Shown here piece by piece: positions 1 through 63,962 of a stretch of DNA of 63,962 bases. The notes below the pieces were generated by a model. The model ran no database searches, was not told where the DNA came from, and worked only from the letters and a program-made list of their open reading frames with translations. Made by a program: the position numbers and the translations under genes. Where the stretch lies: positions 124,001 through 187,962 of the forward strand of contig BAAIJX010000044.1 in NCBI GenBank assembly GCA_054600435.1, read 5' to 3'. Source of the stretch: Neophaeotheca triangularis. Taxonomy: Eukaryota. Every line of letters starts with the position of its first letter. Within the stretch, counting starts at the first letter, position 1.

Positions 1-1693
1 TCCTATTTAGAGGCTCCTCCCTAACTATAACCTACCCCCCTAGAGGCATCGTTAGACCCTCTACGCGAAGGCGCGTATATTGCTCTAACTAAATATTACC
101 CTCCCTCGAGCCTATAAGATCTCTCTTAACTAGTAGTCTCTAGTCGTGATTAGGACAAAATCTAGTAGTAGTTAGCGACTTTAGATCGACGGGAGCAACA
201 TTACTACTCCCGCTATAGGGAGCTTTAGTTCGACCTCTCTTTATAACATAGCGTTTACTAAAGGTACCTTGCTCGCGACCGAGCTAAGCCTAAATCCGAG
301 CCCTTCCTTATATTCTTCGAAAACAATATAGATCTAGGAGATATGCCTAATCTCCTAGAACTTATAGATATTAAGCAGCTTCTTATTACCCCTATCTATA
401 TTAGTATGTACATGTACTACGTTAAAGGCATATAGTACTAGTATAAAGGCTATATTATAACCTTCCTCTACGACATTCCTAACATTATTACTATACTACC
501 CTGACTCCCTATAGAATGTGATCTCGTGCTTATCTGCCCCTAGTAGAGTTATAGTGATAGGGGAGACAATGTTATCCGATAGTTCAAACGAGCATTTACT
601 GTCTATCGACAGAATGTGTAGCGCTAGCTAGAGTTCCTCTACTAACACTATCCTAGCTTCCGCGACATCTCTATTAATTAGTCGCGTCTTATATAGTTAC
701 TAAATAATGCTAACGTCTTTCATAATATCTAAACGATTGTAGAGCTAGACGATACCTGTAATACCGATGCGATGTTTAATAGCGTCGCTAATAAGGACCT
801 TAAGTAGGAGATTAAGCATTACACTATTCCTAATACCTAACTACCCTATAGCAAACTTAAGGATCTTAGACTTAGTACGTCTCGTTCCTAACAACAAACA
901 ATAGTTTTTATTATTATCCGTTAAGTAACCCGCTAGTCCCTACCTAGCTAAAGCTACCTGCCTATTTCTTTTACTCATATAGATCTTTCCTGTTTATTAC
1001 TACTACTCCCCTCCTAACAAGAATGTTTATTTTTGTTATTAGAAACTAACTGTCTTCTAGGACTCGGTATTAACTATAGAAACCTTATGCCGGATATCTA
1101 GTGGCTATGGCTTAAAACACTTCGCTATTCTACATAGGGGCGCGGCTAAAGGATTTTCTCCCTTACATTTCCATATCTTTTCCTACGTAGCTATATAGAC
1201 TAGGCTATTCCTCGCCGTCGAATAACTAGGCTTACCTTTCTTATATAGACCTAGTACCTCCTTTAGTTCTATAATAGACAGTTTACGAAGCACGACAAGT
1301 TTTGCTACGCTATGTTTAATACCTAGATAAGGGATCTTAGTAGTGGCCGCTCGCGATAGATACTGAACTGTAAGAATAGTGTCCCTCTATCGCTCGATAA
1401 GCTACGTGACGCTCTTATAGAGGAAGCGCCGTAGGCCTAATCGCTTATAAACCAAATCGTCTATAGCGTAAGTAATATTAAGGGCATCTGTCTATTCTAG
1501 AGCCGTCGTCGCTGCGAGCTGTCTATATACATATATACCCTAGGGAAGCCTACCTTTTTCTTTACTTTTAGCGCTACTAATACCTAGTAGCACGATATCT
1601 AGAAGTACTTCCTAGACTACTAGTAGTAGAAACATAGTAGTGACTCTAAGAGGTACTATATTAACCGCCGTAACGTACGCGTATACCCCTATG
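1..1693 (+). pseudogene. Helitron RepHel N-terminal part (DUF6570-like region and start of Rep)
   Basis: De-RIP reading gives ENNMD.GDMPNL.ELTDIEQLLI.P...YKGHIITF...LPRLP (~320-520), FPYLFPR (~1170) and GKPTFFFTFSAAD.QW.D (~1545-1600). Probable intron ending actaac..ttctag at 1060. Confidence 0.75.
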
Positions 1694-2119
1694 TGTTACG
1701 AACACTACGCTATGCCTAGTGTATAATAAGGAATGCTTAGTAGAACCTATAGTTATAGGACAGAGCACATTTAGGTCATATGACGTGCTTACCTCTACTT
1801 AGTACTCACCTTTAACTAAGTACTACTAAGTAATAGAGTAATGCTTACCTCTACTTAGTACTTACCTTTAACTAAGTATTACTAAGTAATAGATTATAAT
1901 GATTAGAGAAATGAATCTCCTTTATATTTAGGTAGTGATATTTCCTAGATAGAGATTTATGTTTAAATTATATTACAATCTTACTAAAAGGTCTATAGCG
2001 ACACTTCACATATCTTTGAAATCCTTATAATAAAGGAAACACCCTTACTAGCCTTCTATGATATCTCTCCTCTTCTACTACGAGCTCTACCTATAAGACT
2101 ACCTTATAGGATCGTAATA
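1694..2119 (+). repeat. 5' LTR of A
   Basis: Direct repeat of 16042-16467, differing almost only by C/T and G/A transitions; internal ~53-bp tandem duplication. Confidence 0.95.
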
Positions 2120-3700
2120 CTTTAAACACCCTCTAGGAAAGAGAGATCATTAGGTAAGTATGTCCCTATCTAATAACCAAGATGCTAGCGCGGTAAGCAC
2201 TTAGCATGCTTCGCCCTCGTCACTAGTTAAGGTTACAAAACCGGATTACTTTTCTAGAGAACGTAATAAGCTCGACAACTAGATTAACTAGATAATGCTA
2301 TTCTTTATCCTCGAAGGAGTCAATAATGATTAGAAGCGAACTCTAACTACTACTTCTTTCCTTCGTAGAGAAGCCTAACACTAGATTCGCCCTAAGCTCA
2401 TAGAAATGCTATTAAATCGTAATAACCTAGAAGCGATCTTTACTACTTAGGAAGGGTTCGTCACTGTCATTCGAAACGTCTATAGACTTAGTAACGATCG
2501 ACAAGTCGCTATTCGAATAATCTAACATCTTATATAGAAGACCTTAGCCTCTTAGTACACTACTAAGTTTTAGGAGTACTTAGCTAAGACTAACTAGGAC
2601 GCTAATACTCTTATAACTATGTACTACTAAGGACTTAAGGATAACGTGAAAGACGAACTTATGCGCTATAGAGGCGATTAGTCAACTCTCCCTAGAACGA
2701 TCAAATCGGCGATTAAAGTTAATGACGCGCTCTATAAACAGTTTATGGAAAAACGCCACACTAGACAATTTCATAGATAAACTAGCTATACTACTAGTAG
2801 CCGGCCTATTAGTTAGTAACGCTACGATCCTAATGCGATAGAACTCGACTCTATGTAATAGTGTCCTAGGAAGGGTAGGGATAGAGGACAGGGCAAACAG
2901 AACGCCCTAGGTAAGAAACGGAACGGACTAGAATGCTATAACTACTACAAGATAGGGCACTATACACGAGACTGCCGTGGGAAACAGATGCGCCCATAAT
3001 AGGAGGTTAATACGATTTTAACCTAATAGGATAATGACTCTCCTACCGATAAGAGCTATAGAGCTTATAACATTACTAGAACCTACGAAGAACCGGAACA
3101 CAATAAACTTCACTAGAGGTTTTATAAGAGGGATTACTATTAGTATATAGAAGTTAGGGACTAGTAACTAACGGAATGCCTATTAAACCTCGGAAGGAAG
3201 TAAATGTTATTAAACGAGTTACCCTAAAGTCCGGAACGGACGCGCTAATCGAGTAATACTAGAAGCTTAGGGAGTTTCACGATAACTTAGTTAGTTATAA
3301 GGAGTAGACTAAAGAACACTTTAACCTTATGATCTAAGTAGCTAATCAGATAGTAGATCTTAATAATAGGATTAAGGCTATAATAGACGAAGAATCTAAG
3401 TAACTATATAAGCCTTAGAAGGAACTTAACATAATGTTAAGACGCTAACCACTATAGTAGTCAAGGGACGACAGTAACATAGCCTAAGGAAGGTCCATAC
3501 CTCTATTTATATAGGAGGACGATAAACTGTAAGAAAACTAAGCACTATTACTAATGATAGCACTACTAACACCTAACTTAGATAACGAAGAAATATCTTA
3601 GACACTAGAACTCACTACGATCGTACTAACACTAGAGATTAGCCCCTTAAGACTATCGATGCCTCTAGAGATTCCAGAATCATAAGAAGATACGATAGTG

Positions 3701-4159
3701 TGTTACGGACAACACACGACCAGGACAGGAAGGAAGAGATCATTGGATAAAGACTGAAAGCGCTAACGGCAGGACTCCGAGACTGAGCACACGGAGCTTG
3801 CTAAGAACTGAGCACGCCAAGAACTGAGCAGCCTCCTGCTCAGTAATGCTTAGTTGAACTGATCACTACTGATCAGTCTCGAGCACTGAGCAGCTCCTTG
3901 CTTAGCGACGCTCAATGGGACTAAGCACCACTGATCAGGATGATTAACACGAATCTCTTTTGTATTTAGCTAGCGACATTTCCTAGATAGAGATTTGTGT
4001 TTAACTCATGTTACAATCTTACTGAAAGGTCTACAGTGACACTTCACGTATCTTTGAAATCCTTACGACAAAGGAAACACCCTTGCTAGCCTTCTTCGAT
4101 ATCTCTCCTCTTCCGCTACGAGCTCTAAACCCGTGAGACTACCTTGTAGGATCGCAACA
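3701..4159 (+). repeat. 5' LTR of B
   Basis: Near-identical to 10496-10954; U3 rich in CTGAGCA/TGCTCAG and TGATCA. Confidence 0.97.
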
Positions 4160-4199
4160 CTTTGAATACCCTCTAGGAAAGAGAGATTAATAGGCAAGT

Positions 4200-6419
4200 A
4201 TGTCCCCATCCGATAACCGAGACGCAAGCGTCGCCAGCACTTAACGAGGAGTATCGACTATAACAACTAACAAGGTTACCAAACCGGACTACTTCTATGG
4301 CGAACGCAACAAGCTAGACGACTGGGTCAACCAGATGATGATGTTCTTCCTCATGGAAAGCGTTAGTGAGCAGAAGCAACCTCTCACTGCTGCTTCGTTC
4401 CTTCGAGGAGAAGCTTAACACTAGATCCGCCTAAAGCTTACGGATTTCCTCATGGAACGAATCGACCCTGAAGGACTGTTCTCGAACTGGAAGTCTTTTG
4501 TCAAGGTCATCCGCAACGTCTATGGATTGAGCAACGATCGACAAGTTGCTATCCGAATGATTCAGCACCTCACGCAGAAAACGTCTGCCTCTTAGTACAC
4601 CGCCAAGTTTCAGGAGCACTTAGCCAAGACTGACTAGGACGACAACGCTCTTATGACTATGTACTACCGAGGACTTAAGGACAACGTGAAGGACGAACTT
4701 ATGCGCTACGGAGGCGATTAGTCAACTCTCCCCGGTATGATCAAATCGGCGATCGAGGTTGATGACGCTCTCTACGAACGGTTTATGGAAAAACGCTACA
4801 CTGGACAATTTCGCGGACGAACTGGCTATGCTACCGGCAGCCGGCCTGTCGGTCAGCAACTTCGCGATCCTAATGCGATGGAACTCGACTCCACGTAACA
4901 GCGTCCTAGGAAGGGCAGGGATGGAGGACGGGGCAAACAGAACGCCCTAGGCAAGAAACGGAACGGACCGGAATGCTACAACTGCCACAAGATAGGGCAC
5001 TATGCACGAGACTGCCGTGGGAAACAGATGCGCCTACGCTAGGAGGTCAATGCGATTTTGACCCGACAGGATAACGACTCTCCTACCGATAAGAGCCGCG
5101 GAGCTTACGACATCACCGGAACATACGAAGAACCGGAACACGACGAACTTCACTAGAGGTTTTGCAAGAGGGATTACTGCTTGGTACATAAAAGTTAGGG
5201 ACTAGTGACCAACGGAATACCCATTAGACCTCGGAAGGAAGTGAACGTCATCGAACGAGTTACCCCGAAGTCCGAAACGGACACGCTAATCGAGCAATAC
5301 TAGAAGCTTAGGGAGTTTCACGATGACTTAGTTAGTTATGAAGAGTGGACTGAAGAACACTTTAACCTTATGATCCAAGTAGCCGATCAGATGGCAGATC
5401 TTAACGACAGGATCAAGGCCATAGCAGACGAAGAATCTGAGCAACTACGCAAGCCTCAGAAGGAACTCAACATGATGTCAAGACGCCAACCACTACAGCA
5501 GTCAAGGGACGACGGCAATGCAGCCCGAGGAAGGTCCCTACCTCCATTTGCATAGGAGGACGACAAACTGCAAGAAAACCGAGTACCATCATCGACGATG
5601 GCACTACTAACACCCGACTTAGACAACGAAGAAATATCTTAGATACCGGAACTCACTGCGATCGTACTAACACCGGAGATTAGCCCTTTGAGACTATCGA
5701 TGCCTCTAGAAATTCCAGAATCGCAAGAAGACACGACAGTGACGGATTCCGAAGACGACTCCGAATACGAATACACCGACGATGATGAACCAGACGACAA
5801 CGACGTAGCAGAGTTCATTGTGCACGGACTAAACCCGATTAAGAAAATGGTCATTCACATCGCACGATCGTACGAAGAAGTGTTCCCAATGATCCAAGGC
5901 AAACGACGCTTAGAACCCAACCAATTCGAAGCCATGCTTATGCGATTACGAGCAATGTTCTAGGACTACCGAAAGGTCGCCGTCGAGTATGACGCTGCCA
6001 CCTTTGTCCAGGACAGGCTACTAATGGGAAGCACTTTTCACGGAGAAAACGGCTATATTACGCCAGACGGGATACGAATCCCACATTCTATAAGACAACG
6101 AGTCAAAACAGTCAAGAATCGTTACAGAGAATTCCAGCTCATCTAGGAGCAATAGAGAGAAGAAGAAATCACGCTATAAGAAATGAAGAAGCAAGCACAG
6201 GATTCCTTGGACTAATGGACGATAGTACCACGCGAAAAATTTCTACTACTAGTCGACCGAAAGATGATTCTCGGACACATTAGAGCAACCACACGAGGAC
6301 CTATCACCGCACACGCAATCCAAGGAAAAGTCACGATCAGACCTCGGGACGGACCCCTTTACTAGGAAGTCTCTCTCGAAACAGCGGATTCATCTACCTA
6401 CTTCTCAAAAAACGAATAG
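4200..6419 (+). pseudogene. gag: gag of B (~740 codons, RIP stops)
   Basis: ATG at 4200; KPDYFYGERNKLDDW capsid-type motif; CYNCHKIGHYARDC knuckle at ~4974-5015; same frame as ORFs 5370 and 5688; stop at 6417-6419. Confidence 0.9.
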
Positions 6420-6450
6420 GACCTGTCGCTAAGAGCGAGCGTCAGGAACT
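6407..6450 (+). promoter_or_regulatory. -1 ribosomal frameshift signal (A AAA AAC plus downstream stem) between gag and pol
   Basis: pol is in the -1 frame relative to gag; AAAAAAC at 6407-6413 is followed by cctgtcgct-aag-agcgagcgtcagg; conserved in A and D. Confidence 0.75.
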
Positions 6451-9400
6451 GAACAACACAAATGCTCAACACGAAATAGCATTAGGAACGGTCTTCCGAA
6501 CAACATGTACTGTCGACGGATACGAAACCCTCGCTATGATAGATTCCGGAGCCAGCGGAAACTTTATCTCGGAAACTTTCGTACGTTAGTATGGGCTAGC
6601 TACCTAGAAGAAAACAGATGGCGGGTACGAACTGATGGCCGTGGACGGCTCATTACTACCCGACGTGGATAGCGAAACAGTACCGCTACCACTTGTCTTC
6701 TAAAAGCATCACGAGCGAATTGTCCTAGACGTTGTGCCTATGGCCAGACATGACGTCGTTCTAGGCACTCCTTGGTTAGAACGACACAATCCTACAGTGG
6801 ATTGGAGAAAACGAGTACTCACATTCGACAGGTGTAGTTGCGTCACTACAACCTACCCTGCGCGCCGGCAGCGATCGACGGCAGATGAGAGAAGGCAGAT
6901 CAACGAAACGCATCGCCAATCGACCACGATACTAATACGAATTGGATCGGACTCCACAGGTACCGAACTAGCCTAAACGGACCAACAAGTGAGAGTTGAG
7001 GAAGGAAGTCACGCACCTTCAGATATCCCTAGAGAATTCAGAAAATGGAAGCGCCTTTTCTAGGAAGAGGAAGGAGTAGCCGCTCTACCTAGACATCAAC
7101 TATGGGACCACCGAATCGACATTCAGCCCGGTGCGAAGATACCATGGGGGCCACTTTATGCGCTATCCGAAAAAGAGCTCGAAGAGCAACGACGATGGCT
7201 GGATGAGAAATTGAAGAAAGGATGGATTCGACCCTCTACTTCATCAGCCGCTTCACCACCGTTTTTCGTTCCTAAGAAAGGAGGAAAATTACGAATGGTT
7301 ATCGATTTCAGACGACTTAATGCGATCACCACTAAGAACCGTTATCTACTGCCTAACATCGACGAGATGAGAGATCGACTCACCGGTTCACACTGGTTCA
7401 CCAAAATCGATCTCCGAGATGCATTCTATTCGGTCAGAATGGCAAGGGGGGAAGAGTGGAAAACAGCTTTTCGAACGCGCTACGGACTTTACGAATTCTA
7501 GGTCATGCCTATAGGACTCACGAACGCCCCAGCAACCTGTCAACAACTCGTTAACGACATCCTACGAGACCTACTCGACATTACTGTTATCGCTTATATC
7601 GACGACATATTGGTCTTCACGAAGGGATCACGAGAACAGCATACTAAGGACGTACACGCAGTATTCGAACGACTCGACAAAGTAGATTTCAGGACAGCAC
7701 TAGAAAAGTGCGAGTTCTACAAGAAGGAAGTCGACTTTCTAGGCTTTGTGATTAGCACTACCGGGATCCGAATAGACCCGAAGAAAACTCAATCGATCGA
7801 GGAATGGCCGACACCTAAATTAGTCAAAGACATCCAAGCATTCCTCGGATTAGCTAACTACAATCGGAAATTCGTGAAGGATTACTTAAGGCTCGCTACG
7901 CCTCTGACCAACCTCACGAAAAAGGACACACTATTCGTATAGGGGAAGATCCAACAACAATCCTTCGACAAGCTTAAGGAGTCATGCACGACTGCCCCTA
8001 CGCTAAGGATGTTTGACCCTAAGAGACCTATCCAAATCGAAACCGATGCCTCCGACAGAGCAATAGGAGCTTGCCTCACGCAGGAGGTTGAAAGCAAACG
8101 ACACCCTATCGCCTACTTCTTAAGGAAGATGTCACCAGCGGAACAGAATTACGAGATCTACGACAAAGAACTGCTCGCAATCGTTGCAGCATTGCGATAC
8201 TAGAGAGTGTACTGTAAAGGAGCAACCGGACTGACCATTTACTCGGATCACAAGAACCTACAATATTTCACAACCACTAAGGAACTGTCACGCCGACAAT
8301 GCAGATGGTCAGAGCTACTCGGACAATACAAGTTCGATATAGTCTACACTCCCGGAAAAGACAATGGGCGCGCCGACGCGCTAAGCAGAAGAAGCGACTA
8401 CATGGAAGGATACCTTCTACAGCAACACCGCATACTGAAGGTTAATAAGGACGGAAGCCTAAGCGCCAACCCTCAGGAATTTAACTCAGTACTGCGAGTA
8501 CTTAGGGATGACAACGAAGAATTCCCTGTCGAACATAGGAAGTTCAGGGTTCCGAACGAGAAGGAACGCTAGTGCATCTAGGACCACCACGATGGACCTA
8601 CTAACGGACATCTAGGAATCGCTAGAACGGTGGAACACATTAGACGCAACTTCGTGTTCCCCGGAATGAGACAGAAGGTCTTAGAGTACATCAAGAAATG
8701 TACGAGCTGCTAACGAAACAAGGCTTCAAGACACGCCAAATATGGAAACCTACAATTCTAAGAGCCACCGGATCTACCATGGAACGAGGTCACGATGGAT
8801 TTTATTGTTAAACTACCAAGATCCAAGGACCCGTCGACAAGCAAAGACTACGATTCAATTCTAGTCATGGTCGACAGACTCACGAAGTACTCACATTTTG
8901 TTCCCTGCAACGAGACAATTACTGCAGAAGAACTCGGATATCTCGTTCTCGACAGACTGGTACGATACTACGGCATTCTAACGGTTCTGATTACGGACAG
9001 AGACAAGCTCTTCACATCTAATTACTGGAAGACCTTGATATTAGCGATAGGAGTGAAACACAAGCTCTCGACGGCATTTCACCCCGAAACCGATAGACAG
9101 ACAGAACGCTCAAACCAATCCCTCGAAACGTATTTGCGACATTACGTCAATCACGCTCAGAACAATTGGGTAGCGCTCTTACCTATGGCATAACTCGCAC
9201 TCAACAACAATGCCTTAGAAACGACAGGCTTAACTCCGTTCTATGCAAATTTCGGAAAGGATCTAAACACATTTATGGAACCAAAGCCAGGACCGCTCGC
9301 AGAAAGAGCCCTGTAGACATCTTCGCAGCTGCAAGAAGCACACCAATAGGCGAAGGACAAGATCATATAGTCGCAATAGCGACTCGAGTCACAAAGACAC

Positions 9401-9874
9401 AAGGACTCCAAAACGGCACCTTAGCTTAAGAAGGGGGATAAGGTGTACCTGCTTACGAAAAACCTGAAGACAAGGAGGCGAACACGAAAACTGGACTATG
9501 TCAAAGTCGGACCGTTTCTGGTTAAAGAACAAAGAGGAAAGGTCAACTATCTCCTCTAACTCCCAAGGGACGCCAGAGTCCACCTAGTCTTCCATGTATC
9601 CTTGCTTGAACTAGCAGACGCCGAGACACCAATCTAAGACACCTTTCACCACGATCCACCTAAGGAAGAAGCCGAGTACGAGGTCGAAAAGATTCTAGAT
9701 AAAGATGGTTAGAACTACCTCGTAAAATGGAAAGGGTATCCCACAAGCGAGAACACTTGGGAACCTAAGGACAACCTACTCAACTGCCAGAAGGCCCTGC
9801 AATAATATCGCTAGCACTAAAATTCTAGAAGTCGGCCGAGAGATCAAAACCGCCGTCTAACGCATTCCACGTAG
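6410..9874 (+). pseudogene. pol: pol of B: protease, RT, RNase H, integrase, chromodomain
   Basis: AMIDSGASGNF, IAYIDDILVF, IETDASDRAIG, MDFIVKLP...DRDKLF, YEVEKIL...[17 protein letters not shown]; in-frame TAG/TAA stops of RIP type. Confidence 0.95.
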
Positions 9875-10394
9875 AAGGAGAAAGAATGATCCCCGGACCA
9901 GGATCCAAATCCTCGAGAGGGAGCGTTGCGTTCTCACCCTCCTTCTCCTTCTCTTCTTCCGCCTCGATACTAGCCTCCTCCACGGCTATTGCTTCCGCTT
10001 CTCGTTTCTCTAGAAGATCGAGTTGCCGGCGTAAGCGCTGTTCCTTGGCAAAGGCGGAAGACAAAGCCTCGCGGGCAGCATTTTCAGCCCGTCGAGCCTC
10101 TTCTTCTGCTGCGCGAGTAGAGAGTTGCGCCTCGAACGCTTCCTTGATGGACGACTGGAGTTTCGTCCGCTCCCGCTTCAACCTATCCTATTCCGATGAT
10201 GAAACCTAGAGGTCACACCTCTGACCCCGACGAAGACACTCGCTACACTTTCCCGACCGAATATGGACCCGACACATACGTTTGTGCTTGGAGCACGTTC
10301 CACATGGCTTTACCATATCCTTCCCGTGAGTTTCGACAAAAGTTGCTAATTCGCGACGACGGATGGTGCTGCGGCCAGGCTGGTTGTTAGGCAT
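9780..10394 (-). pseudogene. Antisense accessory ORF of B: Zn2Cys6-like cluster + coiled coil + acidic tail (~204 aa)
   Basis: Track ORFs 10206-10445 and 9825-10181 are one frame broken by RIP stops (CAG->TAG, TGG->TAG; the first two sense codons are intact in copy D). CGTC-SKHKRM-C-RVHIRSGK-CSEC-LRRGQR-C = C-x2-C-x6-C-x8-C-x2-C-x6-C. Confidence 0.85.
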
Positions 10395-10495
10395 ACTGAG
10401 AGGAAACCATGATTCAGCTAAGAAGGAAGAAGTGGGGCGAGCCACGAGACTTATAACGTTAGCGTCGAGACGACGCTAAGCTAGAAGAGGGATAG

Positions 10496-10954
10496 TGTTA
10501 CGGACAACACACGACCAGGACAGGAAGGAAGAGATCATTGGATAAAGACTGAAAGCGCTAACGGCAGGACTCCGAGACTGAGTACACGGAGCTTGCCAAG
10601 AACTGAGCACGCCAAGAACTGAGCAGCCTCCTGCTCAGTAATGCTTAGTTGAACTGATTACTACTGATCAGTCTCGAGCACTGAGCAGCTCCTTGCTCAG
10701 CGACGCTTAATGGGACTAAGCACCACTGATTAGGATGATCAACACGAATCTCTTTTGTATTTAGCTAGCGACATTTCCTAGATAGAGATTTGTGTTCAAC
10801 TCATGTTACAATCTTACTGAAAGGTCTACAGTGACACTTCACGTATCTTTGAAATCCTTACGACAAAGGAAACACCCTTGCTAGCCTTCTTCGATATCTC
10901 TCCTCTTCCGCTACGAGCTCTAAACCCGTGAGACTACCTTGTAGGATCGCAACA
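10496..10954 (+). repeat. 3' LTR of B
   Basis: Direct repeat of 3701-4159, preceded by the PPT. Confidence 0.97.
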
Positions 10955-11627
10955 TAGTGATAGATTCTAAAGACGACTCTAAATACGCTTATACTAATAA
11001 TAACGAACTAGACGATAATAACATAGTAGAGTTCATTATGTATGGACTAGGTCTAATTAAGAAAATGGTCATTTACATCGTATAGTTATACGAAGAAGTG
11101 TTCTTAGTAATCTAAGGTAAATGATGCTTAGAACCTAATCAATTCGAAGCTATACTTATACAATTATGAGCAATGTTCTAGGACTACTAAAAGGTCGCTA
11201 TTTAGTATAATGCTACTACCTTTATCTAGGATAGACTACTAATAGGAAGCACTTTCTATAGAGAAAACGGCTACATTACGCTAGATAGGATACGAATCCT
11301 ATACATAATAAGACAATAAGTCAAGACAGTTAAGAATTATTATAGAGAATTCTAGCTTATATAGGAGTAATAGAGAGAAGAAGAAATCACGCTTTAAGAA
11401 ATGAAGAAATAAGTATAGGATTCCTTAGACTAATAGACGATAGTACTACGCGACAAGTTCCTACTACTAGTCAACTAGAAGATAATTCTTAGACACATTA
11501 AAGTAACTACGCGAGGACTAATCACTATACACATAATCTAAGGGAAAGTCACGATCAAACCTTAGGACGGACCCCTTTACTAGGAAGTCTCTCTCGAAAT
11601 AGTGGATTCATTTACCTACTTCTCAAA

Positions 11628-14600
11628 AAACAAATAGGACCTGTCGCTAAGAGCGAGCATTAGGAACTAAACAACATAAATACTTAACACAAAATAGCAT
11701 TAGGAACGGTCTTCCGAACAACATGTACTATTAATAGATACGAAACCTTTACTATAATAGATTCCGGAGCTAGCGGAAACTTTATCTTAGAAACGTTCGT
11801 ATATTAGTATAGGCTAGCTACCTAGAAGAAAACAGATAGTAGGTATGAACTAATAGCTATAGACGGCTTATCACTACCCGACGTAGATAGCGAAACAGTA
11901 CTACTACTACTTGTCTTCTAAAAGCATCATAAGCGAATTGTCCTAGACATTATACCTATAGCTAGATATAACATTATTCTAGGCACTCCTTAGTTAGAAC
12001 GACACAATCCTATAGTAGATTAGAGAAAACGAGTACTCACATTTAATAGGTGTAGTTACGTCACTACAACCTACTCTATATACTAGTAGTAATCGATAGT
12101 AGATAAGAGAAGGTAGATTAACGAAACATATCGCTAATCGACTACGATACTAATACAAATTAGATCGGACTCTATAGATACTAAACTAGCCTAAATAGAC
12201 TAATAGGTAAGAGTTAAGGAAGGAAGTCATGTACCTTTAGATATCCCTAGAGAATTTAGGAAATAGAAACGCCTTTTCTAGGAAGAGGAAGGAGTAGCCG
12301 CTCTACCTAGACATTAACTATAGGACTACCGAATTAACATTTAGCCTAGTATAAAAATACTATAGGGACCACTTTACGCGCTATCCGAAAAAGAGCTCGA
12401 AGAGTAATGATAATAGCTAGATAAGAAAATGAAGAAAGGATAGATTCGACCCTCTACTTCATTAGCCGCTTCACTACCGTTTTTCGTTCTAAAGAAAGGA
12501 GGAAAATTATGAATGATTATCGATTTTAGATGACTAAATGCGATTACCACAAAAAACCGTTATCTACTACCTAATATCGACGAGATGAGAGATCGACTCA
12601 CTAGTTCACACTAGTTCACTAAAATCGATCTCTAAGATACATTCTATTTAGTTAGAATAATAAGGGGGGAAGAGTAGAAAATAGCTTTTCAAACGCGCTA
12701 TAGACTTTACGAATTCTAGGTTATACCTATAGGACTTATGAACGCCCTAGTAACCTATTAGTAACTTATTAACGACATCCTACGAGACCTACTCGATATT
12801 ACTAACATCGCTTATATCGATAACATATTAGTCTTCATGAAAGGATTATGAGAACAACATACTAAGGACATACACATAGTATTCGAATGACTCGACAAAG
12901 TAGACTTTAGAATAGTACTAGAGAAATACGAGTTCTATAAGAAGGAAGTCGACTTTCTAGGCTTTATGATTAGTACTACTAGGATCCGAATAGACCTGAA
13001 GAAAACTTAACTGATCGAGGAATAGCTAACACCTAGGTTAGTTAAGGACATCTAAGTATTCCTCGGATTAGCTAACTATAATCGGAAATTCATGTAGGAT
13101 TACTTAAGGCTCGCTATACCTCTAACTAACCTTATAAAGAAGGACATACTATTCATATAGGGAAAGATTCAACAATAATCCTTCGATAAGCTTAAGGAGT
13201 TATACATAACTACCCCTATACTTAGGATGTTTAACCCTAAGAGACCTATCTAAATCGAAACTAATGCCTCTAATAGAGTAATAGGAGCTTACCTTATGTA
13301 GGAGGTTAAAAGCAAACGACACCCTATCACTTACTTCTTAAGGAAGATGTCACTAGTAGAATAGAATTATGAGATCTATAATAAAGAACTACTCGTAATC
13401 ATTATAGTATTACGATACTAGAGAGTGTACTATAAAGGAGTAACTAGACTAACTATTTACTTAGATTATAAGAACCTACAATATTTCATAACTACTAAGG
13501 AACTATTACGCTAATAATATAGATAGTTAGTGTCGTGGTGACTCCCGTACTACATTTATAGGCGTACTAGTTTTACGGTATTTGCTTTGTCATTACCCCC
13601 TTCACATACCTATACCTCCCCCTACACTAGTACTTATATCTTAGACACCTACCTAGATAGACACATATAGAATAAATTGCGACTACTTGAATTAGCCTCT
13701 ATACACTATGACCGACCTAACTGATTTCTGACCCCTAACGTATTGTTCGTAACCGTTACGAACAATCCCTGATTCTCGACTACACCCGATTCCTAATCCC
13801 GCTACATTATTCATAACCGTTATGAACAATACCTCCCTGAGTAAAACTAGTCTCCCGGCTTCTCGAGTGCTCTTACTACTCGACATTAGAGCTACTCGGA
13901 CAATACAAGTTCGACATAGTCTATACTCCTAGAAAGGATAATAGGCGCGCTAACACGCTAAGTAGAAGAAGTGACTATATAGAAGGACATCTTCTATAGC
14001 AATACTATATACTGAAAGTTAATAAGGATAGAAGCCTAAGCGCTAACCCTTAGGAATTTAACTTAGTACTATAAGTACTTAGGGATAACACTAAAGAATT
14101 CCCTATCGAATATAGGAAGTTTAGGGTTCTAAATAAAAAGGAATACTAGTACATCTAGGACTACTACGATAGACCTACTAATAGACATCTAGGAATCGCT
14201 AGAATAGTAGAACACATTAGACGTAACTTCATGTTCCCTAGAATAAGACAGAAGGTCTTAGAATACATTAAGAAGTGTATAAGCTACTAATAAAACAAAT
14301 CTTCGAGACATACTAAATATGGAAACCTACAATTCTAGGAGCCACTAGATCTACTATAGAACGAGGTCATAATGGATTTTATCGTTAAGTTACTAAGATC
14401 TAGAGACCTATTAATAAGTAAAGACTATAATTCAATTCTAGTTATAGTCGATAGACTCACGAAGTATTCACATTTCGTTCCCTATAATAAGACAATTACT
14501 ATAGAAGAACTCAGATACCTTATTCTCGACAGATTAGTACGATACTATGGCATTCCTATAGTTCTAATTACAGATAGAGATAAGCTCTTCACATCTAACT

Positions 14601-15450
14601 ACTAGAAGACCTTAATTTTAGTAATTAGAGTAAAATACAAGCTATCGACAGTATTTCACCCTAAAACTAATAGACAAATAGAACGCTTAAACTAATCCCT
14701 CGAAACATACTTATGACATTACGTTAATTACGCTTAGGACAATTAGGTAGTACTCTTACCTATAGTACAGCTCGTACTTAATAATAATGCCTCTAAGATA
14801 ATAGGCATAACTCTATTCTACGTAAATTTCGGAAAAGACCCTAACATGTTTATAGAACTAAAGCTAGGACTACTCGTAGAAAGAGCCCTATAAACATCTT
14901 CATAGCTATAAGAGGCACACAAATAGGCGAAAGACAATATTACATAATTATAGTAACGACTCAAGTTATAAAGACATAAGGACTCTAAAACAGCACCTTA
15001 GCTTAAGAAGGGGGATAAGGTATACTTACTTATAAAAAACCTAAAGATAAGAAGACGAACATGAAAACTAGACTATGTTAAGGTCAGACCGTTTCTAGTT
15101 AAAGAATAAAGAGGAAAAGTTAACTACCTCCTCTAACTCCTAAAAGATACTAGAGTCTATCTAGTATTCTACATATCCTTACTCGAACTAGTAGATGCCG
15201 AAACACCTATCTAAGACACCTTCTATCATGATCTACTAGAGGAAGAAGCCGAGTACGAGGTCGAAAAGATTCTAGATAAGGACGGTTAGAACTACCTTAT
15301 GAAATGGAAAGGATATCCTATAAGCGAAAACACTTAGGAACTTAAGGACAACTTACTTAACTATTAGAAGATCCTATAGCAATATCACTAGGAATTAGAC
15401 TAAGGTCCTAAAACTCGTTAGGTAGGCTATCTATCGAAGTCTAAGTAAGA
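11628..15450 (+). pseudogene. pol: pol of A, heavily RIPped, interrupted by solo LTR C
   Basis: Collinear with B pol, differing mostly by transitions; MDFIVKL ORF at 14372; chromodomain at ~15245-15370. Confidence 0.9.
13531..13885 (+). mobile_element. Solo LTR (C) of element-E family inside RNase H region of A
   Basis: 355 bp, TG...CA, 4-bp TSD ttag (13527-13530 / 13886-13889); reverse complement of E LTRs at 28124-28478 and 40037-40391. Confidence 0.93.
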
Positions 15451-15953
15451 GGATTTAAAGCCAGATTAGGACCCGGTTAATTAGGAGGAAAGTTAGGATT
15501 AAAGAGCTCGTTACTACCTTCCTCGAGCTCGAGGAGCTTGATATTATACTCTTTAACAGCTATAGCCTCTCCCTCCTTCTCCTATAAACAGTCTATTTGT
15601 CTCTAAAGACGTATTTCCTTAGACAATAAACGATTTGCTTCCTCTTAAGCCTCGGCTACCTTTTACTAAGTAATAACGGACATATACCGAGCCTCTTCTA
15701 TCGCCTTATAAAGACGCTCGTGATCACGACGAAGACGAGCGAACTTATTCTCCGTTACTCTCATATCGTAAGAAGAAATGTTTCGCTATATATAGGTAGT
15801 ACACTTTCTAGACTAAATGTACACCTTATACACATGACCCGCCTCCTAGCATTATGTACATTTTCGAACCATGTCGAGAACCGTTCTATGCGAATCTAGG
15901 AAATTGAATAACTCGTAGCGACGAGTAGTAGAAGATTTCTTTGTTTTAGGTAT
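15357..15953 (-). pseudogene. Antisense accessory ORF of A (divergent Zn2Cys6-like / coiled-coil protein, ~198 aa)
   Basis: De-RIP reading MPKTKKSSTTRRHELFNFLDSHG...CTxCQEAGHVCKVHIRSGKCTACVQRNISSCD...RLRRQMDRLQEKEGEAIAVEE...LNPLTWTSMDGLPDEFW; no frameshift over 597 nt. Confidence 0.75.
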
Positions 15954-16041
15954 CGCGTTAATAAAGGAAGATACTATTAACTATAGAACGAAAGATAAGT
16001 AGAGAATAAGCTTAGGACGAGCTAGACTAGGAGGGGGATAG

Positions 16042-16467
16042 TGTTACGAACACTACGCTATGTCTAGCGTATAATGAGGAATGCTTAGTAGAATCTACGG
16101 TTATAGGACAGAGCACATTCAGGTCATATGACGTACTTACCTCTACTTAGTACTCACCTTTAACTAAGTACTACTAAGTAATAGAGCAATACTTACCTCT
16201 ACTTAGTACTCACCTTTAACTAAGTACTACTAAGTAATAGATCATAATGATTAGAGACACGAATCTCCTTTATATTTAGGTAGCGATATTTCCTAGATAG
16301 AGATTTGTGTTTAACTTATGTTACAATCTTACTAAAAGGTCTATAGCGACACTTCACGTATCTTTGAAATCCTTATGATAAAGGAAACACCCTTACTAGC
16401 CTTCTACGATATCTCTCCTCTTCCGCTACGAGCTCTACCTATAAGACTACCTTATAGGATCATAACA
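16042..16467 (+). repeat. 3' LTR of A
   Basis: Direct repeat of 1694-2119. Confidence 0.95.
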
Positions 16468-19400
16468 CTATGTCGTAACCTAGCATTTTAGCGACCGTTT
16501 CTACCTATTCTTCGAAATTGTTATAGCCCTAAAGTTTAGCATTATCGATTATTAGTAGAGGTTTAAGTTTTAGGGCTGTAGTAGTACTTACGTCTATAGG
16601 TTCGCTTTCTGTTAGGATATGCCTAAAGTATACGCGAACCTCGAAATAGAGATCAGTAGGGACTAATTTACATGGTTCTAGGAGCGCTACATAATAGTAA
16701 TGAACCTAGAGCCTACACGATAACGAGTACCTATAGGAGAGAGAGGCATTATTAATAGTAACCGCTTCGAGCTTAAAAACAATATGGTACACCTATCTGA
16801 CATAGTGAATCGGGTCTAGCACTAGATTTGTAATGAGTAGTATTGTCTCTAGCGCTATATTAACGAACCTAAAGCGCTAAAGGTGTGTCGATTTCACTTT
16901 CCTTAGAGCGCTAGACCTACTAAAGTTAATAAGAAGAGAAACCCTAACTACTAGTTGTTCTATACTACCTCGAATAAAACTAACATGAACTAGTACAATC
17001 CTGCTATTAGTCTAGGATGGCGGGCGAACAGCGACCTTTCCCCGTACACGTCTCTTTAGGTAGTACTAACTTATGTTGCTAAGTACTATACGAAAGACGA
17101 GCTATAGACTAATACCTACTAGTATATGTTAAGGTTCCTTACTCCTTACCTTAACGAGTCCTAACTAAAACTATCCTTCGCGTCGAAGATAATAAACAAA
17201 CTAATTACCGAGCGTGACTAGTCAGCTTAGGAGGTATCCTATATTCTATTTAGGCTTTAACTCTATAGTAGTAGTCGCGAGGTTATTACCTTTAACTATT
17301 AACCTAAGTACCTTCTTAGGGAATCCGTAGAGCTAAATGAAGATAGTATAGAGTAGGACACTAGTAAGAGCATGCTTGAAAAGTATAAAGCTCGTGATGC
17401 TAAGTACGACTACTCGCTATTACGCTTCCTTTAAGGCTATAAACACGTAGTACGTAAGAAGTATCGTCCTCGACCTCGCGCTCGTAATCGCGTCATTATG
17501 TACTAGCTATAGTACGTTCCCTATAGCGAAGATCTCGAAGATTATTGCTATATGAAGATTGTATTACACTATCCCTTCTACATATATCCTACTCTACCGT
17601 ACGAAGGTGCCCTTACCTAGAAGGCGGCTTATACCTCTTACTAGGAATCCTATAAGCATGAACTAGACTTTCTTAAATAAGAGCTACTACTACCTAATAA
17701 TGAAGAGTTTTAGTTCGAGGATCTAGAAGATGACATTATCGATAAATAGGAGTAGCTCGCTATAGAAACCGCTATTCGTAACCCTATAGAGAGATCTAAG
17801 GACCCTAACAATCTAGGGTCATAGATAGAGGACTAGAGGTATAACTAGAGCTTCTACATTAGTACTTATCTCGATACTAGGGTCTATAATAGCAAATAAT
17901 ACTGGAAGCGTTAGAAAGAACTCTATCTAGATGCCCCTCGCGTAGTATAGCACTCTATAGATGTCCTGTCTACTTTAGCCCTAGAGTAGCGTATAATCTA
18001 TAATATAGTGATAGCTTACTATAGTAAGTCCTTACTTAGCTGTAGTCCCCCTCCGCTTTTACTTAATATTAACAGTCGAGCCGGTATCGGCAAGTTATTC
18101 ATTATTAATGTCATTTCTGCCTACCTCGTAGCTAAAGCTAGCGACTAGGTTATTATATAGTGCGCTCCGACTAGTACTATATCCTTCGGCATAACTAGGA
18201 GTACGCTATACTCCCTCTTTAAACTCCTAGTATATAAGGTTAAAGAAATGTCGCTACTCGTACCTAGCGCTCTTAGCGCCCTTTAAACTATGCTCCGTAA
18301 TACCCGGTACCTTATAATTGACGAGAAATCTATAGTTAGCTTAGCTACCCTATCCTATATCGAAAAACGCCTTCTCGAGGCCTTCCTAGAATAGAGACAT
18401 ATCCTATTTAGCGGTATGTCTATCCTTTTGTTTAGCGACTTCTAGTAGCTTCCTCCTATAGCTAATAAGGCTTTATATTTTAACATCTAGCGCTCGGAGT
18501 CCCTCGCTAATAATAACAAATCAGTACCTACTAATAATACCCGTTATTCCTAAAATCCCCCTAGAGACTTAGGAGAGCCCTCTAATAACAACTCCCGCGT
18601 AGCTAATAACATCTAACTAGCTATATACTTTAACTAAAGCGCATCCTGGGACGACATTAAGGGTTACTACAAATACCGTGCGTTTAATTAGAGCGTTAAG
18701 CTCTAGGTTTAGTAGCGTTAAGACGCTAATTAGAACGCTTTCTGGGAAGCCCTCGATAGTCTACGATTTTGTTTAATCACTATAGAACACTAGTAGACCC
18801 TAGCTTCTTATTACTAGGTCAATTTGACCTTTAACGAGATTAAGCAATTTGACGATGTAGTTCGCCTATATCCTACCTCTACGGTAGTAAATGAATACAA
18901 CTACCGTTAGTAGCGAGATAGTAGATAGCTAGTACTTAAAGTCTTTACCTTATATCGTCCTAATAATTGTATCGTAGAAGAAGCCTTAGTAGCTAAAGCT
19001 AGACAACTAGAGTAGTACCTTAAGCTTAGTATTAGCTATAAGCTAATGTGCCTTAAGAACATCTAGATAGAGTATAGGATAGTTAATAGGACCCTTTACC
19101 GCCTTTATGACATCGTTTAGCCTATTAATGCTGATGTCTAACATGATCAACCGCTTTACCTACTCGTCGCTCTCCCTTCGAAAAGCTATAGCGGACCTAT
19201 AGTCGAGACATACTTATAGCGTAGATCTAAGTACTCTATAGTACTAATCTTCTACTCCTAAAGGGATTTCTATAAGAAGGGGGAGGTACGGTACTATAAC
19301 TAGTTCCCTATTAAGCTAGTATATGTACTTACTATTCATAAAGCTTAAGGTATAACTATGTAAAAGGCGGTACTAGATCTTACCGTTAGGGTATAGAACA

Positions 19401-19510
19401 TAGCTGTGTTCTACATCGCGGTCTCTCGCGTAAAACGGCTTAACGACTTAATGTTCGAGTAGACTTTCGACCTCGAGCGGCTCTAGGCTATAGGTAGTGT
19501 TAGCGCTAAT
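16468..19510 (+). pseudogene. Helitron RepHel middle: HUH Rep motifs and PIF1-family helicase
   Basis: De-RIP RFEFQGRGSAHVHG (16559-16600), GRAGTGKS Walker A (~18074-18097), IIDEKSM (~18314), FGDFWQLPP (~18431), QFPIKLAYALTIHKAQG (~19300), FYIAVSRVKRL (~19410). Confidence 0.88.
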
Positions 19511-19945
19511 TGTTACGATCCTACAAGGTAGTCTCACGGGTAGAGCTCGTAGCGGAAGAGGAGAGATATCGAAGAAGGCTGGTAAGGGTGTTTCCTTTAT
19601 CGTAAGGATCAAAGATACGTGAATGGTAGTGGTAGACCTTTTAGTAAGATTGTAACATGAGTTGAACACAAACACCTATCTAAGAAACTCGGTCATGATA
19701 TATACATAGGAGATTCGTGTGATTAGTCCTGATCAGTCTTACTTAGTTGTACTAAGTACCCTGATCACTACTAAGCAGTCCTGCTTAGTTGTGCTCAGTA
19801 GTCCTTAGTAGTTTGAGTAGTGCTAAGCAGCTCGCTTAGTTCCGCGCTAAGCCGCTTGCTTAGTTCCCGGGCGCTCCCACTAGCCTACGCTGTAGTGTGC
19901 TAATCGTTTGTCAGTGTTTCCGTCACATGTGTTATGTTCGTAATA
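19511..19945 (-). repeat. 3' LTR of D
   Basis: Repeat of 26259-26693; PPT on the minus strand at ~19946-19958. Confidence 0.95.
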
Positions 19946-20041
19946 CTACTCCCCTTCCATACTAGCGTCGTCTCGATGCTAACGTTATAGGTCCCGTCGC
20001 ATTCCCACATCTCTACTCATCATGACTCTTCTCCTTTCGCG

Positions 20042-20635
20042 ATACCTAATCCTCGTCTCGGCCGAAGCATAATCCGACGTCGCTAACTAGTAGACTTCAT
20101 TGAATCGAACGGCGAAGTTATGGTTAAGGCTTGTTCCACTTACATGAAGCATAAGCGTGTTTGTTGCGTGCATGTACGGTCTAGAAAGTGCAGCGACTGT
20201 TTACGTTGTGGTTAGAGGTGTGATCTTCAGGTGACGCAGTCAGAATGGGAGCGGTTAAAACGCGAGCGTTCCAAACTACGCGCATCTATTCAAGAAGCGT
20301 TTAACGCTTAGTAGGCCGTAAGGAAGGCTAAAGAGGCCGCTCAGGACGCTCTAAGCACTGCCTTTACTCGAGAGTAAAGGTTACGCCGTTAACTCGACCT
20401 TTTAGAAAAGCGGGAAGCGGAGGCCATTACTATAGAGGAGGCTAATATCGAGCGGTAAGAGGAGGAAGAACATGTAGAAGCCGCGGAGGTTGTTACGTTA
20501 GATGAGCCCTCGTTAGATCTTGGCGTAAACTTATCGCCCTCTACCTAGAACGCCTTAGACGGTGGTTTCGACTTGTCGTCCGAGTTCTAGGGTTTCGATA
20601 CTAGTAGTACTGTCGTAGAAGCGTCTAGTAGTTAA
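20042..20635 (+). pseudogene. Antisense accessory ORF of D (Zn2Cys6-like + coiled coil + acidic tail, ~197 aa)
   Basis: De-RIP MPNPRLGRS.IRRRQL.DFIESNGEVMVKACSTC.KHKRVC.VHVRSGKCSDCLR.GQRCDLQVTQSEWERLKRER...LSPSTWNALDGGFDLSSEFW; not in the ORF track because of RIP stops. Confidence 0.85.
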
Positions 20636-23600
20636 GTAGGTTATCCTTAGGTTCCCATGTGTTTTCGCTTATGGTGTATCTTTTCCATTTCACGAGGTAG
20701 TTCTGACCGTTCTTGTCTAGAATCTTTTCGACCTCGTACTCGGCTTCTTCCTCTAGTAGATCGTGGTGAAAGGTGTCTTAGATTGGTGTTTCGGGGTCTA
20801 CTGGTTCAAGCAAGGATATATGGAAGACTGGGTAGACTCTAGCGTCTTTAGGGAGTTAGAGGAGGTAGTTAACTTTTCCTCTTTGTTCTTTAACTAGAAA
20901 CGGTCCGACTTTGACATGGTCTAGTTTTCGTGTTCGTCTCCTTGTCTTTAGGTTTTTCGTAAGTAGGTACACCTTATCCCCCTTCTTAAGCTAAGGTGCT
21001 GTTTTGGAGTCTTTATGTCTTTATGACTCGAGTCGCTATTACGACTATGTAATTTTGTCTTTCGCCTATTTATGTGCTTCCTATAGCTACGAAGACGTTT
21101 GTAGGGCCTTCTCTACGAGTGGTCCTAGCTTTAGTTCCATAAACATGTTTAGATGTTTTCTAAAGTTTATATAGAACGGAGTCATGCCTATCGTTTCTAA
21201 GGCATTGTTGTTAAGTACGAGCTGTGCTATAGGTAAGAGCGCTACCTAATTGTCCTGAGCATAGTTAACGTAATGTCTCAAGTACGTTTCGAGGGATTGG
21301 TTTAAGCGTTCTGTTTGTCTATCGGTCTTAGGGTGAAATGCTGTCGAGAGCTTATGCTTCACTCCTATTACTAATATTAAGGTCTTCTAGTAGTTAGATG
21401 TGAAGAGCTTATCTCTATCCGTAATTAGAACCATTAGAATGCCGTGTTATCGTACTAATCTATCGAGGACAAGGTATCCTAGTTCTTCTACGGTAATTGT
21501 CTCGTTATAGGGAACAAAATGTGAATACTTCGTGAGTCTATCGACTATAACTAGAACCGAATCGTAGTCCTTATGTGTCGATAGGTCTTAGGACCTTAGT
21601 AGTTTGACGATGAAATCCATTGTGACCTCGTTCTATAGTAGATCTAGTGGCTCCTAGAATTGAAGATTTCCATATTTAGCATGTCTAGAAGCCTTGTTTT
21701 GTTAGTAGCTTATACACTTCTTGATGTATTCTAAGACCTTCTATCTCATTCCGGGAAACACAAAGTTACGCCTAATGTGTTCTACTATTCTAGCGATTCC
21801 TAGATGTCCGTTAGTAGGTCTATCGTAGTAGTCTTAGATGCACTAGCGTTCCTTTTCGTTCGGAACCCTGAACTTCCCGTGTTCGATAGGGAATTCTTTA
21901 GTGTTATCCTATAGTACCTATAGTACTAAGTTAAACTCCTAAGGGTTAGCGCTTAGGCTTCTATCCTTATTAACCTTTAGTATACGGTGTTGTTATGGAA
22001 GGTAGCCTTCTATGTAGTCGCTTCTTCTACTTAGCGCGTCAGCGCGCCCATTGTCTTTTCCGGGAGTGTAGACTATGTCGAACTTGTATTGTCTAAGTAG
22101 CTCTAACCATCTACATTGCCGGCATGACAATTCCTTAGTTATTATGAAGTATTATAGGTTCTTGTGATCCAAGTAAATAGTGAGTCCGGTTACTCCTTCA
22201 CAGTACACTCTCTAGTATCGTAATGCTATAACGATTACGAGTAGTTCTTTATCGTAGATCTCGTAATTCTGTTCCGCTAGTGACATCTTTCTTGAAAAGT
22301 AAGTGATAGGGTGTCGTTTGCTTTCAACCTCCTACGTGAGGCAAGCCCCTATCACTCTATTAGAGGCGTCGGTTTCGATCTGAATTGGTTTCTTGGGGTC
22401 AAACATCCTTAGCGTAGGAGCGGTTATGTATGACTCCTTAAGTTTGTCGAATGACTATTGTTAAATCTTTCCCTATACGAATGGTGTGTCCTTTTTCGTG
22501 AGATTAGTTAGAGGCATAGCGAGCCTTCAATAATCCTTCACGAATTTCCGATTGTAGTTAGCTAGTCCGAGGAATGCCTAGATATCCTTGACTGACTTAG
22601 GTGTCGGCCATTCCTCGATCGATTGAGTTTTCTTCGGGTCTATTCGGATCCTAGTGGTGCTGATCACAAAGCCTAGAAAGTCGACTTCCTTTTTGTAGAA
22701 CTCGCATTTCTCTAGTGCTGTCCTGAAATCTACTTTGTTAAGTCGTTCGAACACGGCGTGTACGTCCTTAGTGTGCTGTTCTTGTGATCCTTTCGTGAAG
22801 ACTAATATGTCGTCGATGTAAGCGATGACAGTGATGTCGAGTAGGTCTCGTAGGATGTCGTTAACGAGTTGTTGACAGGTTGCTAGGGCGTTTATGAGTC
22901 CTATAGGCATAACCTGGAATTCGTAAAGTCCATAGCGCGTTCGAAAAGCTGTTTTCCACTCTTCCCCCTTTACTATTCTGACTGAATAGAATGCATCTCG
23001 GAGATCGATTTTAGTAAACTAGTGTGAACTAGTGAGTCGATCCCTTATCTCGTCGATGTTAGGTAGTGGATAACGGTTTTTTGTGGTAATCGCATTGAGT
23101 CGTCTGAAATCGATAACTATTCGTAGTTTTCCTCCTTTCTTCAGAACAAAAAACGGTGGTGAAGCGGCTAATGAAGTGGAGGGTCGAATCCATCCTTTCT
23201 TCATTTTCTCATCTAGCTATCGTCGTTACTCTTCGAGCTCTTTTTCGGATAGCGCGTAAAGTGGCCCCCATAGTATTTTCGTACCGGGCTGAATGTCGAT
23301 TCGGTGGTCCTATAGTTGATGTCTAGGTAGAGCGGCTGCTCCTTCCTCTTCCTAGAAAAGGCGCTTCCATTTTCTAAATTCTCTAGGGATATCTAAAGGT
23401 GCGTGACTTCTTCCTTCAACTCTTACTTGTTAGTCTGTTTAGGCTAGTTCGGTACCTATAGAGTCCGATCCAATTCGTATTGGTATCGTGGTCGATTGGC
23501 GATACGTTTCGTTGATCTACTTTCTCTTATCTACCGTCGATCGCTACTAGCGCGTAGGGTAGGTTGTAGTGACGTAACTACACCTATCGAATATGAGTAC

Positions 23601-24005
23601 TCGTTTTCTCTAATCCACTATAGGATTGTGTCGTTCTAGCCAAGGTGTACCTAGAACGATGTCATGTCTGGCTATAGGCATGACATCCAAGATAACACGC
23701 TCGTAGTACTTCTAGAAGACAAGTGGTAGCGGTACTGTTTCGCTATCCACGTTAGGTAGTGATGAGCCGTCTACGGCTATCAATTCGTACCCGCCATCTG
23801 TTTTCTTCTAGGTAGCTAGCCTATGCTGACGCACGAACGTTTCCGAGATAAAGTTTCTACTAGCTCTAGAGTCTATTATGGTAAAGGTTTCGTATCCGTC
23901 GACAGTACATGTTGTTTGGAAGACTATTCCTAATGCTTATTAGTGTTAAGCATTTGTGTTGTTCAGTTCCTAACGCTCGCTCTTAGCGATAGGTCCTATT
24001 CGTTT
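20541..24005 (-). pseudogene. pol: pol of D
   Basis: RT ORFs 22578-22910 and 23019-23204 match B pol. Confidence 0.93.
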
Positions 24006-26218
24006 TTTGAGAAGTAGGTAGATAAATCCGCTGTCTCGAGAGAGACTTCCTAATAAAGGGGTCCGTCCCGAGGTTTAATCGTGACTTTTCCTTGGATTGC
24101 GTGTATAGTGATTGGTCCTCGTGTGGTTACTTTAATGTGTCCAAGGATGATCTTTCGGTCGACTAGTAGTAGGAATTTGTCGCGTGGTACTATCGTCTAT
24201 TGATCTAAGGAGTTCTGTGCTTGTTTCTTCATTTCTTATAGCATGATTTCCTCTTCTCTCTATCGCTCTTAGATGAGTTGGAATTCTCTATAGCGATCCC
24301 TGACTGTCTTAACTCGTTGTCTCATCGTGTATAGGATACGTATCCTATCTAGCGTGATGTAACCGTTCTCTCTATGGAATGTGCTTCCCATTAGTGGCCT
24401 GTCCTGGACAAAAGTGGCAGTATCGTACTCGACGTCAACTTTGTAGTAGTCCTAGAACATTGCTCGTAATCGTATGAGTATGGCTTCAAATTGGTTAGGT
24501 TCTAGGCGTCGTTTACCTTAGATCATTAGGAACACTTCTTCGTACGACCGTGCAATGTGAATGACCATTTTCTTGATTGGGTTTGGTCCGTGCACAATAA
24601 ACTCTACTACATCGTTGTCGTCTGGTTCGTCATCGTCGGTGTAGTCGTTTTCGGAGTCGTCTTCGGAATCCGTCACTGTCGTATCTTCTTGTAATCCTAG
24701 GATCTCTAGAGGCATAGATAGTCTAAAGGGGCTAATCTCCGGTGTTAGTACGATCGTAGTGAGTTCCGGTGTCTAAGATATGTCTTCATTTTCTGAGTTA
24801 GGTGTTAGTAGTGCCATCATTCTTAATGGTGCTTGGTTTTCTTGTAGTTTGTCGTCCTCCTATGCAAATAGAGGTAGGGACCTTCCTCGGGCTGCGTTGC
24901 CGTCGTCCCTTGACTACTGTAGTGGTTAGCGTCTCGACATCATGTTGAGTTCCTTCTGAGGTTTACGTAGTTGCTCAAGTTCCTCCTCTACTTTAGCCTT
25001 GATCCTATGATTTAGGTTTACTATCTGATCGGCTACTTAGACTATAAGGTTGTAGTGTTCTTCCGTCCACTCCTTATAACTAACTAAGTCGTCGTGAAAC
25101 TCTCTAAGCTTCTAGAATTGCTCGATTAGTGCGTCCGTTTCGGACATTAAGGTAACTTGTTCAATGACATTTACTTCCTTCCGAGGTTTAGTAGATAAAC
25201 CGTTAGTGATTAGTCCTTAACTCTTGTGTACCAAGTAGTAATCCCTTTCGTAAAACCTCTAGTGAAGTTCGTCGTGTTTGTCTAGGTCGTTCTTTGATCT
25301 AGTGATGTCGTAAGCTCCGCGGCTCTTATCGGTAGGAGAGTCGTTATCCTATCGGGTCAAAATCGCATTAACCTCCTGTCGTGGGCACATCTGTTTCCCA
25401 CGGTAGTCTCGTGCATAGTGCCCTATTTTGTAGTAGTTGTAGCATTCCGGTCCGTTCCGTTTCTTGCCTAGGGCGTTCTGTTTACCCCGTCCTCCATCCT
25501 TGCCTTTCCTAGGATGTTGTTACGTGGAGTCGAGTTCTATCGCATTAGGGTCGCGATGTTACTAGCTGACAGGCCGGCTGCCGGTAGCATAGCTAGTTCG
25601 TCTACGAAATTGTCTAGTATGGCGTTTTTCTATAAACCGTTCGTAGAGCGCATCGTTAACCTCGATCGCCGCCTTGATCATGCCGGCGAGAGTTGACTGA
25701 TCGCTTCCGTGACGTATAAGTTTATCCTTCACGTTGTCCTTGAGTCCTCGATAGTATATAGTCATGAGAGTATTGTCGTCCTAGTCAGTCTTGGCTAAGT
25801 GCTCTTGAAACTTAGCGGTGTACTAAGAGGTAGACGTTTTCTACGTGAGGTGTTGAATCATTCGGATAGCAACTTGTCGATCGTTGCTCAATCCGTAGAC
25901 GTTATAGATGACCTTAATAAAAGACTTCTAGTTCGAGAACAGTCCTTTAGGGTCGATTCGTTCTATAAGGAAATCTATAAGCTTTAGGCGGATCTAGTGT
26001 TAGGCTTCTCCTCGAAGGAAAGAAGCAGTAGTGAGAGGTTGCTTCTACTCACTAACGCTCTCCATGAGAAAGAACATCATCATCTAGTTGACCTAGTCGT
26101 CTAACTTGTTGCGTTTACTGTAGAAGTAATCCGGTTTAGCAACCTTATTAGTAGCTATAGTCGATACTCCTCGTTAGGTGCTAGCGACGCTTGCGTCTCG
26201 GTTATCGGATAGGGACAT
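23996..26218 (-). pseudogene. gag: gag of D
   Basis: ORF fragments 24518-24715 and 25562-25765; ATG at 26218 just downstream of the 5' LTR. Confidence 0.9.
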
Positions 26219-26258
26219 ACTTGCCTATTGATCTCTCTTTCCTAGAGGGTGTTCAAAG

Positions 26259-26693
26259 TGTTACGATCCTATAAGGTAGTCTTATAGGTAGAGCTTGTAG
26301 CGGAAGAGGAGAGATATCGAAGAAGGCTGGTAAGGGTGTTTCCTTTGTCATAAGGATCAAAGATACGTGAATAGTAGTGGTAGACCTTTCAGTAAGATTG
26401 TAACATGAGTTGAACACAAACACCTATCTAAGAAACTCGGTCATGATATATACATAGGAGATTTGTGTGATTAGTCCTGATTAGTCTTACTTAGTTATAC
26501 TGAGCACCCTGATCACTACTGAGTAGTCCTACTTAGTTGTGCTTAGTAGTCCTTAGCAGTTTAAGTAGTACTGAGCAGCTCGCTTAGTTCCGCGCTAAGC
26601 CGCTTGCTTAGTTCCCGGGCGCTCCCACTAGCCTACACTATAGTGTGCTAATCGTTTGTTAGTGTTTCCGTCACATGTGTTATGTTCGTAACA
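26259..26693 (-). repeat. 5' LTR of D
   Basis: Repeat of 19511-19945. Confidence 0.95.
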
Positions 26694-28123
26694 CTAATAT
26701 GCGTCTCTAAGACTACGAACGGCGACGTACCTAACTCCTTATCTCTACTAATATAGCGATAACCTAAGGAACCTCTACGTAATTACGAAGTGCCCTCTCC
26801 TAGCGAGTCCTCTCTACCTTTTAGGATTAGCGTTAAACTAGCGGTACTGTTTAACCGGAGTAGGAGGAAGATCTCTATACTAGTAGTCGGCCCCCGAATA
26901 GATTTTTAGGTGTCTAAACCCTTTCTAATAGAAACCTATTAATGTTAGAAAATACATCCCTCTACTAGCGTTACGCTACTATCGCTACTTACATCGCGTT
27001 TTTCTCCTAACAAAAATTCGCAATTTTTGTTAGGTAAGGTTTGTCTTATGTTATGCTAGGTAAGCTATATAAGTTAACCCTTACGAATTCTAATCTTCCT
27101 TCTATGTCCTATTCTTTTTCTATTCCTTTCCCTAATATAAACTATTCTTTTTTGTTATTAGTATAGCGTCTCATGAATCTTAGAAATATCTATAAACCCT
27201 TAGAACTTAGGAAGAATATAGCGAGGCAGTTAAGTTATATAGTGAATTTAGTATAGTTAAGCAGATTAGTATGCCGCGCGAGCGCGGACGACATTTATTG
27301 TCATATATAACTCTTAAAAAAAACACCTAAGGACCTATACACAGCGTAACTACTAGCGTATAGCAAACATAGCGTAGACAACAAAGACTACCCATATAAT
27401 GACCGACGAGTACCTAGCTTAATCCTCGTACTTCCTACCGTCATAATAGTAGCGGCTACACTTACTACGCCTAGCCTTTCTCTCGAAGTTAACCGCCTAT
27501 CTAGGAGTGTAGACATAGTACTCTACGGCCGTAGTAGTACCCTTACTATGATAGTAAGAGAACGCTAGAGCGTATAGAGTAGATACTATAGTGTCCTCCT
27601 AGATATAGCTAACATATGTAAATCGGTAGCGATTCTTAGCGGTTATGTCTATTAAAACAGTTAGCTTTTAAACACTCTAATTTTAAATAACCTTAAGGAA
27701 TTAAACTTACCGGTCTATTATATAGGGGTAAACATACGATAGAAGGAACCCGCCCTACCTATAGTAGGATAGCGCTCGATAAAGGTCGAGCTAGGGGGGC
27801 GGCTAGGAGTATAGCGTGTAGTAGGAGTTAGGGTCCTAGAGGGACTAGTAGAGGCGGTAGGAGTAGGGGTAGACGTAGGGACCCTAAAGGTAGTAGTCGG
27901 AGTAGGGGCCGGAGTCTAGAATAGACTAGTAGCGCTAGCTACGAAGAGGTCGTATAGCGGCGCTACGAAGACGCTAGGTATATAGGGGGAGGGGGCGGCC
28001 GACGAAGCGCGTACTAAGACGCTAGTAAGGGGGGGGGGACGCCTAGCTAGGAGAAGGAGAAGGGGGGGGAGACTAGTCGTCTCTACCCCTAGGAGCGAAA
28101 CTAGGCGATAGAGAGCGAGCTAG

Positions 28124-28478
28124 TATCGAGCGGCGAGAGCACTCGAGAAACTAGGAGACTAGTTTTGCTCGGGGAGGTGTTGTTCATAATAGTTGTGAAT
28201 AATGTAGTAGGATTAGGAATTAGGTGTAGTTAAGAATTAGGGATTGTTCGTAACGGTTACGAATAATGCGTTAGGGGTCAGAAATCAGTTAGGTCGGTTA
28301 TAGTGTATAGAGGCTAATTCAAGTAGTCGTAATTCATTCTATGTCTCTCTGTCTAGGTAGGTGTCTAAGATATAAGTACTAGTGTAGGGAGAGGTATAGG
28401 TATGTGAAGGGGGTAATGATAAAGCAAATACCGTAAAACCAGTATGCCTACGAATGTAGTATAGGAGTTACCATGACA
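28124..28478 (-). repeat. 3' LTR of E
   Basis: Repeat of 40037-40391 and 13531-13885; contains two copies of the palindrome motif. Confidence 0.93.
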
Positions 28479-28502
28479 TCCCTCCCTAGCTAGAAAGTCT
28501 CG

Positions 28503-31500
28503 TCACTCTATAGTAGCCGCGCTACCCTAAACCACTATTGAGTTCTCCTTATCCTACATTTCCTCTATAAGCTCCTCCTATCCTACTAGTATAGCTCCCC
28601 TCTTTCCTTTATCCTACGGTAGTAGAGCGGAGCTAGAACTTTCTAAATAGTAGAACGACTTGTTCTGAAACACCCTTTTCTCTTCGTCTCGCTAATATGC
28701 CTAGGCGAGCTCGTACGCCTTAATAGCGTCATCCCGGATTTCCTGAATATACTTCCGGACGTGATATAGGCTCTCCGTAGTAATAGTATGTAGTACTTAC
28801 TAGATATTAGGGCTCGTATACCGCAATTCGCTAATAGCTACTCTAGATAAGGCATCCTGTACTACTAGATATAGGGTCGCGGGAAATGGTACATGAGGAG
28901 CTCTATACTTAGTAGTGTAACTAGAGACACTTAATAGGCTAGGCACGAAGTCGTGGTGTGTAGTAGTAATGTCGCTCCACTTTCTACTAGCGGCATTCTA
29001 AAGGTACTCATGGTCTCGGTCGATTCCTACGAACTAGGGTAGGATAGTCATGCGTTAGCGAACGGCTTTTGACGTAGTAGTACTATAGGGTAGGCGTGGA
29101 TTAGAAACGCGAACTTCGAAGGCCTTATAAGGGACCGGCTACCACTTTAAACCCTAGGCTAAGAGCTAGTCTTTTAGTAGGTTCGTGTTATCGATAGCTA
29201 TAATCTCTTTCTTATAGTCTAGATTGTTAGCGACAAGGAAGTTCGTCTACTCCTCTAGGCGCTAGTGCATCCCCTTGACCACTATAATGTAGTCATCCTC
29301 GAACTTATTAAGGATACTAATACTACCCTAAATAGTGTACACGCTAGTGCCGTTATTCTATGTAAACACCGGGTTCAAATCGATGTGCCTAAATCTAGTA
29401 GAGTCTCTAGGGTACTAGTTCTTAGTATAATACAGGTAGGATACTAGCTAAAGTAGGCTATTATCGCGTAAGAGAGCATATAGTAAGATCAGTACCGGGC
29501 TCTAGCGAAGGTACTATTGAATTAGGCTGTAGTACATGTTCCTATACTAGCCCTAGTTAGACATGTTGTTTTATAGGTAGACATTATACATACTGAACTC
29601 GCTTTTAATTAGGTCCTTAACCTCTAGTAGCTTAGGGAATAAATCCGGAATGTTAATAGTACCGTTCCTTTCCTATTCTTTACGCTAGGTAATAGTGACG
29701 CCGAGTCCTTCTACAATCCTCGCTTTCTAGTCCGTGTCGAGGTAGCGTATCACGCCGGATTCTACTAGTTTGTACACGAAAGTCTCTAGGTCATTAACGT
29801 CGGCCGAGATCCCTAGTAGACGTTAGACTTCAGTGTTTAGAAACTAGCGGATATAGCTATAAACGATGTTTTTCTAGGATTACTTTAGGAGCTTCGCGAT
29901 ATAGTAGATGTAGTCATTAGTCTTCTTACTATCTTTCCCTTAAATAACTAACCCAAGACTCTATACTACTAGCCTTCGGTAGGTCGCGTACACGCTATAG
30001 TAGTAAGCACTATAGCTAGCGTATAAGTCTATACGATCCCTATCTTCCACGACAATATGGAAACCGGTTCGCTAGTCGTTATTAGCCTTAAGCATAACCC
30101 GTAACTATAGTAAGGCTATCTTGTCTACCTTATATGTGTATCGGCCGCCGTAGAGACTACCGCATGTAGCATTACTAGTAAACTAGGCCACCATGACTAC
30201 TCGGATCTCCTCTAGCGTTAGAGAGGGCAACTCGCTAAGCCGGGGTCCTCGTACTACTCGTGTTAGGGCTATACCTAGGGGTATAGCTAATATGCCTAGG
30301 GGCGGAGCTAACATTCCTACACTAGTAGACCGGGCATGAGTACGAGTACGAAGGGCTAAGGTAGTAGATATAGGTATAGGCGAGGGCTACGGTAGCTAGT
30401 GATATCCCTAGAGCTAGCGACGAAGCTCCTCCGACATAGACACTATAGATACTACATCCTCCTTAATCGTAGACATTAGTAGTATACTAGTGTTTCGAGA
30501 TTGCGGCTATCCTATAGGGCTTAGGGAGATAGTACTAACGAAGCGCCCTTCTCATCGTGGGGTCTCTAGGGCTTTAGGTGTCGTTAGGGTAGCGGGATAG
30601 GTAAGGAAAGAGAGCTAGCTATCCTGTCCTTAGTATAGGGCGTAGTCATTTAGGCGCATCTTTTTATATTTATCGACTAGCTCCCCTACTATGTTCTATA
30701 GCTCGTTAGTAGTCCGCTTAGTCGTAAACTTAGATACCTAGTCTATACCTACTACATGATTAAAGTCGGCCTTAGTGTAGAAGAACGCGTAGAGTAGTTT
30801 CCCTTTTCTACTAGTCAGTTGACTTATAGGAGTTTCCTTAACAAGCCTATGTATAGTCTAGATACTAGTAGTAGCATATAGCTTCTAGAACATCTACTCG
30901 GATGTCTAGGCATATTTAGCGAGATCAACGAATCCCTAGGACACATTCTCTAGAGCCATGAAGATATGGTTAATGGTTTCGGAATTGATGGCTTCGGCGG
31001 CATTGACCGGCCTATACGAAGAGAGGAAGTTCTCCTTTCGAGTAATGTATAGGTTGCAATGGCTATAGGTAGCTATGTCTTTAACCTTCCTAAACTCAGC
31101 TCTTTTCAGGGCCTATATAGGGTCGCTTCGTATATAGTTATCTACTATATATACTAACATGTCCTAGTCTTCGCCTACTTTATGTACTGTCTTAAGTATA
31201 GCGAGCTACGTAGTATCTTAGGCGCGTAAGTTAGTCATAGTAGTGATCTTTTATAGTATCTCCTTTATAGTGTTTTCAAGCTACACTCTAGAAATGCTCA
31301 AGGTGTATCGCTATATGTCGAGTGTTAGAGCTCCCTATTCGCTAGTCGCTCCTTAGGTTTAGTAGATGCTCGACTAGTTAGTAGACCTCGCTACTATAGT
31401 GTTATTAGGCGTAGACGCGGTCGCGGGCGTAGCTAAGGTAGTAGTAGGGCGCGTAGTGGCCTAGCTACTACGAGTAAGGCGAGGGCTTTTAGGAGCTACT

Positions 31501-31583
31501 AGTTCATTCGAACTACCTAATCTAGAGCTAGCTTAGGAACCCGTATGTAGGCGCTTTAGAGTAGCTACTTGCTTAGGTACTAT
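28503..31583 (-). pseudogene. Accessory ORF3 of E (~1026 aa): low-complexity N-terminus, Cys/His motif, C-terminal PhyH-like 2OG-Fe(II) dioxygenase domain
   Basis: Single frame of 3081 nt whose internal stops are revertible by single C/T or G/A transitions. De-RIP motifs: EFSMYDVHLR..GW.RNMYHSLIQQ, VSYPYYTK, FRHIDLN (HID at 29387-29379), IQGSISILDE..DDC..VVKGMH, PVPCKAFEVRVSNPRLPHG...R.R.TILPWFVG. TGA lies 25 nt before the 3' LTR. Confidence 0.8.
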
Positions 31584-31605
31584 AGTTAGTAATCTTAATC
31601 TTAAC

Positions 31606-32080
31606 TATAGGAAAAAGAGAGAGAGAGAGATGTGAAAGTAAGGAGAAGAAGAAAAGTAGAGTTAGTTACTCGGTATGTCGCGCGCTAAGATGTGTCGGGT
31701 ATCGGTGTTAGTATTAGTGTTAAAGTGAAAAGGTGTTAGTAAAGTCGTAGGTTTAGGCGAATGTGAAGTAAGGAAGTAGGTATAGGCACTAAAGGACGGA
31801 GGTGTCGGAGTAGTAGGTACTAGAGATATCGATAAGGTTAAAGAGGTCATAAAGGTTAGAGGGAGTAGCTACTTCAAGACTTGTCTAGAAGTGAAGCTGA
31901 ACTACTCGAAGGTTCTCGTAGTAGTACTAATAACAGCTAGTTAGCTAGATGTAGTATATTTAGTGTTAATGATGTCTTGGTGTGAGAAAGAGAAGAAGGA
32001 GTAATAGTAATAGTAGTGGTTACTATTAAAGAGAGAGGAGAGGTAGAGGGAGTAGAGCGGAAGAGGAGGCCTCTTTTATA
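31606..32080 (-). promoter_or_regulatory. Putative internal promoter and 3' splice acceptor for ORF3
   Basis: TATAAAAG (32080-32073) followed by a CT-rich tract; branch-like actaac (~31665), ~50-nt polypyrimidine tract and AG at ~31607, about 25 nt upstream of the ORF3 start. Confidence 0.55.
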
Positions 32081-32210
32081 GGTAGCTACGTTAGCTAGTA
32101 GAGTACGTGTTGACTACATGTTACTAACTCATGCGCTAGTGATATAAGTAGCGACTACATGTTGTTAGCCGACACGTAGCATGTAACACTAAAGTGTCAC
32201 GGAGGTAAAG

Positions 32211-32687
32211 GCATTATTTATAATAGTTACGAACAATGTGACGAGCTCGGCGCGTAACGCTAAGAATTCATAGGGTGAAGGGAGACATTATTCATAACGG
32301 ATGTGAACAATATAACGCGCCCGTAGCGATAACGCTACATCATAGGTTAGTAGTAAGCCTTATTCATAACGGATGTAAACAATGTAACTAGGCCGCGACA
32401 GCGACACTATTATAGGATTCGTAGTGTCGAGCTCAGTATTATTTATAACGGTTACGAATAATGTGACGAGCCTCGTCTACACTACTAGGACTCGCGGTGT
32501 TAGGCCTAGCATTATTCATAACGGTTACGAATAGTGTGACGAGCCTCGTCTACACTACTAGGACTCGTAGTGTTAGGCCTAGCATTGTTTATAATAGTTA
32601 CGAATAATGTGATGAGCCTCATCTATACTACTAGGACTCGCGGTATCGGGCCTAGCATTATTCATAACGGTTACGAATAATGTGGCA
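32211..32687. repeat. Array of 7 palindromic 25-27-bp repeats (CATTGTTCGTAAC-G-GTTACGAACAATG consensus) with ~45-50-bp spacers
   Basis: Cores start at 32211, 32285, 32357, 32436, 32509, 32582 and 32655 (period 72-79 bp). Confidence 0.9.
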
Positions 32688-32690
32688 ACA

Positions 32691-35600
32691 CTAATTTTCA
32701 TTAGAATCTAGGTCCCCAAATTGCTTATACTCTATTAGGTCGTACTAAATACTAGGAATCGAGATGAAACTAGTACTACTCTATCTCGGTACTAGTATAG
32801 TATTAGTAGTCGGTTGTAACCGCTAGCTCCTATGAGGCCCTTCCTATATAGCTAGGACAATGTCCTTAGGGTTAGATACGTTACCTCTAGACATCGAGTG
32901 CTACTCTTCTACTAGGTCTACGTCGTCTTTATCTTATATCGCGAGTGTATTAGGCCTTAGATAGAATAGTTTCAACAGTCGACTAGTATACGGCTTATCT
33001 AGTACTGTCCCGTCAAGCTCCTCGAGATAGTACGAGCCTATATTCTCCTAGACGGTTTTGATGCGATACGGACTAAGCTAGCGAGGGGTGAATTTACGGT
33101 TTGCCGTCATATTAGTATTACGAACCGAGTCGAATAGTAACACTAGATTACCGACATTTAACTACTCTAGCCTTATCTAATAAGTCTTATCGAAGTACTC
33201 CTTGTTGAACTTGTAGTAGTGCTATAAGCGTAGAAGGGCTTTATCTATCTTCTCATCCTAACGTTCGAGCTACTTCATCCGCGCTACTAGTAGGTCTTCC
33301 GTTGTTTAAATGCCGTTCTAGTTAATAGTGTACTAGGTTAGGAATAACAACTCTACTAGTAAGACAGGCTCCTTACTATAGATCACAGCTACTAGAGTTA
33401 TACCGGTAGTAGCTCGTATAGTAGTCCTATTAGCCTAGAGCGCGCTATAGAGTAGGTCTGGCTACGGTCGTCCGGTATCTCGACTCGCTTTAGCTAGCGC
33501 GTTAACGATAGTCAGGTAGCCTCATTCTACTATACTATTAGCTTACGGGTAATATAGCGAGATCATGATGTCTTGGATACTATATCCTTCGAGTAGGACA
33601 GTAGTCTACCCTTAGTTCTCTAGGCCTCTATTATAGACTAGTTTCCCGAACACTCTATGTCTAGTCATGATATCCTCGTAAAGGAAGCGAGCTAGCCCGC
33701 GGCTCTCGGTATTACGTAGTAGTTAGCCTTCTACCTAGCCGGACACGTCTTCCCGGGTAAGGGTAATGTACTAGAAAGTATAGGATTCTAGCATTCATAC
33801 TAGGTCGACAGCTTACTTCCTACCCACTACGTTTATGTAGATAGGGTGTAGTGGTTCTTCTAATCGGTTCTATGCGTATAGCTAACACTCCCTATAGGTT
33901 TTGACATATACTATAATAGTATTGTACATGCCTTCCTACTAGTACCTGTCTACTACTTTCTAGTATGTCCCTTCTCTTCTATAGTGACTACCCTTATCAT
34001 GAAGTCCCTTTATTATCTATAGTCGGTTCTACTCTCCGTCTATCACGCGAGTTAATAGCTAGTTCCTATTCATGTAGCGGAATAGTTAGTCGTTACGGAC
34101 TAGGAATCGTATCGCTTATCGCTTAAATGTCTAGAACTCCGATTTGGATAGGTCTATAGGCCTTCGTATAGTTATGAGCTAGTAGGCGACATTTTGCGAG
34201 TACTTAGAGTAGGTAGAGTTGAGCACATTATCGTTAGTAGGTTCCCCCTCCCTATCGGAAGGAGTCGAAGCTCTATCTTCGTCGCTTACGGGTATTAGGC
34301 CCTATACTAGGAGTAACCCTACTATATAGGTAGACACTCGATTTATGTTACTAGCATCTGTTAGGACCGGCGCTAGGGGTAGCCCTACCGCTAAGGCCGG
34401 TACTCTATTTCTACTAATAGTAGATGTTAGGCCTAGTACCGGGAGTAGCCCTACTACTAAGGTATACGGTTTGTTTTCGCGACTAGTAGGCGTTAGGCCT
34501 AGTCCTAGGGGTAGCCCTACCGAAATGCTGTCGAGATAGACGTTAACCTAGTCGTCGATGTCTTTAGTATTAGTCGGCCTATTAGACTTCTAGGATAGGC
34601 CGTTAGCGATAATGTTTTTCGTACTAGCGATGTGTCGCATGTCGAAATCAAATAGTTAAATCTAAGCTAGCTAGCGAGTTACTATAGTATTTAGCACGTC
34701 TAAGGCAACCCTATTAAGCTAGGTAACTAGCGTGTTAGCGTCTATTTCGACCACAAACCTCGTACCGTAAAGGTATAGCCGTAACCTTTTAAGAGCGATC
34801 ATTAACGCCTAGCACTCGAGCTTAACAGCATCGTATTTCTACTCGCTCTCATTCTAGAGACTACTATCGTACTAGATAACTTGTCTTTTCGCGCTAGCAA
34901 CTTCTTATTATAAGTAAAGTCCCTAGCTAGTACCGCACGTATTAACCATAAGAACTAGTTAGCCTATATCTACGCTATATTTAACTAGGGCCACAATCGG
35001 GAATTTCATTAGCTACTCTTTTAGGTCCGCTATTACTACGACTTGTTCCCGTCTCTAGATAAAAGGTACATCTTTCTACATAAGCGCAATAATCGGTCTC
35101 ATATACTATACAAATCCCTAGATCAACTATTTGTAGTATGTGTATATTCTAATGAAGCTATAAGCTTCGCGTAATGTACGACACTTAGTCTACTTAGCGA
35201 TAGCTTCAACCTTTAAGCGCGATAGCTTCGTACCGTTAGACATATATATAAAGCTGACGACCTCAAGCTCCTTAGAAAGGAAGTGCGATTTCCCTATAGC
35301 GATAGTACATCTAGCTCGCTCCATGTCCGCAAGTAGTTAGTCTAGTTTCCGGATATAGTTATAGACTAGGAGTCTAATACTAGGTAAAGGGTTAGGGTCG
35401 CCCTAGGAGTCACTACGATCGCTAATAGCGATAATGTCATCGACATATGGGATGGCGTCATGTAGATATAGTACTATGAGCATCTACATCATGACTCGGT
35501 AAAAGATGGCTACCGAGTTTATCTAGCCTATTAGTAAGGTTGTCTGCCTTAGGAGCCCTAATGGAGTCATGATGGCTATCATGTCGCGGCTTTCTTCATG

Positions 35601-36750
35601 TAACAGATTTCGTCATATCTAGAGAAAACGTCGTATAGTGAGAGGAGTAGTCTACCTGTAATATAGTAGACGAAGCTTATGAGATCTGGCGGCATTATAG
35701 CATCTCGAACTGTAACCGAATTTAGAATAGTAGCTAAGTTAATTAGCCTATGTTTGCCGTTCTTCTTTTTAACTAGAAACTAAGGATTCTAGTATTGTCC
35801 TTAGCTATACTTAAGGACACCGGCTTTTAGTCAGTCTTCTAACATCTCGACGAGCTCTATAGATAAAGCTTTCGGTATGGGATATGTTTTAGCCTACTAG
35901 GCTTTATGGGGTACCATTCTCATCTTGACTAGAGGGTATATGTCTTCGTAGATTATGCTATACTCCTTGAAATCCTACATAAGTATTAGCTCATAGGCTA
36001 TTAACATCGATTCGAACAGTTAATGTTCTTCTAGTAAGAGCATGATGTCAACTATTACTCCTACTATTCGCTCTAGGGTCAATCTATAGCCCCTTAGCTC
36101 TTATGTGTATTATAGTTCGAAATAGCCATTATACTTAGAGTAAGCGATAAGATCTTTTAGTATGTTCTTAATCTAGCGCTCTATAGCTTTCTTTCGCTAA
36201 TCTAGCTATCTACTAGGAATCTTAGACAGGATAGTACTCGAGTCGTCGATAGACACTACCTTATCCGCCTTTCGTTTAGCTATAGTCATGACACTAAAAT
36301 TCTCCTTTAGTAGTGTAGTAGGATCGGAAGCGAGCGCTATAAGTTCTAAAGGTTATATACTTCGTAAGAGCTTCACACTATTCATAGACATACTCGATCT
36401 CTATATGTAGGAGACTCTACCTAGAGCATTATTCGTAGTAGTTATGAACAATACTCGGTTCCTAGTCGTAGAGTTAGTAGAGTGCCCGGGTCTTACGTGA
36501 CTAGAGGGATTGTTTATAGCGGTTACGAACAATACTCGGGTCCTAGTCGTAGAGCTAGTAGAGCGTATAGATATCACGTGACTAGAGGCATTGTTCGTAG
36601 TAGTTACGAACAATGCTTAGGTCGTCATAGTGTTATTAGTCGCTTTACGAATAGTAGGATTGTTCGTAATAGTTATGAACAATGATTTACTTAGTTCTTA
36701 GTAGGTATCGGTAGTAGCAATCGAACCTACTTGTCTACCCTACCTTTTAA
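32691..36750 (-). pseudogene. pol: pol (RT-RNase H-integrase) of E
   Basis: MAKRKADKVV (~36280), YVDD, HxxxxH...CxxC integrase zinc motif (~33890-34000), DLVHMP...AREDVSGWVEG, RKFTPRWLSPY; at least one small indel. Confidence 0.88.
36426..36684. repeat. Four copies of the same palindrome inside the 5' end of E pol
   Basis: Cores at 36426, 36507, 36588 and 36657 (spacings 81, 81, 69, all multiples of 3); encode LF.T..NN repeats in the RT frame. Confidence 0.85.
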
Positions 36751-39357
36751 CGAATGAATAGAGGATGCGCTCTTATCTACATATACTATATGTATACTAA
36801 CACTATTAAGGGAGAAATGGTCTCTAGCTTTAGAATCCGAGCCTACTAGTCGACGAATTCCTATACTAGGGACAAAGTCTGTAGTCGCTAAACTATCCTC
36901 GCTAGTAACCTAGTAGGTGACTTTACCTAACGGATTCCTCTGAACTTCGAGGGAAGCGCGATAGGCATATAGCTCTCCGAGGATGTAGGGTTTTGATAAC
37001 TACTCTACTACTAGTATTAGTGTACGAATGCCGACTTAGCTGACCTGAACGGGCGCGTTAGGAACCCACTTAATAAAGGTGACCGCATCTCTATTCACTA
37101 CTATAATGCCTAGACTAATAGAAGACGGCAACCTCGTAATTAGTAGTCGAGCGCGCTTAGTAATGTCTCTCGTCATGACATTAACATCCGCGCTAGAGTC
37201 GAGGAGTATAGTTACGTTAGTCTTCCTAATCCTCATCTCGTAGACTAGGGAGTCGTTACGATAAACTAGGTCCTCTCCTATAAGATCATCGATGTCACGA
37301 GCGGTTATATAGAGTAATGTAGTGTTTAATGTAGTAGTATTCCGTTAACGCCTATCGACCGAATCATGAGCTACGGTAATAGTAGGCAACACGGAAGTAC
37401 CTCTAGTAGTAGACTTCTTCGCTTCGTAGGCGAGACGCTATTACGTAGTAGTCATGTCTATTTCTCGCTATATATTATTAGCTAACCCCTTAGGTAGTAG
37501 GCTAAATAGTAGCTTCTAGACACCCGGCATCTTCGCTAAGACGTCTATACGGTTTATAGTAATATCGCTACTAAGGAGTATCTCTAGTATCGTAGCATCA
37601 TCGTACTAATTCCAGATAAGGACATCGAGGAGCTTCGTATGTCTCGAGGCATACTACTTTATCACTAGTAGCGCTAGCCGTTACTAGTCCTCGTCATTAG
37701 TGTCCCTTTCCTCGACTAGCCGATTAATTAGCGAGTCGTAGGGAATAGTCTAGCTTCTCTTATAAGCCGCGCTGTCTACTAGCTTCTCGTACTCGCTAGG
37801 CCTCGTCACATAGACTTTAGGAGCAGCTCGCTTCTTATACACTCTCGTGTCCGGGTCTTGAACTAGCCTTAGGCTAGATCGAGTCTACATTAGATATAAA
37901 GAGGCGTCGTCCTCGTCCTTAGAGGTGTCGGAATAGGATAATAGAGGGAGTGTAGTTATAAAGCGAACTACGGGCCCTTACGTAGCGATAGGCACGAACT
38001 AGTTCTCGTCCTATTCAATCTTCTACTTAATAGTATCGAGCCGGTTTTCCCATAGAAGCCTTTAGAGTTCATCTCCCGGGTTCTAAATAGATCCCTATTA
38101 GATGCGTTTACTACTTAGGTTAGAGTACACGAGTCCCTTATTAATAAGCTCGAGAAATCCGGGGTAAGTCATCTATCTATATAGGCCGCTACACATAAAG
38201 CAGCCTCCTAGCGCCGTTCTATAGGTAGTATTAGGAGCGCCATAACCCTAACCAGGATAGTATATATAGTTGTTAAAATTAGAGGTAGTAGTAGTAGGGG
38301 CGTAAGTAGACTGTTCGGGAAAGGAAGGTTATAGAGCTACCTAGAAGACATTAGTCATAGTACTAGCTAGAATGTTAGACATGGTAAATCTATAGTAGCC
38401 TACATTCTTAACCATAATAGCTAGGTCTATAGCATTCAACTTGAGCGTCTTAAACTTAGCCACTAGTTCGTCTATTTCCTTTTTAGAGGTAGGCTATTTA
38501 GGGAAATTAGGTATAGGACATCCTTTACTCCCGAAAGCTAGCGCTAGGAATGCCGTAGTAGGGACTAGCGTATACACGATAGACTTCTCGCTAGTCTCTA
38601 TATAGGCTATCGCGTTATGAACTAAATTTAACATCTCTAAGGATTAGTTAGTATAGACCTTATCCTCGATAGCCCTAAATAGTTATCAGTACTCGATAGA
38701 CTCGCTAGGTATAAGCGGATTGATCTAGAACTACTAGATGAGACGCTCTTATAAGTTCTAAGGCAAACTACGGAGGAAGTACTTTACAATCTCTAGTCCC
38801 CTAAGAGGGTACCCCTAATCTTTAGCCTTATAGACAATGCTCTCGAAACCGCGAACATACTCTAGTATCCTATTTAGATAGCTAGTAGCTTTACTCTTAG
38901 CCACGAAACCTACGAGTACTTCTATACTTCTAGTAAGCTACTCTAAGTCGAAATCCCTGAACTTGACCTTTATAGTAGCGAAGATATCTACTAACGAGCC
39001 ATTATACTTGAGGTCCGATACCTAGGCCTAGACCTCGTCGCTAATGTAGCTGTCGAGTAGTTCGGCTACGCGATAGGAGTCGAACCTAAACCGCACGCAC
39101 ATCTTCTTATACTTCCGCATAAAGCTCGTAAGGTTACTACTATCGAAGTAGGCTACCCTAGACTCGTAGGGGCTCGGGGGAGGCGCTATAATCACATACC
39201 CTAGGGTATTAGTAGGACGCGATAGTAGGGACGCCCTAGGGCCGTCCCTACTAGATCCTAGAGTGAGCGCGGGGGTAGATAGTGCTAAGGAAGTAGTAGG
39301 CCCTACGTCCTATATGTCTTCTAGGGTAAGGGAAATATCGAGAGGGGAGTTAGACAT
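36727..39357 (-). pseudogene. gag: gag-protease ORF of E
   Basis: ATG at 39357 in frame with the protease LLDS(G)ADVNVM (track ORF 37036-37236); pol begins in the -1 frame near ttaaaag at ~36745. Confidence 0.8.
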
Positions 39358-40036
39358 ATTTTTGGTTATTTGTTCAGTTTTCTAGAAATAGTGATAATAG
39401 TGAGGCGGCATAAGTAAAACAGTAGAATCTTAGAACATATAAGTAATAGACTAAGTAAGGAAGCTGAGAATGTAAGCGATGTTCTTAGTAGTGAATTTGC
39501 GAAGTTGATCTTAAGTAGTACCTTGTAGTCTTTCTTCGATCTATAGCCGAGATGATATCTTTTCTCTACTAGAGGTCTTAAAGGTCCGGATTCTCTAGTG
39601 CTATGTAGAAGGTTTACCTCTATTAAAATGAGACGAGCGTCGTTATAAGGGACTCTAGCCTCCGCATTTTTAAAGCTCTATTGAGTTTTCAGCGATAATA
39701 CTAAACAGTCCGAAACCTTATGTAGCGTAGACAACCGTATCTAGGCTAAGTAGAACAGTAAGGGCGAGGAAAGCTAAAGTAGTAAGTAGTAGTCTAGGTT
39801 GTCTAGAAGCCGCTATCGTCGTTTCGTTAGGATAGGAGAATAGTAGGATAGAGTAGTAGGTTTCTTAGGGTTAACTATAGCGCTACTATCGCGTTATCGA
39901 GTCCCTTTTCTAGTCCCCTTATCGAAGGGTAAGTTCTATAAGTTAGGCAGTCTTATAGTAGGTATAATTCCTAGAGCGTGGGTTCGGCTATTAGGACGAA
40001 GACAATATACGATCGCCCTACCTTCGGCTCTAAATA

Positions 40037-40391
40037 TGTCGAGTAGCGAGAGTACTCGAGAAGCTAGGAGACTAGTTTTGCTCGGGGAGGTATTGTTCAT
40101 AATAGTTATAAACAATGTAGTGGGATTAGGAATCAGGTGTAGTTAAGAATTAGGGATTGTTCGTAATAGTTACGAATAATGCGTTAGGGGTTAGAAATTA
40201 GTTAGGTCAGTTATAGTGTATAGAGGCTAATTCAAGTAGTCGCAATTCATTCTATGTCTCTCTATCTAGGTAGGTGTCTAAGATATAAGTACTAGTGTAG
40301 GGGGAGGTGTAGATATGTGAAGGGGGTAATGATAAAGCAAATACCGCAAAACTAGTATGCCTATGAATGTAGTATAGGAGTCACCACGACA
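40037..40391 (-). repeat. 5' LTR of E
   Basis: 355 bp, TG...CA, followed by TSD ctag at 40392-40395. Confidence 0.93.
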
Positions 40392-42308
40392 CTAGCGACG
40401 GAGAGCGAGAGATAAAGGGGGAGCTACCCTTATTAGACCTAGTAGTAGAAGGTAAGACGGCCGCGTAGACGCTAACCCTAGGTAACGCGAGACTAGCTAG
40501 CTAACCGCTAATAAGGTTAATAGCGGTAGTAGTAGAGACGCGAGCGCTACTAATAAAAAGTCAGTTTTCTCCTTACGTTTTTATTATCTAGTAGATTATG
40601 TATATAACATTAATCTAGTAGGAAATAGAAGGCACTTATAGTTAAAGCTTACGCCGTGTTTAGCGCTTAGCGCTACGACCCTAGCGTAAGGCACTATAGG
40701 TAATGTTAGCTATAAGGGCTAAGGTCTAGCGCTCGTTACGCTCGATGACTATAGGGGCACTACGCTAAGTAGGAGGTATAGTTACTACTACTATTACTAT
40801 TATTATTACTATTACTATTACTACTACTATAGTTACTAAAACTAACGGAAGAAGAGGAAGAAAGAGAGAGTAAAGAACTAAAGAAGTTCTTATAATAAGA
40901 ACCTAGGTAAGGTTATTATTCTTACCCTAAGTGAAGTCGAACCTTACGTATAGCCCTTAGTAGGATATTATTATCGTCAGCGAGCCCTTTATAGTAAGGT
41001 CGCATATATCTATATATAGAAGACGCCTTATAACAAGAACCTAGGTAAGGTTCTTATTAGAAGAGCAAATGCGCCTCCTATAGGACCTTATTATTATTAG
41101 TAAGATCTTTGTCGTAAGGTGGTATCTATCTGTATATAGAAGATGCTTATAGATAAAAGAACTATAGTAAGGTAAAGTCAGGTATTATTATTAGGAGTCT
41201 TACCTTTTTTGTTAGGCATATAGTATAAGGACGTAGGTAGTGAACTTAAGTGTTAGAGTCGTTATTTGTCGAGAAGTACTTCCTTATATGATGTAAATAG
41301 CTAGTGTCGCGTCCGCGCGACAATTCCTACTTACGTGTTCCTAACAATAACAGTTGCCTTTTTTATTAGTAGTGACCTTTTTAATAGGAGAACTCTAGAT
41401 ACCTACGTTAATGTAAACTAGTTGTTCTTAAGTTGTCGCTTTTTAAGCTAACGTTAAATTGTAAAGTTGACAAAAGCTAACATGTATATAACGGGTAATT
41501 CCGCCTAACTCCCTTACTCCTATTAAACATAACAAAAACGTCCAAAATATGCCAGGTAACTTCAGTTTTTATTAGGAGTCCTATCGTGAATAACTAGGGC
41601 ATAATTGTTATTAGGAAGAAGGGTTTTTGTTAAATGTATAGTGTAAAAACCTTTAGAGTTCACAACACAAAGTCTAACCCTAACAGAAATAACACTTAAA
41701 CTCTAAACCTCGGCTTAAATTTGGTACAAAAGGCATGCTCGGGCTCTATACTTAGGCGTCGCCTACTAGAGATCCATATTACAGTATAGTGTCTACATCT
41801 TTGTCTAGGGGGGCTATATAGCTAGAGGATGACGACTTAAGGGGGTCGCGTCAGCTTTCTTGTCGAGATATAGGGGATTGAATTGGGTCGTACCCTAGCT
41901 AGATGAGTTTTACAGCCGAGAGACTCGGCTGAGGTTTTGGGCACGTGTGGTTAGGTGGGGTAGTCTGTGTACCGTCAAGTGAAGTTGATAGAAAGGCGGG
42001 AGGGCATCCCCTTTAGGTAACCAGCGCCATCCCTTTTAGGTAACCAGCGCGCAGCCGGAAGAGGAAGGTATAAGCGCGGACTACCCTCGTGGAACCGTAC
42101 CGCTCGACAGAAACAGTCACCGCAGCAATTCATAGATGCCTAACGGTATACTTCCGTCGTCTGCCTATACTAACGTACAATATTAATACAAACGAGGTAG
42201 GGATAACTGCTTTTTCTTCTTTTTCTTCATCATCACCACCGCCGTCCTTGTCACCACCACCACCACCACCACACCACCATCAACTACCCACTCCCCCCTA
42301 CCGCAACC

Positions 42309-42998
42309 ATGGTCCTAGAACAACACCCCTTCACCGAAGCCGACATCCCCCTCTTCACTCAAATCATGGACGCAGCCTTCGCCGATGGCCTCATGGCCGT
42401 AATGTTCCCCGACCCAAACACCTACACCGAAACCTCCCGCCAACAAGCCCACACCCACAACCTCCACGACCTCCGCACAAACCCCAACATCCACTTCTTC
42501 AAAATCCTCGACACCTCACTCCCATCCGACGATCCCTACGGTCGCTGCGTGGCAGTGACGAAATGGCACCTACACCCGACCCAACGCGACGACAGCGCCC
42601 TCGACGCCGAAGAAGCAACCGCGCGCTCCGAACCGCTGCCCCCCGGCATGAACCCGGAATTCGCCGCGGCCTTCTTCGGCCAACTGGGCGAGTACAAGCG
42701 CAAAAACCTCGGCGGGAGTCCATACCTCCTGCTGCACATTCTGGCCGTCTTGCCCAACCAGCACCGCAAAGGCGTGGGCAAGCTGGCGTTGCAGTGGGGT
42801 TTGCGGGCTGCGGATGAGAGGGATTTGCCCGTCTATTTGGAGAGTAGTCCCATGGGTAAGGGGTTGTATGAGAAGTTTGGCTTTGAGGTGCTGAATTGGT
42901 TGCCTTTTGATGCGAGGGAGTTTGGGGGTAGGGAGGCTTTGAGGCATGCTTGTATGTTGAGGCCGAGGAGGAGTAAGAGGAGGGATGTAGGGGAATAG
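42309..42998 (+). CDS. GNAT-family N-acetyltransferase
   Basis: LHILAVLPNQHRKGVGKLAL...VYLESSPMGKGLYEKFGF acetyl-CoA-binding motifs; intact 229-aa ORF. Confidence 0.92.
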   Translation: MVLEQHPFTEADIPLFTQIMDAAFADGLMAVMFPDPNTYTETSRQQAHTHNLHDLRTNPNIHFFKILDTSLPSDDPYGRCVAVTKWHLHPTQRDDSALDAEEATARSEPLPPGMNPEFAAAFFGQLGEYKRKNLGGSPYLLLHILAVLPNQHRKGVGKLALQWGLRAADERDLPVYLESSPMGKGLYEKFGFEVLNWLPFDAREFGGREALRHACMLRPRRSKRRDVGE

Positions 42999-44109
42999 TA
43001 GCGTGAATCTTTAATGATGCGGACGGGCTTGCTGATGGAGACGTCTAGGGACGTAATAGGCGACGGGGTTCTATCCCACGGGCTATATCCCCTTTACTCT
43101 TGCCAATGTCATTCACACGACAAACCCCCTTTTCCCCCCACGACATCGCCCGAAGAGTAAAAGTGGGAATCAATTCGAATGCCAGACTCCAGCGCTCGGT
43201 AATCCGCTTGCGAAGCATTACGACCCCAACCTCGTTACTCGAAAATCTTCATCCATCTTCCCTACTAAACTTTTTCGCGAAACCACCGAACGGGAGTGAT
43301 AATGCCTTCTTTCGACCCATGTCAGCCCCAGCACGCCTCCCCGCTAAACAAAGCAGCGCTATAACTTCACCGATTACTTTCAAAAAAAAAAAAGCCGCGG
43401 AAACGCGACAAACCGCTCCAACACGCGAGCCGCACGAGGAGCGTCTAGCAAGACTAACAACCTTCGCTCTCGTTTCCACGCCAGTCGAATTGTAGATTAA
43501 AGTAAGCGATCCCCTCGAGAGCGGCGAGAGGAAGCCAGCAACACCCAAAAAAAAAAAAAAAAAAACCCGCAGCGAGACCGCAAAAAACTCCCACAACAGT
43601 CCCCCGCTCTACCACGACAAAACGCCCGGCTGCCGTACCCATCCTAGTAGGTAAGGTAGGTAAAGTAGCTTTCGAAGACGCAATCCACTACGAACGGTCC
43701 CAACACGATGCTTCTTCGACAGATCCAATCGAACCCACAGCGCTGCTTCTACCCGTCCCATCTTCTTCCTCTACTCTTTGCAAAGAGCGTCGTTTCCAGA
43801 ACGCCGACCGAGAGAAAACAATGACCCCCGTCACTACCGGCCGCGCGGGGTGGGGGGGGGTTTCACGTAACGAACGCTCCCGCCGAGGATGTAGCTACAG
43901 TACTCCCACGCCACCGGACTCGTGATGGTCTGGGCTTGGTGAAACCGTCACTAGGGGCGTTATTTCTGGAGTTTTTCGTGAGATGGGGTTGTTTGTGGTG
44001 AATGGATGAGTAAAGCCTGACAGGCTTTTGTGGGAGCGAGTGAGGTGTGTCGATTGAGGGGAGGGGAGGAGAGAGGAGCGGGGGTGGGGGGGGGGGAGGA
44101 GGTGGTTTT

Positions 44110-44250
44110 GTTGGGCTTGTGTTTGTTAGGCTTGTGTTTGTTAGGCTTGTGTCTGCTACGCTTGTGTTTGTTAGGCTTGTGTCTGCTAGGCTTGTGTCTG
44201 CTACGCTTGTGTCTGCTACGCTTGTGTCTGCTACGCTTGTGCTTGCTACG
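44110..44250. repeat. 15-bp tandem repeat (gcttgtgtctgctac / gcttgtgtttgttag variants), ~9 units
   Basis: Direct reading; the minus strand reads TSVAD/TSLAD/TSLTN repeats. Confidence 0.85.
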
Positions 44251-45708
44251 CCTATCCCTGCTTTAGTATTGGTGTTGAAGCTGGGAGGTAGATCTACTGC
44301 GGACGGCGACGCGGACTTGGTAAGCTTTTTTACCGTTTGGAGGGATGTTATGTCGCCGCTATTCGTTGAATCTGTAGCTTAGCGGTACAGCTAAGGGGGG
44401 AGGGGGAAAAGGAAAAAGGAAACAAGAACGAAACGCCAACCTCACTCCTGCCGGCACTGGAGCCACCACCGCGGCTCACATCTGGCCTACATACAGCCAT
44501 CATCCAACCGCCGACTAGTCAGCCAGCCAGCCAAACAGCCAGCCAGCCAGCCAGACACCAAGCTAAACCCCCGAGCTAACCCCCCAACTATTACTAAGCC
44601 CCCAACTAAAACGCCCCAACCCTACCCCCCGATCCACGATCCCCTAACCTAACAAGCCAAACACAGCTCCTTCCTTAAACCCATCCACCCATGCACCCGT
44701 CCTCGCGCTCCCCTCACCCCTAGAAGTACGGCGCACGGGGATAAGGTAGCTGTCGGAACTAGTGAATCCGTCGTAGCCGTGGTAGTGGTTTCCGATACTT
44801 TTGGCCCTCCGGTACTTTTGGCCCGCTGATGCTTTTGGCTGGGGTAGTAGCTTGAGCTTCCTGGATGGCCTAGCGTGTGGTTGTTTTGGTGGTTGATTTA
44901 GTGGTTGATTTGGTGGTCGTTCTGGTGGTGGATTGGATGGTTTGGGGTTTGGGGTTGGGCTGCCTCATGGACTTTTTTTTTTTAGGGTGGGTTAGTGGAT
45001 TGTGGATTAGTGAACTGTGGGTCGTGGGTTGTGGGTTGTAGGTTGTGGAGTGTAGGTTAGTGGTTTAGGGATTAATGAGTAGATAAAGGGGGTGTGTGTA
45101 GGTGTTGTTTACCAAGTCAGATTGGGGAATTTTTTTGAAGAGAAGGCAAGAAAGGTTGTGGGAAAGAGTACAGACGGGAGCCCGTGCGATTCTCCCTTAT
45201 CGTAAATCACGGTTTGGCTGTATTGTCTTGACGTGACCTCTCTTGGTTTTAAACAGGTCGAGCTTCTCAGACTGAGGATGACGACTAGCTGCAAACGCAT
45301 GTTGGAACTTGTAGAGTAGATTCAATGACCGAAGGGGCGATTGATCGGTTGGTGGATTCGACGTACACTCATTGACAGCGTCTTTGATTGAATCTGCCCC
45401 TTGATCAAGCTAGCAATGCCTGGAGGTCACAGTCGACTCCTTTAAATGTCTTTGTCCACCTATCCTGCTGGAGAAACTGGTGAACGAGTGTGTTGAGACG
45501 ACGAGTGTTACCCTCCTTAGCGTTGGCGGCCGGAGGGGAAGTGAACTGGTTCTCGAATCTATGTGTGCGTTAAATCGTGCATCTTTTAGCACCACGATAA
45601 CTGCAAGCAAATTGGACAACTCTTGCAACATCCCCAACCTGGACAAATCTTACAAGGCCGAGCCAACACAACGCGCCCCCTCGAAAGCTCACCTCGACTG
45701 AAACCAAC

Positions 45709-47313
45709 TCAAATGCCATCTCCCATCACACCCTCAACCTCCCGCCCCCTCTTCCAAGCCGCAAAATCAAACCCAACATCCTCCAACCTCCTCTTCCGAT
45801 GTCTATCCTCCCCAAACCCCTGAAAAGCCTTCTTAATAGCCGGAAACCTCTCCCTAGCCCAAAAAGCCTCCTCACCCCAGCACGGCGGCACCTTGCCAAC
45901 CCCGCCCGAACCCTCCCCATCCGCGCTCCTAGCCCACTCATACATCATATTAATATACTCGCCGTCCTCGGGGAACTTTAAGACGTGAAAGCCCCTGCCG
46001 TCGCCTTTGCGATCGATTTCTCGGCTTTCCCAGTCCGCCATATCCGGTAAATTCGGGAGACTTAGCCGTCCACTCCACACTCGCGCCATGACAGCCGCTT
46101 GCGCTTCCGCCATGGGGAAGGGGATGACTTTCTGCCCGAGGACGGGGAATGCAAGCGTTGGCGCCGGAGCGTAGAAGAGGTGTTGGTAGGTATTTTGCAC
46201 GCGCTCGCCGGTCGAAATGAGTGGCGGGAGATCCGGACCCGGGGCTGAGGAGGATGGGAAGAAGGGGAAGGAGTAGAAGTAGCCGGTGCAGTACACGATG
46301 GCGTCGATGTTTTCTTCGGTTGTGCCGTCGGCAAAGCGGACGCCCCGCGACGCTGGGAGGTAGGCGGTGATTTCGGGTTTTTGTAGGGTTCTGGAGTCGG
46401 AGGGCGTGGGGTCTGGGTTCAGGTAAGATTCGGAGCGGGAGCTTATTATTAGCGGGTGGGCGCAGGTTGTGGCTATTTGGGCTCCGATGTCGATGCCCGA
46501 GGCGCTGTTGCCGATTACGATGACTTTTTCATTAGTGAAGTCTTCGGGGCGGCGGTAGAATTTGCTGTGGGTGATGAGGCCAGGGTGAGCGGTGTTGAAA
46601 TCTTGGATGCCGGGGACGGTTGGGAGGTAGGGGATGTTGAAGTGGCCATTTGCGCTGGCAATAGCGTCAAACATTTCTTCCCGGATAGCCGGTGACGTGT
46701 CGTCGCGAGAGACCTCTTGCGATCTGACCAGCCATTTGCCGTCGGGCTGGAGTTGGACTTCAAGGATTTGTCGCTCGAACTCGATCAGGTGTTGTACTTC
46801 TTTCGCATACCGCTCGATGTAGCGAAGCACTTCTTCATGCTGAGGAAAGAGCTGGCAGTCCTCCCGCCAGTCCAGCTCGTTGAAACCCATAAGGCCCCGT
46901 GGTATGTTGGTCTCTAGCCGGTCGTACATTGGCGACATGAAAGCCGCTCCCTCCTTCTTCTTCCCCGCCAAGGCATGTTCCGCCCCCGAAGACTGCCATA
47001 CCGGTTTATCGACATCAGAGAAGGGGTTTGTCTGCGGAATGGCTAGATTGTGAGCCGTGTTGGTCGAGGAGGTTGGGACATAGTTCCAGATGCCGCCGAC
47101 AGTGGAGCGTTGTTCATAAATTTGGATGCGGGAAAAGGCTCGTTCGGCTTGCAAATATCTTCACAGTGGTCAGCTGATCAACAATCTAGGTGAAGGGAAA
47201 GATGCTGGGCAAGCCTACTGTACCTACTTCGCCGCCGCCAGGCCGCTGGGGCCTGCGCCTATAATGCACACCGTGTCGGCTTTGATGCGCTGGCCAGCTG
47301 GGAGGGAGCCCAT
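45709..47313 (-). CDS. Flavin-containing (thiol-specific) monooxygenase, FMO family; intron 47159-47227
   Basis: IIGAGPSGLAAAK FAD motif in exon 1, MYDRLETNIP, ITHSKFYR, VIGNSASGID, CTGY. Confidence 0.93.
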
Positions 47314-48753
47314 GGTCGAGTAAAGTCGTCTATTTGGAAAGAAACGACGGGGAATGGTCTTGAGCATTGCATGTGGAAGACTACCACGGCTCGTCGCCGG
47401 CGAGCCCGAGAAGAGACGACATCATCGAAGTGATTCTTATCGTTATCGTTATCGTTGTCCTTATCCTTATCCTTATCCTTATCATCATCGCCAAGGCTAC
47501 CGCTTATCCGGACCGTCCGCTACCCTTCTTGACCTCACCTGGTTACATTCCTACCTCCCTTTTCATCTTCTCCTATTCTACATCACCCAAGAGTCGATCG
47601 CTCCCATCTTCAACGCATACGAGTATCCGCCCAGGGATTACAGTGGAATGCATGATACCGGCTGGTCTTGTCAAACGCCACCCGCTCCAAACCCTAAGCC
47701 GCATGTCTTGGTGAATGCAAACGGACTTGACCCCTGGAGCTGCCCCCGTCCGTAGATGACGAGCATCTTGTCTCTCTAGACGCAGTCTTGGTCGTTCATC
47801 TTCTCACTGGTCGTGCACCTGTCCCTCGCCTATCTTTGGCTTGAGCGCCATCTATGTTTCACTTCGCGCGGGAGAGCGCTTGGTAAATATCCGCCGAACA
47901 CACGGTTGGAGAGATGCTCGGCCTGCGTCTAGGTACTCTATCTAGGTTTATTCATTTGGCATGGCAGTGCGAATGAGTAGGAGTGTTCCCCTACGTCCGT
48001 CGACCCCACAGCTGCTGCTCCGCTTGACGTGCAATTTCGACGGGCAAACGGGCTGGATCAATTGCGGCTTTGTCAACGGAAACCAGCACTGTGTATCCAT
48101 CGTGTCCTGTGTGGACGACCGCTAGACCCGTAGGTCAACACGTTATCGGAGATCCGCAGGAACCGCGCTCCTAACCGAGACAAGTATTGCAATCACCGCC
48201 ATGTACCCAGCCAGCTCGAGCGCCGCAAAACCAATTAAGGTAAGCGTAGTGGGTGCTTCTTCGTTTACCACTAGACTTTTCGTGCATCTAACGTACGTGC
48301 ATCTCCCGTTGTTGTTACTATCAACCACAGCTTTTCGGACTTTACGCCAGTTCTGCTTACCGATGGAAGGCTAGGCGCATCGCATACTCTACCTAACAAC
48401 GAAAAGATGCGCGGTCGCACCGGAATGCGGCTGTTTCACTCGACTGTGCAAACGGGAGATGAACCTCCATGTCATCGTCGGCAGCAATCTAGCCTTTGCA
48501 GTGGTGATCAGCATCCGTCCAGTGCAGCTTGGTCGGCGAGGACTACAACGTGCCGTCTTGCCTAAGAATGTCGGCGTCCCCCGTCCGACGCTAGATCAGC
48601 AGATTGATAACTTCCAAGTCCTCCATCTCGTTTATCTTGCCCCCACTCCCCAAGCAGATCTGCTTCCTCTTTGATCTCTCTCCTACCAAAGACAACAATT
48701 CCCAACAGCCCGGCTTTCAAGGACCCCCGGCCATCCTCACCAGATCAATCACC

Positions 48754-49368
48754 ATGGTCAATCCTTCGGTAGGCTACCATCACCTGTCCTGCGCCTTACT
48801 GCTGACCATTAGCTAATGATCAAATAGCTCATCGAAATCCTCCACAGGAACAACAAGATCCAAAGCGATCTCGCCAACATCATGTTCCGCTATGCTACTG
48901 CTAGCCCCGTTTCCCCTGGCTGCAAGACTGGCATGATACAGCAGCTTGATGCCGTGCGCGAGGAGGTGAAGAAGAACGAAGAGCAGCTGTGCGCGATTGC
49001 GGAGGACGATGATAGCTCGACTGCACTCCTGACGGTGAGTCCTCGTCGCTCAAATATTGTCTAGCGAACGCCTTCCATTGACCCAGAGACTCTCGCAGCC
49101 AACCACCGCAATGTCAATCGCCGATACCACTCTGCCCCCGAAATCTTGGATTACCATGTGGCTCGAAATGGTCCACTCTGACCTTCAAAAGTCCATGTCA
49201 GATGTCGAGATGAAGATAAAGAAAACGGTGGAAGGTGTAGAGCTTCGGAAATCGGGGCCTTCTGACGTGAAGATCGCTGTCGAGCAAATGGCTAACATGC
49301 TCTACAATACGAATGAAATGCTCAGGAGACGTGCGAAAGTGATGGAAAGTGCAGCAGCGAGTGGCTAA
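48754..49368 (+). CDS. Hypothetical helical protein, 3 exons
   Basis: ATG at 48754; GT-AG introns at ~48769-48827 and ~49035-49098 join track ORFs 48882 and 49057 in frame. Confidence 0.5.
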
Positions 49369-51226
49369 TTGCGAGAGCTCTGTCCTAGTTGCTCGGAAGT
49401 CGAACTGCTAAAGAAATTGAAGCAAATACAATTCTCTGACTTCAAGACATCGTCCCAAACCAAGCCGAGGGCTACCAGTACTCGTCGTCGCTACTCTCTC
49501 GTGTAGACTGTCTGTTCACGCATGCCGGACTTCCCCTATCCTCTCAATCCTTGCAGCCTCCAAGTGCTCATTGTTACGCTTCTAAGAGGTTGCATTGCAA
49601 GTCCAAGGAACTCCGATCCTGCTTTGTGCTCTTTTCGATCCGACAAAAATTACCGGGCTGAACTCAGAACGACCAAGCGACCGACGAGAGAAGGCGGTTT
49701 TGTCATTTCCCAGACCTTCACCGCAGTGATTGTCGTAGAAGCACAAGACACATAGTTCTAGCAAAGCTTACCTTCTCAAAACAGCAAAGTCTGCATTATG
49801 TGTCCCCTTGAAAGCTATAAGCTAGCAAATGGACCGATGTATCTCAAATACCAACCAAACCCCAGCCACAAGAACTGATGGTAGACATCGAAGCCCTCAA
49901 GAGCAGAATCAGCATCTTCCTTCGTCAGCTCAAACCGAAGGAAGCCCAAGACCACGACGACGAAGACCTCGAGAAAGACATTCCGGCGCCGAATCTAGAC
50001 GTTTTGGCCTAAGAGGGGCAATAGGCCGTCAGGAAAACCCGCAACGAGTGAGAGGCCGCGAACGATGCAATGGCAAAGACTCAGGGCCAACTCCTACTAG
50101 CTCATCAAAGACGCCAGTGTCCCTGCGGAGAGCTTAGGATGGTAAGCCCGGATGAGATAGCCGTGCCTTGACCATGATGAGGCTAACCACCGCGACATCT
50201 TCAGCTCAACAATGTCAAAACCCAATGCCTCGTCTCGCACAAGTCGCCCCTGCCATCTCTCGGAGAACACAAGATCATCTGCCCCAAACGGTTCTGCGAC
50301 GCCGATGTGACAGTCAAAGCGGACTTCTACTCAGCCACCCCCGGCTTCAGGACGTCTCTCCGTCATGCCCAAGAGTCACACTAGTAGTAGATAAGTGTCA
50401 TGGCCCGGATCCATAAAGCCGAGCCGCCAGTCTTAAACACTCCTAAAACCGGGAATCCGATCGCTGAGCCCCGAGCTTTGGTCGAGGACTTGAGTATTGC
50501 TAGGAAGCTGCTTGCCGAGTGTCAAGGACAGTCTTTGCTTCGCCGAAAGAGTTTGACTTATGGTAGGACGATATTGCGGCGGCACCTGGACGCGGACGAG
50601 GAGTTAGGGGGCTCAGGTCGTTGCCTCCGGGTCAATAGGGAGCTCCAGACGTCCGGCGAGGATAAGGAGTAGAGGTAGGACCCCGTTGAGAGAGAAGACG
50701 GGGGACAAGTTGAGGGAGAAGCTGAAGTAGATGGACATAGATCTTTATGCAAGGGGCAGGTTGAAGGGGAGTGAGGAGATTGGGTGGGCAGCCCGGTACT
50801 CACTAGAGGCTGTTGCAAGGGGCCGCATGGTGACGGAAGTTCGCGCTGGAGCGCGTTCTTGACGGTCGTAGTCTGTTATGTACTGGTCTAGATAGACCGT
50901 TAATGAGTAATGAGAGAATTAATGTGTTTGATTGATACATCCTTGCAGCCGCCGGCAATAGGACGAAACATAGAAAGCTTGCGGTAGTGAATGCGTTTGA
51001 CAGGCCGCTGCTTGTAGTTTTAGTTTGACCGTAGGCGTTAATAGGCCGAAGGAGGGCGCATTTGGCGGGGTTGATGCAGAATGAGGATGCGTATTGTCCA
51101 ACCCTACCATCCTCTCACGCTGCCTCGTCTCCCCATTTCTGAAGGGACTGATAAAGACACCTCCACTCGAAGAACACCTCCCCTCAGCACTCCAAAATTA
51201 CACCTTCCGCCGACATCACTCCTACC

Positions 51227-53435
51227 TCACTCCGGAACCTTCTCACCCATAGCCCGCCAAAAATCACACCTCTCCCCCCTCCCGCCTTCCCACGCATATG
51301 CATCGGCTAGACGGAAAGAATTCCGCATGCTATCGCCCGTGCAGTACGGCAAATCGCCAATGGTGGTCAATCCCGGGCAAGTTGTGTTGACGTTAAACAG
51401 GGTCGGCTCGTAGAGACTGTAGGGTTTCCAGTCGTTGATGGGGTTCGGGGAGGAGTCGTTGCGCGAGACGCCGTTGGCGACGGTGTTGGGGATGTGTGGG
51501 ACGTCGGTTGTGATGAAGGCGCCGAGCATGCGCATGAAGGCTATGATCTGGGCGGGGATTAGTGGGGTGAGCTTTTGGGGCGTAGAGGTTGAAAATTTGG
51601 ATGGTTCAGGTCTAAGCCGATGGGTCCGAGGAGAGAACTCACCAAGTCTGCGTTGTAGTATCCAGAAGTGTATGGCCATCGGACATATCCCGCGCCATCT
51701 GCACCGTGGTAACCGTTTGGAACCGACCACTGGTACTTCCAACCCTGACCGCCCAGTATGTTATCGCTGTAGGCCTCTGCAATCCAGTAGGAGGGACAAA
51801 TGAAGGTCGTCTCGCCATAAATAGCAATTGCCCTCTGCTGCTGGCCCGTGGCTGCGATGCTTTGGTTAACAGTCGTCGGGCCGGAATCACCAGCTGTCGA
51901 CCACAGCGGGGCGTCGAAATCGGTCGAAGCGTTAGAAGCCGGATAGTAGTGCATCAATTTGGCCAGGTCATTGTTGTCAAAGTTGGGGAAGACGATGTGC
52001 GCCCACTCCACAAAGTCATCGACAGTCTCGATGCTCTCTGGTGCTACCCAGGAGGCGCCTTCTAGGGCGTTGTGGCCAGTGAGGTGGTTCAGGCCGTTGA
52101 GCTTCCCTTGAGCGAGTGCCTCGCTGGGCCTTTCTTGGATGATGTGTCCATCGGTGACAGGAAGGAAGGCGAAAGAGCCCCAGGTGCCTGATTGCGAGAC
52201 TCTGTCGGCAGCCTCCATCAGGGTAGCCGAGTCGACCTCTTGCAAGCAGTCGAAGATGGGCTTAGAACCGTTTTTGAGGTAAGCGTTCCCCGCGTCACAT
52301 CCAGCCGCTGCGGCGAGCGCGTAATATGCCTGCGATGGCTGCCAGTCCTCTGTCTAGTGTCAGTGCCTCGTTCAAGAGGCAATGCAAGCAGCGAAACTTA
52401 CTGTATCCATACTGAAAGGCCACGTATGGGCTGGAGGAGATTGAGTTCCTAAACAGCTGCGTGCCGAGGGTTCCTCCGTAGGCGATGCTAAACAAGGTCA
52501 GCAAGTTTGCACCAGATCAAGCATAGCCAACACGATTCACATACTCGTGCAGCATCACGCTACCTCCGCCGGCGCTGGCACCGAACAGGGTCACTCTCCT
52601 GGGGTTGCCGCCGAAAAGATGGATGTACGACTGCACCCAATGCATAGCCATCTGCTGATCAAGTAGGCCGGCATTGGCCACACCTCGACGGGCCACTTCA
52701 TCGGATGAGAGGAAGCCGAAAGCGTTCAGCTACATAGACTTCGTCAGTAACCCGGGTTACCTTCAGCACATACGCAATGAGAAGAGTACCTACCCGGTAG
52801 TTCATACCAACGGTGATGAAAGCGTTGTCATTGTTCTGGATCAAAGGCGTCAGGTCCGAAGCGCCTGCGCCATTGCCGTAGCCACCGCCGTGTATCCAAA
52901 CGACAACGGGAAGACCAGGCTCGGTGGTCGCGTTGCCAGGAATGGAAACATTCGTTGGCGCATATACCTGGACAAAAAGTCAACATCAATAGAGCTGTCT
53001 CAAAGGGGTATGAAAACCCATACGTTAAGGAAAAGGCAATCCTCGCTGTTGCCAGAGTTGTCGAGGAGGTTGATCTCGTCGCTCGCAAGCATAGCTTGAG
53101 GGCACTGAGTTCCTGGCGCATCGGCATCGATGACAGCGGAGCGGTTTGTCTCCGGCGCGCGAGGGGGTTGCCATCGTCCTTTGCCCTCAGTGCTTGCCGC
53201 GAAACGAATGCTAGCGGCGCGTTGTCAGCTGGCAATGCCTTCACCCATCCAATGGAGTCATCTATGCTCACCCTTGGAAGACATTGAGGTTAGCCGAAGC
53301 ATTGTGCACACCCCGATAGACACTGTAGCCCAAGTCGACCTCGAGCCCAGAGGAGTTGGTTTTCCCGGCGTGGTCCGAGTAGGGGCTTGACAGGGCTGAT
53401 GCCGTGGCGGCGAAGAGCAGGGTACGAGACCACAT
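51227..53435 (-). CDS. Secreted type-B carboxylesterase/lipase (alpha/beta hydrolase), multi-exon
   Basis: Signal peptide [40 protein letters not shown] nucleophile motif, [12 protein letters not shown]. Confidence 0.92.
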
Positions 53436-54107
53436 CTTGTAAAAGTATGTCGCTCGATGAAACGCCGGTTGCGGATTGCTCAAGGTTGTACGAAAGGAAG
53501 GAGGTTGGAGCATCGAAGATCAGTGAGTAAATGTAGGGATCGCGATGGTGCCCTTTTGACTTGTCCCGAAGGAGAGCCGTCGCAAACTGTTGCTCCAACT
53601 TGCTCGCTTGCGGACGATGGCAGATCGGTGCTTAGACATGACAGTAGTTTTGTTCTTTTAATATGCCGGAGTCATGAAGCTTGCGAAGCCTTGTCAATAT
53701 GAAGCTCGGTAAATAGAAGCCGTACGCACGACTGTCGATCTCCATCACCATCGAAGTGGTCCGTTCATCCCAGCTTCAATTCCCGGGCTTTCGTACGGCA
53801 GTTTGGCGGCAACGAGCTAGCTTTCTTCCGGAAGCTGTATACCGAGAACACCCAAGGATGGACAAGGAGATGAGTGACTTTGTAGGTCGATCCACCTTGT
53901 ACGTCGTCCAATGTGCGATCAGCTTGAGCAACCCACGGGGGAATCATTCGGCCAAGGGTAGCCATCTACCTATCAGACCGCAAAGCACACCAGGGCCGGC
54001 CTCAGTGTATTGCGCATTGCCTCGAGTCCAGTAGAGATCGACTTGACCAGCAGTCACCCCCTACAGCTCGTTGACAAACAAGACAAAGACCCACCGCCCT
54101 CACACCC

Positions 54108-55439
54108 TCACACTCTCATGCGGTCGACCGTCACAGTAGTTTTCTTCCGAATGCCACTGCTGCTAGTCCCTTCCGAACTGGCCGCACTACCCTTATCACA
54201 TTCCCCATCCTTTCCCATAATCTCCAATTCATCGCTCTCCCTCTGATCATGCCTGAGCAAATCAGGTCCGGAAACCGAGGTGCGGTTCCAGTGTGCATCT
54301 TTCCGCTGCGAAGCGTTGACGTTCCGTAGAGCGTACTGGTCTTGGAAACGGTCGTTGGAGTAGTAGTAGCCTGGGTTTGTGAACTTTGAGCCGAAAACCT
54401 TGGGAAGTATGCGTTTGAGCGGCGCCCGTAGGACGGGAAGGCAGGCTCCGATGATGCCCATGTTCGATTCGAGGACTTGGAAGAGGTTGGCCGTGGCGAA
54501 AGTGTCTAGTAGTATTGTCAATAGTTGTAAACGCCCTCGTTCGCAGGAGACGTACATGTATTCTCCTCGTCGGCCTGTGTCTTAAGACTATCGGCTACTG
54601 CGGAGCAACTGAGAATGCTAAATACCAGAACACTGCGAGAAGTCAGCCGTCGTGCGCAAGCAGAGCCATAAGAATCAAGCGACTTGCAGTGTTCCCAGCA
54701 AAAATACTCCCATTAACATCATCCTCTCTTTGAACCGCAGTTGTAATTTCCAAATCATCGGGACTGTCATGCCCATGATCCAGACATCGCTCGAAACATC
54801 CCAAGTCACGATGGAGATCCAAAGAGCGTTCTGACCCCAGCAAGAACCCTCGGTGACGGCACCCCACATCATCGGGATGGGCACGCACTGGAAGATGGTG
54901 CTGAGGATGTTGCCAAGGGCCCAGCAACCGTTGACGATCAAAGTGGCCCAGCAAATTCTTTGGAACGCTTTCTGGACGAAGATGCGTTTGCTGAGCAGAA
55001 TGACGGACGTTTTGAAAAGCGCCAAGGTGATGGGGTAGAAGATGTTGCCAAAGAACCACCACTTGTTAAAGTCCATCCTCTGAGGTTGGGTCAAGAGTAA
55101 ATAGTCTGCGCCGTAACCTGTTTGTACCGATTTGGCCCAGAAGGTGGTTTGTATTAGACAAGACAGCTGTGAATGTGTTAATCCAGCTGCACTTAAGCCT
55201 GCCCATGGATGTCGTCTCGACCTCACCAATGCTAGCGTGATGGTGTAGTCGTCTGCACCTAGCTGCTTCGCTGAAATGCGTGTGGCAAGCCTGCCAGCCA
55301 CGGTCAGACCTGACAGAATGATCATTATCACTAGAGGGAGGAAGACTCTATAGCCGGTATTTGGCAAGTCGTCGGTGGAGAATCCGGCCGGATCGATGTA
55401 TGGGGGTATCGTCGGAACTGGAGGTGGTTCGTCTGCCAT
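54108..55439 (-). CDS. PTH11-like (fungal rhodopsin-domain) integral membrane protein, multi-exon
   Basis: RLATR...LGADD, FKTSVILL, IFQCVPI..WG...C, SDVWIMGM..PMIWKLQL, ESNMGIIGACLP. Confidence 0.9.
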
Positions 55440-56926
55440 TTTGTTTGCTGTAAGCCGGGATGAAATTGTAGTCAGTATAAGACGACGAGTGGTCGCCGAA
55501 GATTCAATGTAGGGTCACGACCTTCAGTGTCGAATAGGTTGTGTGGTGTAGTCGAAGGGATAGTGATACTAACTCAACTCAGAGGCAGGATGGTATCGGA
55601 AGCATCGAGTCGCTACCCTAATACACCTTCATCCAGCCCATGCTGTATCTACAGACACTCGTCTATCAACCCTACACACTAGCAGCTGCCAGCATGAAGG
55701 AGTGGCACCACTCCCCGCCTGCGCTTTCTTTGCGGCAAGAATGCCAGGGATGCACTGTTAACTATCAGGACGGAGTATACTCTAGCTGGGGCACCAGCGC
55801 CGGTTCGGAGTATAGTAGGAGACCGGGTAACAATACAAGATTCACGGCAGAGGTTTGGCTGGACCTTGGAAGCGTATTTGCGGTTTCTAGAAGCTGCTGG
55901 GGCTGACAATTTCCCGGTTACAAAAGAGGAAGGGATCGTTCTTCGTGGATGAAGCTCAAAAGAGGAGCGAAAAGCGCGGTGGAGTCGCAAACCCCCAGTG
56001 GCCACACATAAAAGGCCGTCAAGAACCGGAGCAGGCTGCCTTGATGAGATGCTGGTCGTTGCGTCGCTGTCCGCTAATGTAGTTGTGTAGACCGTGTGGT
56101 CACAAGAGTCTTGTTGCAATAATACGGAGGGAACCTTTAGTCCACAGTCCCTGTTGAAGGGCATGGCGAATCTTGCCCCGTGCTTGTTGCTGGACAGGGA
56201 TGGAGCAGATGGAGTGGGGAAGAAAGGTTTCAAAGGTGGCCTCCGTGCACAAGACGATGGAACCATCATGCCACCCACCTACGAACGAGCCACCGAAAAG
56301 ACTTGAATTGGATGTGAAAAGGCTCGTTTGGACGTATCTGCAGGAATGGCGATTCGCGGTATCAAGACAGATTGGTATGGATAGTTTCAATGGGTGAGAG
56401 GGAGAGAAAGGAGGTTGAAGACTCGAAAGCCGAAGCGAGAAAACAGCGGAGGTTTTGCCAAGGCGATGCCAATATGATGCCTCAGGCAAGACCGTCTTCA
56501 CTCTGTCGTTGTTCAAAACGAGATACCTTACTATACGACGACAGCGATATGGCATATACTCTCGTTTTGTTCTTTTATCACGCTGCTACCTCTTATAGTG
56601 ATATGCAGTACAATCAAGGAAGGGTCTTCCTATCTCTCGTACTAGGTAGCTATGGCATTGAAACTCAAGGTCCGATATTTAGAGCCGGGAGATTCAAGTA
56701 CTCCAGGCGTTAGATTAAGTAGAAGTGTCTCCGGCGAATCAAGCAGTTCCTGTTTCCTCAATACCTGATTCCCGCTATAGGAGAGTATCTAGGCTCGTGG
56801 CGGTAGGCTAAACGGTTTGCTGAAGGGCCAGAAAGGCATTATTGGGCAATATCTCAGACGGATGCAACACCCATTACATTAGTACATGTTCTCATTGCTC
56901 ATCTCAACGTTAGGTCAAATTCAAAG

Positions 56927-57832
56927 TCACTTCCATATCAACACCTCTCCATGCATACATCCAAACATACCATCCTCCGCCGCCGCCCACTCCCTCCATG
57001 CCTTGGCCATTTCACCCAATTGCGCTGTCGTCAATACACCAGACTCCAAAGTCCGCTCATACATGCCACCCTCACCTCTCTGCGCGCCTTCGATGCGTTC
57101 GAGCATACTTCCACCTTTGCGAAATGTCAGTCAGCGTTTCTCAGCCACCCAGAATGAACCCAACTTACTCCACATCGCCCTCTCCTCGGGTGTAGAATAA
57201 CACCACGTCCCCATACTCGCCTTTACCCTCTCCCTCACCGCTCCAGCTTGTAAAGTCCAGCTCAACAACCTCGCCCCTCCATCCGCCCAACCACCATTCA
57301 CTTTGATAGTCTCCAGCATCGCACGGTGCGCTAGCCTCATCCCCTCCGTCTCGGGGTGGAAATTGCACATTCGCAAGTCACTTTCCCGACTCGCGACAAC
57401 GCCGCCAGTTTTGCAGACCCGAAGCATTTCTCGCATAGCTTGCACGGGCGAGTCGAGGTGACAGAGCACTTGATGAGCATGCACCACGTCGAAACTATCG
57501 TTTGGGAATGGCAGGGCGTAGATGTCCGCTTTCTGAAAGGAAATGTTGGTGCAGTCTTTGCTGGTGGCGTAAGCGGCTGCTTTGGCGATTATGTCGTCGC
57601 TTAGGTCTGTGGCTACGACTGTGCCGGTGGGCATATAAGTCGCGAGAGAGGTCGAAATAGTTCCTGAGCCCGCACCGCAGTCGAGGAGTCTGAGACTTGG
57701 GTTCCGGGAGGCTTGGGTTCGGAGTTCGGGGAGTAGAAAGGCGGCGCTGTTTTCGGCAGTGCGCCATTCGTGGTGTCTGACTGCGTTGTAGCCTGGCATG
57801 TAGGGGGTATGGTGGGCGGTGTTTGAGGTCAT
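56927..57832 (-). CDS. Class I SAM-dependent methyltransferase (UbiE-like); intron ~57116-57168
   Basis: HEWRTAENSAAFL, LLDCGAGSGTIS, ADIYALPFPNDSFDVVHAHQVLCHL; exon 2 ends DGMFGCMHGEVLIWK*. Confidence 0.9.
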
Positions 57833-58224
57833 TGCGGGCGCTTGACTGTGCTGTTTCAATGAAAGATGGTGTGATGGCTGTTCAGTAGTTGATGAGAAGA
57901 GTAGGGAGACGGTACATGAGAGGACTTGTGGCGGAGCCGCTGCCTTTTCAATTTCCTACCTTTGACTTCAGCAACGGATTGTTACGACTTCAGTGAGTTA
58001 GAGGAAGGCAATATCTCGTATTCGATGAAGTCTAGGTATTATTGTATGGTGACGTTGCAGAGAGGATGAGCGTGGATGAAGCAAGTCCAACGTGAGAGGC
58101 GATAGAGCCATGACTCGCGCAAAGTCTTGGCAAAGACTCCCGAAACCCTCCGCAACGCCGGCTTCAATGGCGGGCATACAACGACAACATTCCTTCCCTT
58201 TTCGTCTCTTCTAGAATCGTCAAA

Positions 58225-59717
58225 ATGGCCCTTCCATCCCGTGGACTTTGCTTGCGCTGTCTTGGGCGCGCAGCCCCCTCCGAGACCAGTTCTTCGACCG
58301 TCGCCGTCTCCCATCGTGCCGCCTTCTCCACCAGCCAGCCTTATCAAGCGAACCCGCCCAAGGCGAAGAACGCCACCGCGTCGGGCGCCAGAAAGGGAAA
58401 GTCCCTACGACTGGCCAAAAACACCCGCGCGTCGACTGGTAGACCACCGGCACCGGGTGAGCGCAAAGCTCTGCGCAAGCGGGTAGTCTTGAGCAACGTG
58501 AATGCATTGGAAGTGCAAGGGCTGCAGGACTTCAACCCGGAGAATGCGGCCAAGTTGGGAGAATTTAGGGGCGGCGTGTTGGGGTTCGATGATGCTACAG
58601 TGGACTCTCTGAAAGCGCTGGATGGGTTCAAGCCGACGCAAGGATGGAGCATGTTCAGGCGCCCGGCTACGGTTGTGAGGGAGGCGACTGTCGAATTGGC
58701 GCAGAAGTTGGAGGCGGTGCAGAAGGATAAGAGCACTGTAAGGAGGGTCGTGACGGGCGAGAGAGGTAGTGGGAAAAGTGTGCTGCAGCTTCAAGGCATG
58801 GCCATGGCCTACCAGAAAGGCTGGATAGTGCTGCATATTCCCGAAGGTAAAAGAAAACCACCCTCTCACATCCTCTCTATCTGCCATACTAACCCGCAAC
58901 CGCAGGCAAGGATCTCACAACCAACCAAACCGCCTACGAGCCCTCCCCAGACGATCCCAACATCTACCTCCAACCAAATTACGCCTCCCAACTCCTCATG
59001 AACATCACAAAAGCCAACTACAACCTCCTCAACGGCCTGCGCATCAGCAAACAGCACTCCCTTCCCATCCCCATCCAAGCCAACATCTCTCTCGCCCGGT
59101 TCGCCGAACTCGGCGCCCGCGACCCAGACCTCGCGGTGCCCATCTGGCGGGCTTTGCTAGAAGAACTCACCACCCCCGACAGCAGCGAAGGCCAAGGCCA
59201 GCAACGGCCCCCGCTCTACGTCAGCCTCGACGGCTTCGACCACGTCATGCGCACCTCTTTATACATGAACGCCGAGGCCAAAAACATCCACGCCCACGAC
59301 CTGTCCCTTGTGCGTGATTTCATTCAGTTCCTGACCGGCGAGCGCAAGCTCCCGAACGGCGGCGCTGTAGTCGCGGCTCTGAGCCAGAGCAACCGCGCCG
59401 CGGCAGCGAGCCTGGACCACTGCTTAGAAAAGCAGCTGCGACTGCAAGCGGGCGATCAAGGGGCGCAAGCCATGAAGTGGGACCCGTACGTTCCCGCTGA
59501 CGAGAAGGTTGTGAAGGTTATGCAATCCGCGGGGCTGGAAGTGCAGGAATTGAGGGGTTTGAGCAAGGAGGAGGCTAGGGGTGTCATGGAGTATTATGCT
59601 CAGAGTGGCCTGTTGCGGACGAATGTTACCCAGGGGTTGGTTAGTGAGCGTTGGACGCTGGCGGGTGGGGGTGTGGTTGGAGAGTTGGAGAGGGGTAGTG
59701 TTGGGATGAGGTTTTAG
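58225..59717 (+). CDS. RSM23: Mitochondrial small-subunit ribosomal protein mS29 (DAP3/Rsm23); intron 58847-58905
   Basis: Mitochondrial-type presequence, PAPGERKALRKRVVLSNVNALEV, GERGSGKS P-loop, EARGVMEYYAQSG...GGGVVGELER. Confidence 0.92.
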
Positions 59718-60583
59718 TTGAAGTCAAGACTTTGGGGTTGAGGGTTGAGGGGCGGGGAGTGTCTGTATCGGTATGTATTACTTTGTTCTCGTATAGATTT
59801 GACTACGTTGATTTTGTACAGGTTTGTTGTCGACCGCCGCTTCTACGACTTGTAAGTCCTGCCTCCTCGGTAGAAACACATCACCAGCTCTGACCCCGCC
59901 AGCTCCAATCGCTCATCGCCCTCGGTGGATAATTCTCCATCATAGCGTGCAAGAAAAGGACGTCAGACGACAAGAGGCGGGAGACGGGAGCTTTACGCGA
60001 CATGAAGGAAAGCGAAACACTGATCACGTGCACACGAGCGGTAGCGCGCTTTCAACGTTGGCTCGCTGCCTGCAGGTAGGTACTTTTTTCTCGTCCAAGG
60101 CTGCTTCGAATTCCGACGTCACCTCCTCCCACACCACCTCCCGTCGTTTTCTGTCTTCCGAGTGTCGTTTCCGCTGGGACCCGACAACTTGCCGGCGTCG
60201 ACACCACTACCACCCACCCCTATCGCCGGCGGTGGTGCATCAACGACGACGACCGGTACCGCACCACGCCCACGGTAATCAAGGCAGACCTGTGCTGGTG
60301 ACACCGCTGCCCGCTTCGAAGTTCGCGGAAGAATCTTGGCCTCGACCGCTTCTATTGTCAGCTGTCACCTCCGGACAACCTTGCTAGTGACCTCAGATAG
60401 CTCGCAAGGCGCTTCCATCGATTGTATCCCGATCTTGCGTTCTTGTATTTGAGGCTGCGGACAAGAGTCACCATCGACGGCCATTCGATCTCGCAACCCG
60501 AAGCAAACCACTGCAAAGCACCTCCATCCTATTCAAAAGACCGCAAGCCGAACATCGTCCAAAGCTTCAGCAATTTGCCCATT

Positions 60584-61414
60584 ATGGACGATTCCCCGTT
60601 TTCAAAGCTCTCTCCGGAGATACGCAATCTGATTTGGGAGTACGCCGTCACCGAAAAGCTGATCCCGCTCGGTCTTCCCTCACAGCCTTGCGGACAAGCT
60701 TCCTCGATCTTACGCACATGCCGACAGATCAATCGTGAGGCCAAAGGGCTTTATTATTCCTGCAACACCTTCACACGTTCTGACCTTACTGCATTCGATG
60801 CCGCCTTCCTCAAGCAATGGCTCGATGCTATCGGCCCGGACAGCTGCAAAGCCTTGCGTAAGCTGGCGCTTAACCCCCAGCACGGCACTGAAGGCTCCAT
60901 GATGGGACGAAGCTATTTCCTCGAAATGAGACGGTTCGAGGTACACGGTCATTGGTTGCGCATGAACTTGGACGACGATGGGTGGGTTGAAGTTTTCAAG
61001 CTTGCTAAACAGTACGGCCTCTTTCCGCAAATCAAGATGAAGTTCTATCACGAGGATAGCTATGAGGAGGCTCTGAGAGAAAAAGAGAGAGAGTGTCGAG
61101 ACGGGAGCCTGTGCTCGCTGTCGGGTGCCTTTTTCTCAGCGCAACACATCTGGTACTTGCTGGTCAGAGGACAGTACTTTGAAGGGACCGTTGATGACGT
61201 TTCGGTCACTTTTCAAGAACTACTTGAAGCCTCCGGGGATCTCGTACACCTTCTGCGTGGTACGTCCAAACGTGATGGCGATTCAGAAGATGGAGATGAA
61301 GATGAAGATGGAGACGGGGATGGAGACGGAGATGAAGATGAAGATGGAGATGATGATGATGATGATGGGTCTGACGACGGCGTTGATGTTGAGCGCGATG
61401 TCTTTGCTGAGTAA
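60584..61414 (+). CDS. F-box-like hypothetical protein with acidic C-terminal tail
   Basis: MDDSPFSKLSPEIRNLIWEYAV...ILRTCRQINREAKGLYYSCNTF; likely start at 60584. Confidence 0.75.
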   Translation: MDDSPFSKLSPEIRNLIWEYAVTEKLIPLGLPSQPCGQASSILRTCRQINREAKGLYYSCNTFTRSDLTAFDAAFLKQWLDAIGPDSCKALRKLALNPQHGTEGSMMGRSYFLEMRRFEVHGHWLRMNLDDDGWVEVFKLAKQYGLFPQIKMKFYHEDSYEEALREKERECRDGSLCSLSGAFFSAQHIWYLLVRGQYFEGTVDDVSVTFQELLEASGDLVHLLRGTSKRDGDSEDGDEDEDGDGDGDGDEDEDGDDDDDDGSDDGVDVERDVFAE

Positions 61415-61660
61415 TGAGGAATCACGAAGATGCTCGCTGCACCGAGTTGAGACTTGGTAAGAAGAATTCCGCTAATCAGCACCGACTAGCTCAGCAGATA
61501 GCTCATAGCTCCATAGCAAGCAGAACACACCATTGCGTCCCCCACGCCTCCCCGCATCTCCCTTCACTGATCGACCCTCCCTCCCATCTCTCACACCCAT
61601 CCCCTCCAACTTCTCCCCCGCTCTCCACCGACTCTCATCTCCGAAGCCGCTTGGACACTT

Positions 61661-62029
61661 CTACTTCCCCTGAGGCGGCGTGTAGCTACTGTACCCATCC
61701 CCAGAGTTATAGTACGTACTCCCACTCGGGTTGGAATAGTAGTAACTCCCATCGCTGTTGGAGTAATGGTAGCTATTGGAGTTGCTAGCGCCGCTGCCGT
61801 AGTCACGGGAGTCGTAGGAGTTGCCCTGCACGACTTTCAAGTCAGCAATCGACATACACAACTGGGCGCGGAAGTGGAAGAGCAGGGGGTGGGAGTCGGG
61901 ACAAAGGGGTTGGCATGGTGGCTTTTGAATGCTTACCTGTGAGTTGGTGCCGCTACTGGTGATGGTGTAGCTGCCGTTGCTGTTGCCGTTGCCGGAGTTG
62001 GAGTTGGAGTTGGAGGACTGGGAAGGCAT
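61661..62029 (-). CDS. Small Ser/Asn/Gly/Tyr-rich conserved fungal protein; in-frame intron 61826-61936
   Basis: YTITSSGTNSQ|GNSYDSRDYG...YHYSNSDGSYYYSNPSGSTYYN; canonical gtaagc...ctgac...cag intron. Confidence 0.8.
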   Translation of the reverse strand: MPSQSSNSNSNSGNGNSNGSYTITSSGTNSQVSIQKPPCQPLCPDSHPLLFHFRAQLCMSIADLKVVQGNSYDSRDYGSGASNSNSYHYSNSDGSYYYSNPSGSTYYNSGDGYSSYTPPQGK

Positions 62030-62664
62030 TATTGGGTTTTGGGGGTTTGGGGTTGGAGCTGGTGGTTGTGGTTGTGGTTTTGGTGTTGGTTGTTTGCGGT
62101 GTGGAGGTTTTGAAGGAGTCGGTATGGTTGGTGTGGTGGGTTACTGGTGTTATTGGGGTTTGCAGTCGATCGAAGCTGGAGTTGCTGGTGGTAAGAAGGA
62201 AGAAGGGCGCAGGCGTTGAATAGAGGGGGAGCTGCCTTTTAACTATTGCTCTTGCTTACCTATGGGAGTTGTGGATGCTTGAGAGGTTCATTAGGTAAGG
62301 GCTGGGGTGAAGACCGGACTTTGCAGGTCTTCACTGACTCTTCTTCTTTTCACTTTCACTTTCACTTTCATTTCTATTCATTTGTTAGGAGGCGATTTGC
62401 AAGCCATGGGTGAGACATGGTATGACAGTCGAAAGACGGACGACTACGATTGTACTATGAGTTGCTACACCCACCCCAGCTTTTCTAATGAATACCGTAG
62501 ATGTCTAAGTTAACATGATAAAACTAGGTCCTTAAATCCTCCATTCGCCGTTCTTGGAAACACCAAAGCATTGGCAGAGTTAGCAGCCGCCCGAACCCGC
62601 TGCAGCACCAGAGACACGGCAAGCGCAGACATCAGAGCGGCAAAGACAGCAGTCCTCACACCCC

Positions 62665-63372
62665 CTAAGCCTTCTTCACCTGAGACCGAGCGACCCTCTC
62701 TCTACCACGATCAAAGTAGATCCTCTTCAAGCTATCCACAAACTCCGTCGCCTGCAGCTGCTTCTCCGCACGAAGGGTAACATGCGCCCTCACCTCCCAA
62801 GGATGCGGCGAGCGACAATCGTGAAGAAGCTCGAAGTCGACCTCCAGCAGCTGCCGATGGCCTCCAAGCTTGCGCAAAGCCGTGAACAGACTCTTCAGCC
62901 CCTCTTCGTGGTTCTTCTTCCACGGGTCGCCGGGCCAAGTGCACCAGCTGCCGGGGAGGGTGATTTTGATCTTGCGTAGAGCGGGCAGGTTGACGGGGTG
63001 GATTGCTTTGAGCCAGGTTGTGAGCCGTTTGAGCGGAGCGCCTGTCCTGTCTAGGAAGTCCGGGGCGTAAAAGGGGACGATGAGCATGTGAATGAAGGTG
63101 TTGGCCGAGTAGTAGAGCCCGAGGCTTTCGTTGCGGATTTGGCGGCAGCTGAGTGTGAGGGGCGGTTGTTGGCGGTCGGCCGTCATTTTCTTGGAGTGCT
63201 TGGAGGGTTGGAATAGGGTTCTGTAGTTGATTCTTTGGCTGCGGGAGGGCTCATGGCCTTTGCGGTAGTCTTGGGAGTTGGTTACGTCGATGTCCGTGGG
63301 TGAGGTGACGGTGAGTTCCCAGATGATGTTGCGGATCTCCGGGGGGAGTTTGTTGAAGGGAGAGTTGTTCAT
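62665..63372 (-). CDS. F-box-like hypothetical protein (same family as 60584-61414)
   Basis: MNNSPFNKLPPEIRNIIWELTV...QPPLTLSCRQIRNESLGLYYSANTF. Confidence 0.75.
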   Translation of the reverse strand: MNNSPFNKLPPEIRNIIWELTVTSPTDIDVTNSQDYRKGHEPSRSQRINYRTLFQPSKHSKKMTADRQQPPLTLSCRQIRNESLGLYYSANTFIHMLIVPFYAPDFLDRTGAPLKRLTTWLKAIHPVNLPALRKIKITLPGSWCTWPGDPWKKNHEEGLKSLFTALRKLGGHRQLLEVDFELLHDCRSPHPWEVRAHVTLRAEKQLQATEFVDSLKRIYFDRGRERVARSQVKKA

Positions 63373-63962
63373 GGTTGGTGGGTTGGGGGGTTGAAGTCGG
63401 AGGAGGAGTGGTTGTTGGGGCTTTGTTGTCTGGAAGAGAGGAAAGAGGCAAGGAATATATCCTGTCGAGGTGTCGAGTGTGTTGTGTCGAAGGTGAGACA
63501 ACTCATTAGGTGCCAATCGCCACCGACGCTCGGCACGCATGGTGATAGGAGCGTTACGAGAGTGCAAGGCCTGTCAGGTGGGCTTTTGAGACGTAGGCGT
63601 GTTGCGCCACCGGTTCCACCAACCTCCCCGGCGTAAGTCTGCCCCCTCTCATCCACCAACACTGTTACGAATTTGCGAATACATATCGAGGACGTCGGCG
63701 AGTTCGGCGGGTACATCGACCATGAAAGGCGATAATCCCCTACCGGGACAAGTCCCCTGCCCCTATTCCAGCATGCTTCGAAAAGCTACCGGCGACATCT
63801 CTTCGCCTCCAGTGAACCCACTCCGCACTAGCATACCCATAGCGTAGTGCCGTGGCAGCGAACGAAAGCTGACACCCCCTACAAAGCTCCTAGAGACCTT
63901 GCCGGAGAGTCTCGAGACGTCACGCTCAATCCTAGCTAGAACTAGGTGGTCCGACCCCCCCC

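Follow-up and report, generated by a model that had tools for sequence, protein, structure and literature searches.

LTR retrotransposons in the window

The window, i.e. the whole stretch of 63,962 nucleotides analysed, contains three RIP-damaged copies of one Ty3/gypsy chromovirus family (A, B and D) and a single copy of a second Ty3/gypsy lineage, E (Table 1). ORFs are broken throughout the window, the longest open frame in the elements measuring 146 aa, and every element copy was inactivated by RIP-type mutation. A, B and D were assigned to the Ty3/gypsy chromoviruses by their LTR pairs, the target site duplication and a pol 47–61% identical to that of L006, a related metagenome locus harbouring a complete PR-RT-RNaseH-INT-SH3-Chromo element (matches to RVT_1, RT_RNaseH, Integrase_H2C2, rve and Chromo). 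At the DNA level A and B can be aligned in pol (82–84%) and R-U5 (89–90%), whereas the segment comprising the antisense ORF and U3 does not align. Element E reads on the minus strand, which corrects an earlier interpretation of this DNA (hereafter the sequence-only reading). No chromodomain was detected in E.

Table 1. Elements and their features in the window. Positions are counted from the first nucleotide of the window.
Feature	Position	Strand	Remarks
Element B	1693–3700 plus 10956–16472	+	split by nested A
B 5' LTR	1693–2121	+	tandem units of 56 bp containing RIP-type derivatives of the octamer (ACTAAGTA); 10 sites in the RIP-tolerant count
Element A	3701–10954	+	LTRs 98.3% alike; 5-bp target duplication TAGTG on both sides
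A 5' LTR	3701–4159	+	TG..CA ends; TSD TAGTG at 3696–3700 and 10955–10959
Octamer block, U3 of A 5' LTR	3782–3937	n/a	9 strict ACWGAKCA/TGMTCWGT sites; 11 allowing RIP transitions
A gag-pol	4200–9805	+	stop-broken; pol 61% identical over 1136 aa to intact L006 pol
A antisense accessory ORF	9826–10394	-	189 codons, 2 stops; six-Cys cluster, long helix, acidic tail (predicted)
Conserved 7-bp hairpin and polypurine tract	10459–10495	n/a	between antisense ORF start and A 3' LTR
A 3' LTR	10496–10954	+	octamer block about 10577–10732, 180–340 bp upstream of antisense ATG
Solo family-E LTR inside B	13528–13892	+	2 palindromes (13743, 13807)
B antisense ORF remnant	15363–15953	-	33–36% identity to intact relatives
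B 3' LTR	16041–16469	+	
Element D	19508–26696	-	LTR pair
D 3' LTR	19508–19948	-	octamers RIP-damaged
D antisense ORF remnant	20042–20632	+	tblastn with intact relatives; relaxed Zn2Cys6 pattern at 20132–20221 (+)
D 5' LTR	26256–26696	-	
Element E	28126–40391	-	LTR pair, RT_RNaseH, Integrase_H2C2
E 3' LTR	28126–28478	-	palindromes at 28180, 28244
E ORF3 wreck	28481–31421	-	about 980 codons, many stops; relative of PhyH-type Fe/2OG dioxygenase proteins
Seven palindromes in ~73-bp tandem units	32214–32680	n/a	between integrase and ORF3
E RT-RNaseH-integrase	32694–35800	-	Pfam RT_RNaseH 1.4e-11, Integrase_H2C2 1.7e-6
Four palindromes in 81-bp (27-codon) tandem units	36429–36682	n/a	between protease and RT
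E gag-protease frame (LLDSSADVN)	36691–39789	-	weak Pfam peptidase match, E 0.087
E 5' LTR	40039–40391	-	palindromes at 40093, 40157

A conserved antisense gene with a predicted zinc cluster

In all three chromovirus copies tblastn with intact relatives located a gene between pol and the 3' LTR in antisense orientation. Its product of about 190 codons is composed of a six-cysteine cluster with Gal4 spacing, a long helix and an acidic tail. The sequence-only reading had proposed a Zn2Cys6-like antisense gene in this family; the cysteine spacing and the matches of all three copies to intact relatives bear this out. Despite 82–84% likeness of the flanking pol, the B gene cannot be aligned with the A copy at the DNA level. 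Both stops of the A gene correspond to sense codons in contigs from a second sequencing run of the same organism.

Of 1797 candidates, 99 proved to be relatives with E ≤ 1e-3, and the strongest match scored 1.5e-52. The gene is intact in 52 related metagenome loci, which were collected via the antisense gene itself and all carry it. Among the 24 loci spanning at least 4 kb, 15 have a long convergent pol ORF that stops no more than about 80 bp from the gene. We determined dN/dS values of 0.04–0.12 (6 unsaturated pairs of 12 computed), which place the gene under strong purifying selection. A chance open frame was rejected because of the 99 homologues together with these values. Organisms named for the relatives are Dothideomycetes and lichen fungi, and many more matches are metagenomic. 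Botrytis and Sclerotinia are absent from the four relatives whose organism a source names.

The strict pattern CX2CX6CX8CX2CX6C was found at 10215–10304 (minus strand) of element A, within the spacing CX2CX6CX5-12CX2CX6-8C that we used to define Zn2Cys6. In alignments of 20 and of 64 sequences, each of the residues C31, C34, C41, C50, C53 and C60 is either invariant or conserved to at least 90%. The match to Pfam PF00172 (Zn_clus) stayed below the gathering threshold (12.6 bits, cut-off 21, E 0.15), and six of 20 family members matched at E ≤ 1, with 0.097 as the best value. Comparison of the family profile with PDB sequences yielded coiled-coil noise only (best Gfh1, E 0.011). The AF2 model (pLDDT 82.8) shows a 77-residue helix. 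When this model was compared to the PDB with Foldseek, the best 11 and altogether 21 of the 33 matches listed were Zn2Cys6 DNA-binding domains, all at E 0.37 or worse. Hap1, Pho7, Leu3, Gal4, Ppr1, Put3, AlcR and Cep3 are among the matches listed, Gal4 (1aw6) showing an rmsd of 1.4 Å over 30 columns at E 0.37 or worse.

We also assessed whether the protein is predicted to pair with itself. The homodimer score was 0.42 compared to 0.00 for the best control; the runs agreed in at least 54% of contacts and partner pLDDT was at least 73. The predicted dimer is antiparallel, with contacts at i+j of about 190–194. In calibration on microbial proteins, 21 of 30 solved homodimers but 0 of 23 single chains attained this mark. 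Among eukaryotic homodimers 17 of 29 reach it, and since this holds for only 1 of the 7 without an older solved relative, the pass may stem from structures memorised by the model. The model supports, without demonstrating, self-binding of the protein, which as modelled is built like a zinc-cluster factor that forms dimers.

An octamer block in U3 accompanies the antisense gene

The motif CTGAGCA is present 19 times in the window compared to 5.69 ± 2.45 expected matches, and none of 100 shuffles reaches 19. Five matches are located in each A LTR, three in the D LTRs and only two inside elements (at 5437 and 21255), so that the CTGAGCA arrays described earlier for U3 were recovered as LTR clusters. 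The motif forms part of ACWGAKCA octamers in the LTRs of A, B and D. The sequence-only reading had further suggested comparing the occurrence of gene and motif across relatives. Fifty-two loci were examined, 39 of which have at least 300 bp upstream, and 30 of these 39 gene-bearing loci contain at least three octamers within 150 bp of U3. Octamer density is 9.2/kb upstream (227 in 24,685 bp) and 0.69/kb elsewhere (130 in 189,695 bp). A second cluster was found in only three of the 24 long loci, each representing the other LTR copy. The order within U3 is fixed: the LTR start is followed by CACGTG, the octamer block, 15–30 bp and TATATA. Most of the nine loci missing the strict cluster carry AT-rich RIP products such as CTAATTA; L032, L040 and L046 lack it and are not obviously RIP products. 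The loci compared indicate that the pairing of the accessory gene with a U3 octamer block is real and conserved in the A/B/D lineage.

Two octamer variants, CTGAKCA and CAGAGCA, track the clade of the protein. An Asn follows Cys4 in 18 of the 19 CAGAGCA rows but in 0 of 22 CTGAKCA rows, while CACGTG and TATA are constant across both variants. The CTGAKCA type, to which L006 belongs, and the CAGAGCA type, represented by L029, contrast in the residues following Cys4 and Cys5, Ser/Leu against Asn/Asn. Because the octamer switched type only two times across the tree, the correlation between residue and octamer rests on two independent contrasts (sign test p = 0.5). Furthermore the gene adjoins U3, and the two are therefore inherited and recombined together anyway.

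A candidate regulator of its own LTR

We give equal weight for and against the antisense protein acting as a dimeric, DNA-binding factor by which the element regulates its own LTR. It would bind the ACWGAKCA block beside the TATA box in U3 and, bound to the 5' LTR, tune transcription of the element, activation being somewhat more likely than repression. The corresponding block of the 3' LTR precedes the start codon of the protein by 130–300 bp, so that the protein would also control its own divergent promoter. A TATAAG-like box was seen in this region, and antisense transcription would be expected to begin near it, between the polypurine tract and the ATG. Protein and octamers would then represent a self-encoded pair of factor and operator. 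We infer the identity of the binder and the direction of regulation; what we determined comprises the genes with their conservation and predicted folds, as well as where the motif block lies and how well it is conserved. Self-regulation had already been named as an alternative to anti-silencing, and it fits A/B/D with respect to the conserved gene–motif pairing, the purifying selection and the predicted dimeric anatomy.

Possibly, though we regard this as doubtful, the octamers are plain enhancer sites of a host transcription factor and the zinc-cluster protein acts elsewhere, for example on host genes, chromatin or replicating nucleic acids. The block occupies the usual place of a host-factor UAS, just upstream of TATA and next to CACGTG, which is probably a host-factor site itself. 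The candidate site ACWGAKCA also does not contain the CGG triplet, the usual half-site of zinc-cluster proteins, the protein misses the Pfam Zn_clus threshold, and its co-variation with the octamer comprises only two independent events, as expected from linkage. However, the presumed host sites CACGTG and TATATA remain constant while the octamer switches with the clade of the element's protein. Octamer clusters occur in the same 30 of 39 gene-bearing elements and almost nowhere else in their sequence, and we know of no host factor with an ACWGAKCA site.

LTR retrotransposons are commonly assumed to rely on the transcription factors of their host, and self-encoded LTR regulators are a hallmark of complex retroviruses. 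The zinc-cluster gene is located in the cassette next to the promoter, in a chromovirus lineage that is widespread in fungi. If the protein does regulate its own LTR, a selected zinc-cluster gene with a lineage-specific operator block would mean that many fungal chromoviruses are self-regulating. Two natural protein specificities and two octamers would then provide a testable system for the diversification of transposon-subfamily control.

Element E carries a predicted dioxygenase gene and reiterated palindromes

Family E had been said to encode a Cys/His and dioxygenase gene. We found 386 relatives of ORF3 at E ≤ 1e-3, the intact ones being proteins of about 900–1000 aa with a PhyH-type Fe/2-oxoglutarate dioxygenase domain; contigs of 9–13 kb carry intact ORF3 relatives. 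The relatives carry both a CxC...CxxH motif and an HxD...H...R dioxygenase core, in agreement with that description. The HxD...H iron triad and the 2OG-binding Arg of the double-stranded beta-helix, H620, D622, H720 and R730 (P0100 numbering), are at least 90% conserved in intact relatives; the window copy keeps RHID and has lost the catalytic second His. Pfam gave no family match for the window ORF3 even at E ≤ 10, and PF05721 weakly matched four of ten relatives (E 1.3e-4 to 2.6e-3), two of which just reach the 22-bit cut-off. The model of an ORF3 relative (pLDDT 81.7) has 168 PDB matches at E ≤ 1e-3, and the best 30 of these 168 are all PhyH-clan or related Fe/2OG enzymes, with DUF1479/YbiU, SptF, proline hydroxylase, EvdO and EctD as the best structural matches. 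ORF3 is predicted to be a third, sense-strand gene of the E lineage encoding a PhyH-type Fe(II)/2-oxoglutarate dioxygenase.

A TET/JBP-, AlkB- or JmjC-like nature of ORF3 was also considered; none of these types is among the best 30 of the 168 PDB matches. Neither Pfam, applied to the window copy and relatives, nor the protein atlas, where the N-terminal domain of P0100 gave no usable match, revealed a DNA-binding domain in the ORF3 family. Fused pol-ORF3 proteins were absent among 2663 longer candidates, which is weak evidence. The ORF3 protein profile yielded 24 pattern matches in viral_contigs, none of them confirmed, and the exact 23-nt palindrome had no match there. The dioxygenases of the Blastomyces genome paper are ordinary metabolic enzymes and irrelevant to ORF3 (PMC4595289).

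A 25-bp palindrome with the outer arms CATTGTT...AACAATG occupies 17 sites in the window compared to 0.03 expected. Fifteen lie in E exactly as first counted, two per LTR, seven before ORF3 and four between protease and RT, and two in the solo LTR. The position of these four corrects the sequence-only reading, which had put them inside pol. Between the LTR and the two types of tandem unit (81 and 73 bp) the palindrome is the only shared part, and the palindrome centres differ. Description of the motifs as dispersed holds for E, where they occur in three places as tandem repeats, but not for A/B/D, where they are confined to U3. The least-mutated copies fold as hairpins of 11–12 bp (-10.5 and -16.8 kcal/mol; z = -4.0 and -8.7), whereas two of the four folded copies, which are RIP-mutated, are no better than shuffles or barely so.

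The palindromes, which occur in the LTR as well as ahead of RT and of ORF3, may be regarded as reiterated cis-modules that most likely bind a dimeric factor or form hairpins in RNA. They could have nothing to do with ORF3, a reading to which we assign somewhat less than an even chance: a host factor of the HMG-box type would use them as paired sites, or they would be hairpins of the genomic RNA multiplied by tandem duplication. This is consistent with the palindrome alone being shared between units of differing centres, with the hairpins of the least-mutated copies and with the lack of a recognised DNA-binding domain in the ORF3 family. In addition the LTR palindromes are situated in the 3' third and may therefore be transcribed. 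The arms may resemble the SOX/MATA-HMG core, as a host HMG-box site would require. Against the hairpin reading, half of the four folded copies are at or near shuffle level after RIP.

Proposed anti-silencing and private control

The sequence-only reading saw the same logic in both lineages. Gene and motif are real in each, but nothing tested ties the dioxygenase to the palindromes, and the parallel between A/B/D and E is an analogy, not a result. Both accessory proteins were proposed to exert a sequence-directed anti-silencing of the VANC/VANDAL type, each protecting its own element from DNA methylation or H3K9me3. We consider this improbable, and none of the tests favours it. The E palindromes are indeed tandem-repeated in non-coding spacers, the octamer blocks vary between related A/B/D elements, the E oxygenase belongs to the same broad fold class as demethylases, and other TE-borne dioxygenases are known from the accessible text of two papers (PMC9289625, PMC12730594). 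However, the A/B/D motifs are limited to one promoter-proximal block by TATA and CACGTG and do not extend across the element. The best structural matches of ORF3 are PhyH-clan hydroxylases of small molecules or amino acids, the best 30 of 168 including none of the TET/JBP, AlkB or JmjC type, and all copies in the window were still inactivated by RIP-type mutation.

A broader proposal, which we likewise hold to be a long shot, is that both lineages encode a private, sequence-addressed control. In the chromoviruses a zinc-cluster factor that diversifies rapidly would be swapped, as one cassette, together with the octamer block that is its operator, and by this exchange each subfamily would activate, or keep open, only its own LTRs. 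In E the palindromes, acting as sites in DNA or as hairpins in RNA, would recruit the dioxygenase, which would strip a repressive mark from the chromatin or RNA of the element. If this were true, E would represent a fungal retrotransposon counterpart of VANC-type anti-silencing.

Comparison with known systems

Our literature search, with subscription papers including Zhao et al. 2011 outside its range, revealed no paper describing either gene–motif pairing and none on the fungal dioxygenase lineage of E. The antisense accessory layout itself is already known from brtn, which was reportedly described as an antisense additional gene by Zhao et al. in Virology 417:248. Boty-like Ty3/gypsy elements of Botrytis cinerea and Sclerotinia carry brtn as an extra antisense ORF of the type 'aORF-3R' (PMC8365987, PMC7264820, PMC4227169). 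The likeness concerns the gene layout: in both cases a chromovirus of fungi has an additional ORF that follows pol, precedes the 3' LTR and runs antisense to gag-pol. By its presence in 3/3 window copies, the convergent pol of 15/24 long loci and a dN/dS of 0.04–0.12 the zinc-cluster gene belongs to this type. The accessible text of the papers calls the function of brtn-type ORFs unknown and mentions neither a zinc cluster nor cognate LTR motifs (PMC8365987, PMC7264820, PMC4227169).

With Gal4-type factors (Gal4, Hap1, Leu3, Ppr1, Put3, Pho7 and AlcR) the antisense protein shares the cysteine spacing, the nearest predicted folds, a predicted dimerising helix after the cluster and an acidic, aromatic C-terminal tail. 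It differs in being retrotransposon-encoded, in its length of only about 190 aa, in having no middle homology region, in staying under the Pfam threshold and in a candidate site without CGG. The coiled coil of Gal4 is parallel, whereas the predicted dimer of the element protein is antiparallel.

Orchid (Phalaenopsis) Ty3/gypsy elements with an ORF for an AlkB-type 2-ODD m6A RNA demethylase (PMC9289625) and fungal DNA transposons encoding TET/JBP (PMC12730594) resemble E, as far as the accessible text of both papers goes, in carrying their own Fe/2-oxoglutarate dioxygenase as an extra gene. ORF3 of E is fungal and differs from both in being predicted to be of the PhyH type, not AlkB or TET/JBP. 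The E lineage appears to be a second, unexplained case of a retrotransposon-borne enzyme.

In Arabidopsis VANC21 of VANDAL21 causes loss of methylation throughout the TE and, according to the accessible text, resembles the A/B/D pair as a TE-encoded protein whose target motifs are tandem-repeated and differ between related TEs (PMC5735166). VANDAL is described there as a plant DNA transposon, whereas the A/B/D motifs form a single promoter block. Foamy-virus Tas, HTLV-1 Tax and the HTLV-1 antisense bZIP factor HBZ act on their own LTR. We take the zinc-cluster gene to be similar to HBZ in being antisense, adjoining the 3' LTR and encoding a coiled-coil product of the DNA-binding type, and A/B/D to be similar to Tas in the repeated sites in U3. 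The proteins are unrelated, however, and A/B/D is a retrotransposon without env. By analogy the A/B/D pair appears to resemble a retroviral transactivator more than VANC.

Nested elements and their decay

The left 42 kb of the window (GC 0.35-0.49) are made up of nested LTR retrotransposons, and ordinary gene-rich DNA (GC 0.52-0.57) follows from about 42 kb. We mapped the elements by self-comparison of the window. A, B and D are copies of one Ty3/gypsy chromovirus family. The longest open frame in any element does not exceed 146 codons; many more copies are present in contigs of public sequencing runs of the same organism. Comparison of the window with the contigs of one such run (X1) showed C>T changes at 86 and G>A changes at 70 places and at most 21 of every other change, an overwhelming bias which is the signature of repeat-induced point mutation (RIP). 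The antisense genes, CTGAGCA arrays, palindromes and third gene of E (ORF3) described by the sequence-only reading were all found again in the window.

Positions of elements, genes and motifs in the window
Feature	Position	Strand	Remarks
Element A	3701-10954	+	LTRs 98.3% alike; TAGTG 5-bp duplication at both flanks
Element B	1693-3700 plus 10956-16472		LTRs 93.9% alike; older, interrupted by A
Solo LTR	13528-13892		another family; inside B; two palindromes
Element D	19508-26696	-	third A/B-family copy; 84% identity to A across 7064 bp
Element E	28126-40391		353-bp LTRs, 92.9% alike
Antisense gene of A	10394-9826		tblastn with intact relatives; ATG at 10394; 189 codons, 2 stops
Antisense gene of B	15953-15363		tblastn with intact relatives
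Antisense gene of D	20042-20632		tblastn with intact relatives
Zn2Cys6 pattern in A	10215-10304	-	strict match
Zn2Cys6 pattern in D	20132-20221	+	relaxed match
ORF3 of E	31421-28481	-	single frame kept, many stops
Palindromes, two per E LTR			3' third of LTR, sense orientation
Palindromes, four	36429-36682		81-bp units between protease-like stretch (LLDSSADVN) and RT start
Palindromes, seven	32214-32680		~73-bp units between integrase and ORF3

A zinc-cluster gene antisense to pol

The antisense frame of A lies between the chromodomain-like end of pol, as read in translation, and the 3' LTR. Among 1797 candidates from 5.8 billion proteins searched, 99 relatives of its product were found at E<=1e-3, mostly 160-211 aa long (best 1.5e-52, 60% identity). 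Four have a named source (Elsinoe, Sporormia, Bathelium, Friedmanniomyces), and two relatives carry the UniRef title 'Zn(2)-C6 fungal-type domain-containing protein'. The alignment shows a conserved basic helix at the N-terminus, six near-invariant cysteines (CX2CX6CX8CX2CX6C), a long heptad-like helix after the cysteines and an acidic, aromatic tail (LSPSTW...EFW). A third strict Zn2Cys6 match in the window (44109-44201) is a stop-ridden simple repeat (CVC*ACVC...) in the GC-rich gene region and was discarded as an unrelated chance match.

The Pfam Zn_clus score of the antisense protein is sub-threshold (12.6 bits vs 21), with matches at E<=1 in six of 20 family members, and a family profile search of PDB sequences returned coiled-coil noise only. 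In the AlphaFold model (pLDDT 82.8) a single helix of 77 residues comes after the cluster region. Zn2Cys6 DNA-binding domains (Hap1, Pho7, Leu3, Gal4, Ppr1, Put3, AlcR, Cep3) account for the best 11 Foldseek matches shown and for 21 of the 33 rows shown, every E being at least 0.37. A homodimer prediction, run without alignment, scored 0.42 (best control 0.00), with at least 54% contact agreement between runs and a partner pLDDT of at least 73. Of 30 solved homodimers 21 attain this mark, and of 23 single chains none does; among eukaryotes 17 of 29 attain it, but only one of the seven that lack an older solved relative, so the pass may reflect memorised structures. The model thus supports homodimerisation but does not show it. 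The predicted contacts (86-107, 97-97, 76-114) correspond to an antiparallel helix pair, which would put the two clusters of the dimer at opposite ends.

Scanning metagenomes with the antisense gene yielded 52 related loci. Of the 24 loci of at least 4 kb, 15 have a long ORF on the other strand that either stops no more than about 80 bp from the antisense gene or overlaps its end; the remaining nine have no long ORF at that place. One locus, L006, contains a complete gag ORF (Retrotrans_gag, zf-CCHC) and a complete pol ORF (PR-RT-RNaseH-integrase-SH3-chromodomain), to which the pol of A, D and B is 61%, 56% and 47-48% identical. After exclusion of two loci for stops, dN/dS (Nei-Gojobori) was 0.04-0.12 in six of 12 intact antisense-gene pairs, namely those with unsaturated dS. 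Contigs of X2, another run of the source organism, have sense codons at both stop positions of the antisense gene of A. The convergent pol ORFs, the low dN/dS and these sense codons mark the antisense gene as a real and selected part of this chromovirus lineage.

Eight of the contigs (L001, L004, L005, L011, L012, L015, L029, L043; 6.3-7.4 kb) have identical or near-identical ends of 123-174 nt. Their appearance is that of complete elements assembled into circles with one LTR, which would be collapsed repeats or circular DNA.

An octamer block in the LTR promoter

CTGAGCA occurs 19 times in the window (5.7 expected; 19 reached in 0 of 100 shuffles), with five copies per LTR of A. From 7-mer counts in up to 700 bp upstream of the relatives' antisense gene we derived the octamer ACWGAKCA, whose forms are CTGAGCA, CTGATCA and CAGAGCA; AT-rich loci show CTAATTA, the transition product of CTGATCA. 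Of 39 loci whose upstream part spans at least 300 bp, 30 carry at least three octamers within 150 bp, at a distance of 130-300 bp from the ATG. Their density is 9.2/kb upstream of the antisense gene (227 sites, 24,685 bp) and 0.69/kb elsewhere in the loci (130 sites, 189,695 bp). Where at least 3 kb of other sequence was present (24 loci), only three loci have a second cluster, in each case the other LTR copy. A RIP-tolerant count gave 8-11 sites in each of the six A/B/D LTRs, with 18-24/kb in the four LTRs computed vs 0.6-3.8/kb in two internal regions measured.

In sense direction the order is fixed: the LTR start TGTTAC, about 100-150 bp, CACGTG, the octamer block, 15-30 bp, TATATA and a conserved GTGTTCAACTC. 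Given this order, the octamer block is a promoter-proximal module of the sense promoter; that of the 3' LTR is, in addition, the upstream element closest to the antisense gene. By eye, 14 of 16 printed sequences have octamers of one orientation on the TATA side, followed by the opposite orientation. CACGTG, a presumed bHLH site of the host, does not change with the octamer; it directly adjoins the block in both motif types (e.g. L006, ~515-525) and occurs at least once upstream in 24 of 52 labelled rows. The B LTRs carry a 56-bp tandem duplication (1.9 copies; 1786-1893 and 16133-16241) of ACTAAGTA/TACTTAGT units, which are RIP-type octamer derivatives.

A 7-bp stem with a TCC(C/T) loop lies between the polypurine tract (PPT) and the antisense ATG (10459-10479 in the window). 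It was found at the same place in 38 of 52 sequences (11.7 +/- 3.1, maximum 19, in 200 shuffles), and at least 10 different stem sequences retain pairing, such as AGCTTCG/CGAAGCT, AGCGCTG/CAGCGCT and TAGCGTC/GACGCTA. The hairpin may function beside the PPT in the sense RNA, or else within the antisense mRNA's 5' leader.

Association of gene and octamer

In a tree of 52 antisense proteins (50 loci, A and D; L036 and L051 omitted as partial matches) octamer type tracks protein clades. CTGAKCA belongs to a 25-row clade including A and D, CAGAGCA to one clade of 14 and one of six rows, and a small outer group is mixed. The type switches only twice among 41 typable rows, while the flanking CACGTG and TATA are unchanged across the same elements. 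Asn after the fourth cysteine is found in 18 of 19 CAGAGCA rows and in none of 22 CTGAKCA rows; both independent contrasts agree in direction (n=2, p = 0.5).

A and B align in pol (82-84%) and R-U5 (89-90%). The stretch between the end of pol and the TATA box, comprising the antisense gene and U3 (9815-10741 vs 15392-16256), gave no alignment; the gene and the promoter block together have the appearance of a swapped cassette. In the source-organism runs the summed contig depth, which does not equal copy number, is about tenfold greater over R-U5 (10750-10954) than over U3, and one X2 contig passes from 10503 straight to 10742, leaving out the octamer block. At both places (window 10474-10954) loose contig ends lead into different sequence, which points to many LTR subfamilies with a common R-U5 but different U3.

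Judged by the clade-tracking octamers, the non-aligning gene and U3 and the depth pattern, antisense gene and operator behave like a single exchangeable cassette. A cognate pair requires such behaviour, yet adjacency alone would give the same. On these comparisons we consider the chances about even that the antisense protein binds the octamers. Self-regulation, as proposed for A/B/D by the sequence-only reading, gains comparative support from selection on the gene and the paired U3 octamer block but is unproven.

Palindromes and a dioxygenase-like gene in E

RT_RNaseH and Integrase_H2C2 were detected by Pfam on the minus strand of E only. Since its pol is just 23% identical to that of L006 (184 aa), E represents a distinct Ty3/gypsy lineage. 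The RIP-tolerant palindrome pattern TTGTTCGTAAC-G-GTTACGAACAA has 17 sites in the window (0.03 expected). The palindrome, with a variable centre, is the sole sequence common to its contexts; its arms end in CATTGTT/AACAATG, a candidate HMG-box (SOX/MATA) core. Hairpins of 11-12 bp are formed by the least-mutated copies (z = -4.0 and -8.7); two others do no better, or only just better, than shuffles. The 81-bp unit is exactly 27 codons, so this array could be translated through within the polyprotein; the 73-bp unit cannot.

The window's ORF3 has no Pfam match. Exhaustive searching with phmmer gave it 386 relatives at E<=1e-3, 36 of them with E<=1e-30 (best 2.2e-43), mostly of 800-1000 aa and matched across the last ~330 residues; four of 10 gave weak PhyH matches. 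Alignments show conserved CxC...CxxH and FRHxD...PHG...RRT motifs, of which the window copy retains RHID and has lost the second His. The model of an intact relative (P0100, pLDDT 81.7) combines an N-terminal helical domain, a disordered linker and a large domain at the C-terminus. With this C-terminal domain as query, 168 PDB chains matched at E<=1e-3, headed by DUF1479/YbiU/GIG2, SptF, a proline hydroxylase, EvdO, GriE, SnoN, PrhA and EctD, which assigns the modelled fold to the PhyH clan (Fe/2-oxoglutarate oxygenases). Family members are spread over Pezizomycotina (Rhinocladiella, Coccidioides, Sclerotinia borealis, Xylona, several lichen fungi); many of them lie on contigs of 9-13 kb, about the size of E. 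No fused pol-ORF3 protein was present among 2663 longer candidates, and a viral_contigs search with the ORF3 protein profile and the exact palindrome gave no confirmed match. No result links the enzyme to the palindromes, and the parallel drawn between E and A/B/D is conjecture.

Comparison with known systems

In the open-access literature searched, no account was found of a zinc-cluster factor paired with cognate arrays in the LTR, nor of fungal retrotransposons carrying a PhyH-type gene. Boty-like elements (brtn) and also plant elements carry, like A/B/D, an extra antisense gene between pol and 3' LTR, and the function of such ORFs is stated there as unknown (PMC8365987, PMC7264820, PMC4227169). 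The anti-silencing reading, modelled on VANC, is a conjecture; VANC targets form variable tandem repeats (PMC5735166). An active AlkB-type demethylase is reported from orchid Gypsy elements (PMC9289625) and TET/JBP from fungal DNA transposons (PMC12730594).

Follow-up and report, generated by a model that had tools for sequence, protein, structure and literature searches.

To our knowledge, transposon-encoded dioxygenases so far comprise TET/JBP, carried by DNA transposons of fungi, and AlkB, carried by Gypsy elements of orchids and also found in plant viruses. TET/JBP genes in fungal DNA transposons were reportedly noted in an earlier report, from 2014. In Ty3/Gypsy elements and retroviruses, env-like third ORFs are cistrons of their own that follow pol and precede the polypurine tract or 3' LTR. 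Excerpts of PMC12730594 describe TET/JBP dioxygenase genes carried by Kyakuja-Dileera-Zisupton, Helitron, Plavaka and other fungal DNA transposons, and give HxE in place of HxD as the hallmark of the PE type. An AlkB-type 2-ODD ORF acting as an m6A RNA demethylase is reported in Ty3/Gypsy elements of Phalaenopsis in an excerpt of PMC9289625, where it is read as a counter to host surveillance, and the abstract part of PMC5408684 describes bdelloid rotifer LTR retrotransposons which capture additional ORFs that are shared between diverse retroelement types. The gene discussed here, a PhyH-like ORF, had been proposed in a first, sequence-only reading of this DNA, which knew of no earlier description in fungal Gypsy elements. 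We also found none in the literature, neither in fungal LTR elements nor in Helitrons, and the excerpted part of PMC4595289, on Blastomyces Gypsy elements, mentions no such gene.

The window, that is, the whole stretch of 63,962 nucleotides of Neophaeotheca triangularis DNA that was analyzed, contains a Ty3/Gypsy-type LTR element of 12.3 kb (element E, 28124-40391, minus strand), in which the following features were found:

40037..40391, minus strand: 5' LTR of element E, 353 nt at 93% identity to 28126-28478
36865..39198, minus strand: gag/protease region, degraded (tblastn with residues 255-1037 of ORF1 of the relative L022, E 1.75e-19)
32955..36298, minus strand: pol (RT, RNase H, integrase), degraded and split into three pieces (L022 ORF2 by tblastn, E 5e-88 and 1e-75)
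31584..32954, minus strand: spacer separating pol from ORF3; contains tandem repeats (73-nt units, 32413-32703; direct repeat family D10, self-BLAST)
28503..31583, minus strand: ORF3 relic, 1027 codons with 66 stops, same sense as gag-pol (translation and stop counts)
28623..29789, minus strand: conserved Cys/helical module and predicted PhyH-clan Fe(II)/2OG oxygenase domain, codons 599-987 (phmmer, window-free profiles)
29379..29387, minus strand: H733-I734-D735, putative HxD iron ligands, retained (H and D columns invariant in alignment A1 and in 41/41 rows of A3)
29085..29087, minus strand: codon 833, TAT (Tyr), at the column of the putative distal iron-ligand His (100% His in 19 A1 homologues)
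29052..29054, minus strand: Arg844, candidate 2-oxoglutarate-binding Arg (invariant column in A1 and A3)
28479..28502, minus strand: 24 nt from the ORF3 stop to the 3' LTR; the purine run AGGGAGGGA at its end is a candidate polypurine tract
28124..28478, minus strand: 3' LTR of element E, pairing with the 5' LTR

The LTRs (353-355 nt) are 93% identical, lie in direct orientation and have ends of the TG..CA type, allowing for RIP changes. CTAG at 40392-40395 equals CTAG at 28120-28123 on the other flank and the fifth base differs, which reads as a target-site duplication of 4 bp, or of 5 bp with a mutation. Element E is collinear with ORF1 and ORF2 of L022, an intact relative (tblastn), whose Pfam matches follow the order PR, RVT_1, RNase H and integrase, and the read-through translation of its own pol (P0005) matches RT_RNaseH (4.9e-11) and then Integrase_H2C2 (4.2e-06). 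By these matches, element E has the order gag-PR-RT-RNase H-integrase. The aspartyl protease matches of L022 lie in its ORF1. The spacer between pol and ORF3 measures about 290-860 nt in intact relatives, and the purine run named above directly abuts the 3' LTR of element E. Self-comparison of the window returned no second internal ORF3 copy, only a solo LTR.

Element E is degraded by RIP-like C>T/G>A mutation. Its TpA/ApT index is 1.94 and its (CpA+TpG)/(ApC+GpT) index 0.43, the corresponding values in the flanking genic DNA being 0.79 and 1.14, and RIP-type transitions make up 24 of the 40 mismatches at conserved columns between the window ORF3 and its relatives. The remark in the sequence-only reading that the frame contains only transition-type stops carries no information in itself, because any stop codon can be reached from CAA, CAG, CGA or TGG via C>T or G>A. 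The informative observation is that the stops falling at 100%-conserved columns all replace W or Q (5/5).

The coordinates and anatomy first proposed for the ORF3 frame hold: it runs from 31583 to 28503 on the minus strand over 1027 codons and terminates in TGA, 24 nt from the 3' LTR. The gene is indeed missed by an ORF list, as had been pointed out, since no ORF of at least 80 aa exists in 24-42 kb of the window. Its 66 stops (52 TAG, 12 TAA and 2 TGA) are fewer than those of the alternative frames, which have 87 and 108. Over codons 1-598 the counts are 37 versus 57 and 65, and in the C-terminal third they are 24 versus 25 and 40, so that the frames are poorly separated there. Homology, rather than stop counts, carries the case for ORF3. 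A phmmer search with the window ORF3 against 1.84 billion proteins gave 386 relatives at E<=1e-3, 36 of them at E<=1e-30 (best E 2.3e-43, P0007), all of which align to codons ~600-1000. Furthermore, profiles built without the window matched the ORF3 frame with 243.7 bits (A3) and with 270.6 bits over codons 599-987, and for the latter profile no match was reported in the other two frames; profile A2, which contained the window row, was circular and was discarded. Because codons 599-987 align collinearly to the window-free profile in a single piece, this part is free of frameshift, and to this extent the earlier claim of an unbroken frame stood. Codons 1-598 showed no significant homology: the N-terminal profile (A4) found no match in the window frames, the full-length window-free profile reached only -3.0 bits over codons 104-279, which is not significant, and the sole support for this part as coding is its lower stop count. 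Codon 1 is ATA, with Met in relatives, the alignment of this column being trivial. Pfam gave no match in any of the three read-through frames of the ORF3 region, and none came from a PDB sequence search with the window ORF3 translation or from a word-indexed search of proteins between 564 and 1798 aa long.

In the window copy, H-I-D at codons 733-735, a distal His at codon 833 lost by RIP and an Arg 11 residues further on had been read correctly from the letters. Tyr833 (TAT) is one C>T from CAT (His), Tyr833-Ser834 stands at the His-Gly of relatives, and the spacing from the distal His to the Arg, 11 residues in the window, is 10 in intact relatives. The string QGSISILDE..C..VVKGMH turned out to be a mentally de-RIPped version of DNA that actually reads X-GSISILNKFEDDYIIVVKGMH. 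With 66 stops, His833 changed to Tyr and 57/104 conserved positions kept, the window copy is nonfunctional and cannot work, and the HxD/E...H triad belongs to the ancestral gene and is broken in the present copy. That this copy is dead could not be seen in the sequence-only reading; neither could the occurrence of the gene outside LTR elements, in Helitron and other contexts.

The named relatives are hypothetical proteins from Leotiomycetes, Eurotiomycetes, Xylona and lichen fungi, and the ORF3 family is uncharacterised and widespread in Pezizomycotina. Many relatives have 850-1000 aa with the domain at the C-terminus, and intact ORF3s of 919-1240 codons were found at six loci. The protein consists of a helical N-terminal domain of ~200 aa without recognisable fold, an acidic disordered linker of ~130 aa, a helical module with CxC...CxxC..H and, at the C-terminus, the predicted PhyH-clan Fe(II)/2-oxoglutarate oxygenase, whose HxD...H...R site is complete. 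Structure searches with the N-terminal domain gave only generic helical hairpins, no closer than E 6.6 in Foldseek and Z 7.9 in VIA, and an ESM Atlas search gave no usable match. One family member, P0103, is fused to a Ulp1 protease.

To look at the fold, an AF2 model of residues 396-900 of the intact L022 ORF3 was used, which stands in for the window copy, itself too damaged for folding (pLDDT 92.5, pTM 0.90). Foldseek matched this model to 248 PDB chains at E<=1e-3, and the matches listed are all PhyH-type, with SnoN/SnoK, EvdO1, EctD, GriE and a proline hydroxylase at the top. In VIA-align, the highest Z among the matches listed were those of YbiU (20.9) and GIG2 (19.1), both DUF1479, and human PAHX and PHYHD1 reached 13.6 and 13.0. 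The model thus points to a double-stranded beta-helix oxygenase of the PhyH clan, dependent on Fe(II)/2OG, as the C-terminal domain of ORF3; both the fold and the HxD...H...R site that had been proposed for it are borne out by this model and by a 41-row alignment. In this alignment (A3), HxD is present in 41/41 rows, the distal His in 40/41 and the Arg in 41/41, and all six intact LTR-borne copies keep the catalytic residues. The invariant Arg, 10 residues past the distal His, is a candidate for the residue that binds the 2OG C5 carboxylate.

Pfam also agrees with the PhyH-like branch that had been suggested. Among 19 relatives scanned, seven matched PhyH (PF05721), three of them above the curated cutoff (22 bits), and 12 had no match. 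PhyH scores were 29.9 bits for P0009, 28.4 for L043, 28.1 for L039, 25.7 for L059, 25.1 for L067, 23.7 for L044, 22.5 for P0015, 22.4 for L049 and 22.2 for P0103, and the ORF3s of L022, L055, L064 and L045 gave no PhyH match. No family member matched DUF1479 at the thresholds used in any scan, so the ORF3 family probably resembles DUF1479 in structure, as modelled, and is not a sequence member; among the literature matches listed, DUF1479 appears in no paper title or abstract. Tet_JBP matched none of the family member ORFs scanned, and the same scans detect it in the neighbouring L049:3-851. A PDB sequence search with the family profile returned two chance-level rows, the best (E 0.12) being an unrelated lactamase-fold protein. 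By the model, the nearest solved structures would be small-molecule or unknown-substrate oxygenases and not nucleic-acid enzymes. A nucleic-acid substrate is therefore without structural support, because the neighbours of known function hydroxylate small molecules, AlkB-type enzymes reach a Z of just 8.2-8.6 and TET/JBP chains are absent among the 50 VIA-align matches listed for the L022 model.

The context of the relatives was analyzed at 79 related metagenome loci. Gag-pol lies upstream of ORF3 on the same strand at 14 of them, shorter or tandem loci counted, and the homologues are not all single-copy host genes; among the 26 loci with at least 5 kb of upstream sequence, gag/pol is upstream on the same strand in 11 and no gag-pol is found upstream of ORF3 in 15. 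LTR pairs enclose pol and ORF3 at seven of the ten loci examined, placing family members inside LTR elements downstream of pol, and L022, L055, L045 and L064/L067 are intact elements with three genes. ORF3 is carried by at least two Ty3/Gypsy pol lineages (L022-like and L045-like), the pol and ORF3 trees are concordant in their terminal clades, and the L022 ORF3 has five full-length variants of 92-99.9% identity. The recurring order of gag-pol, ORF3 and 3' LTR, intact elements included, supports ORF3 as an integral gene of the LTR element, as had been claimed. In intact relatives it is a cistron of its own, lying after pol and before the polypurine tract; a search for pol-ORF3 fusion proteins of more than 1664 aa found none, which is weak evidence. 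Additionally, L022 relatives at 90-95% identity occur in contigs of three soil metatranscriptome runs from one study, which cannot prove transcription of ORF3 because DNA carry-over is possible, and in one more run whose library type is unrecorded and whose RNA status is a guess. In a contig of 7,988 nt that extends from pol across ORF3 as far as the LTR junction, ORF3 shows no frame-breaking indel. No canonical splice joint for ORF3 was seen in the RNA-library contigs. A skip from 8345 to 8492 was rejected as an intron, having the non-canonical ends GC..TC and occurring in one contig only.

The family also occurs with other transposons. Helitron genes adjoin family members at six loci (L039, L041, L042, L056, L058 and L052), a Plavaka transposase lies near one in L057, and others adjoin DEAD/SNF2 helicases. 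In L049, and there alone, a Tet_JBP ORF (L049:3-851, 37.8 bits) is directly upstream of the family member, and L028 is a family fragment among ordinary host genes. AU tests rejected a single LTR clade (p 0.001) and a single Helitron clade (p 1e-54), with context groups that were named after the first tree had been seen and a composition skewed by RIP. Given these varied contexts and the tree against a single LTR-borne clade, ORF3 is confined to no single type of element and behaves like a cargo gene exchanged and kept by transposons. The measurable family copies are under purifying selection: the dN/dS check proposed earlier gave 0.085-0.29 in eight measurable pairs out of 12 tried (0.085-0.21 among the Helitron-linked ones), a set that includes no intact LTR-borne pair, as dS is saturated in these.

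Taken together, we read the window as holding a RIP-killed ORF3, the integral third gene of a Ty3/Gypsy group in filamentous ascomycetes, which would be a cargo exchanged among transposons that encodes an enzyme raising carrier fitness; we give this reading a probability of about 0.6. The ORF3 enzyme would raise the fitness of its carrier element most plausibly by oxidising a host macromolecular mark or factor of genome defence, the candidate targets being methylated DNA or RNA, chromatin or another protein. The TET/JBP genes of fungal DNA transposons and the AlkB of orchid Gypsy elements are the analogues that suggest such a role in fitness and counter-defence, and from them we infer a putative anti-silencing role of ORF3, on bases or chromatin. 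A wider and tentative proposal is that this ~950-aa PhyH-clan oxygenase could be, besides TET and independently of it, a second dioxygenase "weapon" of mobile DNA in fungi, exchanged among Ty3/Gypsy, Helitron and Plavaka-type elements across filamentous ascomycetes, which would rewrite or remove a DNA, RNA or chromatin mark needed by defence (methylation, RIP, heterochromatin). If true, retrotransposons would gain the counter-defence that TET/JBP gives to DNA transposons. In the ORF3 family, an oxygenase branch distinct from TET/JBP and AlkB takes the place of a transposon dioxygenase, intact in LTR retrotransposons and common to Helitrons. If ORF3 acts on a silencing mark, it would amount to an enzymatic counter-defence of a new kind and might point to a new fungal pathway of nucleic-acid or chromatin modification. 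Regardless of the target, ~400 fungal "hypothetical proteins" can now be assigned a predicted fold and catalytic site as well as a context in mobile DNA, and genome annotators should expect Gypsy elements of 10-12 kb with a third gene.

An alternative that we regard as unlikely is that ORF3 is a captured host metabolic oxygenase of small molecules, carried along with no help to the transposon and perhaps serving the host. In this regard, the nearest structures of known function (SnoN/SnoK, EctD, GriE, proline hydroxylase, PAHX) act on small molecules, some loci (L006, L015) have no transposon gene nearby, and in L026 ORF3 is intact while gag-pol has decayed, a pattern that, together with the ORF3s without gag-pol, could reflect host use of the gene. 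However, a useless cargo of ~3 kb would be expected to decay, above all in a retroelement, whereas the ~900-1200-aa architecture and the catalytic residues persist in Helitron contexts as well as in two or more Ty3/Gypsy lineages, with the low dN/dS of the Helitron-linked copies (0.085-0.21) speaking in the same sense, and TET/JBP, Ulp1 and SNF2 or DEAD helicases as neighbours suggest chromatin or nucleic acids over metabolism.

It also seems to us improbable that ORF3 acts in the life cycle of the element and not on silencing, by hydroxylating Gag, integrase or a host factor of translation or RNA processing on which replication depends. Such modification is what ribosomal and translation-factor hydroxylases carry out, and the structural matches of the L022 model include protein hydroxylases (PHD2, OGFOD1, Tpa1 and the EF-Tu prolyl hydroxylase, VIA-align Z 8.5-10.8) and the PhyH-fold subunit of the trypanosome RNA-editing complex (Z 14.7); the long N-terminal domain and linker would suit targeting as well. 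Nevertheless, LTR elements and Helitrons replicate in unrelated ways and share the same gene, so that a common target in host defence would fit better than a step specific to one element.

The possibility that the 3-kb segment is a separate insertion into element E, for example a fragment of another element, could draw on the occurrence of the family in Helitron and other contexts and on the repeat-rich spacer of 1.37 kb between pol and ORF3, but it is very improbable, given that orientation, position and nearness to the 3' LTR are constant in 14 loci, that the window ORF3 stop lies 24 nt from the LTR, that neither 28501-31583 (three read-through frames) nor 31400-40038 gave a Helitron or transposase signal, and that the pol and ORF3 trees match in their terminal clades. 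Lastly, a chance frame in RIP-degraded non-coding DNA mimicking HxD...H...R, for which the similar stop counts of the C-terminal third could be invoked, is refuted by the phmmer match (E 2.3e-43 among 1.84 billion proteins, 386 relatives) and by the window-free profile, with its 270.6 bits in the ORF3 frame and no match reported in the other two.

Read as an integral third gene of a Ty3/Gypsy element, ORF3 resembles the env-like third ORFs in position, and differs from them in its predicted soluble enzyme fold, which contrasts with a membrane glycoprotein. With the PhyH-clan enzymes (PAHX 2a1x, EctD, SnoN/SnoK, YbiU 4rgk, GIG2 6akz) it shares the predicted fold, the HxD...H triad and an Arg ~10-11 residues past the distal His; unlike them, it has ~950 aa, extra domains, transposon contexts and only weak Pfam PhyH scores. 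The bdelloid elements (abstract part of PMC5408684) similarly have accessory ORFs common to unrelated types of mobile elements, although their hosts are animals, the ORF families are others and that abstract part mentions no oxygenase. As in the Phalaenopsis element (excerpt of PMC9289625), an extra 2OG-oxygenase ORF lies within a Ty3/Gypsy LTR retrotransposon; the orchid ORF is AlkB-like, from a plant and a shown m6A RNA demethylase, whereas ORF3 is fungal, has a predicted PhyH-like fold and belongs to a family also common to DNA transposons. Compared with TET/JBP, ORF3 would belong to the PhyH clan (closest to DUF1479 among the matches listed, with no Tet_JBP Pfam match), has ~950 aa with an N-terminal domain of its own, is hosted mainly by Leotiomycetes, Eurotiomycetes and lichen-forming ascomycetes, and has HxD in 41/41 rows, unlike the HxE of the PE type in the excerpts of PMC12730594. 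Like fungal TET/JBP as described in those excerpts, ORF3 would be an Fe(II)/2OG dioxygenase cargo of unrelated transposon classes with signs of transfer between classes, and Helitron and Plavaka are among the carriers of both.

The left two thirds of the window is AT-rich repeat DNA with a strong signature of RIP (C>T/G>A mutation): the indices TpA/ApT and (CpA+TpG)/(ApC+GpT) were 1.94 and 0.43 at 28000-40400, compared with 0.79 and 1.14 at the gene-rich right end. Element E, the carrier of the putative oxygenase gene ORF3, is a 12.3-kb Ty3/Gypsy-type LTR retrotransposon killed by RIP-like mutation, since no ORF of at least 80 aa is left across 24-42 kb. CTAG flanks both of its LTRs, and read-through translation of the minus strand between them gave RNase H and integrase zinc-finger Pfam matches. 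The features, with gag/protease and pol located by tblastn using genes taken from an intact relative, are:

28124-28478 and 40037-40391, direct repeats: LTRs of element E, ~355 nt, 93% identical
36865-39198, minus strand: gag/protease of element E
32955-36298, minus strand: pol of element E
28503-31583, minus strand: ORF3
32209-32703: tandem repeats of 73-nt units within this part of the pol-ORF3 spacer
34295-34522: tandem repeats of 66-nt units inside the pol region
36428-36589: tandem repeats of 81-nt units near the gag-pol junction
13531-13886, plus strand (orientation opposite to E): solo LTR of the element E family, 90% identical

The solo LTR shows that this genome had more than one copy of the family. 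Two more LTR-flanked elements of ~7 kb each lie at 3700-10794 and 19508-26555 (identity within the LTR pairs 98% and 94%); pol-like matches fall at 7199-9238 (plus) and 22023-23207 (minus), respectively, and neither element has an ORF3-like segment or an ORF of at least 200 aa. RIP indices in the region 4000-11000 (1.05 and 0.85) were much weaker than in neighbouring DNA.

The 1027-codon ORF3 frame runs from 31583 to 28503 and contains 66 stops, where the other two frames contain 87 and 108. It terminates in TGA 24 nt short of the 3' LTR; these 24 nt finish with AGGGAGGGA. The sequence-only reading had counted the presence of only transition-type stops in its favour, an argument that adds nothing because it holds for every stop codon. 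Stop counts by themselves are weak evidence for the frame (24 in codons 599-987, against 25 and 40), and it is homology that decides: a profile built without the window matched this frame at codons 599-987 with 270.6 bits and had no reported match in the other two. The motif residues claimed in that reading (H-I-D, a RIPped His and an Arg) were indeed found at their codons as H733-I-D735, Tyr833 (TAT), followed by Ser834, and Arg844. The copy retains 57 of 104 conserved positions; of the 40 conserved columns that it mismatches, 24 differ by C>T or G>A (His833>Tyr and Gly834>Ser among them), and all five stops at 100%-conserved columns stand for Trp or Gln. Profile searches gave no significant homology for codons 1-598, and what backs their coding is the lower stop count (37, against 57 and 65) together with a length that fits the family architecture. 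The window copy is a dead relic, of value as a pointer to its family.

A phmmer search of 1.84 billion representative proteins returned 386 relatives at E<=1e-3, 36 of them at E<=1e-30 (top match E 2.3e-43, 33% identity), all aligning in one stretch to codons ~600-1000; many are 850-1000 aa long with this conserved region C-terminal. The named ones, all hypothetical proteins, come from Coleophoma, Venustampulla, Sclerotinia borealis, Xylona, Coccidioides posadasii, Rhinocladiella, Penicillium, Aspergillus granulosus, Chaetothyriales, Onygenales and several lichen fungi. A few bear an automatic 'PhyH' label, and Pfam PhyH matches were weak (7 of 19 relatives scanned, three of the seven above the curated cutoff); six locus ORFs also matched PhyH. 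One close relative (P0186, 50% identity) is recorded in a moss (Sphagnum) assembly, where it is probably a fungal contig. Another, P0103 (1289 aa), has a Ulp1/SUMO-protease (Peptidase_C48) domain, often present in transposon-borne genes, fused C-terminal of the oxygenase at residues 1121-1225.

For the fold, residues 396-900 of ORF3 from L022, an intact LTR-borne relative, were modelled with a 41-row alignment (pLDDT 92.5, pTM 0.90). Foldseek matched 248 PDB chains at E<=1e-3, and the matches listed are all PhyH-type oxygenases (SnoN/SnoK, EvdO1, EctD, GriE, proline hydroxylase, YbiU/GIG2). A structural search against representatives placed YbiU first (Z 20.9, 277 residues, rmsd 3.1) and Candida GIG2 second (Z 19.1), both DUF1479 proteins of unknown substrate, followed by PhyH-type enzymes at Z 13-15.5, human phytanoyl-CoA hydroxylase (13.6) among them; AlkB-type chains scored 8.2-8.6. 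In addition, HxD is conserved in 41/41 aligned relatives, the distal His in 40/41 and an Arg ten residues after it in 41/41, and the catalytic residues are kept in 6/6 intact LTR-borne ORF3s. Fold and H/D/H/R conservation both bear out the proposed Fe(II)/2OG dioxygenase of PhyH-like type. A conserved CxC...CxxC..H helical module lies N-terminal to the oxygenase core. The N-terminal ~200 residues form a confident helical domain in the predicted fold, for which structure searches gave no informative match, and are followed by ~130 disordered, acidic residues. TET/JBP identity was rejected given the HxD, the PhyH fold and the lack of a Tet_JBP Pfam match on any member ORF scanned; the 50 structural matches listed included no TET/JBP chain.

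A degenerate-pattern scan of metagenome contigs yielded 79 loci, 26 of them informative for upstream context (conserved region preceded by at least 5 kb). Gag/pol lay upstream on the same strand in 11 of the 26, and three shorter or tandem loci (L076, L048, L064) bring the total to 14/79. LTR pairs bracket pol and ORF3 in 7/10 loci examined (no repeat was found in L055 and L067, and one at the contig ends only in L064), with roughly 60-250 nt from the end of the ORF3 homology match to the 3' LTR in the paired loci. This bears out the claim that ORF3 is an integral third gene of the LTR element, downstream of pol in the env position, and not a one-off capture. Several elements, from at least two Gypsy lineages, are intact. 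Among them, L022 has protease in ORF1, RT, RNase H and integrase in ORF2, and an ORF3 of 950 aa counted from the first Met (five full-length variants on record, 92-99.9% identity). In L055 and L064 a single ORF of 2242-2365 aa covers gag-pol, and ORF3 has 1240 and 1158 codons, respectively; L067 has an ORF3 of 1097 codons, and L045 and L048 have gag with Ty3-capsid matches, pol and an ORF3 of 1146 codons. The window pol is closest to that of L022 (42% identity over 934 columns), and L045 pol belongs to a more distant Gypsy lineage than L022. The trees of pol and of ORF3 are congruent in their terminal clades. ORF3 is a separate cistron throughout, about 290-860 nt downstream of pol, and a search for pol-ORF3 fusion proteins found none. 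In L064 (contig ends 1-127 = 12660-12786) and L048 the order is ORF3, LTR region and gag-pol of the same element, which indicates tandem arrays or an assembly closed on the LTR. In L026, ORF3 is intact (8678-11434, 919 codons; identical in L024 and L025) and the upstream gag-pol (514-7849) is in small fragments; the host or another element could have retained ORF3 after retroelement death.

Most of the 15 informative loci that lack gag-pol are not simply host loci. Genes for Helitron Rep/helicase (DUF6570, Helitron_like_N, PIF1) directly adjoin the oxygenase gene in five, upstream on the same strand (L056, L058), convergent (L039, L041) or divergent (L042), and also lie beside it in L052, which has a shorter flank. 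Other neighbours are a Plavaka transposase (L057), DUF6589 (L044), an integrase-like core (L001), a DEAD-box helicase (L043), one with an OrsD (zinc-finger) domain (L059) and an SNF2-type helicase (L002). Neighbour ORFs of L006 and L015 had no assignment in the Pfam scan, L075 has no ORF of at least 180 aa, and L028 is a fragment with a stop, lying among ordinary genes. Helicase neighbours recur at loci without gag-pol or Helitron genes (L002, L043, L059 and, outside the 15 and with shorter flanks, L009 and L017 with DEAD-box genes and L018 with a helicase C-terminal domain); those of L002 and L018 are 59% identical. ORFs of ~1280 aa upstream of the oxygenase gene (L006:4481-8344, L015:518-4354) resemble each other remotely (24% over 448 aa, E 1e-20), lack a Pfam match and may be an unrecognised partner or transposon gene. 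Additionally, a Tet_JBP ORF (L049:3-851, 37.8 bits, cutoff 34.9), ended by the contig edge, lies ~1 kb upstream, on the same strand, of the PhyH-like member L049:1859-4771 (L050 is the same sequence), which hints at a two-dioxygenase cassette at this one locus.

LTR-borne copies fall in scattered positions when trees are built from the conserved region. LTR context requires 11 changes in an 81-row tree, at least six forced by well-supported branches, and six, at least three forced, in a 31-row tree of known context only. The AU test rejected monophyly of the LTR-borne copies (p 0.001) and of the Helitron-linked copies (p 1e-54), with context groups named after a first tree was seen and composition skewed by RIP. 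The window row is only tentatively placed, on a very long branch (1.79). dN/dS was 0.085-0.29 in the 8 of 12 pairs tried with measurable dS, a range that excludes intact LTR-borne pairs, which are too diverged. Contigs from three soil metatranscriptome runs, all of one study, include L022 relatives at 90-95% identity, as does one more run whose RNA status is a guess only. A 7,988-nt contig extends from pol across ORF3 into the LTR junction, and its ORF3 is free of frame-breaking indels, although such contigs are not proof of transcription; no canonical splice joint was seen in the L022-relative contigs.

Members of the ORF3 family encode a conserved predicted Fe(II)/2OG oxygenase that is under selection and has extra domains; at least two Gypsy lineages carry the gene, which also adjoins Helitron genes and others of transposon type. 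The oxygenase would benefit its carrier element. Since elements that replicate by unrelated mechanisms retain the gene, a host process common to them would be a likelier target than a step peculiar to one kind of element. By analogy with TET/JBP and AlkB, the obvious candidate target is genome defence (DNA or RNA methylation, heterochromatin or RIP). We give a true counter-silencing enzyme a tentative probability of about 0.3; against it, the closest solved structures belong to small-molecule enzymes or to proteins of unknown substrate, and L026 keeps ORF3 though its gag-pol decayed. A passenger or host-serving enzyme appears unlikely, and another role in the life cycle slightly more so.

Literature searches turned up no account of a PhyH-like gene carried by LTR elements or Helitrons of fungi; a Repbase consensus may already contain the ORF without comment. 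TET/JBP dioxygenase genes are carried by fungal DNA transposons (PMC12730594) and AlkB by orchid Gypsy elements (PMC9289625). PMC12730594 gives HxE for the PE type, a TET/JBP subgroup, whereas the present family has HxD. Transposon-borne 2OG dioxygenases are a known kind of gene, to which the PhyH-like family adds another branch.
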